Virus record (IMG/VR): IMGVR_UViG_3300045581_000334
Span: 12,695-76,694 of that record
Strand: one strand, 5' to 3'
DNA length: 64,000 nucleotides
Source of the DNA: a virus
Shown here: positions 1 through 64,000 of the stretch, piece after piece
How positions within the stretch are numbered: position 1 is the stretch's first letter
How the letters are laid out: every line of letters begins with the position of its first letter
The notes under the pieces: generated by a model
The model's database searches: none
The model's input: only the letters and a program-made list of their open reading frames with translations
Told to the model about the DNA's origin: nothing
Program-made: the position numbers and the translations under genes

Positions 1-123
1 ATAAACCCAGGCAAAAGTTAAACCATAATCCGTATCTGGCACAAACCCAGTAAAAACTAAATCAATATACTTACCATCAGAAGATTTAGTTTGAGTGGGA
101 TCTAGGTCAAAAAAATTAGCCAT
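1..123 (-). CDS. Partial tail protein (5' end; runs off window)
   Basis: ATG at 123, 2 nt after the stop of 126..983. Open to position 1 (MANFFDLDPTQTKSSDGKYIDLVFTGFVPDTDYGLTFAWVY). Confidence 0.6.
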   Translation of the reverse strand, partial: MANFFDLDPTQTKSSDGKYIDLVFTGFVPDTDYGLTFAWVY

Positions 124-125
124 TG

Positions 126-983
126 CTATGCACCAAAGTCTAAGTCCAATTTATATTCTATAATTAATTCTCTACCTGCAACCTTTTCTACTTCAGCTAT
201 ATTAGATCTTGCTATCATTCCATATGCTGGATCAAATGTGTCTTCGTCATTAACCCTAAGTCCATCTACGGTAATAGATGTTGCGGAAGTAGTAGGAACC
301 ACCACAATTCCTAATTTACTAATAGATGATCTTTGTGGATTTCCAACAGCTGTCATATCTGCAAATGCAACATCTTTTATATTCCATCCAACAGAATGCC
401 CTGTAAAATTAAATTCAAAATAATCAGATTCAGAGCTATACATTCTTACCTTAACTGAAGAAAGATTTGCGTCATTTGCCTTATATGAAAATGATATTGT
501 GTCAAAATTGCTGTATCCAGAAATATCAAAGCTTGGAATTATAGCAACATATTCTTGTTGAGATGTACCGTTTGAATCTAAATCTAAAGAGCTATTTCCT
601 ACCCTATAATCATTTTCATTTAATGTAGGAGATGGGCTCCATTCAAATGAGGATTCAAATGTAGTTATAAATCTATTGTCATATGAGTTATTAGATATTC
701 TTCTACCAGGATATAATGCTATCTCATTAATTTTACCCGCCAAATTTGTTGGCAACTTGCTACTATAGATTGCTGTATATGTGTATGGGGTTGTAGATGT
801 ATCAACATCTATTCCACCAAACAATACTGGAACACTGTAGAATTCAAATCCTAATCTTGAATTTGTATCGTTTAATGAATACTCAGAATTTGTAGCTATC
901 CCTACAGACAACACCTTATCAAAGAAGGATCTATTGCCAGCAATATAATCAATTAAAAACCTTTTTCCAAATCTAGTTATCAT
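126..983 (-). CDS. Minor tail / baseplate-type protein
   Basis: N-terminal MITxxG motif and EIALY motif typical of tail structural proteins; lies in the tail module. Confidence 0.6.
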   Translation of the reverse strand: MITRFGKRFLIDYIAGNRSFFDKVLSVGIATNSEYSLNDTNSRLGFEFYSVPVLFGGIDVDTSTTPYTYTAIYSSKLPTNLAGKINEIALYPGRRISNNSYDNRFITTFESSFEWSPSPTLNENDYRVGNSSLDLDSNGTSQQEYVAIIPSFDISGYSNFDTISFSYKANDANLSSVKVRMYSSESDYFEFNFTGHSVGWNIKDVAFADMTAVGNPQRSSISKLGIVVVPTTSATSITVDGLRVNDEDTFDPAYGMIARSNIAEVEKVAGRELIIEYKLDLDFGA

Positions 984-1339
984 GCTGTTCCCCCCTGTGA
1001 AACTGGCTTAGTGCTTTTTACCTGAAACTTTTTAACAGGTTCTTCTGTTGATATATAAATTCTCATAGAGACCTTTACTTTTGCAACATTGTTTTCATAA
1101 TAAATTTCTTGACTAATTGGCTTTTGAATGTCGTCTAGTTGAGGTCTGTCTTTTGGAGGCGGAGGTGGTGGAGGTGGTGGAGGTGGATTACCCCCTCCAG
1201 TAGATCCAAATGGGGTAACGATTCCAGCCCTTGTTACATCCTTAACATCTGCCAACCATACTTTATTTAAATAGTATTTATCAATATCATCACCTATGAT
1301 AGGCGTTGATATTCCAGGAACACTATTTTTTTCTGCCAT
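980..1339 (-). CDS. Small tail-module protein with a poly-proline tract
   Basis: ORF with a run of ten Pro (GGGNP10K); TGGTATAAT lies 6 nt upstream of the ATG. Confidence 0.65.
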   Translation of the reverse strand: MAEKNSVPGISTPIIGDDIDKYYLNKVWLADVKDVTRAGIVTPFGSTGGGNPPPPPPPPPPPKDRPQLDDIQKPISQEIYYENNVAKVKVSMRIYISTEEPVKKFQVKSTKPVSQGGTA

Positions 1340-1362
1340 TTATTTATTATACCATTTGAGTA

Positions 1363-4300
1363 TTAAATAGCTCTACAGCTAATACTCGTAGTAACCCCCT
1401 CTAAAAATCCTAATCTTACTCCAGTAACAATATATTTTTTATCTGTATGAGATAAATCTTGAAGCGGGTAGTGTACTCCAATTATGTCTCCTGGCTCAAT
1501 AAGTGGGTTTCCAAACACTTCCATCTCAACACTTCTTCCTTTATTTAATTGTGTTGAAACAATCCAGTCAGCTAATCTTTTCGCATCAGTTTGAGATTGT
1601 ATCCAGCTTGAGTCAAACTGTACTGGATATTTTTTAGCTCTGCTATCTGGGTTGTCTGTTGAATATTCAACGACTCCGCCATCCATAATTGGTGTTCCAA
1701 TAACTTGAAATGTATTATATTCTCCATCATGCAGGTTTACAGTTCCAGAAGTATTATTCATAACTAACATTTCTGCAGTAAACGGCTGAAGTTTATCTGC
1801 CATTATTGTTACATTTTTATTTTGTCCTCTTGATAAGTATAATGGGATTGCTGGATTTGCACTGTCGTATCTGACTTTTATTTTTTTAATTTGTCTTACA
1901 ACTGATCCAAATTCTACAAGGGTTCCGTTTCTAGATTCTCTTGTTTCTCCTGAACTATATATCAAATCGCCAAACAATAGGGATATTGTGTCGTCTGAAA
2001 ATACTCCGTTATACTGATAAGATCCTTTTGAATTTAAAGTAGCATAATCCATTGTTGAAGTAGCATCTTTTTCTTTTATGTCCATGCCATATACATAATC
2101 ATAATAAACTATTCCTTGACCACATAAAAGTCCGACCTTATTTGAAGGAGCCAGAGGCTGGCCATACTTTGCCGCATCATCATCTTCACAATCTATTCTA
2201 AATCCATTAATAAAAATAGTTAGTGTGTTTTTTATTAATACATTAGAACTATTATATGTGGACTTTATTAATACATCTAGATTATAAGACTGAGCTGCAT
2301 AGACTCCAGCAAATTCACTGGCTGCAGAAGTTTGAGATGTTTTTAACTCTCTAGTAACTCCACTAACATTAGTTTTTAAAATTTTAATGTCTTTTGCAGA
2401 TTTAGCTCCAGCTGTAGTGGAAATAATAATGTGGTACCCTTTCTTGCCAGTATCTCCAGCAAAAACAGTAATACCTCCTACTTGATCAGTTGAATATGAA
2501 TCTTGAAGTCCAGTATCAAATTCATTGTCAAAAAACATTCTGGTTCCCATAGAAAAACAACCTGGCTTATTTGTAATATTCATTCCGTTAAAAGGTATTA
2601 CTCCAGAAGTATAATGAGTTTTGCTTTTATCAAAATTTGTAATTGGCAAGAAAGCCTTACCTATCTTTGGAGCCTTTGCTTCCCACGAGTTCTTAGCAGA
2701 ATTATATAGGCTGGTTAAGCTTCCTTTAAAGGGCGGTTCATTGGCTACAGTTAAGTCTACTGGTCCATATGTAGGAACACCATAACTAGAAATTACTTCA
2801 TGTGACTTGGCGCTTGTTCCTAAAGCACCTCTCTTTTTAATTTTATACCTTCCTGTTGGCTTAAAGGTATTTATATTTTGTGCATCTGTCACAGCTAGAG
2901 AATAGTGTTTCCAAAAATCTGAAGAATCTTTAACCACTACTGTTGCTCTTGTAGAATCAGATTGTTTATAATAAGAAAATTCAATGCCTTCGTATTCTAT
3001 AATTTCAGTATTTATTAAAAGATATCCTGAAAAGTCTGGAACAATTAAATACTCATCTATTAGCTGATCAACGCTTTGTAGATTAAGAGAAATAAAGTCA
3101 GCTTCAGATGCCGTTAAATTTTGAGACAATGTTCCAGCTGCTAGTGCATCGTCTGATGATATCCAGACAGGTGCAGCATTATTGGCAACATATCCACTGG
3201 TTCCAGGGGCTGACCACAAAACCTTTACGGAATTTCCAGCAACCTTTTCTTTTTTATTTAACCTAATAATATTTGGTATGTAGGAAACTGATCCCCCAGA
3301 CGATATGTCTTCATTGGTAAAAATCCAATCTTGAACTCTGGTTGGACTGTATATTGAATCTCTTGTATAAATTTGTAAAGTATCATTATTGTCTACAAAC
3401 ATATTTATCTGTGCGTCTCTACATAATGCCTGTAATGATTCCCACACAGTTTCCCCATCTTTTGTCCAAAAATATCTAATCGTAGGAACTGATGTGTCAT
3501 TTTCAATAATATTAATATTATAGTTTGTAAATCCAATTGACTCTAATACTCTTCTTATGATTGCAGTTACTGGAGTATCTTCAACTAATAATAGTGGGGC
3601 AATAGTGTCTTGTAATATTTTACTTGAATCAAGGCATCTTATTGAAGCCGATCCAAATTCAGACAACGACCAATCTACCATATAATATTTACCCTGTGGG
3701 ATTTTAACATCATTGGTTCCATCGTTAACAACAATATATGGCTCAACAATTGCATTTTTGTCAAGGTATATCTTAGATGAGTCAAAGGATTGGTTTCTAT
3801 TATATTCTGTTATTGTGTTGTCCGCCTCATTAAATTTTGTTATATTAATGCTTAATAAATTTGATGTTAAGCTTCCGACTGGCAAAATAGAATCATCATC
3901 TATAGTTGTCTGTTTTTCAATATCAAAATTTTGAATGTCTGAACTTATATCTATTACCCATCTAGGACTAAACTCGATAACTCCTATAAATTTACCAGTG
4001 TTAGAATTACTAGCAGTAAGGTTTATTTTTTTAAATGATTGAGTACTTGTGTAAGAAGTTGGTGGAGTTTTTGACCAAGTGGTTCCATTATAATATATTG
4101 CAGCTTGTCCATTTTGCAAATCAGACGAGCTTCCAGTAACAGATATTGTGGTGTTATCAGATTTAGTTGCAGTAATTGTCCAACTAGTTGGCGTATCATG
4201 ACCCGTTTCAAATCTTGCAATAATTTTGTTACAGGGAAATAGTTTTACAGCAGGAGTTTCTTGATTATCAAAATATTCTATGTCTATATTTATGGGAGCA

Positions 4301-4677
4301 TTCTTTGGCCCCACCCAATATTTATAAGATGAGTCTGGTCCTGGATAATATAATCTTGGCTTAGTTGGCATTCCAATAGATCTTGGGCTCTCAAAAGAAT
4401 TCTTTGGGGTGTCTGTTTGATCTCCATAAGGAGACAATTGAGAAGTATAAATATAATATTTAATTCCTGGTCTTAATGGCCTGTTAGCCGAGTATATTGT
4501 ATCTATTGGAAATAAATTTTTAAATGCATTAGATAGCGCATGGTCTGTTCCGTTAGATTTGGCTACAATTTTATCTATCATTAAATTTAAATTATATTCA
4601 ATGGTTCCGCCCGTTGAAACTTGAATTGAATTATTCTTTTTAAATAAATTCTGAATTGTACTTGAGGCGGTTATCAT
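1363..4677 (-). CDS. Large minor tail protein (tail tip/hub-like)
   Basis: 1104 aa, second gene after the tape measure. C-terminal GNPLIEPGDII...YIVTGV motif is typical of hub/Tal proteins. Confidence 0.75.
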   Translation of the reverse strand: MITASSTIQNLFKKNNSIQVSTGGTIEYNLNLMIDKIVAKSNGTDHALSNAFKNLFPIDTIYSANRPLRPGIKYYIYTSQLSPYGDQTDTPKNSFESPRSIGMPTKPRLYYPGPDSSYKYWVGPKNAPINIDIEYFDNQETPAVKLFPCNKIIARFETGHDTPTSWTITATKSDNTTISVTGSSSDLQNGQAAIYYNGTTWSKTPPTSYTSTQSFKKINLTASNSNTGKFIGVIEFSPRWVIDISSDIQNFDIEKQTTIDDDSILPVGSLTSNLLSINITKFNEADNTITEYNRNQSFDSSKIYLDKNAIVEPYIVVNDGTNDVKIPQGKYYMVDWSLSEFGSASIRCLDSSKILQDTIAPLLLVEDTPVTAIIRRVLESIGFTNYNINIIENDTSVPTIRYFWTKDGETVWESLQALCRDAQINMFVDNNDTLQIYTRDSIYSPTRVQDWIFTNEDISSGGSVSYIPNIIRLNKKEKVAGNSVKVLWSAPGTSGYVANNAAPVWISSDDALAAGTLSQNLTASEADFISLNLQSVDQLIDEYLIVPDFSGYLLINTEIIEYEGIEFSYYKQSDSTRATVVVKDSSDFWKHYSLAVTDAQNINTFKPTGRYKIKKRGALGTSAKSHEVISSYGVPTYGPVDLTVANEPPFKGSLTSLYNSAKNSWEAKAPKIGKAFLPITNFDKSKTHYTSGVIPFNGMNITNKPGCFSMGTRMFFDNEFDTGLQDSYSTDQVGGITVFAGDTGKKGYHIIISTTAGAKSAKDIKILKTNVSGVTRELKTSQTSAASEFAGVYAAQSYNLDVLIKSTYNSSNVLIKNTLTIFINGFRIDCEDDDAAKYGQPLAPSNKVGLLCGQGIVYYDYVYGMDIKEKDATSTMDYATLNSKGSYQYNGVFSDDTISLLFGDLIYSSGETRESRNGTLVEFGSVVRQIKKIKVRYDSANPAIPLYLSRGQNKNVTIMADKLQPFTAEMLVMNNTSGTVNLHDGEYNTFQVIGTPIMDGGVVEYSTDNPDSRAKKYPVQFDSSWIQSQTDAKRLADWIVSTQLNKGRSVEMEVFGNPLIEPGDIIGVHYPLQDLSHTDKKYIVTGVRLGFLEGVTTSISCRAI

Positions 4678-5252
4678 ACCTGCTCCAATGAAATATTAAC
4701 GCTCCAATATGGCTGAAGACCTCTTTTAACTAGAGTGCAATCAAAGCCACTAAATACTACTGTGTATATATTTGAAGTAGAAGAGTTTGCTGCAGAAGCT
4801 GATTCCGATGTATTTATTTTAATTCTAAATGATGTTCTTCCTGCTAAACTTTCATAGAATGTTTTTAGGTCTTCCGCTCCCCAAGCTCCGTCTACTGTTT
4901 CATTTCTAAACGAAGGCAACATTGACCATGAAGTAGAAAACGTTTTCTTGTCTGCAATAATAAATTCTCTTAATGTTCCATTAGCCATTCTTGTAGACTG
5001 CTTAATTCTATTTGTGTTGATAGATAAATCTGATCTATTATGTTCTGTTACTCTTCTAAAAGCTAAAGAGTCTTTGTTAGATACAATTAAATTATTTGTA
5101 GTAGCTACCGAAAGCGGATAAGTTTGGCCTCCAGCTGTTCTATCTGTAGTTTCTCCAGGATATCTAAAAGCAGTTGAGCCTGGAGTCATAAACAGTAGAT
5201 CTTTTGCTTCTATGTATAGGACTGAGCCTTTGGGTAAATTTTCAAAACTCAT
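4674..5252 (-). CDS. Distal tail (Dit-like) protein
   Basis: Directly downstream of the tape measure; RMANGTLR...FSTSWS motif. Confidence 0.65.
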   Translation of the reverse strand: MSFENLPKGSVLYIEAKDLLFMTPGSTAFRYPGETTDRTAGGQTYPLSVATTNNLIVSNKDSLAFRRVTEHNRSDLSINTNRIKQSTRMANGTLREFIIADKKTFSTSWSMLPSFRNETVDGAWGAEDLKTFYESLAGRTSFRIKINTSESASAANSSTSNIYTVVFSGFDCTLVKRGLQPYWSVNISLEQV

Positions 5253-8200
5253 CTAATCACCTTTACTTGTCCGCCCATTTGCAAGTTTCTATTTGACATA
5301 ACTGCAAACACTTCTTGTGCTGCTGCTCTAGCTAATGCTCTTTCATCCATTCCTGGAGCTGCATTAATAACTATATCACCTATTGTAACATTACCCATTA
5401 CTGGACCAGCTGTAGAGTACATTCTTCTTGGAGGGTTTCCAACAGTTCCTCCAGTTGCAAATCTAGGTATTCTTATATCTGTGCCCTTAAACAATCTAAA
5501 TCCGCCCATGTATTTAGAATTTTCAGTAAGCTGTGGATTTGCCTTTATAATACTATTTAAGGAAACTCCAAATCTTCTTGCTATTCCAAATAATGTATCT
5601 CCTCTGTTAACAGAGTAATCTTTTGCATTTCCTAAATTATGTGGTGCAAGGTCTCCGCCTACAAGGTCTGTTGTTTTTGTTGCATCTCTATAATCTGGTC
5701 TTCCGAAGCCTCTTGTATATATACCAGCTCTAGGATTATATGGACCAAACTTTCTATTCTTTACTGCAACCATTCCACCATTTGTTTGATTTGACCCTGA
5801 AGTATTTCCTTCAATTGTTCTTATAACATTCTTGCTAACTATTCTAGAAACTAAACCAACATGGTCTGTTATATTTTTATTTCTTCCAAAGTCAAAGAAG
5901 ACTAAATCTCCTGGTTCTGGGTTTTGATATAGCCTCTTCTTGGACCTAAATGATGAGTATCCAGCTGCAGTTCCAACAACATTTGGAATTTTAACTCCAG
6001 CTAAACTTGATACCCAATTAATAAATCTACCGCACCATAAATCAAAGGATGGGAGTACTCTAGATATTGCTCCTGTAAGAGCTTTAGCCACTGGATTGTT
6101 GGTTGCCTTTTCTATATAACCAATCGCCTTTTCCGCAACTCTGAGCATTGCAGACTTAGTTCCCATTTCTAAATTCATTCCAAATATGTTTTTAAGATCT
6201 GGATCTCCGCCAGCTCCAAATCTACCTACAGGGCCACCATCTTTCATTCTGTTCAAGCGGTCTAAATTTTCATATCCTATGTTGGCAGCAGAGGCAGCAT
6301 TTATTACATACTCTCCATTAGAAAGCATTGCTGGAATAGAATCTGATGTTCCAGTTCCAGGCCCAGTAACTGCTCCACCTGTAACAAAATTCTTTACCCT
6401 ATTTCCTTTAGTTTTTAATACATCGCTATAGTCATAAACTTCACCAGTACTTCCTACTGGAGAAGCATATCTTTTACCCTTATAGGTAAATACGTTATAA
6501 ACTATTCCGTCTATCTGAACTCTTTCTGGTTGCTTTGCTCCTGCCTCAGCATCTCTAGCAGCAGTATAAAGATCCTTAGATTTAGAGACATCTTTAGGTT
6601 TTGTTCCTGGGTTTACGGTTACTCCAGCAGATCCTGTTGGGGTAAATTGATTGCCCATATCTCTGCTTATGGATTCTGCTAATTGCTTAATAGTCATTCC
6701 GCCAGTAATTAGCATAGCTTGAGATCTCACTAACTCTAAATCTCTATTAAGGACATCCCCCATTTTTCCTTTAGTAAATACACTATTTAACTGTAATCCT
6801 GTCTTGGGATCATATGTTGGGGCTTGAGATACTGAATCAAAATTTAAAGCTTTTCCAGAACTATCAAAGAATTTTCCAAAGGCTTTCTTGATATCTCCAG
6901 CAATATCAAATCCCTTATTTCCTTTTGTTACAAGGCCAGCTGCCTGTATCTCTTTCACTAAAGACTTTAATTGATTGTCTGTTTGTCTTTGTGCATCTAC
7001 TCTTAGTTTAGGATCTTGTATAAATTCATTTGTTTGTTTTTGTAAAAGTAAATCTTTATACTGCTGTGTGTAATTTTGTATTTTAGCCATAGCTTCTTGA
7101 GCTCTGGCAGCTTCAGCTTGAGCATCTTGAAACTCTCTTTGTCTCTTCTTTTCTTCTTCTGCATTTTTCTTTTGTTGATCTTGTAAAGCTTTTTCTTTTC
7201 TTGCAGCGTCTTCTTGAATAGCTAATCTGGCTTGCTCTGCCTGGTATGTCTTTTGTAATTGAATTAAATCTAAACGTGCTCTTTCAGCAGTTTGGAAGTC
7301 ACCCTTTGCAATAGCTGCTTGGTAATCTAGTCTTGCTTTTTGTATTTGTAGTTCATACGATTCTCTTTTTTCAGTGGCATCCAAAGCTTTTAATTTCTCA
7401 TTAGCAGCTTCTCTAATTAAATCTATTTGCTTCTGAAGTTTCTCATTTTGATCTTCCGCTGCACGTGAAGCTTTTTGTTGAGCTAAAGCGGCCTCTCTTC
7501 CAGTCTTGTCGATTATAGATTGTAAATTTGCCATGGTGAAACCAATTTGTTTAAAGGTTCCATCCATTCCAGAAAGTCCAAGACCAGTACTGAATGCTTT
7601 CTTTCCAGCATCAATTAGTTTATCTTGAGCTGCAGTAAATGCTGTTAAATATCTATCAAGCTGGGCTGCTGTTTCAGAACTTAATCCCTTAAGGTCTACC
7701 TGTACACCTTTAACATAAAGTCTCCACTTTGCGTATATTCCTGCAATAGTATCGCTTTCTTTAGCAATTGCCTGTAACTCTGATGGAAGTTTTTGGAATG
7801 CTTCTATTCCTACAACTTGATCAAATCCCTGAGACTTCATCTTATTTGTAACTTCAACTAAGGCTGCATATTCTCCCTTAACTTCTCCAAGAGCATTCTT
7901 TTGGCCAGATATTGAAACTATTGACTTATCAGTTAAATCAATTACAGAACTCATTCCTTCTATAACTTTAGTCTTATACTGATCTACTTCCTTATCTCCA
8001 GCCTTAATTGTTTGAGATAAATGTTTTACAGAATACTCTGCAGCAGTTGATGAATCTTTTACGCCTGCAAATGCTGAATTAGTCATAACATTTATAGCCA
8101 ATTTAGAATTCTTTGATGCTGCTATCATTCCCATTATTTTCTTATTAGCTTCTTCTACGCTCATTCCAGCAGCAATAAATTGAGCTTTTATATTTGTAGC

Positions 8201-11200
8201 AAGCTCTGCAATATTACTTGCATCTGCTCTATCAAATGATGCTACGAACTCTCCCATATTTTCTTTAGCAAATTCTTTAGCCTGCTTTAATTCTTCCATT
8301 GACATATTTAATCCAGAAATTCCACCCATTCCAGATTTGCCAGCATTTTGTAATTGAGTTTGTCTTTGTGCAATAAGCTTCATCTTATCTGCAAGACTTG
8401 TATATTGAATTCCTGCTTGCTCCGCCGCCTTGGCATTCATTCCAAATCTTAACTGTGCGTCTCTATTCCATTCACGTGTTTTCTTTATAAGTACGCCTAT
8501 GCCTACAGTCAATGCTGCTATTCCAGCTAGCGGACCAACAAATAGAGCTTTAGATAAAACTACACGGAGTACATTCATAACTTTTGCAAACGTGCTTGCA
8601 GAAGCTCCAGCTGATGAGAATGCCCCCTTCATCGCAGTAAGGCCTTTTCCTACTCCAGCAATTCCTTTACCAATTCCAGGCAACATCATTGGCAACATAG
8701 ATCCGCCCATCATGACTGCCATACCTAATCCAGTTTGTCCTTTTGCCATTAATGCAGAGCCTGCTGCCATTCCAGCCATGCTTGCGCCCATATTCATTCC
8801 CATGCTTGATCCACCACGAGACATTGCTCCCTGGAATCTTTGCATTGCAGTTGGCGCACTTAATCCAGCAGCTCTTGCTGCAGAAGCGGACATCTGCGTT
8901 ACTTGTCCAGTCGCAGAATCTCTTAATGCAATCTGCTCTCTTCTAAATCCTAAAGGTCCAGCTTTTCTAGAAAGAACTTCCTTTCCGTCATGCATACGCA
9001 TAGCACCTTCAGCGCCAACCTGTGGTGTCCAAGCAGTTAAACCTACTGGACCTATATATCTCTGTAAAGCATTTTTAGCTCCAGCTAAATGTTGTAAATG
9101 AGGTGGAAGCATTGATGGGGTAGCATTATAATAACCCATCTTTGCAAAATCATGAGTAGCTCCCCTTCTTAGTATTTGTGTAGTTTTATCAATTCCTCTT
9201 TTTATAATAGCTGCTGAATCTGTTACATAAGATTTCATTCCGTTAGCGAGTGACACTCCTGCAGATTTAAATGACGCCACTGCATATTTGGCAGAAGCAA
9301 GACTTTGAATTGCTAAAGCATTCATTCCTTGTTTAAGGGCTACGCCAGCATTTTTAATTACAGCCTGCATGTATTGTGCTTGCTGAGCGAGTCTACTTGT
9401 GAATGGGTCTATTAATGAGCTTCTAAGATATGCTCCTGGATTGTAAAAGCTTGTAGTTCCTTGTCTAACTGCTTCTCTACCAAGTCCTGTAGTTAATGCT
9501 TGTTGACCATAAATTTGATGAGATGCAGCACGAGATCTTTCGGCTTCCATTTCTCTAATTCGTTTTTGACGTTGCTCGGCTTCCCATTTTGCTCTTGCTG
9601 CAGGATTTCCTGGTCTACCGTAATTGCTTCTTCCAGAAACAATTCTGCCTCCTCCAATTAATCCTCCACGATTAAATGCTGGGTTTGCATGAATTGGTTG
9701 ATACTTACTCCAATTAACATTCATTCCATCTTCAAGTCTTGAAAGCATTGAAATATATGGAGCTCTGTCTGACTCTGGTAAAGAATTTATAAATGCTCTA
9801 AGTTTCGGATGCATTGCTTTCATTGCAGCCTTCATCTTGGCCCCATATTGTCTTGGAGACATTCCTGCTGCAACTGGAGCTGTATTATATGCAAAATCTT
9901 TTCTAGCGCCACCACGAACAGCAAGTAGGTTTATCATTGCCTGCTTTTCCATTGAATTCATTGATGCTGCGTATTCTGTATTCATGGAGGCTCTTGGGAA
10001 AACCCCTGCAGGACCAACGTCAGCTAATACATTTCCAAAAACATTAGACTTTGACAAATCTTTATTTCCAAGCAAGAGGGATGCTATTGTTTGTCTAATC
10101 ATTTGATCTTCTGTAAACTTAGTTCCACCTGCTGCAAATTTTGGATCAAATGGTGACTCCAATCCCAGCAACTTACTCTTTCCGCTTGGGTCATAAGGAT
10201 TTTTTACAGCTCTTACAGTTTGAACTGGAGAGTCTAATCCAAAAACTTCTCTTGACATTCTTGTTCCATACATTTCAGATTTAGCAGTTATTGCATTTGG
10301 AACACCTTTTAAGAAAACTAATTCTCCATTTTCGTTTCTATAAACTCCAGAAACTCCAGGAATAGGATAGCTCTTTCCAGAACTTGGTGCAATTTGATGA
10401 CTATATGGAGTTACAGGAAGGTTAGAGAATTCTCCTAAAGATTTCTTTGAGCTAAGTTGTTTTGATGTGTTTAATACTCTAAGTATTTTTTCTGGAGTTA
10501 AAAGAGGAACAATGTTTCCATAGTTACGTCTTCCACCTGATATTGATCCTCCAGGAATACTACCTCCAGAATTAAATGATGCAAGAACTGGGGTCATAAT
10601 AGGAGGTCTTCCTCTTGGAACCATAACCCAACGTTTTCTTTCAGTTATTGCTTGCAACAACATCTTCAAAGACTGCTTCTGTTGTGGTGTCGCCCTAGAT
10701 GGCAATGCCTTTCCAGCTTTTATGTCGGCAAGTTCTTTTTTACTTGGGAATCTATTTCCTGGATCAGACAATGCCACAGCAATGTCATCTAACGTTGTCA
10801 TTCTAGACATTCCAGCTTTCTTAATCATATCTGATAATGATTCCTCAGCGTCTGCCTTTGTTAAGTGTAAAACATCTCCTCTTAGTTTAATTTGATCTAG
10901 TCTATTCATCAAAGAGTTTAGTTCTGAATCAATTACCGCAGCGACTCCCATGTGTCCACGTGTGGCATGCCCTACTTGATCATGTCTCAATAAGTGGCCT
11001 CTTGCTACACCGACCTTTGTTCCTTGATCATCTCTCATCTCTAAATATGGAACTCCGCCTGTATTTAAAACTTTTGGATCAAATAATTTCATTTGTTTCA
11101 ATTCATTTGAGACATTTGCAAATCTTGGATCATCAGCCATAAATTTCTGCAACATAAATATATGTTTATTTAAAGCTGAACTGCTTGGAGTTCTTGTTGC

Positions 11201-14200
11201 AGCTCTATTTGGATGACTTAATTTAGGATATTTCTTTTCTAAGTCCTTTACCTGATTAATTCTATGTTTAATAAATGAATCTAGATTACCTCCAGATTTT
11301 GTTTTAGCAGCATTAAAATTATCAAATGCGACTTTTACAGCCTGGTCTTTTGGCATTCCAGCATATTCCATTAATTCTGCAGCATCCAACATAACCATTC
11401 TCATTCTTACAGAATCTTCATAGAAAGGATTTTTTATAAATTTAACTAACTGGCCTAATTGTTTTCTATAGTAAGCAGGAGTTTCTCTATACTTTTCTCC
11501 ATAGTTACCTTTGTTTTTCATTACTTGCCCGCCAAAATTATATCCGTTATTAGCAGCTTCTAGTGCATCATATAACCCTGGAATTCTATTTATCTTTGGG
11601 CCAAAGACAACTTCTCCTGGAGTAAGAGCTGCTGTTATTTCTCCGCCACCCTCGAATGTATATGGAGCCATAGCAATCAAATCCTTATTTTGTGGATCTA
11701 ACGAAGCTCCTTGATTTAGTACATAACCTCCCAATGGGACTGTTCCAAGCCTATCGTCATAATTTATTGAAGTTGATCCAGATACAGTTGTCTTGTTTGG
11801 TCCAAAAGATTCTACCATTCCACCATCATTAAATTTAGGAAGTCTTGTTGTCTGTATGCTGTATGGCGCACCAAATGTTCTTACTCCACGGAGTCTACCA
11901 AACTCCTCCATGACAGCCCTGTTGCCTTCTTTTTTGTATAGATCTCTTAATGTGAATTGTCCATTAGCATCAACTACTGGCTGATTCATCAATGGGGCTT
12001 TTGTAAAATCAATTGTTCTTCCACGAGCTGCGGCAAATGCTCCTAGCTCAGATCTCATTGCAGATTCTAATTGTGCATTTATAGCTATGATTTCTGCTTT
12101 AGCTTGATCAACAGTCATTTTGCCAGCACGTAATTGTGATACTATTGCTGCAGATTGTGTCGCAGCATTATCTGCTAATCTAGTCGTAATTGGCAGAATA
12201 TCATCAAAAGTATCTAGTAGTTCGCTGCTTACTGTACCGCCTAAAGCTATAGTCTTTTTTAATGTTGCCACTTCTGCTTCTGTTTGCATAGCAAGTGTAG
12301 ATAGTAGTGCATGATATCTTGCAGCTTCTCCTGAAACTATTCCTGTAGAAACTCCCTTTACTTCTGTTAATCCTGGAATTCCTGGAAGTCTTTCATGCAT
12401 GTATATCTGTGGAGTTCTTCCAATCTTTTGATTAACAGGAATTGCTCCTGGAACTCCGCCTAAAAATGTAGCTGGATTATTTGGGTCTCTTGGATTAATA
12501 TGAGACATTGCTCTTGTATTTAAATCTCCAGAATATGGATCGTTTGGATCAACAACTCTTCTTCCTCCAGCCATTACTGTTGAGCCAGCTACCGTGGTAA
12601 CTGCTGGATTTACTGGGATTGTACCTTTAGCCATTGCTGACTGTAGGTTCATGTAATCTCCAACTAGTTTAGTTAAAGCTCCGTGTAAAACTTCTGCAGC
12701 TTTTGCATCTGAATAAAAAGCTTTTTCCACCATTTGAGAAGCTTTTTCTGCAGCAATTATTTCTGGAGTAAGCATCTTCCATCCCTTTGATCCTTGGAAG
12801 AGTGCTTTTAATGAAACTATACCCTTAGTTACATAACCAAAGAAGTTAGCTAGCACACCAGTTAACATAATTATTGGACCAATAACTGCCGTAAATCCTC
12901 CTAGGTATGTGACTGCTTTTTTAATTGGTTCTGGTAAATTAGTAAAGAAATCTAATACTTTAGTAAATGCATTTATAAACTTTGTTGCGACACCTAAGAA
13001 GTCTTCTCCAACATCTGCAAGGCTAGCTCTTAATCCTTCAATAGCTCTTTTATATTTACCAGAAGCAGATTCAGTTACTAATGTTAATTCTCGACCAGCT
13101 ATTTCTGCAAGTTGCGATGCGCTTGCATTCATTAAATTCATTACCTGTAATGTTTGGCTACCTTCTTTGCCCAAGTTATTAAACAGTGCAGCCATTCTAG
13201 CAAATTGGAATTTACCAAACATTTGCTCAAGTGCTCTTGCTTTACTTAATGGATCTAATCCGTCTAAAGCTTTTTGTAAACCTACTATCATTCCAGTTGT
13301 ATTGCCAACGTTTTGCTGAACTAATCCCATTATGTCTATGCCGAATTCTGACATAACTCCAACTGTTTGCTTTGTCGGATTAATCATGGAGGCAAGACCA
13401 GACTTTAGTGCGTTAGCTGCCTCTGAGGCATTAACTCCACCTTCACGCATGGCAGTCAAATATAATGCTAAATCTTGTACGTCACCGCCTAATTGTTTTA
13501 CAACGGTACCAGCTTTTGGAATTGCTTCAACAAGGTCGTTTAGTGTTGTGGATGTCTGGTTTTCTACAGCGTTTAAAAAGTTAATTGATTCAGTTAATTC
13601 TTGAGTGTTTGATTTGAAAGCTGTTTGAATTGCTAATGTAGCCTTCATTGCTTCTGCTCTATCTACTTCACCAAGAACTGCTAGCCTTGTTGTTTCTTTT
13701 AATGAAGATAGTAGCTGTTCGCCTTGCTGCCCAGTTGCTGCAATATCAGCGGCTAATCCAATTGTTTCTTTAAAATTAACTCCCATTGCATTAGACAATT
13801 CTTTAGATGTATCAACAACATCTTGTCTAATTTTTTTCAAGTCTGCAGAAGCTGTTCCAGCAATATCTCCATAAACCTTAACTAGTCTTGTTAGTTCTTG
13901 ATCTGCTTCTCTAAAAGCTCTAGCAGCTTGCGATCCAAACATTGCTAATGGTACTGTTAAACCTACTGTTAACTGACGACCAGCCCATTGAGTATTTTTA
14001 CCCCAATTAATTAAAGATGTGGCACCTTCAGATAATGCACGATTCATTATCTGTAATTCCATTCTGGCCAACTGGGTTCCATTTCTTACGGAATCTAGTC
14101 CTCTTGGAATCATTACATTGTATTGCATTAAACCTTGAGCGTTTCTACCCAGAGGCTGCATTACTGCATTTTGTAACATTACCTGCTCTTGAGCAAGTTC

Positions 14201-14527
14201 TCTAATTAATCCTTTAGATGTTTTTACATGTGTTCTAAATGTTGAAAAATAATCTCTTAATTTTAATCTACCTGCATCGAGGTTTTTACCAAATTTATCT
14301 ACATCGGATTGTAAATTTACAAAGTGGCTTGAATACATTCCGCTTCCGACAAGCGTATCTCTGAACATATTGTTAGCAATTTTTGTTGCGGAAGCAATTG
14401 ATTTGTTAGATGTTACTAGTTCTCTTTGAAGTTGTTGTAGACTAGCCGTAGCCCTGTGTACTTCGGACACAAGGCTAGACAAGTCAGCTTTGGCGACTAT
14501 ACTCGTTACAATTTGTTCGTCTGCCAC
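5249..14527 (-). CDS. Tape measure protein with internal cargo domains and C-terminal CHAP + LysM
   Basis: 3092 aa directly after the tail chaperones. TP901-like TMP core (EGGVNASEAANALKS), CHAP (WCGRF...HVGLV...IEGN) and LysM (YSVNRGDTLFGIARRFGVS). Confidence 0.95.
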   Translation of the reverse strand: MADEQIVTSIVAKADLSSLVSEVHRATASLQQLQRELVTSNKSIASATKIANNMFRDTLVGSGMYSSHFVNLQSDVDKFGKNLDAGRLKLRDYFSTFRTHVKTSKGLIRELAQEQVMLQNAVMQPLGRNAQGLMQYNVMIPRGLDSVRNGTQLARMELQIMNRALSEGATSLINWGKNTQWAGRQLTVGLTVPLAMFGSQAARAFREADQELTRLVKVYGDIAGTASADLKKIRQDVVDTSKELSNAMGVNFKETIGLAADIAATGQQGEQLLSSLKETTRLAVLGEVDRAEAMKATLAIQTAFKSNTQELTESINFLNAVENQTSTTLNDLVEAIPKAGTVVKQLGGDVQDLALYLTAMREGGVNASEAANALKSGLASMINPTKQTVGVMSEFGIDIMGLVQQNVGNTTGMIVGLQKALDGLDPLSKARALEQMFGKFQFARMAALFNNLGKEGSQTLQVMNLMNASASQLAEIAGRELTLVTESASGKYKRAIEGLRASLADVGEDFLGVATKFINAFTKVLDFFTNLPEPIKKAVTYLGGFTAVIGPIIMLTGVLANFFGYVTKGIVSLKALFQGSKGWKMLTPEIIAAEKASQMVEKAFYSDAKAAEVLHGALTKLVGDYMNLQSAMAKGTIPVNPAVTTVAGSTVMAGGRRVVDPNDPYSGDLNTRAMSHINPRDPNNPATFLGGVPGAIPVNQKIGRTPQIYMHERLPGIPGLTEVKGVSTGIVSGEAARYHALLSTLAMQTEAEVATLKKTIALGGTVSSELLDTFDDILPITTRLADNAATQSAAIVSQLRAGKMTVDQAKAEIIAINAQLESAMRSELGAFAAARGRTIDFTKAPLMNQPVVDANGQFTLRDLYKKEGNRAVMEEFGRLRGVRTFGAPYSIQTTRLPKFNDGGMVESFGPNKTTVSGSTSINYDDRLGTVPLGGYVLNQGASLDPQNKDLIAMAPYTFEGGGEITAALTPGEVVFGPKINRIPGLYDALEAANNGYNFGGQVMKNKGNYGEKYRETPAYYRKQLGQLVKFIKNPFYEDSVRMRMVMLDAAELMEYAGMPKDQAVKVAFDNFNAAKTKSGGNLDSFIKHRINQVKDLEKKYPKLSHPNRAATRTPSSSALNKHIFMLQKFMADDPRFANVSNELKQMKLFDPKVLNTGGVPYLEMRDDQGTKVGVARGHLLRHDQVGHATRGHMGVAAVIDSELNSLMNRLDQIKLRGDVLHLTKADAEESLSDMIKKAGMSRMTTLDDIAVALSDPGNRFPSKKELADIKAGKALPSRATPQQKQSLKMLLQAITERKRWVMVPRGRPPIMTPVLASFNSGGSIPGGSISGGRRNYGNIVPLLTPEKILRVLNTSKQLSSKKSLGEFSNLPVTPYSHQIAPSSGKSYPIPGVSGVYRNENGELVFLKGVPNAITAKSEMYGTRMSREVFGLDSPVQTVRAVKNPYDPSGKSKLLGLESPFDPKFAAGGTKFTEDQMIRQTIASLLLGNKDLSKSNVFGNVLADVGPAGVFPRASMNTEYAASMNSMEKQAMINLLAVRGGARKDFAYNTAPVAAGMSPRQYGAKMKAAMKAMHPKLRAFINSLPESDRAPYISMLSRLEDGMNVNWSKYQPIHANPAFNRGGLIGGGRIVSGRSNYGRPGNPAARAKWEAEQRQKRIREMEAERSRAASHQIYGQQALTTGLGREAVRQGTTSFYNPGAYLRSSLIDPFTSRLAQQAQYMQAVIKNAGVALKQGMNALAIQSLASAKYAVASFKSAGVSLANGMKSYVTDSAAIIKRGIDKTTQILRRGATHDFAKMGYYNATPSMLPPHLQHLAGAKNALQRYIGPVGLTAWTPQVGAEGAMRMHDGKEVLSRKAGPLGFRREQIALRDSATGQVTQMSASAARAAGLSAPTAMQRFQGAMSRGGSSMGMNMGASMAGMAAGSALMAKGQTGLGMAVMMGGSMLPMMLPGIGKGIAGVGKGLTAMKGAFSSAGASASTFAKVMNVLRVVLSKALFVGPLAGIAALTVGIGVLIKKTREWNRDAQLRFGMNAKAAEQAGIQYTSLADKMKLIAQRQTQLQNAGKSGMGGISGLNMSMEELKQAKEFAKENMGEFVASFDRADASNIAELATNIKAQFIAAGMSVEEANKKIMGMIAASKNSKLAINVMTNSAFAGVKDSSTAAEYSVKHLSQTIKAGDKEVDQYKTKVIEGMSSVIDLTDKSIVSISGQKNALGEVKGEYAALVEVTNKMKSQGFDQVVGIEAFQKLPSELQAIAKESDTIAGIYAKWRLYVKGVQVDLKGLSSETAAQLDRYLTAFTAAQDKLIDAGKKAFSTGLGLSGMDGTFKQIGFTMANLQSIIDKTGREAALAQQKASRAAEDQNEKLQKQIDLIREAANEKLKALDATEKRESYELQIQKARLDYQAAIAKGDFQTAERARLDLIQLQKTYQAEQARLAIQEDAARKEKALQDQQKKNAEEEKKRQREFQDAQAEAARAQEAMAKIQNYTQQYKDLLLQKQTNEFIQDPKLRVDAQRQTDNQLKSLVKEIQAAGLVTKGNKGFDIAGDIKKAFGKFFDSSGKALNFDSVSQAPTYDPKTGLQLNSVFTKGKMGDVLNRDLELVRSQAMLITGGMTIKQLAESISRDMGNQFTPTGSAGVTVNPGTKPKDVSKSKDLYTAARDAEAGAKQPERVQIDGIVYNVFTYKGKRYASPVGSTGEVYDYSDVLKTKGNRVKNFVTGGAVTGPGTGTSDSIPAMLSNGEYVINAASAANIGYENLDRLNRMKDGGPVGRFGAGGDPDLKNIFGMNLEMGTKSAMLRVAEKAIGYIEKATNNPVAKALTGAISRVLPSFDLWCGRFINWVSSLAGVKIPNVVGTAAGYSSFRSKKRLYQNPEPGDLVFFDFGRNKNITDHVGLVSRIVSKNVIRTIEGNTSGSNQTNGGMVAVKNRKFGPYNPRAGIYTRGFGRPDYRDATKTTDLVGGDLAPHNLGNAKDYSVNRGDTLFGIARRFGVSLNSIIKANPQLTENSKYMGGFRLFKGTDIRIPRFATGGTVGNPPRRMYSTAGPVMGNVTIGDIVINAAPGMDERALARAAAQEVFAVMSNRNLQMGGQVKVIR

Positions 14528-14530
14528 TAA

Positions 14531-14896
14531 TTACTCCTTAGAGTATCCTAACCCCATTCCGATTCCAAAACCTGCATCTTGTGCAAAACTTCCTTGTAGT
14601 GAAACGACGTCGTCTCCACTAGCTGTTATGCCAAGAGCCCTTCTTTGGATATCATCAAAAGTAGGACCTTCTTTTGTTTCTGCTTCATCATCAATTTGTA
14701 TTCCTTTTAATGATGCTGCAAATTTTCGCTGGTTATGCTCCTTCTCGTGCATTGTTTTTAGCGTCTGAAGAAGCTCAGGCATTGATAAATTTTCTTCTAA
14801 CTCTTCGTAATTCTTCCAATGCCCCAGAAGAAATACTTCACCTAATAATGCGGCTAGATCTAGTTCTGACCAGCTAGAACCGCTGCCGCTATCAGG
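14531..14896 (-). CDS. Tail assembly chaperone, -1 frameshifted (GT-type) C-terminal part
   Basis: The frame of ORF 14531..14782 is open upstream to the slippery site at 14896-14902 (PDSGSGSSWSELDLAALLGEVF...MPELLQ). Confidence 0.8.
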   Translation of the reverse strand, partial: PDSGSGSSWSELDLAALLGEVFLLGHWKNYEELEENLSMPELLQTLKTMHEKEHNQRKFAASLKGIQIDDEAETKEGPTFDDIQRRALGITASGDDVVSLQGSFAQDAGFGIGMGLGYSKE

Positions 14897-15192
14897 TTTG
14901 GGTCGTCCATCTTAATTCCGCCGCAAACTTCAAGGATGCGATTGATTGTTGGAACGTCCAATGCGTCTTCTAATTTTTCTCTATCAGCAGCAAGTTCTGG
15001 CAACTGTGTTTCCAGTGCTACTGCACATGCTTCGACTAGAATTCCTAATGTGACATTTTCATCATTAGAATCTTGTGTCTTTTTTACAACTTCCATAAAC
15101 TTACGTAGTTGCTTGATTGATAATGGCTTTAACTTTACCTTAGCGCCATTCTGTAATTCAATTTCTTCTACATCATATACTTTTGTAGCCAA
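14860..15192 (-). CDS. Tail assembly chaperone (gpG-like)
   Basis: Lies between the major tail protein and the tape measure; contains a slippery heptamer near its 3' end. Confidence 0.85.
   Translation of the reverse strand: MATKVYDVEEIELQNGAKVKLKPLSIKQLRKFMEVVKKTQDSNDENVTLGILVEACAVALETQLPELAADREKLEDALDVPTINRILEVCGGIKMDDPNLIAAAVLAGQN
14896..14902 (-). other. -1 ribosomal frameshift slippery site C CCA AAC
   Basis: X XXY YYZ heptamer in the correct frame; the -1 frame joins the downstream ORF. Confidence 0.8.
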
Positions 15193-15248
15193 TTTATCCT
15201 CCTTTAGGATTCTAAATTATTATAGCATAAGGAGTATGCAGATACAAT

Positions 15249-15278
15249 AAATAAGCCCCCATTTCTGGGGGCTTATTT
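15249..15278 (-). terminator. Intrinsic terminator after the major tail gene
   Basis: AAATAAGCCCCC-N6-GGGGGCTTATTT perfect hairpin. Confidence 0.8.
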
Positions 15279-15299
15279 GTTAATAATTAAAATTAATTA

Positions 15300-16007
15300 T
15301 TATGCTACTAGTACACGGTCAATAATCTTGCCGTATTCTGTACCAGTTTCATTAGCATCTGGAAGCAGACGGAATGTTACTGGGAATGTAGTTGGAGTCG
15401 TACGAGCAAGTGAGAATTGTGACTGTTGAACAGACAATACTCGACGTGCATAATAAATACGCTCCGATAATGTGCTATTTGCTGTTGGAGCCTGTCCAAC
15501 TGCAATTAACTGACGCTCTGTTGGCGCTTCGCCAAGAGCTCCAGCAACAAGACCAAGAGTGTCTACCTTAGTAGCTCCTGTTCCTGTTGATGTCAAAGAA
15601 CCTGATTGCTGTCCGAAAACAGTTACAACGTTTTCTAGTGTACCTTCGGACATTTCTGTTGCGATCATAACCTCCATCGCTGACTTGAACAGCTTAGCTG
15701 TATCAAGAAGCTGATCTACGGTTACAGAATCATATGTTGGATTATAAGTAATTTGAAGACCATTGTTAGTAAAACCAACGTTACGGTATCCAAATTTACC
15801 TGCTTCCTGATCAACGCCATTTAGAGTAGTCGTGTACGATACTCCTGATGCAAATGCTGGGACGCCTACTGTTCCTGCGCCTGAAGCAATTGCTGAACCT
15901 GGTTCTGCGTTTGTGATGTAGTCTGCATCGTTAATATCAATATTTGATAAGAACAACGGTGACGCACCAACAAGAATATTTTTAGCATTACCTACGGATT
16001 GTGCCAT
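15300..16007 (-). CDS. Major tail (tube) protein
   Basis: Position in the tail module; NILVGA and GFTNNGLQITY motifs; followed by a terminator. Confidence 0.85.
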   Translation of the reverse strand: MAQSVGNAKNILVGASPLFLSNIDINDADYITNAEPGSAIASGAGTVGVPAFASGVSYTTTLNGVDQEAGKFGYRNVGFTNNGLQITYNPTYDSVTVDQLLDTAKLFKSAMEVMIATEMSEGTLENVVTVFGQQSGSLTSTGTGATKVDTLGLVAGALGEAPTERQLIAVGQAPTANSTLSERIYYARRVLSVQQSQFSLARTTPTTFPVTFRLLPDANETGTEYGKIIDRVLVA

Positions 16008-16112
16008 GAGTTTTTATCCTCCTATTTCATGAAATTAATATATATATATATTTGGCTGGCTAGGCCCTTTCCTCTATGTCTAATTATAGGGTAATAGATA
16101 GTCTAAAGCAAA

Positions 16113-16622
16113 CTAGGCAAACCTGCCATTATTGTCTGTAATCCTTGAATATTTGACCTCTAATATTACGTCCGCCGCAAAGAAGCCCTGTAGCTCCTCG
16201 GATGGGGCTGTTGGAGAAATGTCTGCTATAAATATGCTATGGAATTTAAACTTGTTTGAAAGCTTATCCCAATAATTTACATCCCTAGCTGAATCATCCA
16301 TTCTTCTAAATTGGTCTGTCATGAAGTTTCTTATTTCTACTATATCTATAACCTCTGTAGAATATATTGTGAATAAGATTTGCTCACAGCAAATAAGCCA
16401 GTTGTTCTCGTATGATAACCCTATCTTGTCATAGACTATGTGCTTCTTACCGCTCAAAAATTGATTCATCTCTGGAGCCTGCTGAATTGGCAATATTGGG
16501 ATAATAGTCTCGTCTAAATTGTCACTATAATAATCATTAGGATTAAATATATTAGCCGCCTTTAGCTTTTCCCATAAAAACTTTCTAAGTTCAAACACTG
16601 CGTCTAGTTTATAGTTAGGCAT
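16113..16622 (-). CDS. Tail terminator / neck protein
   Basis: Synteny (directly upstream of the major tail gene) and size. Confidence 0.55.
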   Translation of the reverse strand: MPNYKLDAVFELRKFLWEKLKAANIFNPNDYYSDNLDETIIPILPIQQAPEMNQFLSGKKHIVYDKIGLSYENNWLICCEQILFTIYSTEVIDIVEIRNFMTDQFRRMDDSARDVNYWDKLSNKFKFHSIFIADISPTAPSEELQGFFAADVILEVKYSRITDNNGRFA

Positions 16623-17406
16623 TAGATACCCCCGTAAAAGCCGCTAGAAGGGCCGCATCAGCCTCGCTGGCAACACTATTAGGTGAGAACTTATACTTAA
16701 CCGTTTTAATCTGTACAGGGACCGTCAGAGCCTTTGTCATGGCAGAATTAAACAGTCTTTGAAAGCCAGACTTTTTAATAGACATATTGACTAATTGTCC
16801 TGTAAAAAAATATTTATAAGAAGATAAAAATGAATTTTTAGTTGCTGCTCCACCTGGCTTATTTACTGTAACTGATTGCCCTTTAGGCATAAACACAGTA
16901 TAACCATTTACATCAAAAACTAATCGTTCAGATTTTCTGGGACTAATTACAACTGTTTTGCCCTGCTCCATAATAAAAGCTTTTTTAACAAATACATGTT
17001 TATGATTTGAATTTTCTGAAGGCACAAAAGATTTTGAATCTAGCAGCTCATAATTTAATTTAAATGATAATCCATCTTGGACCAACTTATTTAACTTAAA
17101 CAGTCTTGCTTCTTTTGTTCCAGCCTGATCCCACTCATAAACATGGTGAAAAGATTTTGGATTAGTTCTAGCTTTTGCATCTATGTATTCTCCAAAGTCT
17201 TTGTCTATCTGCCTAAATAATGTTTTACTGAATGAATTTTGAAATGCTAAATTGGAAGAAAGTTTAGCCAGCACATTTGTTTTATAGAATATGGCAGCAG
17301 ATATCTGAGCTACAGTGCTATCTTTTATTGCACCGCTAATTGGCTGTCCAGCCATTAGATTAACTAATCCGCTAGCAGCCTGAAGGGCCATTGCTTCAGA
17401 AGCCAA
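16615..17406 (-). CDS. Neck / tail completion protein
   Basis: Synteny in the head-tail module; HHVYEW motif. Confidence 0.5.
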   Translation of the reverse strand: MASEAMALQAASGLVNLMAGQPISGAIKDSTVAQISAAIFYKTNVLAKLSSNLAFQNSFSKTLFRQIDKDFGEYIDAKARTNPKSFHHVYEWDQAGTKEARLFKLNKLVQDGLSFKLNYELLDSKSFVPSENSNHKHVFVKKAFIMEQGKTVVISPRKSERLVFDVNGYTVFMPKGQSVTVNKPGGAATKNSFLSSYKYFFTGQLVNMSIKKSGFQRLFNSAMTKALTVPVQIKTVKYKFSPNSVASEADAALLAAFTGVSNA

Positions 17407-17824
17407 TTTGCTGATTCTCCGATCTTTTTACTGATGAATTGTATCCAATAACTTTTCCAAAAGGATCTGTTATAGGAGTAGTGCCCATTATTTCAAACAC
17501 TGTTGGTGTATCATTTGGTGAGTTTATTTCTGTCCATATATAATTGTTGTTAGCATCTCTAATGTTTGTTATTTTTTCTCTCAAGGTTAGTCTTTGTGCA
17601 GTTCTAATTTGTAAAACCTGATCATTATAATACTTGTTTCCCATAACCTGTTTGTCGCTTGTTCTGGTAGATGATGAGTTACTTATTACTCCCTTTGCGT
17701 GACATGGCAAAGTTTTGTAAAATATCCATTGCTTTTTAATTGCTCCAGTATCTGGATCTTGCTCATCTGTTTGTCTGTAAACATCTAACTTCATAGACAA
17801 GACTGCATCTACGATTGTGTTCAT
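17396..17824 (-). CDS. Head closure (stopper) protein
   Basis: QDPDTGAIKKQW motif, size and synteny. Confidence 0.6.
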   Translation of the reverse strand: MNTIVDAVLSMKLDVYRQTDEQDPDTGAIKKQWIFYKTLPCHAKGVISNSSSTRTSDKQVMGNKYYNDQVLQIRTAQRLTLREKITNIRDANNNYIWTEINSPNDTPTVFEIMGTTPITDPFGKVIGYNSSVKRSENQQIGF

Positions 17825-18801
17825 TAGATTATTGCCGCACCAGATAATACGTAGTCTGCCAGTAATTTATCGGCATAAGCATTTCCAGTTCCTCTAAATA
17901 CATCTACATTGTACTCAAAATCCCAATCGAAAGTAGACATATTTTTTATGTAGTTATTCTTCCAGTTAATATCATTTGAGAAATAATCTTTCATAAGCTC
18001 TATTCCAGCAAGCTCTACGCTATCGGGAACCTTTTCCCAACCAAATCTGCCATTAACTTCGTAAGTTGTATCTGATCTAAATACTCCGCTAGAATCATGT
18101 ATGCTGGGAGGAACCATACCGTTTGCAGTATAAACAGTATTGTCTAACATAGCAGCACGATTTATTCTTAATCCATATCCTGTTGTAACAATTTCTACAT
18201 TGTAGTTCCAATTATTAATACCTTGAATATTATTTACTAGCAATATATCGTTTGCATATAGTTCATGAAGATCATACATTTTTGCTGGCAAGGGGAGTAC
18301 GTCTGAGTTGTATCCAGTTATTGAATAAGACTCATCATATAAATAAAACTTTTGATGGGTATATTCCTCTATACGCTTTCTAGCATACTTTTCTGCACGA
18401 CATAACTCTTTATATGATTTATAGTTTGGATCAGAAGGATCTATGCTAATCCCTAAATCTTCTATATGGTTAAAATCCACATATGGAGTTACTACAAAAA
18501 CCTCATCCTCTTTATATACAAATTTTTCTCCAATATAATATTCCCACTTTAATCTCAGTGTTTTATTTCTATTGGTGTGGTTTAACGGTATATAAACAGT
18601 ATAAGACCCAGGATTAGTTTCATCCGCCACCGCCGTCAATGTTTCTAAAAGTGTTGTTGGTGCAATTGGAGGATTTATTGCTGGGTCGTTTGTAACATCG
18701 TAAACTTTTACGATAGGATCATTTTCTGGAACTGCTATATCGCCATTCCAGAATATTTGATGCGTTACTGGAGATTGTGAATTTAATAATATCTCTGCCA
18801 T
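17824..18801 (-). CDS. Head-tail adaptor protein
   Basis: ARKRIEEYT...FGWEKVPDSVELA pattern of gp6/gp15-like adaptors. Confidence 0.7.
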   Translation of the reverse strand: MAEILLNSQSPVTHQIFWNGDIAVPENDPIVKVYDVTNDPAINPPIAPTTLLETLTAVADETNPGSYTVYIPLNHTNRNKTLRLKWEYYIGEKFVYKEDEVFVVTPYVDFNHIEDLGISIDPSDPNYKSYKELCRAEKYARKRIEEYTHQKFYLYDESYSITGYNSDVLPLPAKMYDLHELYANDILLVNNIQGINNWNYNVEIVTTGYGLRINRAAMLDNTVYTANGMVPPSIHDSSGVFRSDTTYEVNGRFGWEKVPDSVELAGIELMKDYFSNDINWKNNYIKNMSTFDWDFEYNVDVFRGTGNAYADKLLADYVLSGAAII

Positions 18802-18810
18802 TTAGCAGGT

Positions 18811-19209
18811 TTAGTTGTAGTACTCCTGTACCTCTCTTGGCGTAGCCAACCTAAACCCTTCCTCCTTATCAAAAATTTGCTGTGCTTTTTCAGGCTTCAT
18901 AGCAACAAAAGGATGTTCCTTTGTAAACGTATGTCCTGCAATATCATATCTATAATTTGCACGTGTCATTCTAACCAAAACCATGTCGTCTTCTAACTCT
19001 TGGTTAGGGTCAAACTTTGGTAAAACTTCTGGTGCTTCTTCTTTTGAGTCTTCTATGTTTTTTAGTGTGCTTTGATAGACTGACCAAGTTACGCCTTCTT
19101 CTGCCAATGCGGCAATAATATCTGCTTTATTTTTTAGTCCATCTGTTTCTACGGCAAAATCGCCAGCAATTTGCTTTAGCTCTTTTACCTTCAGTGTGTC
19201 AAATGACAT
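18811..19209 (-). CDS. Head-module protein with N-terminal SAP/Rho-N-like helix-extension-helix
   Basis: LKVKELKQIA...GLKNKADIIAAL; directly after the major capsid gene. Confidence 0.55.
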   Translation of the reverse strand: MSFDTLKVKELKQIAGDFAVETDGLKNKADIIAALAEEGVTWSVYQSTLKNIEDSKEEAPEVLPKFDPNQELEDDMVLVRMTRANYRYDIAGHTFTKEHPFVAMKPEKAQQIFDKEEGFRLATPREVQEYYN

Positions 19210-19259
19210 ATTTACTCCTTTGGTATGTAAATAAATTATAGCATTAGTAGGTTAAAAGG

Positions 19260-19290
19260 AAAAGCCCCCAAAAATAATTTGAGGGCTTTT
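19260..19290 (-). terminator. Terminator after the major capsid gene
   Basis: AAAAGCCC...GGGCTTTT hairpin with T run on the minus strand. Confidence 0.7.
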
Positions 19291-19316
19291 CAGCAGTTTT
19301 AATTCCTATTTATTAA

Positions 19317-20351
19317 TTAGGAAGCAACTTTAACGTTCTTAACAACAACCCACGCATCTGCCTGCTCGATTTGGCATCCAACACGAGTATACATTGTATA
19401 TTCGATGGAGTCCTTCTTCGGCCAGAAGAAGCGATAAACTGTCACGTCACGCTTAATACCAATAACTACGTTATTTGGGAATGTCAAGTGGACATCTCCG
19501 AGATCATTGTCAGCACCCTGGGTTTCCTTCAATAGAGGAACTTCGACAATTGGAATACCAAATGCGAATGGAGCTGTGAATCCAGCTGGACCACCAAGAC
19601 CTGCGGTCTCACCACGGATAATGCTTGCAGCAATATCTTGTGGGTTGACGTTAGAAATATTCTGTGATGTAGAATATAAATAATCTTGGATCAAGTTAGA
19701 TCCTGACAAGAAGCGAAGATCTGGTCTACGCTGCTTGTACTTACGTGGCATAGCCTTAAGTGCGCTATTGAAGATAGAGCGATCAATGACTGCTCCATCT
19801 GCATCAACGACATGGCCGTTAGCCTTAGCAATCTTTACAATGCCGTCAAAAGCCTTGTATAGGTTGTCTGAGCTAAGAGCAGTATCTCCATTAAGGACTA
19901 CGTCCTCAAGGTCGTTACCTGCCTGTGTTGCCATAAGTCTTGCAATATGATCTTCGAGATCGGCACCTTCAATGTTATCTTCTAGAGACTCTGTTGAAAG
20001 CTCCCAATCTAAACGAAGCTTCTTTGTTGTGAGAGAAATCTTTGAGAACTGTACGGCAGAATTTGTGCCAGTGTTCTCGGCTTCAGCGGCAAGCTTCATA
20101 AGCTTTTCGCCAACTCCAATACGATCTATCTCAGTGGTATCAGCTCGCATGCGAACTGTACGTGCTAGCTTTCCGACTACTGTTGCATCGAACATGTAAT
20201 CAAGGAATCTTGCGGACTGCTCAGGATTGAGCAAGCCACCCTTACCCTCGGAACCGACATGGATTCCATCGGTGGGGTTAGCTGCTCCAACCATACTACC
20301 TGTTAGGGTTGTATCTGCTGCAGCCGCTTTAGCTAATAGTTCATTACTCAT
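19317..20351 (-). CDS. Major capsid protein (HK97 fold)
   Basis: GGLLNPEQ, ESLEDNIEG and DLEDVVLNGD motifs; follows the protease gene; biased codon use. Confidence 0.92.
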   Translation of the reverse strand: MSNELLAKAAAADTTLTGSMVGAANPTDGIHVGSEGKGGLLNPEQSARFLDYMFDATVVGKLARTVRMRADTTEIDRIGVGEKLMKLAAEAENTGTNSAVQFSKISLTTKKLRLDWELSTESLEDNIEGADLEDHIARLMATQAGNDLEDVVLNGDTALSSDNLYKAFDGIVKIAKANGHVVDADGAVIDRSIFNSALKAMPRKYKQRRPDLRFLSGSNLIQDYLYSTSQNISNVNPQDIAASIIRGETAGLGGPAGFTAPFAFGIPIVEVPLLKETQGADNDLGDVHLTFPNNVVIGIKRDVTVYRFFWPKKDSIEYTMYTRVGCQIEQADAWVVVKNVKVAS

Positions 20352-20369
20352 TAGTTATTTCACCTACCC

Positions 20370-21788
20370 TTATTTTATCAATTCACTAACGGAACCGAGG
20401 AAAGTGCCGTTCCATTTTGATTTCTTTATTGTTACTTCCTGAGACCCGCCAAGGTCTGAGGACTTCTTAATTGCAGTCTCTGATTCGACTGCGTCTACTC
20501 TCTTCTCAACACCATCAATGGTATTTTTGATCGCATTTACTGCTTCTGAGAGTGCTGTGTGCTTTTCTGCTAATTCTGAAATTCTAGCATCTACGCCCTT
20601 GCTGAAAGTTTCAACTGTTTCTTTAATAGCTGAGACCTGAGCGGCGTTTGCCTCAGAGGCTTTTTCCAAAGTCTCCGAGAAGAACCCCTTAAGGTCGCCT
20701 AGCATCTTTGCAAAATCAGGTTCACTAACTTCAGCTTCTGATACGTCGGCTGCTTTTTCCAGAACTTCGGCAGAAGTGTTTTCTTCTGTAGTATTCTCTA
20801 CCTCTTCAGACTTATTCAGATCAGCTGCAGGAGCTTGCGCTACTGGTGCTTCAGGAGCTTGCGCTACTGGTGCTGCTGGTGCTGCTGGTGCTTTTGCTGC
20901 TTGTGCCTTTGCATTTTGTTCTGCAAGTACATCTTTAGCATCACGAGCTTTCTCCAAAGTCTCTTCGGTAGTTGTTGTGGTATCTACGTTATTTTCCACT
21001 TCATTACCTCCTTCTGCGTTTGCCTGTTTTGCAATTGTTTGTGTATCAGGCAACGTTTGCAATCTTGATTTATATGAATCAAGAATCTTATCTATTTCTT
21101 TTGACTTGTTAGTGTCATTTGATTCCACCCAACCAATAAGTTCTGTCTTCTTACCAGTAACTGGTGAAATATACTCAGACTCTGTTGACATAAATACAGA
21201 ATCACTTTCTGCACAATAAAAAATATTCTCCATTTTTACATCTGCAGCAATGCCCTTGAAAATCATTTGACCATTGACTTTTTCAATAGACAATATGTTA
21301 CAGAGTTCATTTGCTGGAGAATCAACTATTGATAATTCAACAAGTGAGTAATCTTTAATGAAACGGACGCTTTGTCCTGTAGACTTATTTACTTCCGTAT
21401 CTGAGTCTATAATTTTTCCGCCGATTGAAAATCCTGTAAGTGTTCCATCAAGAACTTTTTCCCAAGTATCTTGTGCGCCTTTTGAAATGTATGCATCAAC
21501 ATACACTCCGTTATAAAATTCTTTTGTTTTTGGATCATAATAAGTTTCTGGTCTAAAAGATGCAACTTTGCCAACCGCCATCGGCTGATGCATTTCTCTT
21601 AGATTTCCACGGAAGCTTTCAAATGCTTTCATGCTTGCTTCTTGCGTGACCACATCACCAGTCTGATCTAGGTTATCAAGTGTTGCGAAACCTGAGACTG
21701 TTCTCTTTTCTCTGTTGACCTTCGTAAATGGAACTGATAAATTAATAGCATTTCCATTCGAAGACCAATGTGATTTTTCAATGGTCAT
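20370..21788 (-). CDS. Prohead protease fused to a scaffold-like region
   Basis: REMH...GFSIGG...ELSIVDSPAN HK97-type protease motifs; acidic, Ala/Pro-rich coiled C-terminus. Confidence 0.9.
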   Translation of the reverse strand: MTIEKSHWSSNGNAINLSVPFTKVNREKRTVSGFATLDNLDQTGDVVTQEASMKAFESFRGNLREMHQPMAVGKVASFRPETYYDPKTKEFYNGVYVDAYISKGAQDTWEKVLDGTLTGFSIGGKIIDSDTEVNKSTGQSVRFIKDYSLVELSIVDSPANELCNILSIEKVNGQMIFKGIAADVKMENIFYCAESDSVFMSTESEYISPVTGKKTELIGWVESNDTNKSKEIDKILDSYKSRLQTLPDTQTIAKQANAEGGNEVENNVDTTTTTEETLEKARDAKDVLAEQNAKAQAAKAPAAPAAPVAQAPEAPVAQAPAADLNKSEEVENTTEENTSAEVLEKAADVSEAEVSEPDFAKMLGDLKGFFSETLEKASEANAAQVSAIKETVETFSKGVDARISELAEKHTALSEAVNAIKNTIDGVEKRVDAVESETAIKKSSDLGGSQEVTIKKSKWNGTFLGSVSELIK

Positions 21789-21843
21789 ATGTGTATATTA
21801 TAGGCTTTTATATATCTAAAGGCAAATAACTAGTTGAGTAGGA

Positions 21844-23424
21844 CTACTCGACTTGTCTGCCGTCGCCCTTTGCGTTCCTGCCCTCCCCTGAATTATCTGG
21901 GGAATTTGCGGCACGTTCTCCGTCCCTAGTTCTGCTTTGCATAGCCTGAGCTTTAATTTCAGCAGCTTTAGCGGCTAAATCGACTACTTCATCTCCGCCT
22001 TCTCTTGGAACCATACCCTTTCTAATTCTAATTTCATTAGGGGTAATTACTTGTAATCTCAAATATCTTTCATCAATCTTAGACTGAGTATCTTCATCGG
22101 TCAAGCTTAATTCATTAAATTTAAGAACTAAGGCATCCGTCATTTCTTGAATAACCTTATTTAATTTCTTTTCAAGAATATCCTGCGCTGGTGCACAAAC
22201 TTGCTCTTTAAATGTTTTATCAGCATCTCTAGCATTTGCCAATGATATTCCAGTAGCCGTTCCAACCTTATTAATTGGAACTCTGTGAGCCATTAATATT
22301 TCATCTCTATTTGCTTGGCGATAAACATTAAATGATGACTCTTGTGCTCCCGCCTCAATTGGCTCCATTTTAAATTCAGTTTTAGAATCTGGAGAATCTG
22401 GTGGTAGCGGAATATATAAAGATCTGTGGTTTTTGCCACGAAGACCTACTTGGAAAAACTCTAATAATTTACGCTCAGACTCAGGTGATAATTTAGCACC
22501 CTTTACAGTAATAATATATCTTGGGACTGCCTTATTCTCAAAATAATCTAAGTTATATTTGCCAGCAAATTCATTACCAGCCATTGCATTCTGTGCGGCA
22601 ATGATATCTGGAATTCCATAATAGTTATTCTTAGGAGTATATTTCTTCAAATGAATAATTTCATTTGGACGGTCTGTCGCCCCTGCAATTGGATTGGGGG
22701 TTTCAGTATCTCCAAAGTTGCGGAAGAATACAGCCTTGCCATACAGCAACTGCACAAAACCGTCTCTGAGGCGTCTTACACGCATTGTCTTTGAAGGGAT
22801 GTGTCCGATGTACCCTATCTTTCCAGCAGTCGTTCTACCGACCTCTAGATAGCCATTACCAGTGGCCTCTACGTCAGTATAGAACTTAATTAGGGTCTCT
22901 TTAAATGTCTCTTCCTCATTACAGTCCTCAAGCCACTGATGTAAATCTTGTTTAATTCTATTTAATTTTCTACGTGCTCTTTCTAATTGCTTCTCATCAT
23001 CAATTGAATCTAATAAATCTGTAGTCTTTCTACTTTCAATAAAGTCAAATCCTAGGCCAACGATATTAGAAACCTTAGCATTAATTGCTGCATAATTGTA
23101 TGGAGAAATTTCATATATCGTAGATAGATAATCTAAATTATATTCAGGTTGAACAAGATCAAATAATGCGTATCCGCTTACCGCCTGCTGTATCAATAAC
23201 TGCTGTGTTCCAGATCCATCTGTACCAACAAACTTTTTCTGAATGTCTCTGCTTGCTTTTCTTCTTAATGCTGGGCTAAGACCAGAGAGCTTTAATATCT
23301 CTTCGCCTTCTAGAGAAAATGGGTCATCATTCTTTTGTGTTATAGTAGAATTAAATCTAACCCAGTCTGCAGCGTTAGATATTTCTACATTGTTTGAAGG
23401 TGTGTCTTCTTCATACTCAATCAT
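21844..23424 (-). CDS. Portal protein (PBSX-like)
   Basis: TGNGYLEV, EIIHLK, YYGIPD, EILMAHRVP and ITPNEIR motifs. Confidence 0.92.
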   Translation of the reverse strand: MIEYEEDTPSNNVEISNAADWVRFNSTITQKNDDPFSLEGEEILKLSGLSPALRRKASRDIQKKFVGTDGSGTQQLLIQQAVSGYALFDLVQPEYNLDYLSTIYEISPYNYAAINAKVSNIVGLGFDFIESRKTTDLLDSIDDEKQLERARRKLNRIKQDLHQWLEDCNEEETFKETLIKFYTDVEATGNGYLEVGRTTAGKIGYIGHIPSKTMRVRRLRDGFVQLLYGKAVFFRNFGDTETPNPIAGATDRPNEIIHLKKYTPKNNYYGIPDIIAAQNAMAGNEFAGKYNLDYFENKAVPRYIITVKGAKLSPESERKLLEFFQVGLRGKNHRSLYIPLPPDSPDSKTEFKMEPIEAGAQESSFNVYRQANRDEILMAHRVPINKVGTATGISLANARDADKTFKEQVCAPAQDILEKKLNKVIQEMTDALVLKFNELSLTDEDTQSKIDERYLRLQVITPNEIRIRKGMVPREGGDEVVDLAAKAAEIKAQAMQSRTRDGERAANSPDNSGEGRNAKGDGRQVE

Positions 23425-23765
23425 TTGTTGCCCTTCCTCAATTTAGCCATTTCATCTTTGTGAACACCTATATCCAGAGGATCTGGAGTAAGCCCCCATC
23501 TCAGTCTTTGTTTTTGATACTCAAACTCTTCATCATCAATTTGTCTGCTTCCTTCAAGGAACTTCGGGTTGCCCTCCGAAATTCCATATCCTCTTACCGC
23601 CTTGGCTAATAAATTTATTCTATCTCTGTTATCTTTCATGGAGGCTATAGAAAGAAAGTTGCCTTCGTCATCGCCGATCCATCGACCATCAGGCATTTCC
23701 CAGACATATACTCCAAGCCTGGTTTCATTTTCTTTAAATTTAGCGTTTGTCTTTTTAATATCCAT
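23421..23765 (-). CDS. Hypothetical protein upstream of the portal
   Basis: ORF overlapping the portal start; TGGTAAAAT just upstream. Confidence 0.7.
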   Translation of the reverse strand: MDIKKTNAKFKENETRLGVYVWEMPDGRWIGDDEGNFLSIASMKDNRDRINLLAKAVRGYGISEGNPKFLEGSRQIDDEEFEYQKQRLRWGLTPDPLDIGVHKDEMAKLRKGNK

Positions 23766-23828
23766 AGGTAATTATTTTACCACTTTCAATGCCTCAAGTC
23801 CAGCTTTTTGTCAACTTAAATGACAAAA

Positions 23829-25592
23829 CTATGCGTTATCTAAAACCACCCAGTCAAAATCATAGGTCTTAGGGCCAAGATCTGTCAGTGTGAAGGCAGA
23901 ATCATCTGCTACCAACACCTCATCCCCTATATAGAAATTATAATTAGTTAAATGATTTACATTTGGGTCTTCATAAATTGCTATTATGTTATATAGATTA
24001 TTTGGCAAGGACCCAGACCTGACACCATTATCTGACTTTGTATTAAACCAAATCTGACCAGTTATGGCTGAGGGTGTTTTGATCATAATATAATTTGGCT
24101 CTCCTATATTTATATACTGTGATATATTTGTAATAGAAGAAACGTCTTGTCCATTTATGTATAGCCCTGATATATTTGATTTGGATAATACTCCTCCTGC
24201 CGCCCAAGACAAGCTATACTCCTGTCCGCCAGTTTCATTATAAAATAGATATCCAGATGATAAAGATTCTGGGACAATAAATAGCTCTAAAGATCTTATA
24301 TCATCTATGGTTTCCAAATAGAACCCAGCGCCTAAAGGTCTTATGCCGTTGTCATAGTTTCTCGATATTATCTGATACTCTCTGTTTGAAAAATCTACAT
24401 CCCAATTAGATCCAGAAGAAGGTTGAGATACCGAAATAAATGATCTTCCGTTATGAGAAAATAATTTTTTGTCTTCATAAAGATATGCGCCCATATAGTA
24501 TATTTCTGGAACATGTGTGTTTATATCATGTGTTTCAAACACTACCTTAAAGTATATTTGTTTTTCATTTAAGAATGTTTCGCCTAATTCTATACCTGGT
24601 ATTACAGATCCGTTGGTGCATTCTTCCCATACTGTATTTTCACCATCATAATCTAATGAAGAATACACAGAAATACCTTCAGTTCCAAACCATTCTATTT
24701 TTGAAGAAACATAGTCTTTATATGGAAGTGGAGCAATCGAAGTTTCGAAGTAATATCCTGAAGCTCCCTTTAAATACAGACTATTTTTTTCTCTTCTAAA
24801 ACCAATATTGTCATTTTCAAAAAGTGTAAATGGTATATAAGCTGGCCAGGAAAATTGATCTGGCTGGTCTTGATGCTGTAGGGTAGATTTAAATAGTTGT
24901 CCAAAATTACTTTTAACTATTTGAACATTTGTGTTTATTGGAATATGTTGATAATGAGATTGTATTTTGTTAATATTAAGAGCATACCTGTATATTGCTG
25001 GAGCATCTATTAAAAAATATTCTGATGTGTTTGCTGGGCCGCTTTCGATCTCAAGAGACGGATTTGTAAATGTCACACCTCCTACATATTTAGATGCAAC
25101 TAATTCTGAATCAACATATAGCTTAAGAGAATTTATTTCATATACTGCAACAACATGAAATGCTTTATCCCTATATGGAACGCCGTAATCTACTCTTTCA
25201 TTTTCTAACTTAAATACAATGTTTCCTTTTTCCCAATATATTCCTACCCCATTTTGATCCGCAAATATAGGAGTTAATGTAGTAATGTTTTTAGGATGAA
25301 ACCAAATTTCTAATGAGAAATCATTATCTTCTGTTTTTTCAATTCCAAATCCGCCTACTCCAGTTTGACCAGAAAAATCTTTTGTTATTGGAAAAGATAT
25401 TGTATTTGTGTTTGTTATTTTATTAGAATGTGCCCCATTTGGCACTAAAGGAATATCTACTAGGTTTATAGTTCCAGAGTACGTAGCATTGTTTCCACAT
25501 CCAGAGGAATCGTAAGCTATGGTTCCAGACGACTCATCCAGCTTCCAAAATCCGACTGGAGAATCTTTTAATATCGCACTATAGTATGACAT
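23829..25592 (-). CDS. LamG/concanavalin-like domain virion protein
   Basis: PVGFWKLDESSG, FSLEIWF, FHVVAVY, LYVD and AIYRYAL motifs. Confidence 0.75.
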   Translation of the reverse strand: MSYYSAILKDSPVGFWKLDESSGTIAYDSSGCGNNATYSGTINLVDIPLVPNGAHSNKITNTNTISFPITKDFSGQTGVGGFGIEKTEDNDFSLEIWFHPKNITTLTPIFADQNGVGIYWEKGNIVFKLENERVDYGVPYRDKAFHVVAVYEINSLKLYVDSELVASKYVGGVTFTNPSLEIESGPANTSEYFLIDAPAIYRYALNINKIQSHYQHIPINTNVQIVKSNFGQLFKSTLQHQDQPDQFSWPAYIPFTLFENDNIGFRREKNSLYLKGASGYYFETSIAPLPYKDYVSSKIEWFGTEGISVYSSLDYDGENTVWEECTNGSVIPGIELGETFLNEKQIYFKVVFETHDINTHVPEIYYMGAYLYEDKKLFSHNGRSFISVSQPSSGSNWDVDFSNREYQIISRNYDNGIRPLGAGFYLETIDDIRSLELFIVPESLSSGYLFYNETGGQEYSLSWAAGGVLSKSNISGLYINGQDVSSITNISQYINIGEPNYIMIKTPSAITGQIWFNTKSDNGVRSGSLPNNLYNIIAIYEDPNVNHLTNYNFYIGDEVLVADDSAFTLTDLGPKTYDFDWVVLDNA

Positions 25593-25604
25593 GATTTTAT
25601 TATA

Positions 25605-26171
25605 TCAGGCAAACAGTTCTGGGTTTAGTTTAGTAGGAAGCTCTGTTGTGCCTCTAACAAATACAGTGGTGAAATATCTTATATCGTCACTTAGGACGGG
25701 AAGTGAGCCGTGAACTATATGTCCTCCATGTATAAATAGCGAATTAGCTTTTGGCTTTATGGTAATTCCTAGATCAGGGTAGTCCAATTCTCCACCCTCA
25801 TAGTCATCATTAAAATATAAACACAATCCATACCCAATATAATAGTCTATATCAGTTCTCCACTGATCAGCATGATGCTGTATAAAATCTCCCTTTTTAT
25901 ACCTTTGTAAAATCATACCAGTAGGATAATACGAATAAGATTCAAATAAGGATTCCATTTTTTTATTTGCTCTTGAGAATACATTTTCTTCTTCAAAGAC
26001 TATCTGTTTGCCAAACCAGAAATCGGGAATTTGATTTTTAACTCTCATCTCTTCATTATTCCAGTCTTCTTCAGAAAAACTGTTTATAATTTTTTTTACT
26101 TCTTCAAATTCTGAGTCTGTTAGGAAATTTTCTACCTCATAAACATCATCGTATATCTTGTTTATCTTCAT
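25605..26171 (-). CDS. 2OG-Fe(II) oxygenase (prolyl 4-hydroxylase-like)
   Basis: HAD...YFNDDYEGGEL...HGS...RY. Confidence 0.88.
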   Translation of the reverse strand: MKINKIYDDVYEVENFLTDSEFEEVKKIINSFSEEDWNNEEMRVKNQIPDFWFGKQIVFEEENVFSRANKKMESLFESYSYYPTGMILQRYKKGDFIQHHADQWRTDIDYYIGYGLCLYFNDDYEGGELDYPDLGITIKPKANSLFIHGGHIVHGSLPVLSDDIRYFTTVFVRGTTELPTKLNPELFA

Positions 26172-26177
26172 AAATTC

Positions 26178-26846
26178 CTAATTATATTTATTATTATTTA
26201 TGTGACTTATCTCTATATGGTTTATATTTACATGACTAGGTAAAGATCCTACCCATCTAATTGTTTCAGCCATATCTGCAGCAGTTAAAGCGTTATCCTT
26301 TTTCTCTAACTGTGTGTCTATTGTTCCTGGGCACACTTCCGTAACCTTAATTCCATATGCTGGGAATTCCATTCTCATAGTGTCTATTAATCCCATTTCT
26401 CCACGTTTAGCATTTGAATAATTTCCGCTTCCACGGTATGGTACTTTTCCACACAAGGAAGTGACAAAAACAATAGTCGGAGATTCAGAATTTTTCATTG
26501 CTGGTACAAACAATTGAGACAAATACATTGGTCCAGAAACATTGATATCATACGCTCTTCTAAAGTTTTCCATAGTTTCGTTTATTAGATATGTTGGCCC
26601 TGCTCCACCGCCAGCATTATTTACTAATAGATCTAAAGTTATATCTTTATATTTATCGTAGAATGCCTTGATGGCTTTTTCATCAGTAATGTCTAAGCTG
26701 TATGTCTCTATGTTGTCAGAAGCAATCTCTGCCAACTTAGATAAATTACGTGACACAGCAATAACTTTGTACCCATTTTGGGATAAAACTTTTACTGTTT
26801 CGTAACCTACGCCCTTGCTAGCTCCAGTAACTATGGCGGTTTTCAT
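26178..26846 (-). CDS. Short-chain dehydrogenase/reductase
   Basis: TGASKGVG, NNAG and YSNAK motifs. Confidence 0.92.
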   Translation of the reverse strand: MKTAIVTGASKGVGYETVKVLSQNGYKVIAVSRNLSKLAEIASDNIETYSLDITDEKAIKAFYDKYKDITLDLLVNNAGGGAGPTYLINETMENFRRAYDINVSGPMYLSQLFVPAMKNSESPTIVFVTSLCGKVPYRGSGNYSNAKRGEMGLIDTMRMEFPAYGIKVTEVCPGTIDTQLEKKDNALTAADMAETIRWVGSLPSHVNINHIEISHINNNKYN

Positions 26847-26848
26847 AT

Positions 26849-27547
26849 TTACATCGTTGGATTATTTACTGGCTCCATGGTTCTATACCAATGAAGTGGT
26901 ACCATATACTTAAATCCGCTCTTAACTAAGTGTGCGGTGTGATGATATGGTGGAGATGATGGGAATATAATAACGCTCCCTGCCTCTGGCTTAATGGCTA
27001 TAGTAACTCTGTTTCCATCTTTTGCTACGGCAAAATCTTCTTCTGGCTTGCCCTGTATGATTGGTGCGTCTGGAGATTCAATGGTAAATGAAAGTTCTCC
27101 ACCCTCGTAATCATCGTTTAAATAAAACACAAGTGAGTACTTTAATCTAGTGTCTCCTTCTTGCTGATCAAAGTGTGCTCCCATGTAGGTTCCTGGGCTA
27201 TACTTCTTAATATCAAATAATGGGAAATTGATGGGAGTTTCGTTGTCTCCGTGAGCTTCCGCATAATCTTTACAAACGGCATAGAAGGCATCCATGATGG
27301 TGTTATAAATGTATCCAGCCTTATTGTCTGTTGTTTTAATTACTCTCTCTTCATCAGATGGGTTTACAGTTTTTTGAGCTCCGTAAAGATACATCTCTCC
27401 ACTACAGGCTGTCCACTCATTCCATTTAGTAACTGAATTACCCCATTCCTCATTTTCTGTGGAATCAATCATCTCCACAAACTTTTTTGGATCTGGTATT
27501 ACGTTCTTGTAATAGTAAACATTTTCTTCTAATATTTCTTTTTCCAT
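26849..27547 (-). CDS. 2OG-Fe(II) oxygenase (prolyl 4-hydroxylase-like)
   Basis: HFD...YLNDDYEGGEL...HTA...KY. Confidence 0.9.
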   Translation of the reverse strand: MEKEILEENVYYYKNVIPDPKKFVEMIDSTENEEWGNSVTKWNEWTACSGEMYLYGAQKTVNPSDEERVIKTTDNKAGYIYNTIMDAFYAVCKDYAEAHGDNETPINFPLFDIKKYSPGTYMGAHFDQQEGDTRLKYSLVFYLNDDYEGGELSFTIESPDAPIIQGKPEEDFAVAKDGNRVTIAIKPEAGSVIIFPSSPPYHHTAHLVKSGFKYMVPLHWYRTMEPVNNPTM

Positions 27548-27548
27548 G

Positions 27549-28292
27549 TCAATCTCCTATTTTATATTTCTTACCATTTGGATCAATCTTATAACCTTCT
27601 TTAAGAAGATCTTGCCACTCCGCCTTTTCTACTGCTTGCTGATCTCTAATCTTCTGCATTTCTTCTGCCCAAGCATCTCTGACTTCTTGTGGATAATCTG
27701 ATTCTTCTCTATCGTCCCAGAAAGACCCTAGAGTGTATCTAACTCCTGAAGTTATCATACTTACTTCATGCATGTTATTAAATCCGCCATCAAATGCAGC
27801 TAACAATCCAGTCTTAGGCTGTATGCTAATATCTTGTGATGGAAACTTAAGCATACCACCCTCAAAATTATCATTCAAATATAAGAAGGCTGCGTATCTA
27901 CTTCTTGCAAATGGCCCAGTGTTTCCTTTTTCATCTGTGTTGTCTGAATGTATTCTTGCATATGCTCCAGGCTCCCACTTTTGAGTATGGTATCCAATTT
28001 GAACTACCTTTTTAGGATCTAGTCCATGAACTGAAGCAACAGCATCTATAATTCCAGATCTAATTTGAGAAAATATGTCTGACTCCAAGCCAAACTCTTC
28101 TATCTCTGGATCTCCATCTTGTGGCAAAACCGATGAGTAAGATTCATAAAAAGAAATTGGAGTCCATGATAGTTTTTCTGTTTCAGCCTGCTTGTCTAAA
28201 ACTTTTATTAAAGCAGCGCACTGCTCTTCAGTTAAAAAGTTTTCATAAAGGACTATGTCCTTAGTCAATCTATTTTGATTATTTAAATTCAT
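27549..28292 (-). CDS. 2OG-Fe(II) oxygenase (prolyl 4-hydroxylase-like)
   Basis: HSD...YLNDNFEGG...HEV...RY. Confidence 0.9.
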   Translation of the reverse strand: MNLNNQNRLTKDIVLYENFLTEEQCAALIKVLDKQAETEKLSWTPISFYESYSSVLPQDGDPEIEEFGLESDIFSQIRSGIIDAVASVHGLDPKKVVQIGYHTQKWEPGAYARIHSDNTDEKGNTGPFARSRYAAFLYLNDNFEGGMLKFPSQDISIQPKTGLLAAFDGGFNNMHEVSMITSGVRYTLGSFWDDREESDYPQEVRDAWAEEMQKIRDQQAVEKAEWQDLLKEGYKIDPNGKKYKIGD

Positions 28293-29200
28293 TTTATCCT
28301 CACTAATCCATCTAGGTTTTTCTTTTGTACCTTTTCCTGGTACTCTGCCATTATTTCACCTTGCATTGATATCCACTTATCTCTGCCATACTTCTCTTCA
28401 TTCTCAAACCATTCTTTATCGCCAAGGTCATACTTTTGCCAATACATTCTAGTAAAAAGTTTTTCTCCGTTTAAGTTATTTGTAACTCCGTGTAGGTATA
28501 CCTTTCCATCTTCTGTAAGAATTTCTGGGTGCCCTGAAGGAAAAACTAAAAAATCTCCAGCTTTAGGCTTGTAAGAAAATATTTTATTATTAATAATAAA
28601 TTCAACTTCTCCGCCATCATAGTCGTCGTTTAGGTATGTAGTAGTTGTAATTGCAAATTTATATCCTGGGGTCTTAATAGGCTCTCTAATAAAGTCAGAA
28701 TGATAATTCATTGCCAATGGGTGTCCTTTTCCTGCATCATCAAAATACTTGCATAGGCTTGGACCAGTCCATCTCCAGGTGCTTATCTCAGAAACTACAG
28801 ATTGCTCAGAGTTATAAGTTTCTGAGTACAAGGAGTTTACTGGATTAGAGACATGAGTAGGATCAACATCTAGGTTAAACCTATTAATAAAATCATTATT
28901 TACTTTATGAAAACCTTTAACTAGCTCACAAATAAAATATTTTTGATCTCTTCCCTTATCGGTTGTAGGCTCTTCATGATCCCAGGCAAACTTCATTTCT
29001 CTATCGGATTTGTTAAAATTTATTCCGAACTTTTCTACTTTTTCTCCAAATTCGTACCATGGTTTCCAGTCTTCAAATATTCCTGTTTCTGAACTTCCAA
29101 TATCTTTAGCTATCCTATACATCTTGTCAACATCTTCTAATACGCCGTTATAAACTATAATATATGGATATATTTCTTCGCTATACATTCTTATCTCCAT
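28289..29200 (-). CDS. 2OG-Fe(II) oxygenase (prolyl 4-hydroxylase-like)
   Basis: HSD...YLNDDYDGGEV...HGV...K. Confidence 0.88.
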   Translation of the reverse strand: MEIRMYSEEIYPYIIVYNGVLEDVDKMYRIAKDIGSSETGIFEDWKPWYEFGEKVEKFGINFNKSDREMKFAWDHEEPTTDKGRDQKYFICELVKGFHKVNNDFINRFNLDVDPTHVSNPVNSLYSETYNSEQSVVSEISTWRWTGPSLCKYFDDAGKGHPLAMNYHSDFIREPIKTPGYKFAITTTTYLNDDYDGGEVEFIINNKIFSYKPKAGDFLVFPSGHPEILTEDGKVYLHGVTNNLNGEKLFTRMYWQKYDLGDKEWFENEEKYGRDKWISMQGEIMAEYQEKVQKKNLDGLVRIK

Positions 29201-29909
29201 CTATTAAAACCCTATAGTACTTCTTATCAGGTTCTGGCTTAACTTCTCCAGTATGTTCTAATATAGTCCAAAAGAATGGAACTGTATATCTTATGCTACC
29301 TTTTATTTCTGTTACACCGTGAATATAATTCATATCTCCAGGGAAAAAGTAGGCAGCACCTCTTTTAGGCTTAAATTGAATTCCTTGATTAGGGAAATAT
29401 AACTCTCCGCCTTCATAATCATCATTTAAATAAAACAAGCTAGCTAAATCATACCATGGAAAATCATTGGACAATCCAGCATCTGGCCCTTCATGTAATT
29501 CTTTGTCTGCGTGTGGTCTTTGGAATTGACCAGGTAGCCACCTAACGATTGTCTGCCCAGTTGGCTGAGCTTTTACCTTATAAAAATCTTCTATGATTGG
29601 CTGTAGTCTTTGAAAGAGTCCAACTATAACTGGAACAATGTTTGGATCATTTTTGTTTAAAGATGGAGCACTACAAACTCTGTCTTTCCAATAACTTGAA
29701 TCATATATAACTGTTCCATTTTCATTTACATGATCTTCTGTGTAGTCCCAAATTGTAATCTTTTTAGCAGCTGACTCAAGGAAGTTTATCTCATCTTCAG
29801 TCATAAAATTTTCTAGTTCAACAATCATATCCTTGCTGTACCCAAAAAATCCAGATGGGGTTATTGATTTCGGTGCGTGTAAGTGTATGTCTTTGTTTAC
29901 AATTTCCAT
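29181..29909 (-). CDS. 2OG-Fe(II) oxygenase (prolyl 4-hydroxylase-like)
   Basis: HAD...YLNDDYEGGELYF...HGV...RY. Confidence 0.9.
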   Translation of the reverse strand: MEIVNKDIHLHAPKSITPSGFFGYSKDMIVELENFMTEDEINFLESAAKKITIWDYTEDHVNENGTVIYDSSYWKDRVCSAPSLNKNDPNIVPVIVGLFQRLQPIIEDFYKVKAQPTGQTIVRWLPGQFQRPHADKELHEGPDAGLSNDFPWYDLASLFYLNDDYEGGELYFPNQGIQFKPKRGAAYFFPGDMNYIHGVTEIKGSIRYTVPFFWTILEHTGEVKPEPDKKYYRVLIDGDKNV

Positions 29910-29915
29910 ACTTAA

Positions 29916-30635
29916 TTATACCATTCCATTAGAAGCAGTATTATCATTTACAGATAACCTCAAAGTCTTAGTTTCATGAGAACCTAAAGAATTACCGTTC
30001 TCATCTACAGCGTCTCTATACCAATCCGTCCAGTTTCCAGAAGAATTTATAACCTGTGCGGCTTCTCCATAAGACATATTAGCATTGTGTCTAGACCTGT
30101 CATCATCTCTATACTGAACGATCTCTATAACTGAATTGTTTAAGTTACTCAAAGATATTGGAATTATTGTAGCTATTGGAGTACCAGCCTTGATTACAGT
30201 TTCTACATTTGCCTTTTTAGCTTTGATTGCTAAAGGCAATGGATTATCATAAAAAGATGTGCTCATTAAATTAGACATTGTTTCAAAATCTTCATTAAAA
30301 TAATTTACTGGATTTATTGTCCATATACTAACATCTGGGTCTGTCCTAAAAACCATACCTGTATTTAGACTTATTGTAGACTGTCCTCGTCCAGAGTAAG
30401 CATCAGCAGGTTTAGTTATCTTTACATGCTGGTCTGTCTGATCATTTATTCCATCCCAAGTAAAAATTATATCTTCTGTGCAGGATAAGTTCCATCCTAC
30501 TACGTTGGCCTGTGTTACTGGAAAACATCTGTAGGCATGCTTTTCTGAGGTAACATCCATCCATTCTCTTTTAATAGACATTGGATCTATTTTAAACTTA
30601 CACCCTTGCATTTTTTCTACCGATATATTAATCAT
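29916..30635 (-). CDS. DUF6065-like protein
   Basis: REWMD...HAYRCFPVTQANVVGW and KAGTPIATIIP motifs. Confidence 0.7.
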   Translation of the reverse strand: MINISVEKMQGCKFKIDPMSIKREWMDVTSEKHAYRCFPVTQANVVGWNLSCTEDIIFTWDGINDQTDQHVKITKPADAYSGRGQSTISLNTGMVFRTDPDVSIWTINPVNYFNEDFETMSNLMSTSFYDNPLPLAIKAKKANVETVIKAGTPIATIIPISLSNLNNSVIEIVQYRDDDRSRHNANMSYGEAAQVINSSGNWTDWYRDAVDENGNSLGSHETKTLRLSVNDNTASNGMV

Positions 30636-31318
30636 TATTCATTATCCCACTTTGGATCATACATATCTGGCGTATGATATTTTTTGCTATAATCAAGCAT
30701 TGTAACTATTGAATGTTTAGTTCCACTAGTTACTGGCATAGCTCTATGAGGATACATAAAATTAGAAGGAAATATATACAGGTCTCCAGCTTTTGGCTTT
30801 ATGTTTAAACCCTGAAGTCTAAAAAATAGCTCTCCGCCTTCGTAATCATCGTTTGGGTATGCTACAAGTGACACAGTACAGTTATAAGAATATCCATGAT
30901 CATGATGTTCTTGAAAGTGTTGGCCTGGTCCATATTTAATAAAATTAAAAGCTTCCCAATATTTTAATGGCATAATGTTAAACATTCTACGATAATCTTC
31001 AACTGCAGGATTTTGGGCATCATACACATCTTGCCACAAAGACTGTAGCTTTAATGATTCTTCGCTTTTATCTGCCTCTATGTCTGTTTTTTTAAACTTA
31101 AAATCTACACAATCTCTATAGTCTGGCATAAGTTGTTGGTATCCAACATAAGCTGGATTCCAGTGGTATCTTTTGCCATCTGGAGATAATTGTCCCCATG
31201 GGGCAACCTCTCCCAATACGCTGTCAAGTCTGTTTATAACATCAATTTCTGGTTTTATAACGTCTCTATAAACAACAATTCCTGTAGCCACTTCTTCTTT
31301 GCTAGACCATGTTTGCAT
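30635..31318 (-). CDS. 2OG-Fe(II) oxygenase (prolyl 4-hydroxylase-like)
   Basis: HHD...YPNDDYEGGEL...FPSNFMYPH...K. Confidence 0.9.
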   Translation of the reverse strand: MQTWSSKEEVATGIVVYRDVIKPEIDVINRLDSVLGEVAPWGQLSPDGKRYHWNPAYVGYQQLMPDYRDCVDFKFKKTDIEADKSEESLKLQSLWQDVYDAQNPAVEDYRRMFNIMPLKYWEAFNFIKYGPGQHFQEHHDHGYSYNCTVSLVAYPNDDYEGGELFFRLQGLNIKPKAGDLYIFPSNFMYPHRAMPVTSGTKHSIVTMLDYSKKYHTPDMYDPKWDNE

Positions 31319-32079
31319 TACTTGTACTCTCTTCTTGACCAGACATTCTTTATGTATACCCCACCGTCGGGAACCCTATACTTTTTCATGTTGTCATTCA
31401 TTTTAGCATAAATGTCATTTTGAGACAATAGCTCTATTTCACTTTCCCAATCTTCTCTTTTAAATGGGATAATTTGCATATATGGGGTTCCAGCTTTAAT
31501 TGTGCCTTCATATCCATCAACAACAAAAAATGGGAATGTTCCAGACAAATGAACTTTATCGTTATCTACAATCCCAGTAGTATTTAAAAATGGAAGATCG
31601 AATCTATTCATTGGTGTCATATATATACAGCTGTATCCTTCTGGAACCTCTAGACCCCAATCTGGCTGCCAAGCAAAGTGATACTTGTAGTAACCCTTTG
31701 GGTGCTCAAACTGTGGCATGGGTGGCCTTCTTGATACGAAGTCTCTGCAGTTTAATTCTGAAACCTTGACATCAATATTTCCCTGACTGTCTTTAAAAAA
31801 TGTTATGTCGCATGGTGTTTTTAAAACGTAACCTGTTGAGAACCCATCCATAATTGCTGGGCAAGCTTTCCAAGTTGGGATCTTGCCATAATCATCCTTA
31901 GTTCCTTCTTTTGGAAATGGACAAACCGCTTTAGGAGCTTTAAAATAATCTCCGTTTGGCATCTTAGCAAATCTGTCTGCCTCCTTGTACCACTTTGGCA
32001 TCACGGAGTGTGTTGTGGCAGGAGTTGACTTGCTATCTTTTTTTAACCAGGGCCTGAATGACCTAAAAATTATTTTCAT
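31318..32079 (-). CDS. DUF6065-like (dUTPase-like beta fold) protein
   Basis: PKWYK, KACP..MDG..TGY, PMNRFDLPF, GIVD.D and IKAGTP.MQIIPFKRE motifs. Confidence 0.65.
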   Translation of the reverse strand: MKIIFRSFRPWLKKDSKSTPATTHSVMPKWYKEADRFAKMPNGDYFKAPKAVCPFPKEGTKDDYGKIPTWKACPAIMDGFSTGYVLKTPCDITFFKDSQGNIDVKVSELNCRDFVSRRPPMPQFEHPKGYYKYHFAWQPDWGLEVPEGYSCIYMTPMNRFDLPFLNTTGIVDNDKVHLSGTFPFFVVDGYEGTIKAGTPYMQIIPFKREDWESEIELLSQNDIYAKMNDNMKKYRVPDGGVYIKNVWSRREYK

Positions 32080-32789
32080 TACTTATGACCGATTTCATTA
32101 ATGTCTGTCATAATAACAACACAATACTTAGTTCCCTCTTTCATTGGCAATGACGCATGTTCATAAATATAGTTTGATGGGAATATTGCAATATCTCCAA
32201 CTTTTGGGGTATGAATATGATTATCTAATCTTGGAAATTGTATCTCTCCACCCTCGTAGTCATCGTTAATATAAATTACTGCAGATACAGTACAATTATA
32301 TGCTGGCCCATGGTCGGCATGAATTCTAAAATGCTTACCTTCTCCTTCATACTTTACAAAGTTAAATGCTTCATAATATACAACATTTATCCCCCAGTAT
32401 CTTGCGTAATCATCAATACAAAATTTTAACTTCTCATAAATTTCATTATGTAAATCAATTAATGGAGCATTAAATTCATTTTTAGGGCCAAGGTTTTCTG
32501 GCTTAAATTTAAAATCTACGCAGTCCCTTGCCTTTTTAATCGGAACTACAGAATTTGTTACTTGAGCCTCTGACCATCTATATCTGGCCCCATTAGTTAA
32601 GTTGTCTTCAAGTATCTTTATATATCTTTCTGCGTCCTCTTTTGAAAAAGTATTATGATAAATGTTTAGACCTAATCCTGGATTAGTAGTTGTAATAGTA
32701 CTGTTAACTCTTCTTTCTGGCAGCCTATTAGAAGCTGTCTCAGATCTATCTTTATTAAACCAGTGGTCTTGTGGGTCTTGATAATTCAT
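32079..32789 (-). CDS. 2OG-Fe(II) oxygenase (prolyl 4-hydroxylase-like)
   Basis: HAD...YINDDYEGGEI...FPSNYIYEH...KY. Close paralogue of 30635..31318. Start moved to the ATG behind an AGGA RBS. Confidence 0.9.
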   Translation of the reverse strand: MNYQDPQDHWFNKDRSETASNRLPERRVNSTITTTNPGLGLNIYHNTFSKEDAERYIKILEDNLTNGARYRWSEAQVTNSVVPIKKARDCVDFKFKPENLGPKNEFNAPLIDLHNEIYEKLKFCIDDYARYWGINVVYYEAFNFVKYEGEGKHFRIHADHGPAYNCTVSAVIYINDDYEGGEIQFPRLDNHIHTPKVGDIAIFPSNYIYEHASLPMKEGTKYCVVIMTDINEIGHK

Positions 32790-32846
32790 TGTTTTTCCTA
32801 CCTTTACAAACACATTGTATCATAATAAATATTTTATTATGTTTAA

Positions 32847-33893
32847 TCAGGAAACTCTTGTTCCTGATTCTTTTACTGACTGACTAGAAACTATTATAAA
32901 CTTACAATTCTCACGAAAATCTTTTAGGTTGTGAGATCCGCAATACGACATTCCGCTTGTCAAGTTATTAATCATTTGATTAATTGTATCCTCAACACTG
33001 CCTCTTTTTTCTACTTTGCCATGAACACCCTCTACATGCAAACGACTTGCATCTTCTGGCTTTTTATCCATTAAATCTAGTTGTAAGCTAAGAGATGCCG
33101 TTCCTCTAAATTCATTACTTGCACATTCTTCATGACCCGCAAACATGGATCCCATCATTACTGCACTTGCGCCTGCGGCTAAAGCTTTTACAATGTCGCC
33201 AGTTTGCTTTACTGCGCCATCTGAAATCAATCCGTTTATTTCATTTGATTTAATATTGTTATAAACATCCATAACTGACGCAAGAACTGGAACTCCAAAT
33301 CCAGTAGCAAATCTGGTATTGCATGCTGCTCCGCCACCGATACCTACTCGTACTGAATCTGCTCCAGAATTCATTAAATCATCATATGCTTCATAGGAAG
33401 AAACATTTCCAATCATTATATGAGTGTCATTTGGAACAGATGATCTAAGTTGTTTTACAGCATTTATACAAATATCTGTGTGGGCAAATGCCGTATCTAT
33501 TAGTAATGTTTTTATGTTATGAGATAAAATATTATTAATAAAATCAGAATTGTTTGCCTCTTCAATATTTACAGAGAATCCTAATTTATTGTTTGATGGC
33601 AACAACCTAGACAATTCTTTTAGCTGACTAAATCTATTTGCAGAATTCTGCCACCTATTTATAAACCCCATCCCGCCTCTATTAATTATTTTATAAATCA
33701 TTTCATTGGTACTTATAAAATCCATTGGTGCCATTAAAAATGGAATATCTAAATTAATATGCGCTGCTGGGTTATTTGGATTTCCTAATTTTGTTTTAAC
33801 ATCAACACTAGACCTACTAACAACACTTGATTTTTTAGGAACAAGTAAGACGTCGTCAAAACAAACGCTGTTAGTAGCAGTGTCTAGATGCAT
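32847..33893 (-). CDS. IMP dehydrogenase / GMP reductase family protein (no CBS domains)
   Basis: FDDVLLVP, APMD, GIGGGAAC.TR catalytic Cys loop, DIVKALAAGA..VMMGSMFAG and SGMSYCG. Confidence 0.9.
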   Translation of the reverse strand: MHLDTATNSVCFDDVLLVPKKSSVVSRSSVDVKTKLGNPNNPAAHINLDIPFLMAPMDFISTNEMIYKIINRGGMGFINRWQNSANRFSQLKELSRLLPSNNKLGFSVNIEEANNSDFINNILSHNIKTLLIDTAFAHTDICINAVKQLRSSVPNDTHIMIGNVSSYEAYDDLMNSGADSVRVGIGGGAACNTRFATGFGVPVLASVMDVYNNIKSNEINGLISDGAVKQTGDIVKALAAGASAVMMGSMFAGHEECASNEFRGTASLSLQLDLMDKKPEDASRLHVEGVHGKVEKRGSVEDTINQMINNLTSGMSYCGSHNLKDFRENCKFIIVSSQSVKESGTRVS

Positions 33894-33894
33894 C

Positions 33895-34365
33895 TTAGTC
33901 TTTTAAAGATTTCCAAGGGTTTGGAGGTAGTTTTAAACTTGATTCCAGAAACCAATTCCATTCTTGATGCTTAGATAACCTTTGAGATAAATGTTGAACA
34001 AGTCCGTGCTCACCAAATCTGATTGCGGTTGATATTAATATTTTTATTTCTTCAATCATTTTTTTATTTATTGGAACTAAATGAACAGCCATTTCGACTC
34101 CACAATAAGTGTCTGGCTTTACATTTCCCAAGGTCTGGTATTCGGCATACTGTTCTAAAGTATATAATGCTTCTATGTTTAACTTCCTTAACCAATTGGA
34201 AGTTTCATCTACTGCCTTTTCTGAATCTTCATAAATATCTCTATATACAATTCTAGATTGTCTCATCAAAACCGACTCTGTGTTCCAAACAAATCCCCGA
34301 ACAAGATTTGTGAACACAATAGAGTTAGCCTGAAATGTTTTTAATGGCTTGCTTAATTCATCCAC
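33895..34365 (-). CDS. Dps/ferritin-like protein (divergent)
   Basis: GFVWN, IYED...VDE and H..W.WFL.S four-helix pattern. Confidence 0.6.
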   Translation of the reverse strand: MDELSKPLKTFQANSIVFTNLVRGFVWNTESVLMRQSRIVYRDIYEDSEKAVDETSNWLRKLNIEALYTLEQYAEYQTLGNVKPDTYCGVEMAVHLVPINKKMIEEIKILISTAIRFGEHGLVQHLSQRLSKHQEWNWFLESSLKLPPNPWKSLKD

Positions 34366-34429
34366 TATTAATTACCCTTCTAATAATAAGAGGTTATAAT
34401 AATAACACATTAAAAAAAATGTGTCAATA

Positions 34430-34972
34430 CTAGATGTTTAAAAACTGACTAATTTTATTTATTAAATCTGGATCGTCGTAATCAATTTTAATAAAATTAG
34501 GATTGCTTGACAGATTACTGTTAATGCTGCTAACGTGAGCATCATATATTGTAGAAAGCTCTTCATTCGTTAGATCAAGCATATTTGTTTTGCCTGTTTG
34601 CTGATAAAAGTTGCAGAAAAATTCTTCAAATAAATAATCAGGCACATGGCTAACATAAAGGTCTTTTACATAATTCATTTTTTCAAGCCAAGCTTCTTTG
34701 CTTATATCAATAAAAATAAACTTAGTATTATTATCTTTTTCAAAAGCATACTGGTGTATAAAAGAAGATGGGAATTCTATAAAAGCATCAACATTTGCGT
34801 ATTTAGAATCAAAGTATTCTTTTGCACCATTGATATTTTCTTCATATTTACCTAAAGAGGTTTGATAACCTATTCCTTTAAAAAAATATTCATAGCTTAT
34901 ATTCTTAAGAGAAAAAAGAGATGCAATCTCTTCTCCTCTGGACATGTTTAATGACACTACGCAAATTTTCAT
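34430..34972 (-). CDS. Divergent sulfotransferase-like (P-loop) protein
   Basis: MKICVVSL...DAFIEFP...KFI...EAWLEK resembles family-4 sulfotransferases; the PAPS loop is degenerate. Confidence 0.45.
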   Translation of the reverse strand: MKICVVSLNMSRGEEIASLFSLKNISYEYFFKGIGYQTSLGKYEENINGAKEYFDSKYANVDAFIEFPSSFIHQYAFEKDNNTKFIFIDISKEAWLEKMNYVKDLYVSHVPDYLFEEFFCNFYQQTGKTNMLDLTNEELSTIYDAHVSSINSNLSSNPNFIKIDYDDPDLINKISQFLNI

Positions 34973-35070
34973 GTATCTATTATATCATTTTCATTATTAT
35001 TGTCAACTGAATCTGTGGGTCTATCATTACCTAATCCGACGTGATCAGCGCATCCACACATCCAACACAT
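34969..35070 (-). CDS. 33-aa peptide MCWMCGCADH... (not in the ORF track)
   Basis: ATG abuts the upstream TAA (TAAATG) and the stop overlaps the downstream start (ATGA). Confidence 0.6.
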   Translation of the reverse strand: MCWMCGCADHVGLGNDRPTDSVDNNNENDIIDT

Positions 35071-36129
35071 TTATCCAACCACCTTTTCTATGGAATATTT
35101 TATATCATTCCATATATCTTCCATGTCTTCACACCCTACAGACAGTCTAATCAGGTTGTGGGGGACCAGGGGACTCTCTAGTGGCCAACGCCTTCTTCTT
35201 TCCCACAAAGACTCTACGCTTCCAAGGCTTGTAGCATATCCTATTAGTTTTGAAGAATAACATATCTCATCAACTTCGATTTCTGTTGCATCAATTTCAA
35301 AAGATACGACTCCTCCAAATCCAGGATAATATACTTTGTTAACTTTAGGATGGTTTTGTAGTCTCCAAACCAATCCTCTTGCGTTATTCTCAGACTTTTT
35401 AAATCTTAAAGGGAAAGTTCTTATGCCTCTCAAAGAAAGCCAGGATTCAAATGGTGCTGCTATAGTTCCGTTTATTTTTCTTTCAAACTCTATCTTCTCA
35501 AAAAGGTCATTGTTATTTGTAGATATAGATCCAATTAATACGTCGCTATGACCCGATAAATATTTTGTAACGGAATGTAATGAAATATCTGCACCCAGTT
35601 TAAGTGGCTGCTGATTAATTGGTGTCGCAAATGTATTATCCACTACAACAATAATATTTGATTGTTTAGCGCAATTTATTAAAGTTTCTAATTCTGCAAT
35701 ATCTAACATTGGGTTTGTAGGAGATTCTATCCACAACATATATGCACCTGCAAGATTTTCTATAACTTCTTCTGTATTTGCTATATCTACAAATCTTGCA
35801 ATTATTTTATTTTCATCATTTAGTTTTTTTAATGTGGCGTTTACTCCAGCATAACCTTGGTTTGATGCAACCACAATATTTCCAACTGGTACCGTTGATA
35901 AAATAGAACTCACTGCAGACATCCCAGAGCTAAAAGCTAATGTCTTTCCGCCCTCTAAAGATGATATTGCATTTTCTAAATCTTTACAGTTTTCATTTCC
36001 ATATCTTGCATAGCCAATATCTCCTCCAGCATAATATGTAGAGTTAAGAGATATTGGAGTATTGAATGGACCATCTGGACTTCTATCTGGTCTTCCAGAA
36101 TGTATAGATCTAGTATTAAATCCTGTCAT
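35071..36129 (-). CDS. Cys/Met metabolism PLP enzyme (cystathionine gamma-synthase/lyase-like)
   Basis: YARYGN, FSSGMSA, ESPTNP, VDNTFA, HSVTKYLSGHSD (PLP Lys) and LIRLSVGCED. Confidence 0.92.
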   Translation of the reverse strand: MTGFNTRSIHSGRPDRSPDGPFNTPISLNSTYYAGGDIGYARYGNENCKDLENAISSLEGGKTLAFSSGMSAVSSILSTVPVGNIVVASNQGYAGVNATLKKLNDENKIIARFVDIANTEEVIENLAGAYMLWIESPTNPMLDIAELETLINCAKQSNIIVVVDNTFATPINQQPLKLGADISLHSVTKYLSGHSDVLIGSISTNNNDLFEKIEFERKINGTIAAPFESWLSLRGIRTFPLRFKKSENNARGLVWRLQNHPKVNKVYYPGFGGVVSFEIDATEIEVDEICYSSKLIGYATSLGSVESLWERRRRWPLESPLVPHNLIRLSVGCEDMEDIWNDIKYSIEKVVG

Positions 36130-36130
36130 T

Positions 36131-37129
36131 TTATCCCCATATCGCTGCCGAGCATTTTGTACACATGTCTGAATACGACTTAAGTATCATATCAGATCTT
36201 TCTTTACTATTCCAAATATCTTTTAGGCTAGTAGAATTTACGTTTCCATATACAGTTTCAAAATCATAGTCTGCACAACAAATAAACAGATCTCCGTTTG
36301 GATTTATGTGTACCCACTCATTTGTCCTGCTTCTTATTTCTATTCCGCCATTACACCCTATAACCTTTTTATTATCAGACTTTAAATATTTATCAATGGC
36401 AAACCTTTGCGTAAGTATTCCATATTTTTCTAAGTGTGCAGCTCTGTCATATAAATGATGAGAGGTGCTAATATCTAAACCTGGAAACATTATTTTAAAC
36501 TGTTCTGCATCTCTTGCCAACTCTCCGTTATCATCATCTAGGTCTACTTTTGGCGCATTGCTTAAAAGGTCTAACCATCCACCATTTTTTGTTAGAGATG
36601 AATTATTTACCCCATTTACCATAAGGTGCAAATAAGGATTAAAAAGACCACTATTCTTTTTTTCATTTAAATATTTAACATTAGACACAACTTTATCAAA
36701 AAGTTTTATGTTCATATTAACGTATCTAGACCATCTTTCTGGTTCGGAAGCTGGTATGTTTAACAAGATTCCGTTAATAACGTCTTGATACTCTATAAGT
36801 AAATCAACTTTTTTCGGAGTTAACGCTACCCCGTTTGTTAAAATATTTGTTTTAAATCCATACTTTTTATAAACCTGCAGCATTTCTTCAAGGTGCTTAT
36901 AAAGTAAAACTTCATTATAATTTGCAGAGTATGCTAAGTTTAAATTTGGATCTACAAAGTCTCCCTTGCCTTCTGTCAACTGTCTCAATATATTATCTAA
37001 TTCAGATATCTCCATGTCTCTTATTGCTGATTTAGGGTTTCCCGCATAAGAAACTGGGCAGAACCAACAGCCAGCATTACAAAGTCCATTGACATCAATT
37101 TGAACTGCTTTAATCATATAATTATTCAT
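36131..37129 (-). CDS. Radical SAM protein with SPASM/twitch domain
   Basis: CNAGCWFC, LTNG and C-terminal GC...NGDLFICC...GNV...IWNS...CTKC. Confidence 0.9.
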   Translation of the reverse strand: MNNYMIKAVQIDVNGLCNAGCWFCPVSYAGNPKSAIRDMEISELDNILRQLTEGKGDFVDPNLNLAYSANYNEVLLYKHLEEMLQVYKKYGFKTNILTNGVALTPKKVDLLIEYQDVINGILLNIPASEPERWSRYVNMNIKLFDKVVSNVKYLNEKKNSGLFNPYLHLMVNGVNNSSLTKNGGWLDLLSNAPKVDLDDDNGELARDAEQFKIMFPGLDISTSHHLYDRAAHLEKYGILTQRFAIDKYLKSDNKKVIGCNGGIEIRSRTNEWVHINPNGDLFICCADYDFETVYGNVNSTSLKDIWNSKERSDMILKSYSDMCTKCSAAIWG

Positions 37130-37727
37130 ACTGTTTTCTATCCCAATAATATTTTTTATAAAAATTATTTTCTTTATATTTATTATTTCTAGTATCACAT
37201 TCTTCTAAAAGATTTTCATTTAATTCCATTGTCCATTGTTCTCTCATAAAAGGAATTATTTGAAATATAGGAGTTCCAGCTTTAATTATTCCTTCGAACC
37301 CCTCTTTTATAAAAAATGGAAGATTTCCTTTTGGCATTATAGAGTCTGAATCTACAATAGCCGACAAGGTTGTAAATGGCAAATCGTATCTGTTTATTGG
37401 ATGACAAATTAATATACTATAATCTTTAGGAGTTTTTATAATGTACGGATTTTTCCATAAAAATTGTCTGCTATCATGATTAAATGGTATTGGCATATTT
37501 CCAATACTGCTACTATCACGCAATCCAATAACATCTAAATCATTGTTTAAATCTATGTCTTGTTTTAAAACCATAGAGTATCCAGAAATAAATCCATCTA
37601 TAAAAGGCATGCAATGTTTTAGCATTAATGAACTTGGTTCATCTTTATACCATTGTGGTATTATTTTTTTTGCAGGTACAAGACTCATCTTTGTCTCATT
37701 TTCTTGACAGTAAAATTCAAGCTGCAT
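37122..37727 (-). CDS. DUF6065-like protein, paralogue of 31318..32079
   Basis: PQWYK, KHCMPFIDG..SGY, PINRYDLPF and IKAGTPIFQIIPF.RE.W. Confidence 0.65.
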   Translation of the reverse strand: MQLEFYCQENETKMSLVPAKKIIPQWYKDEPSSLMLKHCMPFIDGFISGYSMVLKQDIDLNNDLDVIGLRDSSSIGNMPIPFNHDSRQFLWKNPYIIKTPKDYSILICHPINRYDLPFTTLSAIVDSDSIMPKGNLPFFIKEGFEGIIKAGTPIFQIIPFMREQWTMELNENLLEECDTRNNKYKENNFYKKYYWDRKQYE

Positions 37728-37734
37728 GTTAAGA

Positions 37735-38358
37735 TTATATCTTATAGACTAATGCTTGTCCAGTAGGTAATTCTAAAATATTATCTACTCCAAAGAAATC
37801 ATTCATTGCTTTTCGTGCTCCTGGGGTTTTATCTGATCCATAATCGTCACATATCAATACCCCGCCTTTAATTAGTCTTGGCCAAAAATATTCTATAGAA
37901 TTTTTGGTGGGGTCATATAAATCAACATCTATATTAACATAGGAATATTGTTCATCATTAAGTTTATCAAATACCTCTGGGATCCAGCCTTTATATAAAT
38001 CTACATTATCAAAGTTTTTTAATATTTTCTCTGCAAATGATATACTTATAGATAATTTTTTAGACTTAAAATAATCGCTATCATATTCACCAGGTTCTGA
38101 GACACCCTCAAAAGAATCTACCCCTATGAATTTGTTTTTACAAAGATCCGCTACAAAAAACATAGACATTCCAGCATAAACACCGCACTCAGCAAAATTT
38201 CCTTTGTCTTTTTGCTGAGTGGCTAGTTGTCTTAATATGTATAATCTGGCATATAAAGAATTATTAATTTCATTATTTATTCCTGCTAGAATGTTAAATT
38301 GATTAAACAATGAAACAAACTTAGCATCTTGTTGCCAAGATGAGATATATGAATCCAC
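37735..38358 (-). CDS. TylF/MycF-family O-methyltransferase
   Basis: AECGVYAG, DSFEG, KGW, IDVDLY and GGVLICDDY motifs. Confidence 0.9.
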   Translation of the reverse strand: MDSYISSWQQDAKFVSLFNQFNILAGINNEINNSLYARLYILRQLATQQKDKGNFAECGVYAGMSMFFVADLCKNKFIGVDSFEGVSEPGEYDSDYFKSKKLSISISFAEKILKNFDNVDLYKGWIPEVFDKLNDEQYSYVNIDVDLYDPTKNSIEYFWPRLIKGGVLICDDYGSDKTPGARKAMNDFFGVDNILELPTGQALVYKI

Positions 38359-38359
38359 G

Positions 38360-39838
38360 TTACGAAATTACTAAATAATTTCCAACTAGGAACCAAGCAT
38401 GTGGGGCTGTTCTAATTTCATAAACATCTCCCTCATCAAGTATTTCAATCTTTTCAACTGGAACATATGAAACCTTTCCAGAGTTGCTATCAATATTTAC
38501 AAGAATATCTCCTACAACAATATCTTTAGGTTCTTTAGTACCAATTCCAACTTCATTTTTAATAAAGATTGGCTGATATGGTGAGAATAAATTTTCACCA
38601 TCATTTAATTTAATTAACTGCTTTTGGCTTAACTCGCTCTTAACAACTTCTGTTTCAATAAATTCAACATTATCAGATATTGACACGTTGTTTAGTGTAT
38701 CAGAATTTGTTAAATAACTTGGGTCAACTGTAAGCAAAATATCTCCTACCTTAATGTCTTCAGCATTAACATATCCATTGCTGGTAAGGATTTTAGATTT
38801 TGCATAGACACACTTATATCCCTTAGAGAAAGTTGGGAAGTATGGTGGGAAGAATGGGAAGAATGGGAAGTACGGGAAGAAAGGTGGGAAGAATGGGAAG
38901 AATGGGAAGTACGGGAAGAACGGTGGGAAGAATGGGAAGAATGGGAAGTACGGGAAGAACGGTGGGAAGAATGGGAAGAATGGGAAGTACGGGAAGAACG
39001 GTGGGAAGAATGGGAAGAATGGGAAGAATGGGAAGAACGGTGGGAAGAATGGGAAGAATGGGAAGAACGGGAAGAACGGTGGGAAGAATGGTGGGAAGAA
39101 CGGGAAGAACGGTGGGAAGAATGGGAAGAACGGTGGGAAGAATGGTGGGAAGAACGGTGGGAAGAACGGGAAAAACGGTGGGAAGAACGGTGGGAAGAAC
39201 GGTGGGAAGAACGGTGGAAAGAACGGTGGGAAGAACGGAGCTAAAGTTGTTATGCTGCTAGTTGTTGCTCCAGCAGAAGGCCCATTAGCGTTTGTTGCGG
39301 TAACAGTATAAGTTTGCGAAGTTCCTGCGGTATCTGAAATTACTACTGATGTTGCTGAGGCTGACAAGTCTCCTGAAGAAGATCCATCGCTACCAGTAAC
39401 ATTGTGTTTAGTTATTGCTTTTCCTCCGTTTGCCCCAATAGTCCAGCTAATTGTATTTTGATTAATTCCAGCTGTAGCAGTAACTGATTGTGGAGACTGA
39501 GGAACTGTAGTAATTGGAACAGATGAACTTGTTGTAGGAGAAGAAGATCCAGCATTATTTGATGCAACTACGGTGAATGTATAACTACCTGCAGATAAGC
39601 CAGTAAATGTATAAGATGTATTAGTGGTTGTTTGGCTTGATGATGCAGGAGTTGTAGTAATTGTATAAAGAGTTGCTGGTGGAGATGCTGCTGGCAAAGA
39701 CCAGCTTAAAGAAGCGGCTCCATTTCCGTATGGTCTACCTGTTCCTACGTCGGAAGCAGATAATCCAGTTACAGCATTTGGCTCTAAGAAATTATCTTGA
39801 GCTGAAGACTTTCTTCCTCTTCTTTTACTTGATGCCAT
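38360..39838 (-). CDS. FN3 x2 + Phe/Pro repeat + C-terminal Hint domain protein
   Basis: Two FN3 domains (LSWSLP...YTFTGL...YTFTVVASNNAG), a ~135-residue F/P/Y-only tract, then a Hint domain beginning CVYAKSKILT. Confidence 0.85.
   Translation of the reverse strand: MASSKRRGRKSSAQDNFLEPNAVTGLSASDVGTGRPYGNGAASLSWSLPAASPPATLYTITTTPASSSQTTTNTSYTFTGLSAGSYTFTVVASNNAGSSSPTTSSSVPITTVPQSPQSVTATAGINQNTISWTIGANGGKAITKHNVTGSDGSSSGDLSASATSVVISDTAGTSQTYTVTATNANGPSAGATTSSITTLAPFFPPFFPPFFPPFFPPFFPPFFPFFPPFFPPFFPPFFPFFPPFFPFFPPFFPPFFPFFPFFPFFPPFFPFFPFFPFFPPFFPYFPFFPFFPPFFPYFPFFPFFPPFFPYFPFFPFFPPFFPYFPFFPFFPPYFPTFSKGYKCVYAKSKILTSNGYVNAEDIKVGDILLTVDPSYLTNSDTLNNVSISDNVEFIETEVVKSELSQKQLIKLNDGENLFSPYQPIFIKNEVGIGTKEPKDIVVGDILVNIDSNSGKVSYVPVEKIEILDEGDVYEIRTAPHAWFLVGNYLVIS
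38363..38812 (-). other. Hint (intein-like) autoprocessing domain
   Basis: Block A C...ILTSNGYVNAEDIKVGD, KDIVVGD repeat and block F VEKIE...VYEIRT...FLVGNYLV; no terminal His-Asn. Confidence 0.8.
38828..39239 (-). repeat. Tandem 9/12-nt coding repeats (FFP / FFPP / YFP)
   Basis: Plus strand shows GGGAAGAA(C/T) and GGTGGGAAGAA units for ~410 nt. Confidence 0.97.
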
Positions 39839-39864
39839 CTTCTTCTCCTTTTATATTAATTCTA

Positions 39865-42800
39865 TTAGGCTGACAAATCTCCAGCTAGCAACCAAGTATT
39901 TGTTGCTACTTTTGTTAATGTTGCCGATGAATAAGTTGTTCTTAACTTTAGCCCTGGTGTAGCTAGAATTGAAACTGTACCGTCTGCGGCTGCAAAACTT
40001 GCACCCGTTCCTGCAGATTGATAAAAATCAATTGAAGTTCCTACTGGGTAGGCTGTTGTTGAATTTGTTGGTACTGTTATTACATATGTTCCAGATACTG
40101 GTATTAATTGATCTCTTAATGAGAGTCCTCCAGTTGACAAATTGTATGCTGCTGAAATTGTTGTACCAATTGTAGTAAGTGAAGGAACGCCTTGTTTTGT
40201 CTGAGTTCCATCAGTAAATACTACGCCTGCAACTTCAACGTTATTTACTGCAAGATTGTCTAGAGATCCCTGTCCAAAATTTACAGTTGTTGCTGGCTCA
40301 TCTGCTACATCCTTGAAAATCTTCCACTTGGAATCAGAAACGTCTCTTACAATACCTGCGTGTTTTGCTGTGCCGTCTGTATATGCTACAACAAGACCAA
40401 GGTCTACGGTATTTGCCGCATTTTGATGAGCAAGCTGAACCATGTTATCTTCAATAACAATAGATGTTGAGCTTGCATTAAATGTTGTACCATTTACTGT
40501 TAAATTTCCGTCAACAGTCATATTGCCGTCAACTTCTAGGTTTCCAGTAAATGTTTGATTAGCAGCATTCTTATATGCTAATTGTGATGTATCAGAAATT
40601 CCGTGTACTGATGTTGTTGCTGAAGTATGAGATGTTACAGTAGAAGAAGCAGCCTTAGCATCAATCTGTGTTTGTACTGCTGAGGTTACTCCATCTAAAT
40701 ATCCTATTTCAGTTGAGCTAACATTTCCAACAGATGTTGTGGACGGAAGTACTACCGTACCAGTAAATGTTGGAGAAGCGATTGGTGCATAAGTTGAAGC
40801 AGCTGTTGCTGATGCAAGCTTAGTGTCAATCTGTGCCTGAATTCCAGAAGTCACTCCATCTAGATATCCAATTTCTGTTGAGCTAACATTTCCAATTGCT
40901 GTGGTGCCAGGAAGTGTTACCGTACCAGTAAATGTTGGGCCAGAAGAAGGAGCCTTGGATCCAAGATCTGATACCAGGTTGGCAATCTTAGACTGTTCAA
41001 TTTCTGCTGAAGCATTAATATCAGCATTTACAATTGTTCCATTTGCAATCTTTGCAGAAGTTACTGCTCCGTCATTAATTTTTTCAGTTGTTACAGCCAA
41101 GTCATTGATCTTGGCAGTTTCTACTGCCGAAGATGCTAATTGTGCTGCAGCAACTGCTGAGTCTGCAATTTTATCAGATGTTACCGCATCATTTGCAATT
41201 TTAGCTGTTGTAACATTTAAATCTGTAATTTTTACAGTAGTTACAGAATCTGCAGCAAGTTTATCTACTGTCACAGAAGTGTCTGCAATTTTTGCTGTAG
41301 ATACAGAACCTGCAGCAAGCTTATCGCTGGTTACAGATAAATCATTTATCTTTCCTGTAGTTACAGCCAAATCAACAATTTTTGCTGTAGAAACTGTATT
41401 GTCTGTTGGAGTTCTGGTATCAGACAAACGAGCATCATCTGTATACACAAGATTTGCTGTATTTGTTATACCATGTATGCTGGTTGTATCATCAGCATGT
41501 GATGTTAAAGCTGTCCCAGCAGTTGTTTCTGCAGCAGATTGAGCTGCTGATGCAGCATTATCTGCATAAGACTTGGTTGCCAAATCTGCAGTATTTGAAA
41601 TACCATGTACGCTAGTTGTGTCTGCGCTGTGATTGCTTAATTCTGTTGCTGCAACTGTGCCAACATTATCTGCATAAGCTTTTGTTGCAAGAAGAGAAGT
41701 ATCTGCTATTCCGTGAACATTATAAATAGTATTATTATGTCCAGTTAAATTAGACGATGCAGTATTCCCATATCCTTCTATTAAATTATCTACATATGCT
41801 TTATTGGTAGCATGCAAAGCTCCTACTGGATCGCCGCTTAGTGTTAAAGCTCCAGTCATCGTATCCCCAGCCTTAGAAACCTTAGTTCCAATGCTGTTGC
41901 TTACAGTAGTCGCAAAACTTGGATCGTCTCCAAGTGCTGCTGCCAACTCATTAAGAGTATTTAATGCAGCTGGTGAAGAATCTACTAAATCTGCAACCTT
42001 TTGGTCAGCGTATGCCTTAGCATCCACCTCAGCTTGATCTGCGTAAGCTTCATAAGCATTAGTAATTGCTGTTTCACGACCAGCAACATAAGCTTCATAA
42101 GCAGTGGTGATTGCTGTCTCACGAGCATCAGTGTAAGCTTTAGCATCTACTTCAGCTTGATCTGCGTAAGCTTGATAAGCGGTGGTAATTAACCCTTCAC
42201 GTGTATCTGTATAAGCTTTAGCATCTCCTTCTGCCTGATCTGCATAAGCTTCATAAGCAGTGGTGATTGCTGTCTCACGAGCATCAGTGTAAGCTTTAGC
42301 ATCTACTTCAGCTTGATCTGCGTAAGCTTTTGTAGCAAGGTCAGCTGTATTTGCTATACCATGTACGTTAGTTGAATCATTTTCGTGATTCGAAAGATTT
42401 GTTGCAACAGTTGTAAAGAATGTAGGGTCATCTCCAATTGCTGCTGCTAATTCATTTAAGGTATTTAATGCACCTGGTGCTCCATCTAGCATGGCAGTTA
42501 CTGCCGCATTTACTGCGTCATTAATTGCTTGAGTTGCTGTTAGCTCTTTCCAGTTTGCATTTGTGCTTGCAGGGGTTGATTGAAGCACATATGATGTTCC
42601 ATTGTCTGACTGAATTGCAATATCGCCTGGTTCAACAGTAAGGGCAAGACGAGCTGCTTGGTCTGCAACAGAATGAACTGTAATTTTTGCAAGTGGCGGC
42701 AAGTTCTGAGCTTTAATGTAGCCACTGGCATCTAATTGTGGCACTCCGTCTGGCTGGCCATAATCATCTGTAGTTAATGGTGTACCATCATTATTGACGA

Positions 42801-42957
42801 TAGCATAATCTAGATTTCTCCAGTTAGTTGAGCCATCACCAATCTTAATTCTATTTGTGTCTGTTTCAATAGCAAGCTCGCCTGCTGCTAATTGTGGATT
42901 TGCGTCATACCAATCTTGGTACTCGCCTCGTCTAAGTTGAATTCTTACTGTTGCCAT
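39865..42957 (-). CDS. Long tail fibre-like protein
   Basis: N-terminal IQLRRG...NPQLAAGE...KIGDG.T.W, two LNTLNELAAA-DDP motifs, 10-aa VTTAKIAD repeats and C-terminal PGLKLR...WLLAGDLS. Confidence 0.85.
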   Translation of the reverse strand: MATVRIQLRRGEYQDWYDANPQLAAGELAIETDTNRIKIGDGSTNWRNLDYAIVNNDGTPLTTDDYGQPDGVPQLDASGYIKAQNLPPLAKITVHSVADQAARLALTVEPGDIAIQSDNGTSYVLQSTPASTNANWKELTATQAINDAVNAAVTAMLDGAPGALNTLNELAAAIGDDPTFFTTVATNLSNHENDSTNVHGIANTADLATKAYADQAEVDAKAYTDARETAITTAYEAYADQAEGDAKAYTDTREGLITTAYQAYADQAEVDAKAYTDARETAITTAYEAYVAGRETAITNAYEAYADQAEVDAKAYADQKVADLVDSSPAALNTLNELAAALGDDPSFATTVSNSIGTKVSKAGDTMTGALTLSGDPVGALHATNKAYVDNLIEGYGNTASSNLTGHNNTIYNVHGIADTSLLATKAYADNVGTVAATELSNHSADTTSVHGISNTADLATKSYADNAASAAQSAAETTAGTALTSHADDTTSIHGITNTANLVYTDDARLSDTRTPTDNTVSTAKIVDLAVTTGKINDLSVTSDKLAAGSVSTAKIADTSVTVDKLAADSVTTVKITDLNVTTAKIANDAVTSDKIADSAVAAAQLASSAVETAKINDLAVTTEKINDGAVTSAKIANGTIVNADINASAEIEQSKIANLVSDLGSKAPSSGPTFTGTVTLPGTTAIGNVSSTEIGYLDGVTSGIQAQIDTKLASATAASTYAPIASPTFTGTVVLPSTTSVGNVSSTEIGYLDGVTSAVQTQIDAKAASSTVTSHTSATTSVHGISDTSQLAYKNAANQTFTGNLEVDGNMTVDGNLTVNGTTFNASSTSIVIEDNMVQLAHQNAANTVDLGLVVAYTDGTAKHAGIVRDVSDSKWKIFKDVADEPATTVNFGQGSLDNLAVNNVEVAGVVFTDGTQTKQGVPSLTTIGTTISAAYNLSTGGLSLRDQLIPVSGTYVITVPTNSTTAYPVGTSIDFYQSAGTGASFAAADGTVSILATPGLKLRTTYSSATLTKVATNTWLLAGDLSA
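42000..42330 (-). repeat. 66-nt tandem coding repeat (AYADQAEVDAKAYTDARETAITT)
   Basis: About 4-5 near-identical copies visible at DNA and protein level. Confidence 0.85.
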
Positions 42958-43003
42958 TTTATTTTATACCCCTATATTAGAATTATACCACTTGCTTATT
43001 TTA

Positions 43004-43324
43004 CTAGGAAATGACTCCTGAATCAAACGTAAGAGCAAATGATGTACTGCTTGGGGAACCGCCATCGGCATATTTCGTAGCCTCAGTCACTACCCCGTCT
43101 CCACCAACTGAATATATTGGTGAACCATTATAATCAATAGCCAAGCCAATATCATTGAATCCTATATCATTTGAGTCTGATATATCAATCCATTGACCAT
43201 TAACCTGAATTCTTAATTTATTATTATCTGTATTAAATACTAGGGGTACTGAACCTAGTGTAACCTGTCCAGACTGGACTACTAGATTATTCTTAACCTT
43301 AAAATCTCTATTTGTTGTTGCCAC
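43004..43324 (-). CDS. Small fibre-associated structural protein
   Basis: N-terminus MATTNRDFKVKNNLVV shared with 43392..45002; DGGSP motif. Confidence 0.65.
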   Translation of the reverse strand: MATTNRDFKVKNNLVVQSGQVTLGSVPLVFNTDNNKLRIQVNGQWIDISDSNDIGFNDIGLAIDYNGSPIYSVGGDGVVTEATKYADGGSPSSTSFALTFDSGVIS

Positions 43325-43348
43325 GAGTTCAATATCCCCCGAATTTTA

Positions 43349-43373
43349 GGTGGGGGATTTTGTGTCCCCCACC
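43349..43373 (-). terminator. GC-rich hairpin after 43392..45002
   Basis: GGTGGGGGA-N7-TCCCCCACC. Confidence 0.65.
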
Positions 43374-43391
43374 AATTTAATTATTTAGTTG

Positions 43392-45002
43392 TTATGCTAT
43401 TAATGTTCCAGCAATTGTTACAGTGCTGTTGTTATTTAGAGTTGTTACTCTAATTCTAAAATGAGTTCCATCATGATCTGCTGTAATTGTTGACAAAGAT
43501 CCGTTTGTTCCAACAACTCCATATTCTGTCATATGAACATTATTGCTTGTATCTGAAGTTACAAGGATTTCAGATAACTCTGTGTGGGTACCATTTGCAA
43601 TTTTAACGGTGAATTTACCGCTCTTATAAGCTGTATGGTTCCATTGATAAGCAGTTACTGTACTAGCTGTAGGTACAGAGACTGTGGCTGCAACATTTTT
43701 AGCAACACCATTAAAGTCAATTGCTGCATATACTGGTTCTGCTACTGCATTACCAGCAAGTATTGCTCCGTCTGTATAAGAATTTGCTGAAGCAACTGCA
43801 TCAGATTCTGCTTGATCTACATACTGCTTTGTAGCTGCCTCAAGAGCATTTACTGGATCTGCATGTAGTACCAGAGCGCCAGTCATTGTTCCGCCAGCTG
43901 TTGCTAGCTTAGTTGCAATGCTGTTTGCTACTGTAGTAAAGTAATTTGCATCATCATTAATTGCTGCTGCAATTTCATTTAATGTATCAAGAAGTGCTGG
44001 GGCACCATCTACAAGAGCTGAAATTTGGCTGCTAACCCATGTCTTATCAGCAGTAACTGTTGTATCAATTGAGAATTCACCAGTTCCTGAATTGTATGAT
44101 AAACCATTACCAGCATTTACTGATCCACGAGCACGAGTATCTGTATAGTAAAGATTGGATGCACCCTCTTCAATATCATCTGTGTCTAAGGCATTTATTG
44201 CGCTATCTGTATAAGAAGCAGCGTTTCCTTCAGCTGTAGATGCTGCGCCATATGCATCATATGTATTTGCAGATACATTAATAATTCCGTCTGCGGCATT
44301 ATATGTTATTCCAGTTCCTGCAGATACTGCATTTCTTGCACGACCATTTGTAAAGTATAAATTAGATGAACCTTCTTCAATGTCATCTGAATCTAAAGCA
44401 TCTACTACTGTACTTACTGCATTATCGGCGTAGGTTTTTGTAGCAATTGTATTATCTACAGAAATTACACCTGTTGAGTTGTCATAGCTAATTCCTGTTC
44501 CGCCAGAAACTGCTTGACGAGCTCTTGTGTCAGTAAAGTATAAATTAGATGTTCCCTCTGCTAAATCATCAGTATCAGAATCTGCTACTCCGTTTTCAGC
44601 AGTAATTGTAAGACCAGCACCAGTGCCAGTAATTGTAATATTTGTTAAGTTAGCATTTGTTAATAAATCTGCTGCAGAAGTTTTAGCACGAGCATCCGTA
44701 AAATATTGATTTGTACCTTCTGCTAAATCACCAGTATCATGATTTGAAATATCTGAAACTGTACCTGTTACGTTACCAGTTAGATTTGCTGTAATTGTTC
44801 CAGCTGAAAAATTACCAGAACCGTCACGCTTAACAACCTTGTTAGCTTCATTTGCGGAGGTTGCGGTACCGCCAATAAGATCGATAATATAATTTTGATC
44901 ATCGGTCTTCTTTGTTAATATATCAAAACCGCCTACGGTAGCGCTACTTCCTTCAACTACCAGGCCATTTTTTACTCTAAAATTTTTATTTACTGTTGCC
45001 AC
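43392..45002 (-). CDS. Fibre/whisker-like virion protein
   Basis: Repeated DTDDLAEGxxNLYFTDxRAR units; LDTLNEIAAA motif. Confidence 0.8.
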   Translation of the reverse strand: MATVNKNFRVKNGLVVEGSSATVGGFDILTKKTDDQNYIIDLIGGTATSANEANKVVKRDGSGNFSAGTITANLTGNVTGTVSDISNHDTGDLAEGTNQYFTDARAKTSAADLLTNANLTNITITGTGAGLTITAENGVADSDTDDLAEGTSNLYFTDTRARQAVSGGTGISYDNSTGVISVDNTIATKTYADNAVSTVVDALDSDDIEEGSSNLYFTNGRARNAVSAGTGITYNAADGIINVSANTYDAYGAASTAEGNAASYTDSAINALDTDDIEEGASNLYYTDTRARGSVNAGNGLSYNSGTGEFSIDTTVTADKTWVSSQISALVDGAPALLDTLNEIAAAINDDANYFTTVANSIATKLATAGGTMTGALVLHADPVNALEAATKQYVDQAESDAVASANSYTDGAILAGNAVAEPVYAAIDFNGVAKNVAATVSVPTASTVTAYQWNHTAYKSGKFTVKIANGTHTELSEILVTSDTSNNVHMTEYGVVGTNGSLSTITADHDGTHFRIRVTTLNNNSTVTIAGTLIA

Positions 45003-45019
45003 TCTGACAACCCCCTTAT

Positions 45020-45571
45020 TTAAGCCTTAAGCGCAGTCCGCACAAATCTGGCTGTAACAGCCGAAGTTGTGGGGGTCACGCATAAACTAATTATACCTGA
45101 ATTTACTTCAAATGTGATGTCAGCTAAACTATTTGAAGTATTTGATATGATGTTGGATTCTGATACATTAATATCAGTTCCATCATTCAATAGCAGGTAG
45201 TCAGATGAAACATATTCACTACCTTTTGTTATTTGTAAGCTGTATTTAATTGTTCTATAAAGGCTAGCAGACCAATTATCTATAGCTGTTTTGTTTTCTA
45301 TTCCAGTTATAGTTAAATCGTTATTGCCTTCCAGCCCTAATAATTCTAAAGTCGCATCTGATTGATTGTCTAAATCAAAAAGTTGTGACTCTAAAGATGA
45401 TATTTTATAGTCTAAAGATGTAGTTACATTTGAGCCATCTACTCCAACTTTAGCTTGTAATGCTTCTAACGCATCGTTTACATTTCCATGCAAAGCGGCA
45501 TGGCCTGCCATGCTGTCTGTGCCTTGTGGATTATTTAAATTATCTAAACTTGCTGGAAAATTAGTTGCCAA
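45020..45571 (-). CDS. Virion structural protein
   Basis: MATNFPASLD...NDALEALQAKVG; C-terminal domain similar to that of 43392..45002. Confidence 0.7.
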   Translation of the reverse strand: MATNFPASLDNLNNPQGTDSMAGHAALHGNVNDALEALQAKVGVDGSNVTTSLDYKISSLESQLFDLDNQSDATLELLGLEGNNDLTITGIENKTAIDNWSASLYRTIKYSLQITKGSEYVSSDYLLLNDGTDINVSESNIISNTSNSLADITFEVNSGIISLCVTPTTSAVTARFVRTALKA

Positions 45572-45890
45572 CTTGGCCTCCGTCTAGCAACGTCAAGTTT
45601 GCAAAACTTGGATCGCTATATACTGAATCTGGATCACCGCCATCAAGTCCAATTATAACAGGAATTGTTTCATCTACAGACTCAATGTTGTTGATATCAT
45701 ATGTAAAATTAATTGTTTCTTGTATATCTATAGTATGAACGTCTCCGTCATAACTATGGGTATGCATGTAAAATGGAGCAGGCTGTTTGTCCATAGACAG
45801 CTCCCAAACTTGCCCGTTCCATTTCCATGAAACATTGCCACTTGTATGCTTTTGGTTAAGTGTTGGATTTAAAGGAAAAATTGTGGGCAT
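45561..45890 (-). CDS. Small structural protein
   Basis: FPLNP...WKWNGQVW, HTHSYDG and DGG motifs. Confidence 0.6.
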   Translation of the reverse strand: MPTIFPLNPTLNQKHTSGNVSWKWNGQVWELSMDKQPAPFYMHTHSYDGDVHTIDIQETINFTYDINNIESVDETIPVIIGLDGGDPDSVYSDPSFANLTLLDGGQVGN

Positions 45891-45917
45891 CTTCTAATTA
45901 TACCTCTAAATATATTA

Positions 45918-46205
45918 TTACCACTTATTAAGTGGACATTTTGCATCTTTTAATTTAGTTTTTAAAAACATAAAGCATCCACATTGCTTACAGGTAGATG
46001 TTTCTTTTATTAATTCAGGGCAAGAAAGGCATGTATTAAATCTTTGTGACGACTCTTCTTCTGAAGATGTAGAAACTGATGGGTCAACTTTATGCCAGGG
46101 CATACCGTAATTATTAGATAAATTTAAAGCCTCTAAATCTTTTTCTATTTCATCAGGCTTTTTAGGCTCTAAAAAATACTCAGATAGATCTATACTGTTT
46201 TCCAT
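45918..46205 (-). CDS. Cys-rich small protein (DUF6171-like)
   Basis: RxxxCxxCP...CKxCGCxMxxK...CPLxKW. Confidence 0.7.
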   Translation of the reverse strand: MENSIDLSEYFLEPKKPDEIEKDLEALNLSNNYGMPWHKVDPSVSTSSEEESSQRFNTCLSCPELIKETSTCKQCGCFMFLKTKLKDAKCPLNKW

Positions 46206-46233
46206 AATTAAATTATATCATTCTGTAATATGT

Positions 46234-46998
46234 CTAGCAAGGGTAGTTTCCTCCTCCGCCTCCGCAAGATCTGACATCTGAAGTTATGCATGACCCAAAT
46301 CCTATAAATGTAGGAGAGGAACATATTTGATATGTTCCATCTGAACAAAGTTTCCTGGTTCCCTCATAAATTCCTTGATATGAGTCCTCGCCATTACATG
46401 TAGGAATAATAACTTGATATGGCTCGCAATTTCCACAACTAAAAGATTGGAATGATGGTGGGAAGAATGGCGGGAAGAATGGGAATGATGGTGGGAAGAA
46501 TGGCGGGAAGAATGGGAATGATGGTGGGAAGAATGGCGGGAAGAATGGGAATGATGGTGGGAAGAATGGCGGGAAGAATGGGAATGATGGTGGGAAGAAT
46601 GGTGGGAAGAATGGGAATGATGGTGGGAAGAATGGCGGGAAGAACGGTGCAAAGTAAGGTGGGAAGAACGGCGGGAAGAATGGGAAGTACGGCGGGAAGA
46701 ACGGTGGGAAGAACGGGAAGAATGGGAAGAACGGTGGGAAGAACGGCGGGAAGAATGGAGGCGCTACATATCTATAATAGACAAAAGGAACAGTATCTCC
46801 CAATAAAGAAACTGAGTTTTCTGAAACTCCTTGACTTTGAATTAAATTATCAAGATTAATATTTGCAGTATCTATATATGATTCTGTATAATTTAACCCT
46901 AAAGAATTTAAATCGTTTTTAGCTTGAGACCTAGATTTTCCAGATAAATTTGGAACATTTCTTTTTCTTCTTCCGTGTCTACCAAATAGACTAAACAT
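46234..46998 (-). CDS. PASTA-like + Phe/Pro repeat + Cys-rich tip protein
   Basis: VPNLSGKSRSQAKNDLNSLGL (PASTA-like), a ~105-aa F/P tract, then an 8-Cys C-terminus. Confidence 0.8.
   Translation of the reverse strand: MFSLFGRHGRRKRNVPNLSGKSRSQAKNDLNSLGLNYTESYIDTANINLDNLIQSQGVSENSVSLLGDTVPFVYYRYVAPPFFPPFFPPFFPFFPFFPPFFPPYFPFFPPFFPPYFAPFFPPFFPPSFPFFPPFFPPSFPFFPPFFPPSFPFFPPFFPPSFPFFPPFFPPSFPFFPPFFPPSFQSFSCGNCEPYQVIIPTCNGEDSYQGIYEGTRKLCSDGTYQICSSPTFIGFGSCITSDVRSCGGGGGNYPC
46446..46759 (-). repeat. Tandem coding repeats including 33-nt units (PFFPPFFPPSF)
   Basis: GGGAATGATGGTGGGAAGAATGGCGGGAAGAAT repeated about 5-6 times. Confidence 0.97.
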
Positions 46999-46999
46999 A

Positions 47000-48991
47000 T
47001 CATACGCTCAAATCGCCCATGGCGACCCAAGAATTTAATGCTCTTTTCACCAGGGTTGCTGAACTCCATTTAGCTCTCAATTTCAATCCAGGAGTTGCGT
47101 CTATGGTAAATCCAGATCCTCTAAGAGTAACCTGAGAATCACCTGTTTGTAATATATTAACCGTAAACCCTACTGCAAATGAAGATGAGTCTACTATGTC
47201 TAAAAATCCTCCGCCAGACATTTCAATAAGTTTTCCTAAATCTCCAGGAACAACAATATAGGTTGCTGCCTGTGGATTTCTTACTGTAAGCTTATCAAGC
47301 TTAGTGTCAAGTGCTGTTTGTGTGGCAGTTGAAACTGGTTTGTTAGCATCAGATGTATTGTCTACATTTTCAAGACCAACCATTGATTTTGTAATTCCAG
47401 AAACTGTACCAGTAAAGGTCGGAGAAGATAGTGGAGCATAAGTAGCAATTGCGTTGGATTGAGTCAAGTATGTAGAAGAAGCTAAAGAAGAATCTAATTT
47501 ATTTCCTATAGCATTACTTATTGTTGTAGCGTAATTAGGATCATCTCCTAATGCTGCCGCCAACTCATTAAGAGTATTTAAAGTTTCTGGAGCGGAGTCT
47601 ACAAGATTAGATATTGCAGTATTGACATAAGTTTCAGTAGCATATCCAGTCAAGCTAGGTATTACTGGCTTATCCGTTAAATCATTATAGCTAGTTATAA
47701 TCTCTGTATCTCTTGCAATTGAATCTGGAATTTGAATGTCTGGTATCTTTGCGTTTCCGTCTAATGTTGCAACTCCATCTTGAACTCCTCTTTGGGATAA
47801 TGGAATAAACTCACCAGTTGTATTAGACAAGTTAAATGCTAAGTCGTCTAATTGTTCTTGAACTGAACTTGTTGTGCCGCTTAGTCTTTCTACATCTATA
47901 GATGTTAAATTAGCAGAAGGTAGAGTGTGCCACTCTGTATCATAATCGATTGCAGAAGATTTTATTAAAAATTGTCCAGCAGTTCCACCTTCTGATACGC
48001 CTGGTCCAGATTCACCTTGAATGCCTTGTGGGCCTTGTAAACCTTGCTCACCCTGAATTCCTTGTGGCCCTTGTAATCCTTGCTCACCCTGAATTCCTTG
48101 TTGACCTTGAATACCTTGTGGACCAGGTTCGCCTTGCTCTCCTTGAATACCTTGTGGACCCTGGTCTCCTTGTGGACCCTGAATTCCTTGTAATCCTTGT
48201 GGTCCAATTTCTCCTTGTATCCCTTGAGGTCCCTGTGGGCCAACTTCACCCTGAATACCTTGTTCTCCTTGGATTCCTTGCGGTCCTTGAGGTCCTTGTG
48301 GTCCAACAATTTGTCCAACATTATTCCATAGAGATCCGTCCCAAACATAAAGATCTCCGTTATCTTGATTAATATAACTATCACCAATTACATTACCTGT
48401 ATTAGGTAAAGAGGTTTCATTAGTTACAGATCCCTTTAATACTATAGATGTTCCAGCAGAGCCTTGTATTCCTTGCTCTCCCTGAATTCCTTGTGGTCCT
48501 TGAGGTCCCTGTGGGCCAACTTCACCCTGAATACCTTGTGGGCCCTGAATGCCTTGTGGACCAGATTCACCTTGTTCGCCTTGAATTCCTTGCGGTCCTT
48601 GAATTCCTTGTAATCCTTGTGGTCCCTGTAAACCTTGTTCACCTTGTGGCCCCTGCGGTCCTGGTATTCCTTGAGTGCCACCTGCTGGTCCCGCTGGACC
48701 TGCTGGGCCTTCTGGACCAAGGGAAACTTCTACCCAGTATGTGCCATCATAAACATAAAGTTTAGCGTCATCATTGTCGTACCAGATTTTTCCTTCATAA
48801 GATATTTCTGGAGATGGCAGTGTTGAACTTACATGTGCAAATGCTTGTGCACCTAAATCCTGCCATTGATTTCCTGAGTAATATCTTGCTTTTTGAGATA
48901 CTGTATTAAAATACAGATCTCCCTCAGAGGCAGATAAAGGGTCAAACTCTAGTCCAGATAAGTTTAATGGGACTTTAAATTTACGAGCCAC
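47000..48991 (-). CDS. Collagen-like tail fibre protein
   Basis: Two (G-x-Q)n collagen tracts, LNTLNELAAA motif and C-terminal PGLKLR...WVAMGDLS. Confidence 0.9.
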   Translation of the reverse strand: MARKFKVPLNLSGLEFDPLSASEGDLYFNTVSQKARYYSGNQWQDLGAQAFAHVSSTLPSPEISYEGKIWYDNDDAKLYVYDGTYWVEVSLGPEGPAGPAGPAGGTQGIPGPQGPQGEQGLQGPQGLQGIQGPQGIQGEQGESGPQGIQGPQGIQGEVGPQGPQGPQGIQGEQGIQGSAGTSIVLKGSVTNETSLPNTGNVIGDSYINQDNGDLYVWDGSLWNNVGQIVGPQGPQGPQGIQGEQGIQGEVGPQGPQGIQGEIGPQGLQGIQGPQGDQGPQGIQGEQGEPGPQGIQGQQGIQGEQGLQGPQGIQGEQGLQGPQGIQGESGPGVSEGGTAGQFLIKSSAIDYDTEWHTLPSANLTSIDVERLSGTTSSVQEQLDDLAFNLSNTTGEFIPLSQRGVQDGVATLDGNAKIPDIQIPDSIARDTEIITSYNDLTDKPVIPSLTGYATETYVNTAISNLVDSAPETLNTLNELAAALGDDPNYATTISNAIGNKLDSSLASSTYLTQSNAIATYAPLSSPTFTGTVSGITKSMVGLENVDNTSDANKPVSTATQTALDTKLDKLTVRNPQAATYIVVPGDLGKLIEMSGGGFLDIVDSSSFAVGFTVNILQTGDSQVTLRGSGFTIDATPGLKLRAKWSSATLVKRALNSWVAMGDLSV

Positions 48992-49001
48992 TATTAAACT
49001 C

Positions 49002-50456
49002 CTATCCGATTACTACTACTCTATACTCTCCAGCTGAAGGTGCTACAGCAAATTTAATAGTTACCGCCGACGTTGAAGTGTGTTCAACATCTGCTTCTAT
49101 TTGGGCATATGGAGAAGCAACCTCATAAATTTGAACAACAACATCTTTTGTGCCGAGGTTGTGTGTTACTGTATATGTTGTAGCTGATGTGCTAAGTGTT
49201 TCTTTATATTTTCTTGTTATCTCGTGATAGTTTGTTCCATCATTTGATAATGTCCACTGATCAGATGTTTCATTCCAAAGGATCTGTACATCGTCTTCTG
49301 TGCCTCTATGAACCTTTATGCCTGCATCTACAGAGGGAGCCTGAGTATGAGGCATATCGCTATTCAAATTAATTATATTGTCTGATATATTAACCTGAGT
49401 AGTATTTACAGAGTTAATAGAGCCTGTTACATTTAAGCTTCCATTAACTTGAAGGTTTCCGCCTATTGTTGTATCTCCAGTAACGTCTAACCCACCATTT
49501 AGGTCAGTAGATCCTGTTACTTCAAGATTGGATACTGCAGTAACTTCACCATTAAATGTGGCTGTGCCATCAACAACAATAGACGAATTGAATGTGGCTG
49601 CACCAGTTACGTCTAAAGTGCTTGCAAAGTCTGCTGCTCCTGTAACATCTAATGTTCCAGAAACATCTGAGTTTCCATTTAAATCGAGATTTCCATTAAT
49701 TTGAACATCATCATTAAATGTTGATGTTGAGTTGGCTGTAAATATTCCATTAACAGTAGAAGTAGAATTTGCTGTTACTGCACCATCAAATTGAGATGAT
49801 CCATCTACCTCTAAAGTAGAATCAAGTTTTACAGCTCCACCAACATCTAAAGTACCTGTTGTTATGTCAACATTTCCATTTAATGATGTATTTCCAGAAA
49901 CTGTAAGTGTATTATTTAGTGTTGTTGCGCCATCAACATCTAGTGTTGATTGTAATTCTGTTGCACCATCAACATGTAATGTGCTATTTAAGTTTGCAGA
50001 ACCATTTAATGTAGTTCCACCCGTAACTTCTAAAGTTCCGCCAATGTCTACATTGCCAGTTGTGTCTAATGTATCAGCATCAATATTTGTTACATTAAGT
50101 TGCGATGGAAGAGAAAGGGTTGCATCTCCATTAGCAGCTTTTGTAACAGTAATTTGATTTGCTGTGCCAATAATATCGGCAACATCATGCTTATGATCAG
50201 CATGTGCAACATAAGGTGAAGATCCATGACTTACAGAATCTCCAAATTTTATTCTAGTTGTATAATTACTATCTCCAAAATCACCAGAGGCTGTTAGCCA
50301 TTCTGTTCCATTCCAAAAATATAAAAGATTATCGTTTGAGTTATAATAAATTTGACCAGTAACTGGATTGCTTGGTGCAGTTCCTAAGTTCTGGATTCTG
50401 GCATTGAGTAGTTCATTCTTATTTAGGTCAATGCTAACCAAAAATTTTCTTGCCAT
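49002..50456 (-). CDS. Fibre protein with beta-helix-like repeats
   Basis: 12-aa LxVxG repeats; THNLGT C-terminal motif. Confidence 0.75.
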
Positions 50457-50468
50457 TTTTCACTCCCT

Positions 50469-50903
50469 TTAAGACAGATGTGCTGTCCCTGAAAACGGCT
50501 GTGCCATTATCAGTGTAATTGTATTAAGACTATTATAGTCTATTCCCGTTTCTAATATGTCGCCAGAGCTAGACTTAACTGTTACATTTGGGTGGAACCC
50601 TAAATTATGGGATATAGCTATTTTATAAACATCCCCATCTAACACCAATTGAGCCATTTCCCATGAGGCTGTCAAGGATATCTGCTTATCTAAAATAAAG
50701 CTATTAGATATATTCCAAGTATTTGTAGAAGAATCTTTAGGACCCCAGAATCTAGTAGTGGTTTTATCAAAATAGAAGTCTCCAGGAACCCCAAGAGAAT
50801 TGGATGGGTTTCCCTCTCCGCTAATAATTGTTCGTCCTGGTGCACCAGAAGCCCTGACAACTACTAAGGGGTTATCTTCGTTTACTATTAACCGTGTTCC
50901 CAT
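50469..50903 (-). CDS. Small structural protein
   Basis: GDFYFD...WGPK and SHNLG motifs. Confidence 0.65.
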   Translation of the reverse strand: MGTRLIVNEDNPLVVVRASGAPGRTIISGEGNPSNSLGVPGDFYFDKTTTRFWGPKDSSTNTWNISNSFILDKQISLTASWEMAQLVLDGDVYKIAISHNLGFHPNVTVKSSSGDILETGIDYNSLNTITLIMAQPFSGTAHLS

Positions 50904-51247
50904 TAAATTGTCACCGCTCTATTTAAAGTCATATATCCTTCTAAAAGTCTTGTCTTATTTACACTTGGGTCAATTAAAATTAAATCATATGCTGATTTTG
51001 GATAAAACATTTTATTAGTTCTGTCTGCTGATATAGAAATTGAAAGTTTTCCTTCTGTAGGGCTTATTGTTATTCCGTCGGATTCTGTTAATGTAAAAGC
51101 TATTTTTTTTCCACCCTGAGTATCTCTTACCTGCATTTTTGCTGTATGAAAATTAAGCTGTATCGGGTTCTCATCTTCATCAAGATATTGAACCTCAAAA
51201 TTAAAAGTTGCATTTTGATCAACTTGAAAATTTTTCTGTGCAGCCAT
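50903..51247 (-). CDS. BppU-N-like baseplate/fibre adaptor
   Basis: DQNATF...AKMQVR...YDL...TRLLEG. Confidence 0.65.
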   Translation of the reverse strand: MAAQKNFQVDQNATFNFEVQYLDEDENPIQLNFHTAKMQVRDTQGGKKIAFTLTESDGITISPTEGKLSISISADRTNKMFYPKSAYDLILIDPSVNKTRLLEGYMTLNRAVTI

Positions 51248-51318
51248 TTAGTACCCCTAAAATAGGAAAACTCCCATGCTCAATTTTAGCATAGGAGTAA
51301 TCCTAATCAACTACTTAA

Positions 51319-51546
51319 TTATGCCTTCTTTGTAAATCCAAAACTTGGCTCGTTTGGATTTAATGCCTTTAAAATAACTGGCAAGCAGGCTGCTATACCA
51401 CCCTTAATTAAATCTCCTGGGTCTGTGTTACCAGTCATGTATAGAGCAATAGCGGCACCTAAAAAGTGACGACCATAGCTTGCTAACGCTGCTAGAATTT
51501 TTTCTTGCATTGTTACCTTTCCATCATTATTAAGATCTTCTTTCAT
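51319..51546 (-). CDS. Putative holin
   Basis: Small protein with two hydrophobic segments and LNPNEPSFG C-terminus. Confidence 0.6.
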   Translation of the reverse strand: MKEDLNNDGKVTMQEKILAALASYGRHFLGAAIALYMTGNTDPGDLIKGGIAACLPVILKALNPNEPSFGFTKKA

Positions 51547-51615
51547 TAAAGACCTCCTTATTTCTGGGTCTTGTACCCAGGAATTTTGGGTGTTAACCCA
51601 ATATTAATTGTACCA

Positions 51616-53550
51616 CTAAGCCGAAATATCTACAATTTCACAATTACCGTCAGAAGTGCAAGCAAGGGTCTGAGTTCCGCTAGTTCCATCTTCTGTTTCA
51701 TAAAATGATAAATCTTCCCATCTAATAGACTTTGGCATTTTTGCAAGAAGCTCTTCGTATTCTTCTTTTGTTACTTCTTGATATGGAGCTTGTTTATATG
51801 AATGATCTGAGTGCGGTAGGAATGAGATTCCAGACACTTCATCAAAATGCTTATATACCCAAGCACCTACTTCCATCCATTCTTCTTCTTTAACAGATAC
51901 AGTAATTGATGGTTTATGTTCACACCAGGAACGTTGATAAACAAGCCAAGTATTTAAATGATCAATTGCAGTTAAATCGTCTCGAACAATAGCGCCTTCT
52001 GGTGCTTTTACTGGAAACGAGAAAACGTATGTATCGTTTGGCTTCATGAAATCGTCTTCTACTGGAATTCCAACTTCTTTTAGAAATGTTGATAATGGAT
52101 CTTTTTTATCACCACGAACTGTACGAATATAGTATTCAGAATGCCATGCATGCATTCCAGAAGATACTCCTACAAGTTGGGACACCGTTCCAGATGGCTT
52201 AACACAAGTAATTGCGGCAGACTCGTTAATTCCAATTCTATCTGCTTCTGCTTTATTAATAAATCTTGCAACATCCCTAATATCTTCTAAAAACTTTCCA
52301 AGCTTTGTCAAATCTTCTTTTCCAGACATAAACTTATGTCCAAACTGACCTGTTAGAGAAACTCCTAATAGTCTTTCTTCTTCAGTATTGTCTTTCCAAA
52401 TTTTACGAAGATATTTGAAATCTGTGAGGGTTGACTGCCACGTTCCAAGAACTGTTGCCAACTTTACCTTATTCTCAATATCCTTTAATGAATCATTTTC
52501 ACGAATTACAACTTCGGATAAATTACAGAACTGATAAGGGCGAAGGATAATTTCTGAGCATGGGTTAGTTCCATAGTGGATTTCTGGATCTCTGCGTCCC
52601 CATCTTGCTGCTTGCTTTTGAGCAGCGGCAACATTGTATATGCCACGCTCACCTGATTTTGAGTCATATAAATTTTTCCATTCCGCAATAAACTGCTCCA
52701 TTTCTGGTTTGCGAGAATATGCTACTGAATTATTTGATAGTGCTCGTTGTGTGTTATTTTCCCACCAGTTACCAGACTTTGCTGCAGCCATTTCAATGTC
52801 ATTAATATTGGACAAAGAAATCATTGCAGACCTTCGGACTCCGCCAACAACTACAACTTCGCCTATCTTACACATTATATCGTGTGCCTCAATAGGCTTC
52901 AACTGGCGACCTGCTGCTGACTTAAACTTTGCAATAGTAAAATCAAAAAGATTAATCAATGGCTGAGGTCCAGAAGATCTTCCACCCATTGTCTTAAGAC
53001 GTGCACCTGCTGGACGAAGCTTAGATACATCTACAGATGGAATCTGTCCTGCCCATAGCATTGCAAGAAGTTCACGATATGCTTTTGCCCAACCAGTTTT
53101 AGAGTCTTCTACTACAATTGTCGTAGTAGATTTCTCAAATGATTCTGGAACGGCAGGTAGCTTATTAACATACTTGTATTCTACTGAGAACCCAACACCA
53201 GTTCCACACATTAAGATATACATAGTTTCATCAAACGATCTTGGCGAATCAACTGGAACAAATGAGCAGTTGTATCCTGCTACATGATCTCTGTCGAGGG
53301 CAGCACCAGCAGTCATTACTGCTCTCATTGATGGCATAACATTTCTGTCGTATACTGCTTCTTTTAATTCGTCTACAAGTTTTTTATCTGGTGAATAGTT
53401 AAAGTTTTTCTGTAGGTGGCTTAACATAAAATCAAAATATCGGTCTACAGTTTCTCCCCATTTTTCACGACGGTTCTCATCTGGTATCCATCTTGCATAT
53501 CTAGATAATGCAATAAAATTTTCATAGGGGTTTTCAATAACTTTCGACAT
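51616..53550 (-). CDS. nrdJ: Adenosylcobalamin-dependent class II ribonucleotide reductase
   Basis: YNCS, GGVRRSA, TNPCSEI, VKPSGTVS and a C-terminal Cys pair; no small subunit nearby. Confidence 0.93.
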   Translation of the reverse strand: MSKVIENPYENFIALSRYARWIPDENRREKWGETVDRYFDFMLSHLQKNFNYSPDKKLVDELKEAVYDRNVMPSMRAVMTAGAALDRDHVAGYNCSFVPVDSPRSFDETMYILMCGTGVGFSVEYKYVNKLPAVPESFEKSTTTIVVEDSKTGWAKAYRELLAMLWAGQIPSVDVSKLRPAGARLKTMGGRSSGPQPLINLFDFTIAKFKSAAGRQLKPIEAHDIMCKIGEVVVVGGVRRSAMISLSNINDIEMAAAKSGNWWENNTQRALSNNSVAYSRKPEMEQFIAEWKNLYDSKSGERGIYNVAAAQKQAARWGRRDPEIHYGTNPCSEIILRPYQFCNLSEVVIRENDSLKDIENKVKLATVLGTWQSTLTDFKYLRKIWKDNTEEERLLGVSLTGQFGHKFMSGKEDLTKLGKFLEDIRDVARFINKAEADRIGINESAAITCVKPSGTVSQLVGVSSGMHAWHSEYYIRTVRGDKKDPLSTFLKEVGIPVEDDFMKPNDTYVFSFPVKAPEGAIVRDDLTAIDHLNTWLVYQRSWCEHKPSITVSVKEEEWMEVGAWVYKHFDEVSGISFLPHSDHSYKQAPYQEVTKEEYEELLAKMPKSIRWEDLSFYETEDGTSGTQTLACTSDGNCEIVDISA

Positions 53551-53705
53551 ATAGCACCTTTTCTCCGCCTTGCGGTTTATTTTAAAATTAGTAAGAAGAT
53601 AATTCTACCAAAGAAAAATCTAGAAGGGAAGTAGTTTGATTGTTTTTATAGTAAATAAACTATAACATTATTAGTTAACTATAAATATTTTTTTAGTCAA
53701 CTAAC

Positions 53706-53735
53706 TTGACATATATTATAAAACAATGTTATTAT
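53706..53735 (+). promoter_or_regulatory. Sigma70-type promoter TTGACA-N18-TATTAT
   Basis: Upstream of the GGAGG RBS of the transglycosylase gene. Confidence 0.55.
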
Positions 53736-53768
53736 TATAGTCCGTTATCTCTAATGGAGGAAATGCCA

Positions 53769-54326
53769 ATGGAGAATATAAAAGAAAAACTTAGTGATGT
53801 AATACATCATTATGTTGCAATAGCGGTTGGTTTAATGTTTTTATTTTCTGGTACGCCAGTTATTAACATTCCGCCCGCCGAAGCTCTGCCCGCAAAGGTG
53901 GAGTCTAAGACAGAAGCACAACTGAAAAGAGAAACGCTGGAAAAATTCAGCAATACTGTATACAAACCTTCGGAAATGTTAACAGATAAAGAGCTAATAA
54001 AACTTTTACAATCTGTTGGTTTTGAAGGAAGCGCCCTTAAAATGGCGTGGGCCATTGCCAAAGCGGAGTCCAATGGACGCCCTATGGCATACAATGGCAA
54101 CAGGAATACTGGAGACAGTTCCTACGGAATTTTTCAGATCAATATGCTGGGAACTCTTGGCACAGATCGTAAAGAGAAATTCGAATTGAGATCAAATGTA
54201 CTATTATTTGATCCAGTCATAAACGCAGAGATAACGTATTATATGACTCAAGGCGGAAAGAATTGGTCATCATGGCCAAATTCTATACCAAAAGCAAAGA
54301 AATTGATTACTCAATTTCCAAAGTAG
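53769..54326 (+). CDS. Secreted/membrane-anchored lytic transglycosylase (SLT-like)
   Basis: N-terminal hydrophobic segment; AIAKAES, SYGIFQIN, LFDP..NA and WSSW. Start chosen behind GGAGG. Confidence 0.85.
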   Translation: MENIKEKLSDVIHHYVAIAVGLMFLFSGTPVINIPPAEALPAKVESKTEAQLKRETLEKFSNTVYKPSEMLTDKELIKLLQSVGFEGSALKMAWAIAKAESNGRPMAYNGNRNTGDSSYGIFQINMLGTLGTDRKEKFELRSNVLLFDPVINAEITYYMTQGGKNWSSWPNSIPKAKKLITQFPK

Positions 54327-54354
54327 TTAGGAGATAAATATTAAGATACAGATA

Positions 54355-54546
54355 GTGTCTAAATATTTAACTCTCGCAAGAGAGGGTCTTGTTCCACAGA
54401 TGGATTGCCCACTGGACCAAGGCCTTCTTTTTGCAAATGAGGACGGGGAAGAACAAATATTTGTATACTGCCTTTCCTGTGACTATAAAAAATATATTGG
54501 AATTCACCTTTATAAAAATATGGAAGGTTTAATAAATGGAAAGTAA
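54355..54546 (+). CDS. Zn-ribbon hypothetical protein
   Basis: CPLD...CLSC. Confidence 0.6.
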   Translation: MSKYLTLAREGLVPQMDCPLDQGLLFANEDGEEQIFVYCLSCDYKKYIGIHLYKNMEGLINGK

Positions 54547-54730
54547 GTTTAATAAAGATTTAGTTCTAAATTTGTCTATGGTAATTCCATGTGTTCATAT
54601 ACCTAGAAGCTTTATTGCTGAAAAAGCAATTAATTATTTTGTTACATATTTAGAAAAGGCGAAATCTGAAGGCAAGACCATAGAAGAAATTTTGACTGAC
54701 ATAAATGCAGTAGAACAAAACAATGGATGA
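54536..54730 (+). CDS. Hypothetical protein
   Basis: Overlapping, operon-like arrangement. Confidence 0.55.
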   Translation: MESKFNKDLVLNLSMVIPCVHIPRSFIAEKAINYFVTYLEKAKSEGKTIEEILTDINAVEQNNG

Positions 54731-54935
54731 GCCACAAAATTTAGAAGATAACCTGCCTATGGTTAACTATATTATGCTTCATAGAATATACGATGTTTTA
54801 ATGCTAGTAGCTAATTCTTTAGCAAAAGATGAAGACTCTAGACTTCAAATATCCAAAATGGTAGAATATCACAAAGAAGGATTTTTGCTGGGACCCTCCC
54901 CAGCATTTAGAGCGGAAGAGGATAAGAATGACTAG
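54723..54935 (+). CDS. Hypothetical protein
   Basis: Overlapping, operon-like arrangement. Confidence 0.6.
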   Translation: MDEPQNLEDNLPMVNYIMLHRIYDVLMLVANSLAKDEDSRLQISKMVEYHKEGFLLGPSPAFRAEEDKND

Positions 54936-55116
54936 AGACGAAGTTGTAGCAATTATGACTGAAACCTTTAATGAAAGTAATAAGGGTATGGCGTTACAAG
55001 CTGGCATGTCTGAAGAAGAAGTTGCTAAGCTTATTGACCAAAGTACTCCTTCAATTAATTTTTCTTTAGGTTTAGTTTATGATGCTTTAGTTCAAAAAGA
55101 TATTATAAAACAATAA
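54928..55116 (+). CDS. Hypothetical protein
   Basis: GAGGA RBS; overlaps the previous gene. Confidence 0.6.
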   Translation: MTRDEVVAIMTETFNESNKGMALQAGMSEEEVAKLIDQSTPSINFSLGLVYDALVQKDIIKQ

Positions 55117-55135
55117 AAAGTGGTATAATTATTAT

Positions 55136-55288
55136 ATGCCAAGAAACTTTGCCAAAAGAATTTATGGGCCATACTTTCCATATAATCATGGCTCAAAGCA
55201 CCAGCCTGGTGAAAATGGCAAGCAGGACCTAGAGTCTAAAATAGAGCTAGCCTGGTTTAAATTAATATCTGTATTTAAAAAGAAGTAG
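55136..55288 (+). CDS. 50-aa hypothetical protein (leaderless)
   Basis: TGGTATAAT-N6-ATG; MPRNFAKRIYGPYF...FKKK. Confidence 0.55.
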   Translation: MPRNFAKRIYGPYFPYNHGSKHQPGENGKQDLESKIELAWFKLISVFKKK

Positions 55289-55319
55289 CACGGGTCGAGC
55301 AAGTCTCCCCTTGTTATAG

Positions 55320-55355
55320 AATATCCCAATCGGATCCGCCTCTGATTGGGATATT
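55320..55355 (+). terminator. Hairpin / probable terminator
   Basis: AATATCCCAATC...GATTGGGATATT inverted repeat. Confidence 0.55.
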
Positions 55356-55387
55356 TGCTATAATAGTCAATATCACTTAAGGAGGAT

Positions 55388-55657
55388 ATGCATATGTCAG
55401 AAAATTATTTTCAAGATACAGACAATAAGGAATTACAGTCTAAGTATATGATAAGTCTTGTAGAAGGCCTTGTTGAAGAAAAAGGACTTGTCGTAAGCCC
55501 TGAAGAAAAAAATGAAGTTGGTATTAAGCTTAGCATGGAGTGGGAAGAAGGAAAGACTGACTTAGATAAGTCTGATATTCTTTTTGAAAAATTTGGAACA
55601 GAAGAGGAAAAAGCAGCTTACGCAGCTTGGAAGACAGAAAAAGCCAACAAGGGATAA
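55388..55657 (+). CDS. Acidic hypothetical protein
   Basis: AAGGAGG RBS. Confidence 0.65.
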   Translation: MHMSENYFQDTDNKELQSKYMISLVEGLVEEKGLVVSPEEKNEVGIKLSMEWEEGKTDLDKSDILFEKFGTEEEKAAYAAWKTEKANKG

Positions 55658-55660
55658 TAA

Positions 55661-56314
55661 ATGACATTCTTGAAAAAAGAATTAGTCGAAGCTGGATTTA
55701 ATCCATCCGAGCCAGTTGAAGGCATACTGGTAGTAGAAAATTTTATATCCGAACAAGAACTCGAACAGTTTTGGGATATCATAAATACAACACCAGAAGA
55801 TGATTGGTATATACATTACAGAAACCAGCTTAAAACTTTTTGCATGGAAAAGTTTGGTAGAGACGATGTAGAAAATCTTGTAAAAGAAGGAAAATATGAA
55901 ATCACACAAGGGTGGGATGACAAAAATCTTCATATAAGCAAGTACAAGATATCTATGGTTGTTACAGAAAGATTATTAAACTTAGTTAAAAAAGTAAATC
56001 CAGAACTACATCTGTCATTTGGAATATTTCAAAGAATGCAAGAAGGAGTGGAGTTAAAAGCTCACACAGATCAACATACTGACCCAAGCATATTTTTTGC
56101 AGCCGTTTTATACTTAAATGATGATTATGTTGACGGAGAAGTTTTTTGGCCAAATAAAAACTTATCATTAAGGCCTAAGCCTGGAACCTTAATAATGTTC
56201 CCTGGAACAGATGAATACAATCATGGAGTTAAGCATGTAGGTAAAGGCCCAATTAGATATGTTATGCCAGCATTTATAAAAGAAGTTGGCTTTTACGAAA
56301 GAAACAAATACTAA
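55661..56314 (+). CDS. 2OG-Fe(II) oxygenase (prolyl 4-hydroxylase-like)
   Basis: HTD...YLNDDYVDGEV...HGV...RY. Confidence 0.88.
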   Translation: MTFLKKELVEAGFNPSEPVEGILVVENFISEQELEQFWDIINTTPEDDWYIHYRNQLKTFCMEKFGRDDVENLVKEGKYEITQGWDDKNLHISKYKISMVVTERLLNLVKKVNPELHLSFGIFQRMQEGVELKAHTDQHTDPSIFFAAVLYLNDDYVDGEVFWPNKNLSLRPKPGTLIMFPGTDEYNHGVKHVGKGPIRYVMPAFIKEVGFYERNKY

Positions 56315-57153
56315 GGATTTTCTTTCATGTATCTAGCAGTAAAATAAATAAGATTTTCTCTTTCCTTTTCAGAATAAGAGTTAAACAAAACCTCTTTAAT
56401 TCCATCAGATTCTAGTTTTTTTATGAAAACATCAAAGTCTTCGTAAGTAAAATATTCTGTGTCTGCGGTAAATCTTTCTCTATCTAAATATTCGGTTCCG
56501 TAATAACTTCTTCGTGAAATATTTTGCGGAAATTCAGAGTCTATTTCCTCTTGTGTATTTCTAATTATTGGAGATACGGCTAGCATAATTTTTTTACCCT
56601 GAATATCTAACTTTTGCCCTGGGATAACTTGCCCATCATCTTTTCTAAAATCAAAGTAACCCTTTTTATAGTCACGATATGGAAGTATTATTTTATTATC
56701 GTAAGATGCGGCTGCATTAAATGAATATGGATTAGTGCAAGATACATAAAAATCCAATTCCGTTTTCATAGAGTTAAGGGAGTCCAAATACTGTATCAAA
56801 TAATTGACTCTGTCCTTCACAGAGGACTTATCATTGACCTCCCCTAGTATTCCCCCAAAATCTACCTCATCGGGCTTTATATGGCCTGCTATGAGGTTTA
56901 CCTGTAATCTACCAGGAGCTATCTTATCAATACTTTGGGCTATCATAGATAAATATTGAGGTGAGATTGTATGTGGACGAATAGCGATCAAGTACTTTAT
57001 CTTTTTTGACTTATCCATGTTGTCGACCATCCAAGTAAACACGTCGCCCTGGTGTGGAACATAAGTAAATAAAACACCTTTAAATCCTAAATCATCTAAA
57101 TTAGTCATTTGATTTTTATCATGTAAGCTACCACCGAAATAATAAAATATCAT
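56311..57153 (-). CDS. Luciferase-like flavin monooxygenase family protein (SsuD-like, shortened)
   Basis: KYLIAIRP..ISPQYL...SIDKIAPGRLQVNLIAG. Confidence 0.75.
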   Translation of the reverse strand: MIFYYFGGSLHDKNQMTNLDDLGFKGVLFTYVPHQGDVFTWMVDNMDKSKKIKYLIAIRPHTISPQYLSMIAQSIDKIAPGRLQVNLIAGHIKPDEVDFGGILGEVNDKSSVKDRVNYLIQYLDSLNSMKTELDFYVSCTNPYSFNAAASYDNKIILPYRDYKKGYFDFRKDDGQVIPGQKLDIQGKKIMLAVSPIIRNTQEEIDSEFPQNISRRSYYGTEYLDRERFTADTEYFTYEDFDVFIKKLESDGIKEVLFNSYSEKERENLIYFTARYMKENP

Positions 57154-57204
57154 ATATAGATCCTAATAAGTGAAAAAAGTGCGGCGGCGGAAGTGAGCCG
57201 AAAA

Positions 57205-57336
57205 TTAGAAGAACTCATCATTCCATTTAATCTCTGGGCCAAATATATATTCTTGAGGAGTCCATGATCCCATATCAATCTTGGCCACATATATCATCAA
57301 TGTTGTTGTATTTACGTAATACACTAATATCACCAT
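57205..57336 (-). CDS. 43-aa hypothetical protein
   Basis: Overlaps the stop of 57330..57521; MVILVYYVNTT...WNDEFF. Confidence 0.35.
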   Translation of the reverse strand: MVILVYYVNTTTLMIYVAKIDMGSWTPQEYIFGPEIKWNDEFF

Positions 57337-57521
57337 TTCCCCAAGGGACATGTGGCATCTTTTAATTTAGCCTTCAAAGGCATAATACAGCCACATTCCT
57401 TGCATTGTTGTGTTAATTGTATCAAACTAGGACATGTATCGCAAATGTCGAGTCTATATGTATATAGTTCTTCTTCTGATCTTTTTTTATTTGGATTGAA
57501 TAGGTCCCAAGGTTTTACCAT
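57330..57521 (-). CDS. Cys-rich small protein, paralogue of 45918..46205
   Basis: RLDICDTCP...CKECGCIMPLKAKLKDATCPLGKW. Confidence 0.75.
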   Translation of the reverse strand: MVKPWDLFNPNKKRSEEELYTYRLDICDTCPSLIQLTQQCKECGCIMPLKAKLKDATCPLGKW

Positions 57522-57708
57522 TATTCCCGCCTTTTTCTTTACTATATATAGTATATATTATATAGTGATATCTGGGGATATTAGATTTTAGGAAAGCCCC
57601 CCTTTCCCCCCAATTGTAAAAATTACAAAAGAGAGATAAGGAGGTTTATTTGTAGCTACATCTGGTACATATTGAGTTTCAGTGTAAGCCCCCCACAAAC
57701 CGATCTAA

Positions 57709-57738
57709 AGTATAGCATTGTAAAAATACTGATGTCAA
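57709..57738 (-). promoter_or_regulatory. Strong promoter TTGACA-N18-TATACT (extended -10)
   Basis: Near-consensus -35 and -10, about 190 nt upstream of the next ORF. Confidence 0.65.
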
Positions 57739-57754
57739 TAGTTATTTTAGTCGA

Positions 57755-58384
57755 CTATATTTTAGTGTACTGCATATTTAAATATAATTCATAACAATCT
57801 TTTAAAGTTTTATCGTCGAAATTTTTTATGTATTCTTCTATTGCCAATCTTGCTTCTGTTTTTTCTCTTGGCATATGTCCATCATGAGAACTCATTAAAT
57901 TTTCTGCTCTTACAGGACCAGGTTGATTAAACATTTCTTTTTCTATCTGATCATAGATATCTTCAAAGGAATTATTTATTGGTAATAGCTCTAAATCAAA
58001 AAATTTTGCTATCTTTTTTAATTCAGCTATAGGATCTTGTATATAGGTTTCAAAGTGACCTACATAGATGTTGTCAAAATTTTCTTTTGCTTTTTCAATG
58101 TAGTGTATGTATTCTTTTGCTGCAGATATGATATCGTTCTTTATTCCCGCCGAATTCGAGTATGTTGGTAGCTCTATATTAGAATCAACTCTTCTTTTCA
58201 CAACCAGAGAAGGGATGCAGTCATATGGATTTCTAAAAAATACAACCTGTTTCTTTGTTTTATCTGAATATAGCTCAGGGTTATGATTTGTTGTAGTAGG
58301 GAAATTTATCATTTTACCAGCCAAAAAGGATGAGAACACATTAGCTGATCTATAGTATGAATTAAATATTAATGGATCTGTCAT
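57755..58384 (-). CDS. Sulfotransferase-like protein
   Basis: SYYRSAN, VFFRNPYDCIPS and FE..IQDP..ELKKIAKFFDL. Confidence 0.7.
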   Translation of the reverse strand: MTDPLIFNSYYRSANVFSSFLAGKMINFPTTTNHNPELYSDKTKKQVVFFRNPYDCIPSLVVKRRVDSNIELPTYSNSAGIKNDIISAAKEYIHYIEKAKENFDNIYVGHFETYIQDPIAELKKIAKFFDLELLPINNSFEDIYDQIEKEMFNQPGPVRAENLMSSHDGHMPREKTEARLAIEEYIKNFDDKTLKDCYELYLNMQYTKI

Positions 58385-58531
58385 GTATTTATTATACCAC
58401 CGCCATATATTCTAGTCGACTACAATTTAGATTTCTAAAAATGTTAATATAGATTTTTTATGTATGATGCACTACTTAGCGAAATCGGACATTTCGGATA
58501 GTGCGCCCATTATTGTGATGTATCTCACTAA

Positions 58532-58547
58532 TGTTTCATGTGAAACA
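58532..58547. promoter_or_regulatory. parS-like site
   Basis: TGTTTCATGTGAAACA, one mismatch to the parS consensus TGTTTCACGTGAAACA. Confidence 0.5.
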
Positions 58548-58642
58548 TATCACAATGTCCGAATTGCCCCGATTTTCGATTTGATATTTGTCAGTCCCCT
58601 ATGATAGTATTTAATTATTAAATAAAGAAAGGAAGTTAAACA

Positions 58643-58819
58643 ATGACTTCACTAACACTAGAGCAAAAGATAATCAAGGCTGCTCACCTTATCGCTGACG
58701 GAAAGTTAGTATCTTTCCGAGGTGCTTCCGCTGATACCTATCTAAAGGTAGAGCGACTCGCTAACCGCATTAAGCAAGAGCGAGAGTTTCCACAATGCCC
58801 TTGTGGAGAGTGTGACTAG
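58643..58819 (+). CDS. 58-aa early protein with C-terminal CPCGEC
   Basis: Promoter motif and RBS. Confidence 0.7.
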   Translation: MTSLTLEQKIIKAAHLIADGKLVSFRGASADTYLKVERLANRIKQEREFPQCPCGECD

Positions 58820-58910
58820 CATCACACACACGACACGGCGTGTCGTCTTGATAATGTCAGTCACCCATGATAGTATTCCATTATTAGAAACTAAAGAAAG
58901 GACATAAAAT

Positions 58911-59105
58911 ATGTCAAACTTATACTCAGTAGAATCTCTCCTAATCGGTAAGGCTTATCGTAGCCAATCTCTAGAAGGTATCATTCAAGATGCCGAGCCT
59001 TATGACAAGGCTTACTATGCTAACGCTAACGCCTATCGTGTGCGTGTTCGCCCTACTAACAGGCTAACAGATACCTATCGTATCGTAGCCGTAGCGTGTG
59101 ATTAG
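58911..59105 (+). CDS. Early hypothetical protein (paralogue of 59932..60162)
   Basis: Promoter motif and RBS; YS.E..L.G..YRS shared with its paralogue. Confidence 0.75.
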   Translation: MSNLYSVESLLIGKAYRSQSLEGIIQDAEPYDKAYYANANAYRVRVRPTNRLTDTYRIVAVACD

Positions 59106-59205
59106 TATCACACGACACGCCTAGCGTGTCACCTTGATAATGTCGGTCATGTGTGATAGTCTAACGACATAACAAAATAAGAACTAACGAAAAGGAATAA
59201 ACAAA

Positions 59206-59349
59206 ATGGATAGATACTTACTAATAGAACTAGGCTCTGACGGAATTGCCTTTGAGACCGCCCAATTCGATTTCTACGCATCATGGCTAGGAATTGGAAT
59301 TGCTATCGTGTCAGTGGTAGCGTATAAGGTATGGAAGAACAGAAAGTAA
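59206..59349 (+). CDS. 47-aa single-pass membrane protein
   Basis: Promoter motif and RBS; WLGIGIAIVSVVAY followed by a basic tail. Confidence 0.7.
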   Translation: MDRYLLIELGSDGIAFETAQFDFYASWLGIGIAIVSVVAYKVWKNRK

Positions 59350-59359
59350 AGGAAATAAA

Positions 59360-59530
59360 ATGTATTCGTTTGATAATAAAGATAACTCATACAAGTATGA
59401 AAGTATTCAACACGGCTATGAAGTTGAATACTATGATGAAGTAGAGGCAGACCCTATTGAATTATCATTAGAGGAAATGCTAGAATTAGAAGATGAAATG
59501 GAATTGGAAGAATTGGCGGAGGCGATATAA
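59360..59530 (+). CDS. 56-aa highly acidic protein
   Basis: AAGGA RBS; 20 Asp/Glu versus 2 Lys. Confidence 0.7.
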   Translation: MYSFDNKDNSYKYESIQHGYEVEYYDEVEADPIELSLEEMLELEDEMELEELAEAI

Positions 59531-59531
59531 A

Positions 59532-59624
59532 ATGAAATGCTCTTTATGCTATGGTAGAAAGGTCATCTATGTAGGTGATCGTCATGAATATACAATAGAG
59601 CCATGTGAGAGGTGTTCTAAGTGA
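59532..59624 (+). CDS. 30-aa Zn-finger peptide
   Basis: CSLCYG...IEPCERC; similar to 60542..60697. Confidence 0.5.
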   Translation: MKCSLCYGRKVIYVGDRHEYTIEPCERCSK

Positions 59625-59931
59625 TACACCTTATCCATGCCGCCGCCCTGCTAGCCCTATGCGTAGGCTTAGGCTTCTGTGTGGCATATATCACACTAAC
59701 CTAACGGCGTGTCGGCTTGACAAAAGCTGCGCCCGCCCGTAACGAGTGTGCGGGCGATTTGTCCTTTATGTCCGATTTTAAAAAACCCTGGAAATTTGCG
59801 ACACACCCGAGATTTTGTGATATTTCCCACACTGCTGAGCGTCTCAAAATATGGAATTACTCGCTAGTAAGTAGAAAAATGTCAGTGGGTTTTGGTAAAA
59901 TTACGGAGTAACAAAATGAAAGGAAAACTAA

Positions 59932-60162
59932 ATGATAAAAAAATACTCTACTGAAAACATTCTCGAGGGAACTTATTATCGTTCCACTAATCGCTATCCG
60001 CAAGACGGACTAATTACTTACGCAACAAAACGCCCAGAAATTTGGGTCGGCGAAAATGCCGAAGCGTATGCTGTAAAGGTTCGCCCTATCTATAATCCTT
60101 CTGACCCTAAAACATGGGGTAAAGATTTTTGGGCTACTATTGCGGTCAGCCATTCCGACTAA
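59932..60162 (+). CDS. Early hypothetical protein
   Basis: Promoter motif and RBS. Confidence 0.75.
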   Translation: MIKKYSTENILEGTYYRSTNRYPQDGLITYATKRPEIWVGENAEAYAVKVRPIYNPSDPKTWGKDFWATIAVSHSD

Positions 60163-60217
60163 ATGTCGGTGGCTTCCGCTATAATCTAACTAAATAAAAA
60201 CACGAAAGGAAAACTAA

Positions 60218-60406
60218 ATGAAAACTTCAATGTCGCTTAGAGAAATCGAGGAATTAGGTTTCTCACTTCAAGAAAATATCTGCGTATTCTGCTCAGAAAC
60301 TATGAGCAAAGAAACCCGAATTTGTTTCGGTTGCGGAGAATATAAAGGTGTCGTAAATATTGTTGAAGCCGTTGGCTACTATGGAAAGGAAATTCTACCT
60401 CTATGA
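60218..60406 (+). CDS. Zn-ribbon early protein
   Basis: CVFC...CFGC; promoter motif and RBS. Confidence 0.75.
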   Translation: MKTSMSLREIEELGFSLQENICVFCSETMSKETRICFGCGEYKGVVNIVEAVGYYGKEILPL

Positions 60407-60540
60407 AACTAGATGAATTCAAGGCGTATGTGATCGCCCAGCGTTTGGCAGAAACTAAAGAAAAACGCTCTAATAACCTAGCCGCTATTTTGTCGGTGGC
60501 TAATGCTACAATTACCGAAACACAACGAAAGGAAAACTAA
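60403..60540 (+). CDS. 45-aa hypothetical protein
   Basis: ATGA overlap with the upstream gene; spans a promoter motif. Confidence 0.45.
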   Translation: MKLDEFKAYVIAQRLAETKEKRSNNLAAILSVANATITETQRKEN

Positions 60541-60541
60541 A

Positions 60542-60697
60542 ATGAAAGTAATAAAAACTCTATCTTTTGACTGCGACACTTGCTACGGCAAGGGTTGGCT
60601 ATTCTATGGCGGAAACGAGGATTATAATATTGAACCTTGCGACTGTAATCCTACTTCTGATTTTGACGGCTCTCTATTTGTAAAGGAAAATGACTAA
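60542..60697 (+). CDS. Zn-finger early protein
   Basis: CDTCYGKG...IEPCDC; start moved to the ATG behind the RBS. Confidence 0.7.
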   Translation: MKVIKTLSFDCDTCYGKGWLFYGGNEDYNIEPCDCNPTSDFDGSLFVKEND

Positions 60698-60849
60698 TGA
60701 AAAAAAATGTTCTAATCTCGTTTATTACTGAGGCGGAAACCGATTTAGAAGCGGTTTTTGCTCTCAATAAAATTCTCTACCAATTGCCTGATAGCGATTT
60801 GGTCAAGTTTGATGTTTTTGATGTTGTGGAGTGTGATTTAGTAAAATGA
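60697..60849 (+). CDS. 50-aa hypothetical protein
   Basis: AAGGA RBS; TAATG coupling. Confidence 0.6.
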   Translation: MKKNVLISFITEAETDLEAVFALNKILYQLPDSDLVKFDVFDVVECDLVK

Positions 60850-61034
60850 TGACTCGTAAAGATTATATCGCTACCGCAGAAATTCTGCGGTATGTTTCAG
60901 ATAAAACTCACCCTGCTGTATTTTCTAAAATGGTAAATGATTTCGCAGAAATGTTTGCGAAAGATAACGACAGATTTGATGTTGTGAAATTTCACAAAGC
61001 CAGCAATTACAAAATTCCAAATTTCAGTAGTTAG
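60846..61034 (+). CDS. Early hypothetical protein
   Basis: MTRKDY...FA.DN.RFD..KF..A pattern that I recall from phage early genes. Confidence 0.75.
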   Translation: MMTRKDYIATAEILRYVSDKTHPAVFSKMVNDFAEMFAKDNDRFDVVKFHKASNYKIPNFSS

Positions 61035-61043
61035 GAAATAAAA

Positions 61044-61190
61044 ATGAAATTACAAAATAAAGAAAGAATAAAAAAAGTTTTGGAAATTCGCCGCAGTAAT
61101 GCGGCGACTCCAATTCCTAGTAAAAAAACTTATTCACGAAAACGAAAACATAAAAAAACCGCAGTCGGTAAAATTATGAATTGGGACTGA
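61044..61190 (+). CDS. 48-aa basic protein with an ArfA/BrfA-like motif
   Basis: AGGA RBS; RRSNAA.PIPSKKTYSRKRKHK. Confidence 0.65.
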   Translation: MKLQNKERIKKVLEIRRSNAATPIPSKKTYSRKRKHKKTAVGKIMNWD

Positions 61191-61360
61191 GCGCCCGCCC
61201 GCAAGAGCTGTGGGGGCGCAGATCGCTTTACGTCAAGTTCAAAACACCCTTGAAATTTGTGAGATTCATCACAAAAATAATTTGCGACACGCCGATACTC
61301 AAATAGAAATTGTCAGTAGTTTAGTTTATAATAGCGACATAACCAAACGAAAGGAAAATA

Positions 61361-61612
61361 ATGCTAAATACAGATAACTGGGCTTCATTCCCATTCTCCG
61401 TAAATGGAGTCAATTTTGTATCTAAGATAGATACTAATGGCTCATTCTATCCTACTTTATCAAAGATGCCAACAGCAATGGTGGACATGATAAATACTCA
61501 GGCTATTACCGAATTAGTAGGGGACCCTACTCTCATGACCACCGCCGAATTGCAAGCGGAATTGGATACTATCAACGCAGGCGCTTCGCAGGCGCTTCTC
61601 TGCCTAGCCTAA
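61361..61612 (+). CDS. Early hypothetical protein
   Basis: Promoter motif and RBS. Confidence 0.75.
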   Translation: MLNTDNWASFPFSVNGVNFVSKIDTNGSFYPTLSKMPTAMVDMINTQAITELVGDPTLMTTAELQAELDTINAGASQALLCLA

Positions 61613-61668
61613 CAATGTCGGTGGGCTAGAGTATAATCTAGCCCACTAACAACAACGAAAGGAAACAA

Positions 61669-61944
61669 ATGTTATCAACCGCAACCGCTCTTATTGAGGC
61701 AGTAGGCGACTCTATTATGGAAGATGAAGTAATAAATGTTGCTCGCATTATTACACAACAGCGCAACGAAATGTCTGAAGATGATTTCGCTAAGGCTATT
61801 TATTTTTATTCAGGTATGCTTGCTTCTGCTACCGCAGATAAAGTTACTAAAGTATTACTAAGCAAAGATGACTTACAGGCTCTTGCCGATACTATTGACG
61901 AAATGGAAATTATGAGAAATGAGGTATTAGAAAATGGGGAGTAA
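61669..61944 (+). CDS. Early hypothetical protein
   Basis: Promoter motif and RBS. Confidence 0.75.
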   Translation: MLSTATALIEAVGDSIMEDEVINVARIITQQRNEMSEDDFAKAIYFYSGMLASATADKVTKVLLSKDDLQALADTIDEMEIMRNEVLENGE

Positions 61945-62197
61945 TTTTGCTAATGATTTAGCGGACTATGATTTAGGATTAGATTTATCTACTGCTATTG
62001 GTATCCACTTATCTTCTAATCACTATCCACCCGTTCCCGCTTCTATGGTAACTCCGTGTATTGAGGCACTAGAGGCTTATTGGGAAGATGAAACAGATCG
62101 AGAGATAAAAATGCCCGAAGGAGTATCTTATAAAGGATTAGATACAGCACCCGCTTGGGCAGTTATTGAACAGCACCACCTAGAGGCGTGGCTATAA
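61934..62197 (+). CDS. Early hypothetical protein
   Basis: HL.SNHYPPVP...HHLEAWL. Confidence 0.75.
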   Translation: MGSNFANDLADYDLGLDLSTAIGIHLSSNHYPPVPASMVTPCIEALEAYWEDETDREIKMPEGVSYKGLDTAPAWAVIEQHHLEAWL

Positions 62198-62247
62198 ATG
62201 TCGGTGGGCTATGGTAAGATAGCCCTCCAAACAACGAAAGGAAATAA

Positions 62248-62397
62248 ATGAGCAACACACTAACAGTAGGTCAAACCTACACAACCACTCAAAGTGGTAT
62301 CACAGGCGTAATCAAGAAAATTGACAAGCACCCTTCTGGTGTAAGTCGTATTCTGCTTGATGTTAGCGGTAAAGACCGCTGGACTAGCGCAAAGTAA
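62248..62397 (+). CDS. 49-aa small beta-rich early protein
   Basis: Promoter motif and RBS; MSNTLTVGQTYTT...RWTSAK. Confidence 0.7.
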   Translation: MSNTLTVGQTYTTTQSGITGVIKKIDKHPSGVSRILLDVSGKDRWTSAK

Positions 62398-62471
62398 TCT
62401 AATAGGGGCGCACCGATAATGTCGGTGCGCCCTGCTATAATTCCCATAACTAACTAACGAAAGGAAAACAA

Positions 62472-62894
62472 ATGGCTAGAAATGGCAAATCCATAAATGT
62501 CAAGATTGCTACAAGCAAAGTAATCAAGGCACTTGAAAATAAGTTAGCGCAAATCCAAAAGGATAAGGCTAACCAAAAAACTAATGAGGAGAAGTTCTCA
62601 AAGGCGCAAGAAAAGTATAACAAGGAGATTGCTAAGTTAGCACTTGATAAAATTGCTAAAGCAACAGACTTGTCTGCTCATACTCGCTACAATGGCGACA
62701 TAAATGTATCTTTCACACTACCAAAGGGAATAATTGACCTTCCTGCTGAACCTGAAAAGGATTTTGACACTTACCATGAGTGGCAATACAAAGAAATGGT
62801 AGATGAAATTGAGAACGCAATTCGTATTCTCAAGATGACAGATGAGGAAACAGTAAGCACCTCAACTTACAACTCTATCGCTCGTTATCTCTAA
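62472..62894 (+). CDS. Early hypothetical protein (coiled-coil)
   Basis: Promoter motif and RBS. Confidence 0.8.
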   Translation: MARNGKSINVKIATSKVIKALENKLAQIQKDKANQKTNEEKFSKAQEKYNKEIAKLALDKIAKATDLSAHTRYNGDINVSFTLPKGIIDLPAEPEKDFDTYHEWQYKEMVDEIENAIRILKMTDEETVSTSTYNSIARYL

Positions 62895-62900
62895 TAAATT

Positions 62901-62926
62901 AGGGGGCTAGACAAAATCTAGCCCCT
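62901..62926 (+). terminator. Hairpin after 62472..62894
   Basis: GGGGCTAGA-CAAAA-TCTAGCCCC. Confidence 0.6.
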
Positions 62927-63020
62927 TATGTTAGAATACTCTAGCGGAAAAGAACCCTCACCTGAGTATGTGAAGTGCTAAACTGCTCAACTAATATCCC
63001 TACTAACAGAAAGTAAGTAA

Positions 63021-63278
63021 ATGAAAAATCGTTTTCGTGTTGAAATCTATGATGCGAATAAACTAAATGACCTAACTATTTATTCCGAACAAGGAATAGA
63101 TAAAGATTACTTGACCGAAATTGTTTTTAGTAATCTGTCAAGGTTTTCTGGTAATGTAAAAGCGTATGTATATGATGAAATAAAGAAAAAGAAAACTGTC
63201 GCTTTGTTTTTACCTGAGCAAACTGTAAATAAATATAAACCTAAGCAATTGACTAGAATTGAATTAGGTTTGATCTAA
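63021..63278 (+). CDS. Hypothetical protein
   Basis: ORF from the track. Confidence 0.7.
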   Translation: MKNRFRVEIYDANKLNDLTIYSEQGIDKDYLTEIVFSNLSRFSGNVKAYVYDEIKKKKTVALFLPEQTVNKYKPKQLTRIELGLI

Positions 63279-63443
63279 AAGCTTGGGGCGGGTTTGAACT
63301 GTGTAATCATCTAGATTCCCGCCCCGCCAAGTTTTTGGCCCGCAAAAGAGTGGGGGCCAAATGTGATTTAAGACACACACGGCGTGTCGCTGGAAATTTG
63401 TCAGTCTAATCTGTTATACTATCGGCATAACGAAAGGATAACT

Positions 63444-63596
63444 ATGAACACTGTTTATTGCGATTTTTATGAGATTTGTGGCACTGCTACCTATGTCAAT
63501 GATAAGGATTTAGAATTTTATAATGACGGCTACAAATGTGCCGAATGTTTTGATCAAATGGATATGGACTTCCTATCTCTTGTCGGTTGGGAGTGA
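63444..63596 (+). CDS. Small Cys-containing early protein
   Basis: Start moved to the ATG behind the promoter motif and CGAAAGGA RBS. Confidence 0.65.
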   Translation: MNTVYCDFYEICGTATYVNDKDLEFYNDGYKCAECFDQMDMDFLSLVGWE

Positions 63597-63600
63597 TATA

Positions 63601-64000
63601 ATGCCTGCTATGTTGAAACGCTCTAAAGATAGGAAAGTGGCTAATGCGGTATCCCCTAATGGAAAGACCCCCACGATTGCGAACACTTTTGGCCTGCCTG
63701 CTGGTAAGCAGTATTCTTGCCCTGGTGCTACTAGTATTTGCGAAAGTGTCTGCTATGCTGGCAAATTAGAAAAAGTATATAAGGGAGTAAAGGCTGTGCT
63801 ATTGCATAACTGGGAGCTCCTACGCAATGCAGATATTGAAACAATGGTCTCTCTTCTAGATGAGATGATTGTAGAATTCAAGGCGGAATGCGATAAGCGT
63901 TCTGCAGATAAACTATTCCGTATTCACTGGGATGGGGATTTCTTCTCCGATACCTATACCTATGCATGGAAGACTGTTATCAATAAACACCCTGATGTTC
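63601..64000 (+). CDS. GP88-family (radical-SAM-like) protein, truncated by the window end
   Basis: FGLPAG...SCPGAT..C...CYA and FRIHWDGDFF motifs. Confidence 0.75.
   Translation, partial: MPAMLKRSKDRKVANAVSPNGKTPTIANTFGLPAGKQYSCPGATSICESVCYAGKLEKVYKGVKAVLLHNWELLRNADIETMVSLLDEMIVEFKAECDKRSADKLFRIHWDGDFFSDTYTYAWKTVINKHPDV

Follow-up and report, generated by a model that had tools for sequence, protein, structure and literature searches.

A predicted kinase-fold cassette between conserved linkers of a giant phage tape measure protein

Tape measure proteins (TMPs) are commonly seen as rulers and as proteins that form channels. Those of mycobacteriophage TM4 and others carry embedded cell-wall hydrolase motifs, and to our knowledge the passengers of TMPs known so far are only such motifs and the RNA polymerase of one thermophilic phage. 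The latter belongs to gp96 of Thermus phage P23-45, in which a TMP and a virion RNA polymerase form one polypeptide (Chaban et al., Nat Commun 2024, PMC10770324). This is the only experimentally studied case of a TMP-borne cytoplasmic enzyme that we found. TMP-related modular CIS effectors are described in the case of Sle1 (Nagakubo et al., J Bacteriol 2026, PMC13277306). Kinase-type domains occur in the polyvalent phage proteins, very large multidomain proteins for which entry into the host along with the DNA is predicted (Iyer, Burroughs, Anand, de Souza and Aravind, J Bacteriol 2017, PMC5512222); the term “tape measure” is absent from that paper, and a literature search for “tape measure” with kinase returned no description of a TMP-borne kinase.

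Here we analyse a window of 64,000 nucleotides from an uncultured freshwater phage, in which one gene encodes a giant modular TMP. On balance, we consider it probable that the second cassette of this TMP is an atypical protein-kinase-like enzyme that is active, delivered with the virion and host-modifying. The kinase fold and the cassette boundaries are supported by the predicted structure and by comparison with relatives, respectively.

Tape measure backbone, linkers and slots

The backbone of the TMP is made of the following elements.

5249..14527, minus strand: TMP gene (P0001), a single ORF with PF10145 and TMP PHROG matches in a tail gene neighbourhood
13214..13813, minus strand: conserved TMP core (PF10145), aa 239-438, from the HMM match
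12815..12919, minus strand: first hydrophobic (membrane-type) segment, aa 537-571, from a Kyte-Doolittle scan
8477..8728, minus strand: second hydrophobic cluster, aa 1934-2017, from the same scan
6293..6388, minus strand: FVTGG...DSIPAMLSNGEYV element, aa 2714-2745, from the sequence motif and relatives

The 3,092-aa protein matches PF10145 with 98.3 bits against a cut-off of 33.2 (E 7e-28) and the TMP PHROGs with a best E of 3.5e-114. Its gene has tail chaperone-like ORFs on one side and minor tail/hub genes on the other, and the surrounding tail module also holds a major tail protein with an Ig domain. By HMM threshold and position in the tail module it is thus a phage tail tape measure protein (PF10145 / TP901-type). 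The tail gene order equals that of Streptomyces phage Wofford, and the major capsid protein is 63% identical to those of Streptomyces phages, to which the phage is therefore related.

The N-terminal 640 aa are 74-100% identical in the best 120 relatives, and the family defined by this N-terminal part numbers more than 5,100 TMPs. The FVTGG...DSIPAMLSNGEYV element is kept in 105 of 119 relatives and is found after the kinase in many distant relatives too; a full-text literature search for motifs of this type gave no paper. We suggest that the constant backbone comprises the N-terminal core with one hydrophobic segment, the second hydrophobic cluster, a half of coiled coil and a docking element at the C-terminus, and that it would be interrupted by a cargo region of cassettes separated by the glycine-rich peptide [FY]NxGGxIxGG...GRxxYG. 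The cargo region lies between the two hydrophobic segments; in one relative (L166) the second hydrophobic region begins about 30 residues after the last linker. The linkers and modules are listed below.

11498..11542, minus strand: linker 3, YNFGG-x7-NYG, aa 996-1010, from the motif and homology breakpoints
10577..11497, minus strand: slot-1 cassette, aa 1011-1317, from cassette clusters in relatives
10517..10576, minus strand: linker 1, FNSGG-x12-NYG, aa 1318-1337, from the motif and homology breakpoints
9677..10516, minus strand: kinase-fold cassette, aa 1338-1617 (280 residues), from an AlphaFold2 model and PDB structure matches
9617..9676, minus strand: linker 2, FNRGG-x12-NYG, aa 1618-1637, from the motif and homology breakpoints
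5462..6205, minus strand: optional CHAP + LysM cell-wall hydrolase module, from family matches and its absence in relatives

The three linkers, noticed in the first-pass annotation, do lie at these positions within the TMP ORF, and the two long ones are indeed 900 nt (300 aa) apart. The exact spacing has no special meaning, because the kinase cassette is 280-337 aa long in relatives. Chance origin of the pattern can be excluded: the strict form [FY]NxGG-x7-12-NYG occurs 3 times against 0.00015 expected per shuffled protein, and the looser [FY]xxGG 9 times against 1.67. In an alignment of the three linkers the mean column identity of the long ones at the DNA level is only about 61%; they are thus conserved peptides, and we rejected a recent DNA duplication as their source. 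Median identity of the linkers among relatives is 0.55-0.65, compared with 0.36-0.37 for the adjacent variable segments; linker 1 (0.65 in 112 of 119 relatives) exceeds both its flanks, and the position of linker 3 gives 118 linker matches among close relatives.

Homology among relatives breaks at the linkers or within about 10 residues of them. In P0159, a TMP found on 7 JGI contigs and one ENA contig (up to 116 kb), the kinase is absent: a degenerate linker and a full linker stand 3 residues apart, and homology to the present TMP resumes at aa 1613. The same protein is 94% identical to another relative (L090) up to a point 10 aa beyond linker 3, and the match resumes, at 84% identity, 8 aa ahead of linker 2; between these two points they are unrelated, a block having been swapped. 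Homology of P0163 and L166 to the present TMP stops at aa 1010, the last residue of linker 3. The kinase deletion, the block swap and the divergence at linker 3 show that the linkers are true module junctions, so the earlier proposal that they coincide with recombination boundaries is borne out, including by the precise absence of the kinase between two linkers in one relative.

The slots differ in how often they change. Slot 1 holds at least five cassette clusters in relatives (C0, C2, C5, C11 and C13), and a further cassette type, C12, belongs to slot 2. Its first ~90 aa are conserved and the other ~210 aa are hypervariable; in this region P0002 differs from the present TMP in aa 1102-1312 only, and P0002, P0153 and P0170 all become homologous again at aa 1313-1319, near linker 1. 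The slot-1 cassette has no match in Pfam, PHROGs, NCBIfam or the Atlas, and the alternative cassettes of kinase-less relatives and the other unassigned TMP parts have none in Pfam. The kinase is present in 111 of 119 close relatives (112 of 120 in another count). Such near-constancy would also be compatible with a part played in the entry machinery of the phage itself. The label “cargo cassette” in the first-pass annotation therefore holds in that the kinase is an optional module between linkers, but within this lineage it is the most constant insert while the neighbouring slot is swapped often, and we have toned down the idea of freely swapped cargo. Further downstream the CHAP (aa 2831-2908) and LysM (aa 2971-3001) module is bracketed by FGAGG (6206-6220) and FATGG (5447-5461). 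It occurs in only 18 of 119 relatives, and P0002 lacks exactly aa 2775-3019.

Most likely the linkers act as flexible conserved joints, which allow independent folding of modules and their in-frame exchange by recombination. Alternatively, and in line with the first-pass annotation, the TMP may be a polyprotein whose linkers are protease sites, with cleavage at GG during assembly or after ejection freeing a kinase effector. The conservation of the linkers goes far beyond the need of a mere spacer, and their consensus is fixed over more than 100 relatives and four positions, at every module edge. For lambda gpH and T5 pb2, processing of the TMP at its C-terminus is known. Autoproteolytic release has also been proposed for the polyvalent phage proteins (PMC5512222). 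Against cleavage, no peptidase recognising the linker motif was identified, and CHAP is missing from about 85% of the relatives that keep the linkers and thus is not a general processing enzyme. In addition, the short hits gave no clear case of a kinase gene of its own, and the RNA polymerase of P23-45 is discussed as working without release from its TMP (PMC10770324), so a TMP-fused enzyme need not be cut. We therefore consider the polyprotein unlikely and retain the joints as the preferred reading.

Fold, catalytic residues and range of the kinase family

The cassette begins with a two-helix lead-in, followed from about aa 1368 by a bilobal kinase-like core. From a 64-sequence alignment, AlphaFold2 models the 280 aa of the cassette with pLDDT 88.4 and pTM 0.86 (pLDDT 40 from the single sequence). 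The predicted structure contains the N-lobe beta-sheet with helix C and the helical C-lobe of the protein-kinase-like (PKL) superfamily. The C-lobe is formed by model helices 189-198, 206-217, 221-245, 252-264 and 269-277 with pLDDT 86-98, and structural alignments reach model residues 271-280. The only low-confidence loop, residues 169-182, follows the DVG motif, as expected for an activation loop.

Among 48,161 PDB representatives, the best 50 matches to the model all have the protein-kinase-like fold. The top match is CotH (5jda; Z 11.4, rmsd 4.0, 215 aligned residues), followed in the same comparison by CtkA (Z 10.2), MavQ (10.0), PI4KIIa (9.8), Fam20C (9.2) and HipT (9.2); a second comparison gave CtkA 11.2, PI4KII 10.3, LepB 9.4 and HipA 9.3. 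Foldseek against the PDB returned weak rows only (best E 2.5e-3), yet these are kinases. The resemblance to HipA and to PI3/PI4-kinases noticed earlier thus reappears in the model, with HipA (Z 8.7-9.4) and CtkA as well as type II PI4-kinases (Z 9.8-10.3) and Vps34 among the best structural matches. The suggested structure or HMM search of the ~300-aa segment was answered in part: the predicted structure is kinase-like and matches only such structures, but no HMM or profile match to any kinase family was obtained.

The positions expected to serve ATP binding and catalysis are as follows.

10340..10378, minus strand: glycine-rich loop GxSxPxPGxxGxY, aa 1384-1396, from conservation; precedes model strands 57-60 and 66-72
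10307..10309, minus strand: K1407, predicted ATP-binding lysine of strand beta-3 (model strand 66-72)
10274..10276, minus strand: E1418, predicted helix-C glutamate (model helix 75-90)
10043..10060, minus strand: predicted catalytic loop D1490-x4-N1495 (KDLSKSN), directly after model helix 136-149
10013..10021, minus strand: D1503-V-G1505, predicted metal-binding “DFG”-type motif, from conservation and the model

The four motifs quoted in the first-pass annotation, VFLK (K1407), SEMYG (E1418), KDLSKSN (D1490, N1495) and ADVG (D1503), are present in the canonical order and turn out to be the most conserved positions of the family. Among 259 homologues, E1418, N1495 and D1503 are kept in all, D1490 in 258, K1407 in 257 (the remaining 2 are gaps) and G1505 in 254; G1384, S1386, G1394 and Y1396 of the glycine-rich loop are kept in 250-257. 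In the model, helix 136-149 and a pair of short strands precede the catalytic loop and DxG, the arrangement known from kinases. Conservation and predicted secondary structure together hence supply the Lys/Glu pair, the Asp-x4-Asn and the metal-binding Asp of the PKL superfamily.

Kinase-like folds also include AMPylases, glutamylases and pseudokinases, the last being common in the superfamily, and a shared fold does not prove activity. The cassette might accordingly be read as a catalytically dead spacer that adds length or bulk to the TMP, and sequence searches do recognise no kinase family in it. Nevertheless, 259 sequences that are otherwise only about 40% identical show next to no variation in the five catalytic or ATP-binding residues or in the glycine-rich loop. 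This is the signature of selection on catalysis and not on bulk, and we regard a dead spacer as extremely improbable.

The kinase assignment rests on the predicted structure, the motif order and a language-model lead. The nearest named neighbours in the language-model Atlas are PI3_PI4_kinase, HipA_2 and LepB_N; the score of 0.92 for the PI3/PI4-kinase neighbour is a lead only. Among viral proteins the best matches (E 1.5e-6) are phage proteins with PI3K/PI4K domains, and portal, MuF or ADP-ribosyltransferase modules are joined to some of them. The 280-320-aa segment has no Pfam match up to E 10, nor have 64 family members at the same limit; it has no match in PHROGs or NCBIfam, none in PDB sequences by phmmer or a 64-sequence profile, and none by tblastn in 50,697 cultured phage genomes. 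Membership in the HipA family (PF07804 / PF20613) is not seen in Pfam, and hhalign of the family profile with E. coli HipA gives a probability of 0.2%; by predicted structure the cassette would work like the HipA group, but it is not a member of the HipA sequence family. No Pfam match places it in the PI3/PI4-kinase domain family (PF00454), and a six-frame search of the whole virus record for CotH kinase (PF08757) was empty, with positive control genomes. The cassette thus appears to represent an uncatalogued family of atypical protein-kinase-like enzymes.

Among 1.84 billion representatives, 159 clusters are homologous to the cassette. In the 150 clusters listed, 134 are proteins of 1,000-4,468 aa and the shorter ones look like fragments; the position of the domain varies from about 750 to 2,860. 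Judged by its 259 distinct homologues, the family is restricted to giant TMPs, and it extends over hundreds of them from uncultured phages. A stand-alone kinase gene was not clearly found among the short hits. Two of these were rejected as free genes, being fragments on contigs of 956 and 1,453 nt; a further hit, P0098, is a 482-aa protein on a 7.5-kb contig.

Candidate substrates, delivery and role

The domain may instead be a lipid or small-molecule kinase, not a protein kinase, that acts at the membrane during entry. It could, for instance, phosphorylate an envelope lipid such as phosphatidylinositol in an actinobacterial host and so help channel formation or membrane remodelling. In favour of this, the best structural matches include type II PI4-kinases, MavQ and LepB (lipid kinases of Legionella) and Vps34, with Z 8-10.3, the nearest named Atlas clusters include PI3_PI4_kinase and LepB_N, the domain sits between two membrane-type segments, and the phage is related to Streptomyces phages; actinobacteria have phosphatidylinositol lipids. 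On the other side, the protein kinases CotH, CtkA, HipT/HipA and Fam20C score equal or higher (Z 9.2-11.4), and since differences below 1 Z are ties, these values assign the cassette neither to a subfamily nor to a substrate class. The actinobacterial host is only inferred, and no lipid-binding element was identified in the domain. We hold a lipid substrate to be rather doubtful.

The kinase could also serve the phage machinery itself, as an ATP-binding sensor or switch that gates DNA entry on arrival in the cytoplasm, or by phosphorylating the TMP. It is near-constant in the close lineage, it forms part of a TMP in every one of the 159 clusters, and its placement between hydrophobic segments is fixed. 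Nonetheless, complete kinase-less TMPs exist in close relatives and on many independent viral contigs, so phage entry does not depend on the kinase, and the cultured relatives (Stanwilliamsviridae) lack it altogether. We thus find a role in the phage's own machinery very unlikely. Absence from viable-looking relatives argues that the kinase serves an accessory purpose and is dispensable for structure.

Hence, we return to a delivered, host-modifying enzyme and suggest the following sequence of events. The domain would be an active ATP-dependent phosphotransferase. Three or more copies of a folded domain of 30 kDa are expected to be too bulky for the lumen of a siphophage tail, and packaging would therefore require an unfolded state; still joined to the rest of the TMP, the kinase is presumably carried inside the tail lumen in an extended, non-native form. 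It would then exit the tail before the DNA and refold on the cytoplasmic side, between two membrane-inserting segments. The refolded kinase may modify a target in the host as infection begins, either to take over the cell or to counter its defences.

A broader reading, which we offer tentatively, is that the TMP of such freshwater actinophage-like viruses is a programmable delivery rail. The conserved glycine-rich joint of ~20 residues would be an in-frame swap site for dark-matter effector cassettes and also a processing or release signal, and the kinase, as a new family of virion-delivered enzymes, would phosphorylate a protein of the host or a lipid of its envelope only seconds after adsorption and ahead of all phage gene expression. 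If the kinase is active, siphophages would have a way to send an enzyme of the signalling or toxin type into the host before their DNA, in a few copies only. The linker-delimited slots constitute a naturally occurring system of in-frame cassettes, several families of which have unknown function, and this system could serve for loading proteins into phage tails. The domain is small and confidently folded in silico, with the obvious knockout residues K1407 and D1490, which makes the hypothesis cheap to test.

Comparison with known systems

TM4-type TMPs and Sle1 are similar to the present TMP in that the TMP scaffold carries exchangeable functional domains, here also the optional CHAP-LysM. The inserts of TM4-type TMPs act on the cell wall and the domains of Sle1 are C-terminal in a contractile-injection cargo, whereas the kinase is internal; an ATP-dependent kinase-like insert and a repeated slot-delimiting linker are not described for either.

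The polyvalent proteins share with it a kinase in a giant phage protein, and cassette-like recombinational variability is proposed for them (PMC5512222). That paper describes their kinase as missing the whole C-terminal subdomain and places them among head-packaged proteins of (pro)phages of Verrucomicrobia, Chlamydia and Bacteroidetes (PMC5512222). Unlike them, the cassette sits in a tape measure and keeps the helical C-lobe in the model (helices 189-277), and thus does not belong to these truncated kinases.

P23-45 gp96 is likewise a giant siphophage TMP with a cytoplasm-acting enzyme in the same polypeptide, delivered with the tail contents at infection. There the RNA polymerase is at the N-terminal end and no cassette polymorphism is described (PMC10770324), whereas here the kinase-like domain occupies an internal linker-bounded slot.

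Finally, CotH (5jda), H. pylori CtkA (3akj/3akk), HipA/HipT, type II PI4-kinases, MavQ, LepB and Fam20C have the same bilobal fold (Z 9-11.4 over 190-215 aligned residues) and the same motif order of glycine-rich loop, Lys, Glu, D-x4-N and DxG. They differ from the cassette in sequence (10-16% identity, no HMM or profile match), and the cassette is embedded in a virion protein and not free-standing. CtkA, MavQ and LepB are delivered into another cell, and we propose the same for the TMP kinase.

Architecture of the tape measure protein and its linkers

The tape measure protein (TMP) P0001 is organized as follows; amino acid numbers refer to P0001.

Features of the tape measure gene and protein
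5249-14527, minus strand: TMP gene, single ORF of 3,092 codons
aa 15-1076: TMP PHROGs (best E 3.5e-114)
aa 239-438: PF10145 (E 7e-28)
aa 537-571 and aa 1934-2017: hydrophobic clusters
aa 996-1010: linker 3, YNFGG-x7-NYG
10577-11497, minus strand (aa 1011-1317): slot-1 cassette, adjoining the kinase; the truly hypervariable part
aa 1318-1337: linker 1, FNSGG-x12-NYG
aa 1618-1637: linker 2, FNRGG-x12-NYG
5447-6220, minus strand (aa 2770-3027): cell-wall hydrolase module (CHAP + LysM) between RFGAGG and RFATGG
aa 2831-2908 and aa 2971-3001: CHAP and LysM domains, C-terminus
6293-6388, 11642-11656 and 11819-11833, minus strand: element GGxVxGPGxGxSDSIPAMLSxGEYVI with degenerate internal copies

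A family defined by the N-terminal 640 aa comprises >5,100 giant TMPs (E ≤ 1e-20). The kinase-fold domain, located between linkers 1 and 2 (slot 2), lies between the two hydrophobic clusters. The SDSIPAML-containing element recurs within the protein, one degenerate internal copy being EGGGEITAALTPGEVVF; in distant relatives it comes immediately after the kinase. A literature search found this type of motif in no paper.

The linker coordinates of the first-pass annotation are all exact. The strict linker pattern occurs three times, against 0.00015 expected from a shuffled copy of the TMP, and [FY]xxGG occurs 9 times against 1.67 expected. Mean column identity is only ~61% in the DNA alignment of the three linkers, thus their conservation is at the peptide level. 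Linker identity is 0.55-0.65, compared with 0.36-0.37 in the adjoining variable segments. The spacing of linkers 1 and 2 is indeed 900 nt, but this is incidental, as the cassette ranges from 280 to 337 aa among relatives.

The virus record is 76.7 kb long, with an estimated completeness of 64%. Around the TMP gene are those of a major capsid protein (19317-20351, minus strand) and of an Ig-domain protein of the major-tail type; the TMP gene is preceded by two small chaperone-like ORFs and followed by minor tail/hub genes. The capsid protein shares 63% identity with that of Streptomyces phages of the Stanwilliamsviridae, and the tail genes are ordered as in Streptomyces phage Wofford of this family, despite the G+C content of 32-42% and the absence of tRNA genes from the window. 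The phage seems to represent a freshwater branch of this actinophage family that is low in G+C and, judging by its G+C content, it probably infects an actinobacterium that is likewise low in G+C. A TMP with an 87% identical N-terminal part (P0164) is deposited as 'MAG: ... Nitrosopumilaceae archaeon'; the archaeal label most likely reflects a binning artefact, not an archaeal host.

The predicted kinase-fold domain

The domain between the long linkers is recognized neither by Pfam, PHROGs or NCBIfam, nor by PDB searches with a single sequence or a profile, nor in cultured phage genomes, nor by the CotH HMM or an hhalign comparison with E. coli HipA. When 1.84 billion cluster representatives are searched exhaustively with HMMER, homologues are found in 159 clusters, 128 of them at E ≤ 1e-30. 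Among the 150 homologues listed, 134 have a length of 1,000-4,468 aa, with the domain located from about position 750 to about 2,860. Several of the shorter ones begin mid-domain, like fragments, and two are truncated proteins whose contigs measure only 956 and 1,453 nt. As judged from these sequences, the family occurs only in TMPs. One protein of 482 aa on a 7.5-kb contig (P0098) has the whole kinase domain in its middle and may represent the cassette in free-standing or split form.

The domain was collected from 80 viral contigs. With the resulting alignment of 64 sequences, 38-83% identical to that of the window, AlphaFold2 gives a confident model (pLDDT 88.4, pTM 0.86); without the alignment it gives noise. 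A Foldseek-independent search of 48,161 PDB representatives with this model returns protein-kinase-like folds in all of the best 50 matches: CotH (Z 11.4, rmsd 4.0, 215 aligned residues), CtkA (10.2), MavQ (10.0), PI4KII-alpha (9.8), Fam20C and HipT (9.2 each) and HipA (8.7), followed by ATM, Vps34, Rio and others. Rescored Foldseek candidates give CtkA 11.2, PI4KII 10.3, LepB 9.4 and HipA 9.3. Unmatched models typically reach a best Z of 7-8; here the top Z is higher, the whole domain is covered and the fold is the same in every row. A comparison with predicted viral structures agrees: it ranks highest (E 1.5e-6 to 1e-3) phage proteins that carry a PI3K/PI4K catalytic-domain annotation, and some of these are fusions with portal, MuF or ADP-ribosyltransferase modules. 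The nearest named clusters in a protein language-model atlas, a lead only, are PI3_PI4_kinase, HipA_2 and LepB_N (0.91-0.92).

Hence, the predicted structure shows a protein-kinase-like fold. The kinase assignment made at first reading is borne out by the structure search, whose best 50 matches are all kinase-like folds, and not by the HMM libraries; HipA and PI3/PI4 kinases, to which a resemblance was noted there, are among the best structural matches. Protein and lipid kinases tie in Z, so the substrate is not indicated.

The motifs picked out earlier (Lys, Glu, D-x4-N and a DFG-like triplet) are placed canonically on the model. K1407 is at the end of strand 66-72, with E1418 in the next helix, 75-90. 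D1490-x4-N1495 comes after helix 136-149, and D1503-V-G stands between two short strands and loop 169-182, the only disordered one. This is the kinase order of beta-3 Lys, helix-C Glu, catalytic loop, DFG and activation loop. Conservation was counted over 259 distinct domain sequences, which are otherwise only ~40% identical. E1418, N1495 and D1503 are conserved in all 259, D1490 in 258 and K1407 in 257, the other two being gaps; G1384, S1386, G1394 and Y1396 of the glycine-rich loop are conserved in 250-257. Such a near-invariant set amid ~40% identity argues for a working active site.

Linkers coincide with exchange and deletion

Among the 120 best TMP relatives (74-100% identical in the N-terminal 640 aa), 112 have the kinase at position 1,320-1,420 and 8 lack it. 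Backbone segments are present in 100% of 119 close relatives, the kinase in 93% and the variable part of slot 1 in 71%. Complete TMPs without kinase are found on independent viral contigs, and the 2,084-aa TMP of the cultured relative Wofford has neither linkers nor kinase.

The kinase-less P0159, present on 7 JGI contigs and one ENA contig (up to 116 kb), is homologous to P0001 up to aa 1337 and again from aa 1613. A degenerate and a full linker stand three residues apart with nothing between them, which is an empty slot. Compared with its nearest kinase-bearing relative, L090, it is 94% identical until 10 residues beyond linker 3 and 84% identical starting 8 residues ahead of linker 2; between these flanks P0159 has its slot-1 cassette, and L090 a different one, linker 1 and the kinase. 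In P0163 and L166 homology stops precisely where linker 3 ends, at aa 1010, and in L166 the hydrophobic region comes ~30 residues after the next linker. P0002 is homologous everywhere except aa 1102-1312, a block that stops 5 residues short of linker 1, and aa 2775-3019, which is the CHAP-LysM module with FGAGG on one side and FATGG on the other. This module, too, is an optional cassette, present in only 18 of the 119 close relatives (15%); OmpA-like (PF00691) or PF18013 modules replace it in others.

Clustering of inter-linker segments gives at least 5 clusters for slot 1, sharing only a weak N-terminal part of ~90 aa (23-30% identity between types); slot 2 holds the kinase or, rarely, something else. 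The remaining ~210 aa of slot 1 are unrelated between TMPs that are otherwise 77-85% identical. The slot-1 cassette has no match in Pfam, PHROGs, NCBIfam or the Atlas. Kinase-less relatives carry alternative cassettes of 270-470 aa in the same linker-bounded slots.

Alternative cassettes of kinase-less relatives
L095: 6037-8370
L166: 5905-6777
L168: 5713-7131
L143: 6049-6906

None of these matches Pfam; they are thus several further function-unassigned families carried in TMPs.

The cassette swapping suggested by the first-pass annotation is therefore seen, with breakpoints at or near linkers in P0159, L090, P0163, L166 and P0002. In these sequence comparisons the linkers are module junctions.

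Proposed role and comparison with known systems

TMPs occupy the lumen of the tail in a metastable state, leave before the DNA and help to form the membrane channel. We suggest that the kinase-like domain would be carried unfolded or extended, refold, once ejected, on the side of the membrane where ATP is present, and modify a host component at time zero. A few copies per virion would suffice, since it would be an enzyme. The RNA polymerase fused to the P23-45 TMP transcribes pre-early genes, which means that a TMP-borne enzyme is able to act in the cytoplasm (PMC10770324). It was also proposed that the TMP is a polyprotein cut at the GG linkers. Their strong conservation leaves room for an added docking or cleavage-signal role; we consider cutting unlikely. 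Most plausibly, the linkers are flexible joints and conserved in-frame recombination sites.

TMP-carried enzymes as a concept are already known, and cell-wall hydrolase motifs are among them. The full-text literature search yielded no paper describing a tape measure with a kinase-like domain, and neither Pfam, PHROGs nor NCBIfam includes the family; we therefore regard this domain as new among TMP-carried enzymes. P23-45, with its RNA polymerase, is similar in having an enzyme-bearing TMP (PMC10770324), and contractile injection systems of Streptomyces have TMP-related modular effectors (PMC13277306). Kinase domains were predicted in 2017 in large injected phage 'polyvalent proteins' (PMC5512222). 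However, unlike the TMP-borne domain described here, those kinases belong to a C-lobe-less family and are located in head-packaged proteins (PMC5512222).

Follow-up and report, generated by a model that had tools for sequence, protein, structure and literature searches.

Phe/Pro-repeat proteins, P4H-like oxygenases and DUF6065 proteins form a conserved gene unit in phages

Proteins with long Phe/Pro repeats, P4H-like oxygenases and DUF6065 proteins constitute a conserved unit in phages. The uncultured aquatic phage studied here (IMG/VR record IMGVR_UViG_3300045581_000334, positions 12,695 to 76,694, a stretch of 64,000 nucleotides referred to below as the window) encodes two fibre-region proteins with Phe/Pro-rich tracts of 105-136 residues, near eight P4H-like oxygenases. 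The unit is read here as a conserved module with which phages hydroxylate a virion appendage after translation, with a probability of about 0.5. A preliminary description, made from the letters alone, had proposed a modification system in this region. Its core of repeat, oxygenase and DUF6065 genes is supported, but its inclusion of radical SAM (rSAM), PLP, TylF and sulfotransferase-like genes, and of a RiPP-like product, is not. All genes that it listed were confirmed on the minus strand at the positions given, and the block is indeed flanked by RNR and fibre genes on one side and the portal (21844-23424) on the other.

FFPP1 (38360-39838, minus strand) is a 492-aa protein consisting of a basic N-terminal leader, FN3 domains, an F/P/Y tract and a C-terminal Hint/BIL-like domain. 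The tract, previously put at about 135 residues, is an unbroken 136 aa (aa 200-335, window 38834-39241 by translation) built from FFPP, FFP and YFP units, and contains 73 F, 57 P, 5 Y and, as the sole other residue, one A. The reading frame is supported by the in-frame FN3 before the tract (Pfam fn3, E 3e-9) and the in-frame Hint domain after it (aa 343-492, window 38363-38812). When 13 homologous C-termini were combined into a profile, it matched the bacterial intein-like domain 2lwy (E 1.7e-11) and also inteins. As in the Hedgehog and BIL Hint domains, the FFPP1 domain is C-terminal, starts with Cys1 and has no C-extein; it differs in that Gln replaces the block-B His and the sequence ends ...VIS, without a terminal His-Asn, whereas some homologues keep the His and end in His-Asn-Lys. 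Lys directly precedes the Hint Cys in FFPP1, and Lys is the last residue in 50 of 57 relatives in which the tract reaches the C-terminus. The tract is extremely hydrophobic, with a basic residue at its end in many relatives.

The second repeat protein and the collagen fibre reported upstream were both found. FFPP2 (46234-46998, minus) has 254 aa, with a basic leader, a PASTA-like head (a sub-threshold Pfam match), a 105-aa F/P/S/Y tract (aa 79-183, window 46450-46764) and then a Cys-rich tip. The FFPP proteins contain 15-21% Pro and 18-19 PP dipeptides, compared with 0.7-6.9% Pro in the other window fibres. A small Cys-rich DUF6171 protein is encoded at 45918-46205 (minus; Pfam PF19668, E 1.9e-6). 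Genes of this family follow 20 of 52 Cys-tipped FFPP genes, against 1 of 57 in which the tract runs to the end, and on this sequence evidence DUF6171 genes are partners of those FFPP genes that encode a Cys-rich tip.

All seven P4H-like oxygenases proposed for the block were matched by Pfam PF13640: oxyA (25605-26171), oxyB (26849-27547), oxyC (27549-28292), oxyD (28289-29200), oxyE (29181-29909), oxyF (30635-31318) and oxyG (32079-32813), all minus strand. An eighth, oxyH (55661-56314, plus; PF13640 E 4e-9), lies outside it. The HxD..H motif and the 2OG-binding K/R are kept in all eight, the latter as R in oxyE, and the closest solved sequences are B. anthracis P4H, LH3, mimivirus L230, P3H1 and PBCV-1 P4H. 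The structure model of oxyE (pLDDT 89.9) gave as its best fold matches PBCV-1 vCPH (PDB 5c5t, Foldseek E 1.1e-10), Chlamydomonas P4H, B. anthracis P4H and PHD2, and it also matched the algal P4H with a (Ser-Pro)5 peptide and human C-P4H-II. By sequence and model, the oxygenases thus look like active peptidyl-prolyl hydroxylases. The oxyE type is the most widely retained beside FFPP genes, and is also found fused to DUF6065 in cellular proteins. The SDR (26178-26846, minus) was recognised as adh_short by Pfam; it occurs in 28 of 47 long window-clade loci and in none of 48 from the distant clade, so that the later oxidation step suggested beforehand finds partial support.

A virus-encoded P4H acting on virus-encoded Pro-rich repeats is described for PBCV-1 (Eriksson et al. 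1999, as reported in PMC9301287). That system has a single enzyme and a eukaryotic host, whereas the window has 7-8 diverged paralogues with DUF6065 partners, an aromatic/Pro polymer and a predicted activity. The PBCV-1 Pro-rich repeats are charged units, Pro-Ala-Pro-Lys. The plant and algal enzymes (Chlamydomonas P4H-1, PDB 2jig and 3gze, also a fold match of oxyE) hydroxylate polyproline-II repeats of structural surface proteins; their repeats are of the extensin Ser-Pro type, of different chemistry from those in the window, and in plants the Hyp is subsequently glycosylated, whereas no glycosyltransferase was recognised in the window block. Mimivirus L230 and LH3, matched by oxyF at E about 1e-3, set a precedent for virus-encoded 2OG hydroxylation of a collagen-like protein of the virus, but their target is lysine and a glycosyltransferase is fused to them, and the window collagen fibre would be a poor P4H substrate.

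Of the three DUF6065-like proteins named at the outset, one (29916-30635, minus) is a Pfam match (PF19541, E 1.8e-28); the other two, of 253 aa (31318-32079, minus) and 201 aa (37122-37727, minus), are paralogues by BLASTP with no Pfam match. In the model of the first (pLDDT 92.3) the fold is dUTPase-like, matching dUTPase structures at Z 10.6 and with a Foldseek E of 7e-5, and is extended by helices at the C-terminus. The family conserves the motif RDWMD..T..HAY.C.P, and neither dUTPase motifs nor membership of the dUTPase sequence family was found in these proteins with Pfam. Cellular DUF6065 fusions include P4H-like domains of the oxyE/oxyC type, JmjC/Cupin_8 hydroxylases, an Stf0 sulfotransferase and, in P0223, a DUF6171-like tail. 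Cellular DUF6065 genes had neither a P4H neighbour nor an FFPP tract, and the pair therefore has other substrates elsewhere.

The expected co-occurrence of (FFPP)n reading frames with oxygenase and DUF6065 clusters was borne out. The DNA pattern alone identified at least 120 viral loci. For 75 FFPP ORFs the downstream sequence extended 2.5 kb or more; in 65 of them an oxygenase or DUF6065 gene started within 3 kb downstream on the same strand, and in 69 one was present anywhere in the locus. With DUF6065 as the bait, 581 and 497 relatives were obtained from IMG/VR, and an FFPP gene lay upstream in 27/27 and 34/35 of the loci with at least 5 kb of upstream sequence, in two deep clades; loci picked by the FN3 head were linked in 68/68. 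The enzyme block without repeat genes, and the reverse, were thus sought with three baits and the linkage held. Tract and enzymes co-occur in hundreds of phage fragments, although many of the sampled loci are close relatives, so that fewer independent events lie behind these counts than the numbers suggest. The DUF6065 proteins of the second clade, which includes a complete 210-kb genome with direct terminal repeats, are 21-29% identical to that of the window, and the contigs have a portal only 22% identical to the window's or none like it; the unit therefore crosses phage backbones. Streptomyces phage Genie2, a backbone relative (portal 59% identical), has neither oxygenases nor tract. A scan of 596 Gb of prokaryote genomes gave 15 matches to the pattern. 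Six of these were real tracts, all in phage-like contexts: four loci themselves contain oxygenase or DUF6065 genes, the fifth tract is on the contig of one enzyme-bearing locus, and the sixth is approximately 100 bases from the locus end. Four contigs, 26-48% complete, in which long FN3 proteins contain short FFPP linkers, yielded no PF13640 gene, and scattered PF13640 genes occur in cyanomyoviruses without FFPP. The joint occurrence of tract and enzymes makes the tract the leading substrate candidate for these phage oxygenases.

Linkage indicates shared function or shared expression and stops short of proving an enzyme-substrate pair, as fibre genes are linked too. Homologues of the window fibres, namely the 1030-aa Mtd_N fibre (39865-42957, minus; Pfam Mtd_N) and a 536-aa fibre sharing domains with other fibres (43392-45002, minus), both upstream of FFPP1, precede FFPP genes in most loci; a 106-aa ORF lies between these two. 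Upstream of FFPP2 are the collagen-like fibre (47000-48991, minus; Pfam Collagen, E 1.6e-28) and a bactofilin-like beta-helix protein (49002-50456, minus; Pfam Bactofilin). Alternatively, the array might modify these other virion proteins, or host proteins, and the FFPP proteins would then be hydrophobic stalks or linkers that stay unmodified and simply belong to the common tail-fibre module. Arrays are linked to fibre genes at about the same frequency as to FFPP genes, a collagen-like fibre stands between FFPP and array in some distant-clade loci, the Syn9 array follows fibre genes without an FFPP tract, and collagen-like and tail-collar proteins have been proposed as substrates of co-encoded bacterial dioxygenases (Iyer et al. 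2010, PMC2938197). We nevertheless consider this unlikely: the usual immediate upstream neighbour of the array is the FFPP gene rather than a fibre gene, the window fibres are Pro-poor (0.7-2.5%), just 2 of the 59 G-X-Y triplets in the collagen-like fibre carry Pro at Y, and collagen repeats are missing from most loci.

Between FFPP1 and the array lies an insert of eight genes or ORFs (32847-38358, minus; Pfam, NCBIfam). Besides the 201-aa DUF6065-like gene it holds a GMP-reductase/IMPDH-like gene (32847-33893) and a ferritin-like gene (33895-34365; Pfam Ferritin E 0.0013, 19.2 bits, below the 24.5-bit cut-off), both passed over previously, a Cys/Met-type PLP enzyme (35071-36129), an rSAM/SPASM protein (36131-37198) and a TylF methyltransferase (37735-38358), all minus strand. 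A 33-aa Cys-rich ORF is also present. The 180-aa protein at 34430-34972 (minus), formerly called sulfotransferase-like, gave only a sub-threshold Sulfotransfer_4 match (E 0.017); a clearer sulfotransferase is encoded outside the block, at 57755-58384. Among related loci the arrangement recurs only in contig IMGVR_UViG_3300013131_002986 (L122/L325). The PLP, TylF, sulfotransferase-like, ferritin-like and GMP-reductase-like genes occur in one contig among 47 long window-clade loci, and rSAM in two; none of the six was found in 48 distant-clade loci. The insert with the rSAM, PLP, TylF, ferritin-like and GMP-reductase-like genes is lineage-specific and does not belong to the conserved core, and the methylation and sulfation once envisaged have no comparative support. 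The idea that rSAM/SPASM and tailoring enzymes turn the repeat into released, RiPP-like peptides draws on the rSAM/SPASM gene, the Cys-rich ORF and the methyltransferase beside FFPP1. Besides the rarity of these genes, the rSAM score is far under every curated NCBIfam maturase cut-off and the supposed precursors are large multidomain fibre-region proteins of 250-500 aa, and we regard this idea as most improbable.

A related tandem dioxygenase array was described in Synechococcus phage Syn9 (gp41-gp54) by Iyer, Abhiman, de Souza and Aravind in 2010 (PMC2938197), who proposed metabolite synthesis, with halogenated or hydroxylated products, and no substrate protein. Syn9 gp43 is homologous to the window's 253-aa DUF6065-like protein (BLASTP E 1e-9; hhalign 92%), and the array directly follows tail-fibre genes in both phages. 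Syn9 differs in having two tryptophan halogenases and a JmjC (MINA-type) member, absent from the window, and Gly-rich proteins as array neighbours; no FFPP tract was found there, and the tract-enzyme pairing is therefore not universal. A small-molecule or nucleotide pathway, in auxiliary or secondary metabolism, with FFPP adjacency as inherited gene order, would suit the nucleotide-enzyme fold of DUF6065, the RNR gene after the array in many relatives, the GMP-reductase-like, PLP, rSAM, TylF and ferritin-like additions in the window, and the TauD-like and glutathione-peroxidase genes of distant arrays. It is rather improbable, given that the oxygenases are closest in sequence and fold to peptidyl-prolyl and lysyl hydroxylases, DUF6065 falls outside the dUTPase sequence family, the apparently metabolic genes are not retained along with the array, and FFPP linkage persists across phage backbones, which inherited order alone would not predict.

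Action on the host during infection, for instance by a membrane-active Pro/Phe polymer combined with hydroxylation of host translation factors, is a non-virion role that we judge very doubtful. Bacterial P4H homologues modify EF-Tu, and PDB 5v7y is among the oxyE fold matches; the tract's hydrophobicity and frequently basic end, and a conserved basic leader of no known role, would also fit. Against this, FN3/Ig-like heads and a place within fibre modules are typical of virion proteins, and no link of the enzymes to host factors was found.

For the hydroxylation module we infer the following scheme, including the tract as substrate, the atoms hydroxylated, the DUF6065 role, the Hint cleavage and the virion location. 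FFPP1 and FFPP2, each with a basic leader, an FN3 or PASTA-like head and an (FFPP/FFP)n tract, would be produced late, with the fibres. The Fe(II)/2-oxoglutarate P4H-like battery would hydroxylate prolines in the polyproline-like tract, separate paralogues probably targeting distinct positions or ring carbons and possibly Phe/Tyr beta-carbons. The DUF6065 proteins, with their dUTPase fold, may be partners dedicated to certain oxygenases, helping to handle the substrate or acting in a subsequent step, and the window-clade SDR may oxidise a newly made hydroxyl. The FFPP1 Hint domain may cut at Lys342|Cys343, giving a Lys-ended tract as in most relatives, or transfer the chain to a nucleophile. 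The oxygenase/DUF6065-type array has been known from cyanophage Syn9 since 2010; of its pairing with FFPP tracts we found no description in the literature. The outcome of the proposed scheme would be a Pro/aromatic stalk, chemically decorated and attached to the tail apparatus, that serves in adsorption.

Linkage between the Phe/Pro tract and the enzyme array was examined from three independent baits: a nucleotide pattern covering 3.5 repeats of FFPP, the DUF6065 protein, and the FN3 head of FFPP1 (38360-39838, minus strand, 492 aa), one of the window's two repeat proteins. The repeat pattern matched at least 120 viral loci, at which the genes follow a stereotyped order of fibre, FFPP gene, an optional DUF6171 gene, and then the tandem oxygenase/DUF6065 array. 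Among FFPP ORFs followed by 2.5 kb or more of sequence, 65 of 75 have a same-strand array gene at most 3 kb downstream. DUF6065 as bait gave 581 relatives in the clade of the window proteins and 497 in a distant clade (21-29% identity), and an upstream FFPP gene was present in 27/27 and 34/35, respectively, of the loci reaching far enough. With the FN3 head the linkage was seen in 68/68, in a sample that contained no Pro-poor variant. The preliminary description had proposed that F/P-repeat proteins, P4H-like oxygenases and DUF6065 belong together, and all three baits bear this out. Judged by these sequence comparisons, the tract and its enzyme array are a real, widespread and conserved phage module, with a median of seven oxygenases (range 1-11) and 0-3 DUF6065 genes. 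A complete genome of 210 kb in the distant clade lacks any portal resembling that of the window; the unit is thus common to unrelated phage backbones.

Just six real FFPP tracts were found in 596 Gb of prokaryote genomes, all in phage-like contexts. Four of the loci hold oxygenase/DUF6065 genes, a fifth shares its contig with one, and the sixth tract lies about 100 bases from the end of its locus. The prokaryote-genome (MAG) matches come from four phyla and resemble phage contigs caught up in the binning. The Streptomyces phage Genie2, which has a related backbone, contains neither the oxygenases nor an FFPP tract, and no oxygenase was seen on four incomplete contigs whose long FN3 proteins carry short FFPP linkers.

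The record holding the window is 76.7 kb long in IMG/VR, with a completeness of 64% as estimated by CheckV. Portals of Streptomyces BE-cluster phages are 59% identical to the window portal (21844-23424), and in both the genes are arranged as RNR ... 587-aa protein, 114-aa protein, portal, protease, capsid. Measured against that backbone, RNR (51616-53550) and the 587-aa gene (23829-25592) are separated by about 26 kb of fibre and enzyme genes. All the genes of interest in this block are on the minus strand. In the direction of transcription they are a bactofilin-like gene, the collagen fibre, FFPP2 (46234-46998, 254 aa), DUF6171 (45918-46205) and two small genes; then a 536-aa fibre, a 106-aa gene, a 1030-aa Mtd_N fibre and FFPP1; then a TylF methyltransferase, a 201-aa DUF6065-like protein, rSAM/SPASM, a PLP enzyme and a 33-aa ORF; then a 180-aa protein, a ferritin-like protein, a GMP-reductase-like protein, oxyG, a 253-aa DUF6065-like protein and oxyF; and finally DUF6065, oxyE, oxyD, oxyC, oxyB, an SDR and oxyA. 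A protein with the actinophage GP88 domain is encoded at the window end (63523-63999, E 7e-35). Portal, synteny and GP88 domain together only suggest an actinobacterial host; the GC content of about 37%, taken with the GP88 domain and the BE-cluster likeness, hints at a low-GC aquatic one.

The tract of FFPP1 consists of 136 residues (73 F, 57 P, 5 Y and 1 A) and that of FFPP2 of 105. The reading frames of both are fixed, because folded domains flank the tract on either side. A profile of 13 homologous C-termini matched the BIL domain 2lwy (E 1.7e-11) as well as many inteins, and by this measure the C-terminal region of FFPP1 is a predicted Hint/bacterial-intein-like domain; as a single sequence its Hint match was marginal and sub-threshold. 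Cys343, the position-1 nucleophile of the domain, comes after Lys342, straight after the tract. The block-B His and the C-terminal His-Asn were sought in the FFPP1 domain, where Gln occupies the aligned position and the protein ends in ...VIS. Three homologues (at loci L116, L188 and L052) keep both the block-B His and the terminal HN, three (L031, L061 and L078) keep the HN and not the His, and three more (L082, L099 and L100) keep the His and not the HN. Among relatives whose tract runs to the end of the protein, 50 of 57 have a C-terminal Lys, and in FFPP1 a Lys immediately precedes the Hint Cys. The DUF6171 gene follows 20 of 52 Cys-tipped FFPP genes and 1 of 57 of the tract-to-end type.

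Nearly all FFPP proteins, in the window and at the related loci, begin with a short conserved basic leader irrespective of the domain that comes next (eg MA..KK.GKKSQASNDFLEP, MA.KDSGGKKP..PTIG and ..G.RKN.VPNIVG). In the window the leaders run from 39838 downward (FFPP1) and from 46998 downward (FFPP2), and they could be a docking or recognition element. At related loci, some 18-27 of about 143 distinct FFPP genes need a +1 frameshift between the leader and the remainder (L237:5190-5330, L055:3380-3460, L018 on the minus strand, and 16 more loci). At the site, Ala-Ala (GCN GCN) or Lys/Val invariably precedes CGG A, with GGA in the +1 frame; the zero frame meets a stop soon after, and unshifted homologues read GCN GCN GGN. 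Because synonymous variation is seen in the flanking codons, the shift looks programmed rather than an assembly error. Both window genes are unshifted.

The seven oxygenases of the block (oxyA-oxyG, 25605-32813) and an eighth outside it (oxyH, 55661-56314, plus strand) score 28.7-53.6 bits against PF13640, for which the Pfam gathering cut-off is 27. The seven are 25-45% identical to one another. The iron triad H138, D140 and H191 is invariant across the eight aligned paralogues, and the basic residue for the 2OG C5 carboxylate, K or R, lies about 10 residues past the last His; triad and basic residue are likewise kept in 39 oxyE homologues. By sequence search, the solved structures that come closest are those of peptidyl-prolyl and lysyl hydroxylases. 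The sole paralogue modelled, oxyE (pLDDT 89.9), has a double-stranded beta-helix fold closest to peptidyl-prolyl hydroxylases, with best matches to 5c5t, 2jig/3gze, 5hv0, PHD2 and 7zsc (TM 0.5-0.66). The matches named are PBCV-1 vCPH, PiuC/PKHD-type oxygenases, B. anthracis P4H, PHD2, human C-P4H-II and an algal P4H, which has also been solved with a (Ser-Pro)5 peptide. All eight proteins are described here as P4H-like, ie putative prolyl hydroxylases.

The second component of the array is DUF6065. The protein at 29916-30635 matches Pfam DUF6065 (PF19541) with E 1.8e-28. Those at 31318-32079 (253 aa) and 37122-37727 (201 aa) have no Pfam match even at E<=10, and BLASTP paralogy (E 4e-7 and 7e-28, respectively) is all that joins them to the family. 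The DUF6065 model (pLDDT 92.3) is a dUTPase-like beta-barrel (VIA-align Z 10.6-10.0 over 115-127 residues; Foldseek E 7e-5). No dUTPase family was found in the Pfam scan of the protein at E<=0.01, and the invariant residues (R23, W25, M26, H33, A34, Y35, C37, P39, N44, G47, N111 and G218) do not make up the familiar dUTPase motifs. As modelled, DUF6065 is thus a protein of dUTPase-like fold without dUTPase sequence membership. An ESM Atlas search gave no usable match, and a profile search gave about 2,081 clusters at 50% identity. Seven cellular proteins (P0202, P0222, P0239, P0189, P0225, P0235 and P0244) fuse DUF6065 to P4H-like domains of the oxyE/oxyC type, in the domain order seen in the window as DUF6065 followed by oxyE. 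In four others (P0210, P0240, P0258 and P0259; eg from Bordetella avium and Allosphingosinicella) it is fused to JmjC/Cupin_8 hydroxylases, in P0192 to an Stf0 sulfotransferase, and in P0223 to a DUF6171-like tail. Through these fusions DUF6065 is connected with two superfamilies of protein hydroxylase. In Pseudomonadota, the cellular loci of DUF6065 have neither P4H nor repeat neighbours. At three of four such loci the stand-alone gene divergently adjoins one for a YbaK/ProX-type aminoacyl-tRNA editing domain (L314:8796-9296, L315:8750-9271 and L319:8901-9443), which may be mere shared ancestry of the genomes.

Proline is concentrated in FFPP1 and FFPP2, the fibres being Pro-poor, and this, together with immediate adjacency to the array, makes the tract the best candidate for the substrate. 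We put the probability that the tract is the substrate of the oxygenase array at about one half. The collagen fibre has 59 G-X-Y triplets, of which 20 have Pro at X and 2 have it at Y; it is unlikely to be the main substrate of a C-P4H-type activity, since the X-Pro-Gly pattern is absent bar those 2 of 59 Y positions.

The preliminary description also envisaged hydroxylated tracts that are then methylated or sulfated, or RiPP-like products. Among the loci compared, the TylF, PLP, ferritin-like, GMP-reductase-like and 180-aa genes are confined to the window and a single sister contig (L122/L325). The rSAM is present in 2 of 47 window-clade loci, and the SDR in 28 of 47 versus 0 of 48 distant-clade loci. 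On this distribution the first five genes and the rSAM are placed outside the conserved core. As tailoring genes so rarely accompany the tract and array, neither the RiPP reading nor the methylation and sulfation steps find comparative support. The precursors, at 254 and 492 aa with folded domains, are not of the short leader-core kind, and the window rSAM/SPASM falls below all NCBIfam maturase cut-offs; the RiPP reading was rejected. In NCBIfam the rSAM, TylF, ferritin-like and 180-aa proteins all went without a specific name. A 33-aa Cys-rich ORF between the PLP and 180-aa genes (34969-35070, minus) had no match in a family search.

A sulfur/iron/purine-flavoured gene set is found at 32847-37198, 56311-57153 and 57755-58384, comprising a cystathionine-gamma-lyase/synthase-like PLP enzyme, ferritin-like and GMP-reductase/IMPDH-like proteins, a luciferase-like (alkanesulfonate-type) monooxygenase and sulfotransferase-like proteins, every one below curated equivalog cut-offs. 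That the ferritin-like gene supplies iron for the eight Fe(II) enzymes is speculation. Distant-clade arrays also carry glutathione-peroxidase homologues and a TauD-family dioxygenase (L199:11058-11675, L199:15141-15962, L237:9265-10023 and L237:13480-14097); dealing with peroxide released by uncoupled turnover of the oxygenases would be a fitting role for a peroxidase.

In cyanophage Syn9, ten dioxygenases stand in a tandem array together with two halogenases and a dUTPase-fold Cys protein (Iyer et al. 2010, PMC2938197). Like the window array it is a tandem run of several 2OGFeDOs plus a dUTPase-fold Cys protein, and it comes after tail-fibre genes. Syn9 gp43 is a DUF6065-like homologue by our own profile and BLASTP, although the Pfam DUF6065 model misses it. 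Unlike the window, Syn9 has no FFPP tract, which argues against universality of the pairing, and its tryptophan halogenases and JmjC/MINA member have no counterpart Pfam family in any window block gene. In other cyanomyoviruses the PF13640 genes are scattered and unaccompanied by an FFPP tract. The array belongs to a known but unexplained kind, of which it is a variant; what is new is the Pro/Phe polymer paired with it, which is also a testable candidate substrate. A search of 50,697 GenBank phage records found neither DUF6065 nor any close relative of oxyE, which places the module in uncultured phages only. The literature searched, including that on phage hydroxyproline and freshwater actinophage oxygenases, yielded no paper on DUF6065 or on FFPP-oxygenase pairing.

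A fuller reading, which we consider improbable as a whole, is that the paralogues multi-hydroxylate (FFPP)n, on the two prolines (at C3 and C4) and on Phe/Tyr (at the beta-carbons), with DUF6065 as a new partner or follow-up enzyme. The greasy chain would be converted to an extensin-like or mussel-adhesive-like polyhydroxylated polyproline rod, a virion material without precedent, which the Hint domain would ligate through the rod's C-terminus and by which abundant aquatic phages would adhere to their hosts.

Few 'auxiliary' genes of aquatic phages are as abundant as those for P4H-type 2OG oxygenases. A 2022 study called the use of viral P4H cryptic (PMC9301287), and tandem dioxygenase arrays have stood unexplained since 2010 (PMC2938197). 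A candidate substrate encoded beside the enzymes makes phage P4H function testable and gives DUF6065, with some 2,000 clusters and no literature found, a functional context; it also raises the possibility that virions bear a new biomaterial.

Follow-up and report, generated by a model that had tools for sequence, protein, structure and literature searches.

Domains of the Hint superfamily are known from inteins, from Hedgehog-type cholesterol transferases and from bacterial intein-like (BIL) and pretoxin modules. Among the catalytic residues of inteins none is more conserved than the histidine of block B, which is also essential in Hedgehog. The C-terminal chaperone domains of tailspikes and fibres that belong to the peptidase S74 type are believed to cleave themselves off once assembly is complete. 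Two papers (PMC3742440, PMC3828593) deal with domains of this type. BIL domains such as the A-type BIL4 of C. thermocellum (PDB 2LWY) are non-mobile Hint domains of variable, surface or secreted-type proteins with Cys1 as the nucleophile. Those of the A type end in His-Asn followed by a non-nucleophilic residue, while B-type BIL domains lack the C-terminal motif (PMC7765530). In Hedgehog and Hog proteins the C-terminal, non-splicing HhC domain (1AT0, 6TYY) cleaves at its own N-terminus via a cysteine thioester and frees its cargo. The choanoflagellate Hoglet consists of a binding domain, a long low-complexity tract and Hog (PMC2362128). Pretoxin HINT domains release a C-terminal toxin. The block B histidine is usually essential, yet a few natural inteins do without it, and bulky residues at position -1 can offset the missing histidine in the N-S shift (PMC6333167).

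Here we analyse a protein encoded in a 64,000-nt stretch of viral DNA (positions 12,695 to 76,694 of IMG/VR record IMGVR_UViG_3300045581_000334, hereafter the window), in which two FN3 domains and a tract of Phe, Pro and Tyr precede a C-terminal Hint domain. Judged from its sequence, this domain is part of an undescribed phage-borne Hint branch that is strictly C-terminal, carries S-x-x-Q in block B and is tied to Pro/aromatic repeats. Full-text literature searches within a limited collection turned up no publication that deals with Hint domains at the C-terminus of phage fibre-module proteins.

Architecture of the protein

The gene is a real open reading frame on the minus strand, a single frame of 492 amino acids with an ATG start and a TAA stop at 38360-38362. 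Its parts are, in window coordinates:

38360..39838, minus strand: whole gene of the FN3-FN3-(F/P)n-Hint protein, 492 aa; the next gene starts with GTG at 38358, 1 nt past the stop
39779..39838, minus strand: basic leader, aa 1-20, K/R-rich, then an ..AQDNFLEP motif (alignment of FN3-type relatives)
39227..39718, minus strand: pair of FN3 (Ig-like) domains, about aa 41-204 (Pfam fn3, PHROG)
38834..39235, minus strand: F/P tract, 134 aa, solely Phe, Pro and Tyr (residue count, unit parsing)
38813..38833, minus strand: spacer TFSKGYK, aa 336-342, including the [S/Y/G/T]-F-K motif, with Lys342 (codon 38813-38815) as the -1 residue
38363..38812, minus strand: Hint domain, aa 343-492, 150 aa, 16.6 kDa (structure prediction and profile search)
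38810..38812, minus strand: Cys343, Cys1 of the Hint domain and predicted nucleophile (conserved in 43/43; model alignment to intein residue 1)
38603..38605, minus strand: Asn412, family-specific, 62/62 (conservation in both clades)
38570..38584, minus strand: counterpart of block B, S419-P-Y-Q422-P423, with S-x-x-Q-P where T-x-x-H would stand (HMM alignment, conservation)
38411..38425, minus strand: block F equivalent V472-Y-E-I-R476, its acidic residue at the block-F Asp position (conservation)
38363..38368, minus strand: Ile491-Ser492 at the block G His-Asn positions, Ser492 being the last residue (alignment)

The translation upholds what the original prediction had read from this gene, namely an FN3 plus F/P protein with the junction ...YFPTFSKGYK/CVYAKSK (the slash marks Lys342-Cys343, the predicted scissile bond) and a 150-aa domain that reaches the stop. 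The protein ends in ...VGNYLVIS, with the stop codon directly after Ser492, zero residues beyond it and neither His-Asn nor a C-extein. Canonical splicing is indeed impossible, as had been proposed, since Ile-Ser occupies the His-Asn positions and the C-extein is missing.

The leader with its ..AQDNFLEP motif is conserved among FN3-type relatives, and inspection by eye revealed no hydrophobic signal-peptide core at this K/R-rich N-terminus. The Pfam fn3 match lies above the cut-off (E 3e-9) in two stretches, the best of which is 41-104, and the Ig region of PHROG phrog_31, 'central tail fiber J', matches aa 42-193. The F/P tract parses into about 16 FFPP, 17 FFP and 5 YFP units (71 Phe, 54 Pro and 5 Tyr in the 130 residues counted) and is encoded by a tandem array of 9/21/39 nt.

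Short-read contigs from four independent runs all break within this repeat and three IMG/VR contigs begin within it; the exact repeat length is thus without independent confirmation. The read data consist of contigs in all runs, and two libraries labelled RNA may contain DNA. An independent contig (L003) spans the repeat in frame and encodes a 514-aa version, the same unbroken frame of FN3, F/P tract and Cys-domain is present in dozens of more distant relatives, and the indels seen within the repeat are 3 nt long only. The architecture itself is safe despite the caveat on repeat length.

Fold of the C-terminal domain

Pfam profiles barely register the domain of the window. Hint_2 matches with an E-value of 0.024 (15.4 bits, below the cut-off of 28.4), and PT-HINT matches the protein with an E-value of 0.064, also below its cut-off. 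Among 47 family members, 16 match Intein_splicing, 6 PT-HINT and 6 Hint_2. From the single sequence AF2 gives a poor fold (pLDDT 32), while a model based on the 47-row family alignment reaches a pLDDT of 93.8 and a pTM of 0.86; the structural comparison rests on this alignment-based model only, the single-sequence model having been set aside. The top matches listed by Foldseek in the PDB are Hint-fold proteins with a probability of 1.00, and those listed include BIL 2LWY, Hedgehog HhC (1AT0/6TYY), Tetrahymena BUBL BIL2 and many inteins. This is further supported by the family profile, which matches 2LWY over its full length (E 8.4e-12), and by the ESM Atlas, where the neighbours are viral clusters with the same Hint families.

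Residue 11 of the model aligns with residue 1 of inteins and with Cys258 of Hh, and its last residue aligns with the end of the Hint core, i.e. Hh residue 400 or the terminal Asn of inteins. The Hint beta-fold spans the entire C-terminal domain, and a nucleophile, Cys343, stands at the first domain position. Structure prediction and profile search thus both bear out the Hint fold originally proposed for the last 150 residues, which according to the model are a genuine and complete minimal Hint domain.

Relatives and distribution

Searched exhaustively with HMMER, a set of 1.84 billion representatives yielded 68 clusters at E < 1e-3, of which 29 lie at E < 1e-10, and the weakest matches shade into true inteins. 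The relatives (about 68 clusters at 50% identity) are metagenomic and mostly viral, and the domain is C-terminal in all of them. A Pro/aromatic tract occupies the 45 residues ahead of Cys1 in 39 of 40 full-length relatives, with a median content of 33% Pro and 36% aromatic residues in this stretch. What precedes it is diverse: the head may be FN3 or PASTA, or the protein may be a large multi-domain one of 640-970 aa, and the repeat unit may be FFPP, PPDFTPV, FTPFGF or plain Pro-rich sequence. The module that emerges as constant from these sequences is Pro/aromatic tract, Cys and Hint, placed at the C-terminus.

Every cluster member is annotated at its source as 'hypothetical protein'. The best BFVD matches are proteins of uncultured Caudovirales with the automatic names 'Fibronectin type III', 'PASTA_pknB' and 'Hint domain containing protein'. 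Megablast and tblastn searches with the gene and the domain gave zero matches in 50,697 phage records, so that cultured-phage relatives are unknown from that collection, and a low-sensitivity single-protein scan of the genomes of 185,579 prokaryote species returned no relative.

Family members end in one of two ways, either with H-N plus K or a short tail, or with [IV]-[SA]-stop. The latter forms, including that of the window, group into one clade (support 93/89, 20 rows) that is sister to the H-N-K enders, and this tree places the no-His-Asn state as old and monophyletic. The dN/dS of the domain, calculated against two close relatives (L003 and L004), is 0.21-0.22, indicating that it is under purifying selection.

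These data bear on the question whether the domain is a functional unit at all. The weak PT-HINT and Hint_2 matches and the frequent contig breaks in the repeat would fit the remnant of a mobile intein, a pretoxin-type Hint domain that has lost its downstream part, or an artefact of assembly or frame across the repeat. We regard this as highly improbable, as the architecture is kept in the approximately 68 clusters with the domain terminal throughout, the no-His-Asn state is old and monophyletic and the dN/dS of the domain low, neither a homing endonuclease nor an interrupted conserved host protein is present, and L003 crosses the repeat in frame.

Active site and conservation

All 43 sequences that cover the beginning of the domain have Cys1, even those with an identity as low as about 25-30%, and the catalytic Cys is therefore invariant where the original prediction expected it. 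In most members of the no-His-Asn clade it is the sole Cys of the domain, and Cys343 is the only one in the whole 492-aa protein, which leaves it no role as a disulfide partner. The two GD motifs (365-366 and 443-444), the block F sequence V-Y-(D/E)-I-R at 472-476 and W-F-I at 482-484 are strongly conserved, and the no-His-Asn clade alone retains the Arg of block F (30/32). Asn412 does not vary in either clade of the family.

Block B was initially described as apparently degenerate (FSPYQP), a view that the family does not sustain. T-x-x-H is absent and is replaced by S419-x-x-Q422, a conservative exchange at the first position and His to Gln at the last. In the HMM alignment the S-x-x-Q-P of the family falls on the T-F-D-H-P motif of BIL domains, so that Ser419 and Gln422 are the equivalents of the block B Thr and His. 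Of 62 sequences, 60 have Ser or Thr at position 1, and the His position holds Gln (48), Glu (8) or His (7) and is always polar. S-x-x-Q-P is thus a conserved signature of the family, which speaks against decay and in favour of an alternative active site that has been maintained. The residue at -1 in the protein of the window is Lys, a bulky one; five members of the no-His-Asn clade have Gly there, so that compensation by a bulky -1 residue is not general.

Taken together, the sequences suggest a Hint domain that is incapable of splicing yet probably still active. The reading that we favour, and consider somewhat better than evenly balanced, is that a predicted thioester at Lys342-Cys343 allows the Hint domain to shed itself from the remainder of the protein. 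Gln at the block B His position and the loss of the penultimate His of block G count against active cleavage, and the conserved Cys could do other work, such as binding a metal or forming a covalent link that is made differently.

The same two replacements, block B His by Gln and block G His-Asn by Ile-Ser, would also be expected of a catalytically dead Hint fold that stays attached as a distal knob, a receptor-binding or docking module of a whisker-like protein. The C-terminal tip is the typical receptor-binding site of fibre-like proteins, and purifying selection suits any functional domain. A structural role of this kind does not account well for a boundary Cys that is invariant and mostly solitary, and hence unable to form a disulfide, nor for the retention of S-x-x-Q-P and of the block-F acidic residue at positions that are important for catalysis and not for the fold. 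In addition, the nearly universal pairing of the phage-family domain with a preceding Pro/aromatic tract (39/40) suggests that the domain acts on this tract. An inert knob therefore seems to us rather unlikely, and shedding of the Hint domain is the reading that we retain.

Genomic context

The window is part of a 76.7-kb IMG/VR virus record, about 64% complete, with genes for portal, protease, capsid, adaptor and tail proteins. Its portal is 57-59% identical to portals of Streptomyces phages; no member of the WhiB family was found in this record at its 64% completeness, so the guess of an actinobacterial host rests only on the portal identity. Freshwater metagenomes from about 15 studies contain this DNA. 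Several tail-fibre-like genes lie upstream of the F/P-Hint gene. The neighbouring features that matter for the argument are:

39865..42957, minus strand: tail-fibre-like gene, 1030 aa, upstream, with a C-terminal domain of about 76 aa (...TPGLKLR...W..GDLSA)
25605..32813, minus strand: array with seven PF13640 genes (prolyl-4-hydroxylase-type 2OG-Fe(II) oxygenases; Pfam PF13640)

We compared 22 related IMG/VR loci for synteny. The gene directly preceding F/P-Hint carries the C-terminal domain of about 76 aa in nearly every syntenic locus, the exception being L009, and this domain persists even where the Hint identity is about 29% and the upstream gene is otherwise unrelated. Fibre homologues upstream in all syntenic loci, together with the fn3 match, place the gene in a tail-fibre module of a freshwater tailed phage, and gene order and domain types indicate that the protein is probably located on the virion surface. 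A complex prediction of the C-terminal 175 aa of the upstream fibre with the leader and FN3 part gave 'no answer' (score 0.00), a result that is neutral either way.

Downstream, the F/P-Hint gene of L005-L011 is directly followed by homologues of window positions 26849-31318, which are part of the oxygenase array, and the P4H-like enzymes are candidate modifiers of the Pro-rich tract. Genes for a TylF-type methyltransferase, a radical-SAM/SPASM protein and a PLP enzyme are found just downstream in L001-L004 only and are absent from L005-L011. As they are confined to these close relatives they are not coupled to the F/P-Hint gene, and a RiPP-like coupling to them was rejected.

The same phage encodes a second F/P-repeat protein (46234..46998) with a PASTA-like head and a Cys-rich tail, which has no Hint domain and comes after another fibre bearing the same C-terminal domain of about 76 aa.

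The neighbourhood is relevant to the possibility that the domain is active and that a specific nucleophile, and not water, resolves its thioester, which would make the Hint domain a single-use ligase. Proposed acceptors are an amine or hydroxyl of another virion protein (e.g. the preceding fibre), a component of the host cell wall, or a Lys within the conserved F-K spacer, which would result in cyclisation. Precedents within the superfamily are the cholesterol transfer of Hedgehog (PMC7765530) and the ligation by A-type BIL domains that proceeds without a nucleophilic side chain, and BIL 2LWY and Tetrahymena BUBL BIL2 are among the closest structures. The shared C-terminal domain of the upstream gene, the PASTA heads of relatives, which are of the muropeptide-binding type, and the [S/Y/G/T]-F-K motif that sits 2-8 residues ahead of Cys1 throughout the no-His-Asn clade would each suit one. 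Against it, the domain stops at the last Hint residue and thus has no adduct-recognition extension, and the second F/P protein lies behind a fibre whose C-terminal domain is the same yet possesses no Hint domain itself, so that covalent attachment by Hint is unnecessary for the pairing with a fibre. Transfer to a lipid or small molecule lacks specific support because there is no sterol- or adduct-recognition extension. Overall we judge a specific ligation to be unlikely, and somewhat more doubtful than the inert knob.

A more far-reaching version would start with the hydroxylation of stalk prolines by the P4H-like oxygenases of the phage, after which the poised thioester of the Pro/aromatic stalk would be resolved by an amine of the host cell wall, in a sortase-like or 'chemical harpoon' fashion, or by an amine of the partner fibre. 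We consider this a long shot; if true, it would mean a covalent bond between phage and host or within the virion.

Discussion

Our analysis favours shedding of the Hint domain, and the known chemistry of the superfamily suggests how this might proceed. The folded Hint domain would put strain on the Lys342-Cys343 peptide bond, which Cys343 would then attack in an N-S acyl shift to give a thioester, with the help of Ser419 and Gln422 of block B, the block-F acidic residue and possibly Arg476. As there is no Asn, C-extein or adduct-recognition region, the only canonical outcome would be for water or some other nucleophile to resolve the thioester, hydrolysis being the simplest. The 150-aa Hint domain would be released, leaving a mature FN3-FN3-(F/P)n protein that ends in ...TFSKGYK (Lys342). 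Hint would then serve the extremely hydrophobic Pro/aromatic tract as a pro-domain at its C-terminal side that can be removed, and might hold the tract in a soluble or unassembled state until the protein has reached its place. All of this, from the formation of the thioester and the cleavage to when and why it would take place, is inferred.

The logic of such shedding would be comparable to the N-terminal cleavage by Hedgehog and BIL domains, put to the use that fibres make of self-cleaving C-terminal chaperones. With the peptidase S74 type the analogy is one of logic only, since the fold is unrelated and a Ser-Lys dyad stands against a Cys thioester; neither by sequence nor by structure was an S74-type domain seen among the matches obtained here.

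By fold and profile the domain is a member of the Hint superfamily, and it is not an intein, Hog, A-type BIL or pretoxin Hint domain. It shares with BIL domains the non-mobile state, the type of host protein and the Cys1 nucleophile. The sister clade resembles the A type in its His-Asn ending, which the protein of the window lacks. Like the B type, the clade of the window has no C-terminal motif, but its domain falls below the Hint_2 cut-off and the block B His is absent. In contrast to BIL domains, the phage family sits at the extreme C-terminus with 0 or only 1-14 residues after it, has a conserved Gln for the block B His and a preceding Pro/aromatic repeat, and is phage-encoded within tail-fibre modules.

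The resemblance to HhC lies in being C-terminal and non-splicing, and the layout of Hoglet is similar to FN3-(F/P)n-Hint. The domain differs from Hog by the absence of a sterol- or adduct-recognition region and of the TxxH His and by an identity of only about 13-14%, and by eye the protein has no signal peptide. Unlike inteins, including mini-inteins such as Npu DnaB, Mtu RecA and gp41-1, it is not inserted into a host protein and has no C-extein, +1 nucleophile, His-Asn or homing endonuclease. Pretoxin HINT domains release what follows them, whereas here no sequence follows.

A large and conserved phage-borne branch would mean a new biological use of Hint chemistry. The family would be a natural test case for an N-S acyl shift without the block B His and, if active, would provide a compact 150-aa, Asn-free, single-Cys maker of C-terminal thioesters of practical interest for expressed protein ligation. 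For the phages themselves, the finding points to virion surface proteins that mature post-translationally in abundant freshwater phages, a process that would comprise self-cleavage and possibly the hydroxylation of prolines by the seven neighbouring P4H-like enzymes.

Hint module exchange

The F/P-Hint gene of the window, encoding a basic leader, two FN3 domains, an F/P tract and a C-terminal Hint domain, has positional orthologues in two related IMG/VR loci:

L005:7134-8474, positional orthologue
L010:4128-5450, positional orthologue

Both stand behind the same fibre as the window's gene, and their leader and FN3 head matches the window's with identity of up to 58%. Their Hint domain belongs to the other clade: it ends ...IIRN, and this Asn is the last residue of the protein. 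Hint domains of both clades thus occur on one conserved leader and FN3 head, which means that the Hint module has been swapped between the clades.

Second F/P-repeat protein and shared fibre domain

Further elements of the repeat system map as follows (window positions unless a locus is named):

46234-46998 (-), second F/P-repeat protein, 254 aa
47000-48991 (-), tail-fibre protein with long collagen-like G-x-Q/G-P-Q repeats
39868-40100 (-), 47003-47230 (-) and L012:3350-3578 (a related locus), C-terminal domain of ~76 aa (...TPGLKLR...SS.T..K....W...GDLSA)

The second protein lacks a Hint domain. Its basic leader is followed by a PASTA-like domain that stays below the Pfam cut-off (E 9e-4), then by FFPP/SFPFFPP repeats spanning about 105 aa, and last by a ~65-aa tail with 8 Cys. 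Its gene follows that of the collagen-like fibre; the same phage encodes P4H-like oxygenases.

Locus L009 excepted, each F/P-repeat gene is preceded by a gene ending in the ~76-aa domain, even where the remainder of that gene is unrelated. The domain has no Pfam matches and is a possible docking or assembly partner; a complex prediction for this role returned no answer.

Downstream genes

25605-32813 (-), array with seven PF13640 2OG-Fe(II) oxygenase (prolyl-4-hydroxylase-type) genes, a DUF6065 gene and a short-chain dehydrogenase
35071-38358 (-), inserted island found only in close relatives, with a TylF-type O-methyltransferase, a phrog_7084 protein, a radical-SAM/SPASM enzyme and a Cys/Met-metabolism PLP enzyme

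Loci L005-L011 lack the island at the corresponding position, and there the oxygenase array immediately follows the F/P-Hint gene. Obvious candidate substrates of the oxygenases are the Pro-rich F/P tracts and the collagen-like fibre.

Repeat abundance in lakes

When contig depth is summed across the F/P repeat (38974-39155), it comes to thousands in two libraries labelled as metatranscriptomic and to values from hundreds up to 1,200 in DNA runs, against 5-80 on the flanks. Many other contigs of these lakes must therefore contain near-identical repeats that code for FFPP units; this suggests that FFPP-repeat proteins are common there.
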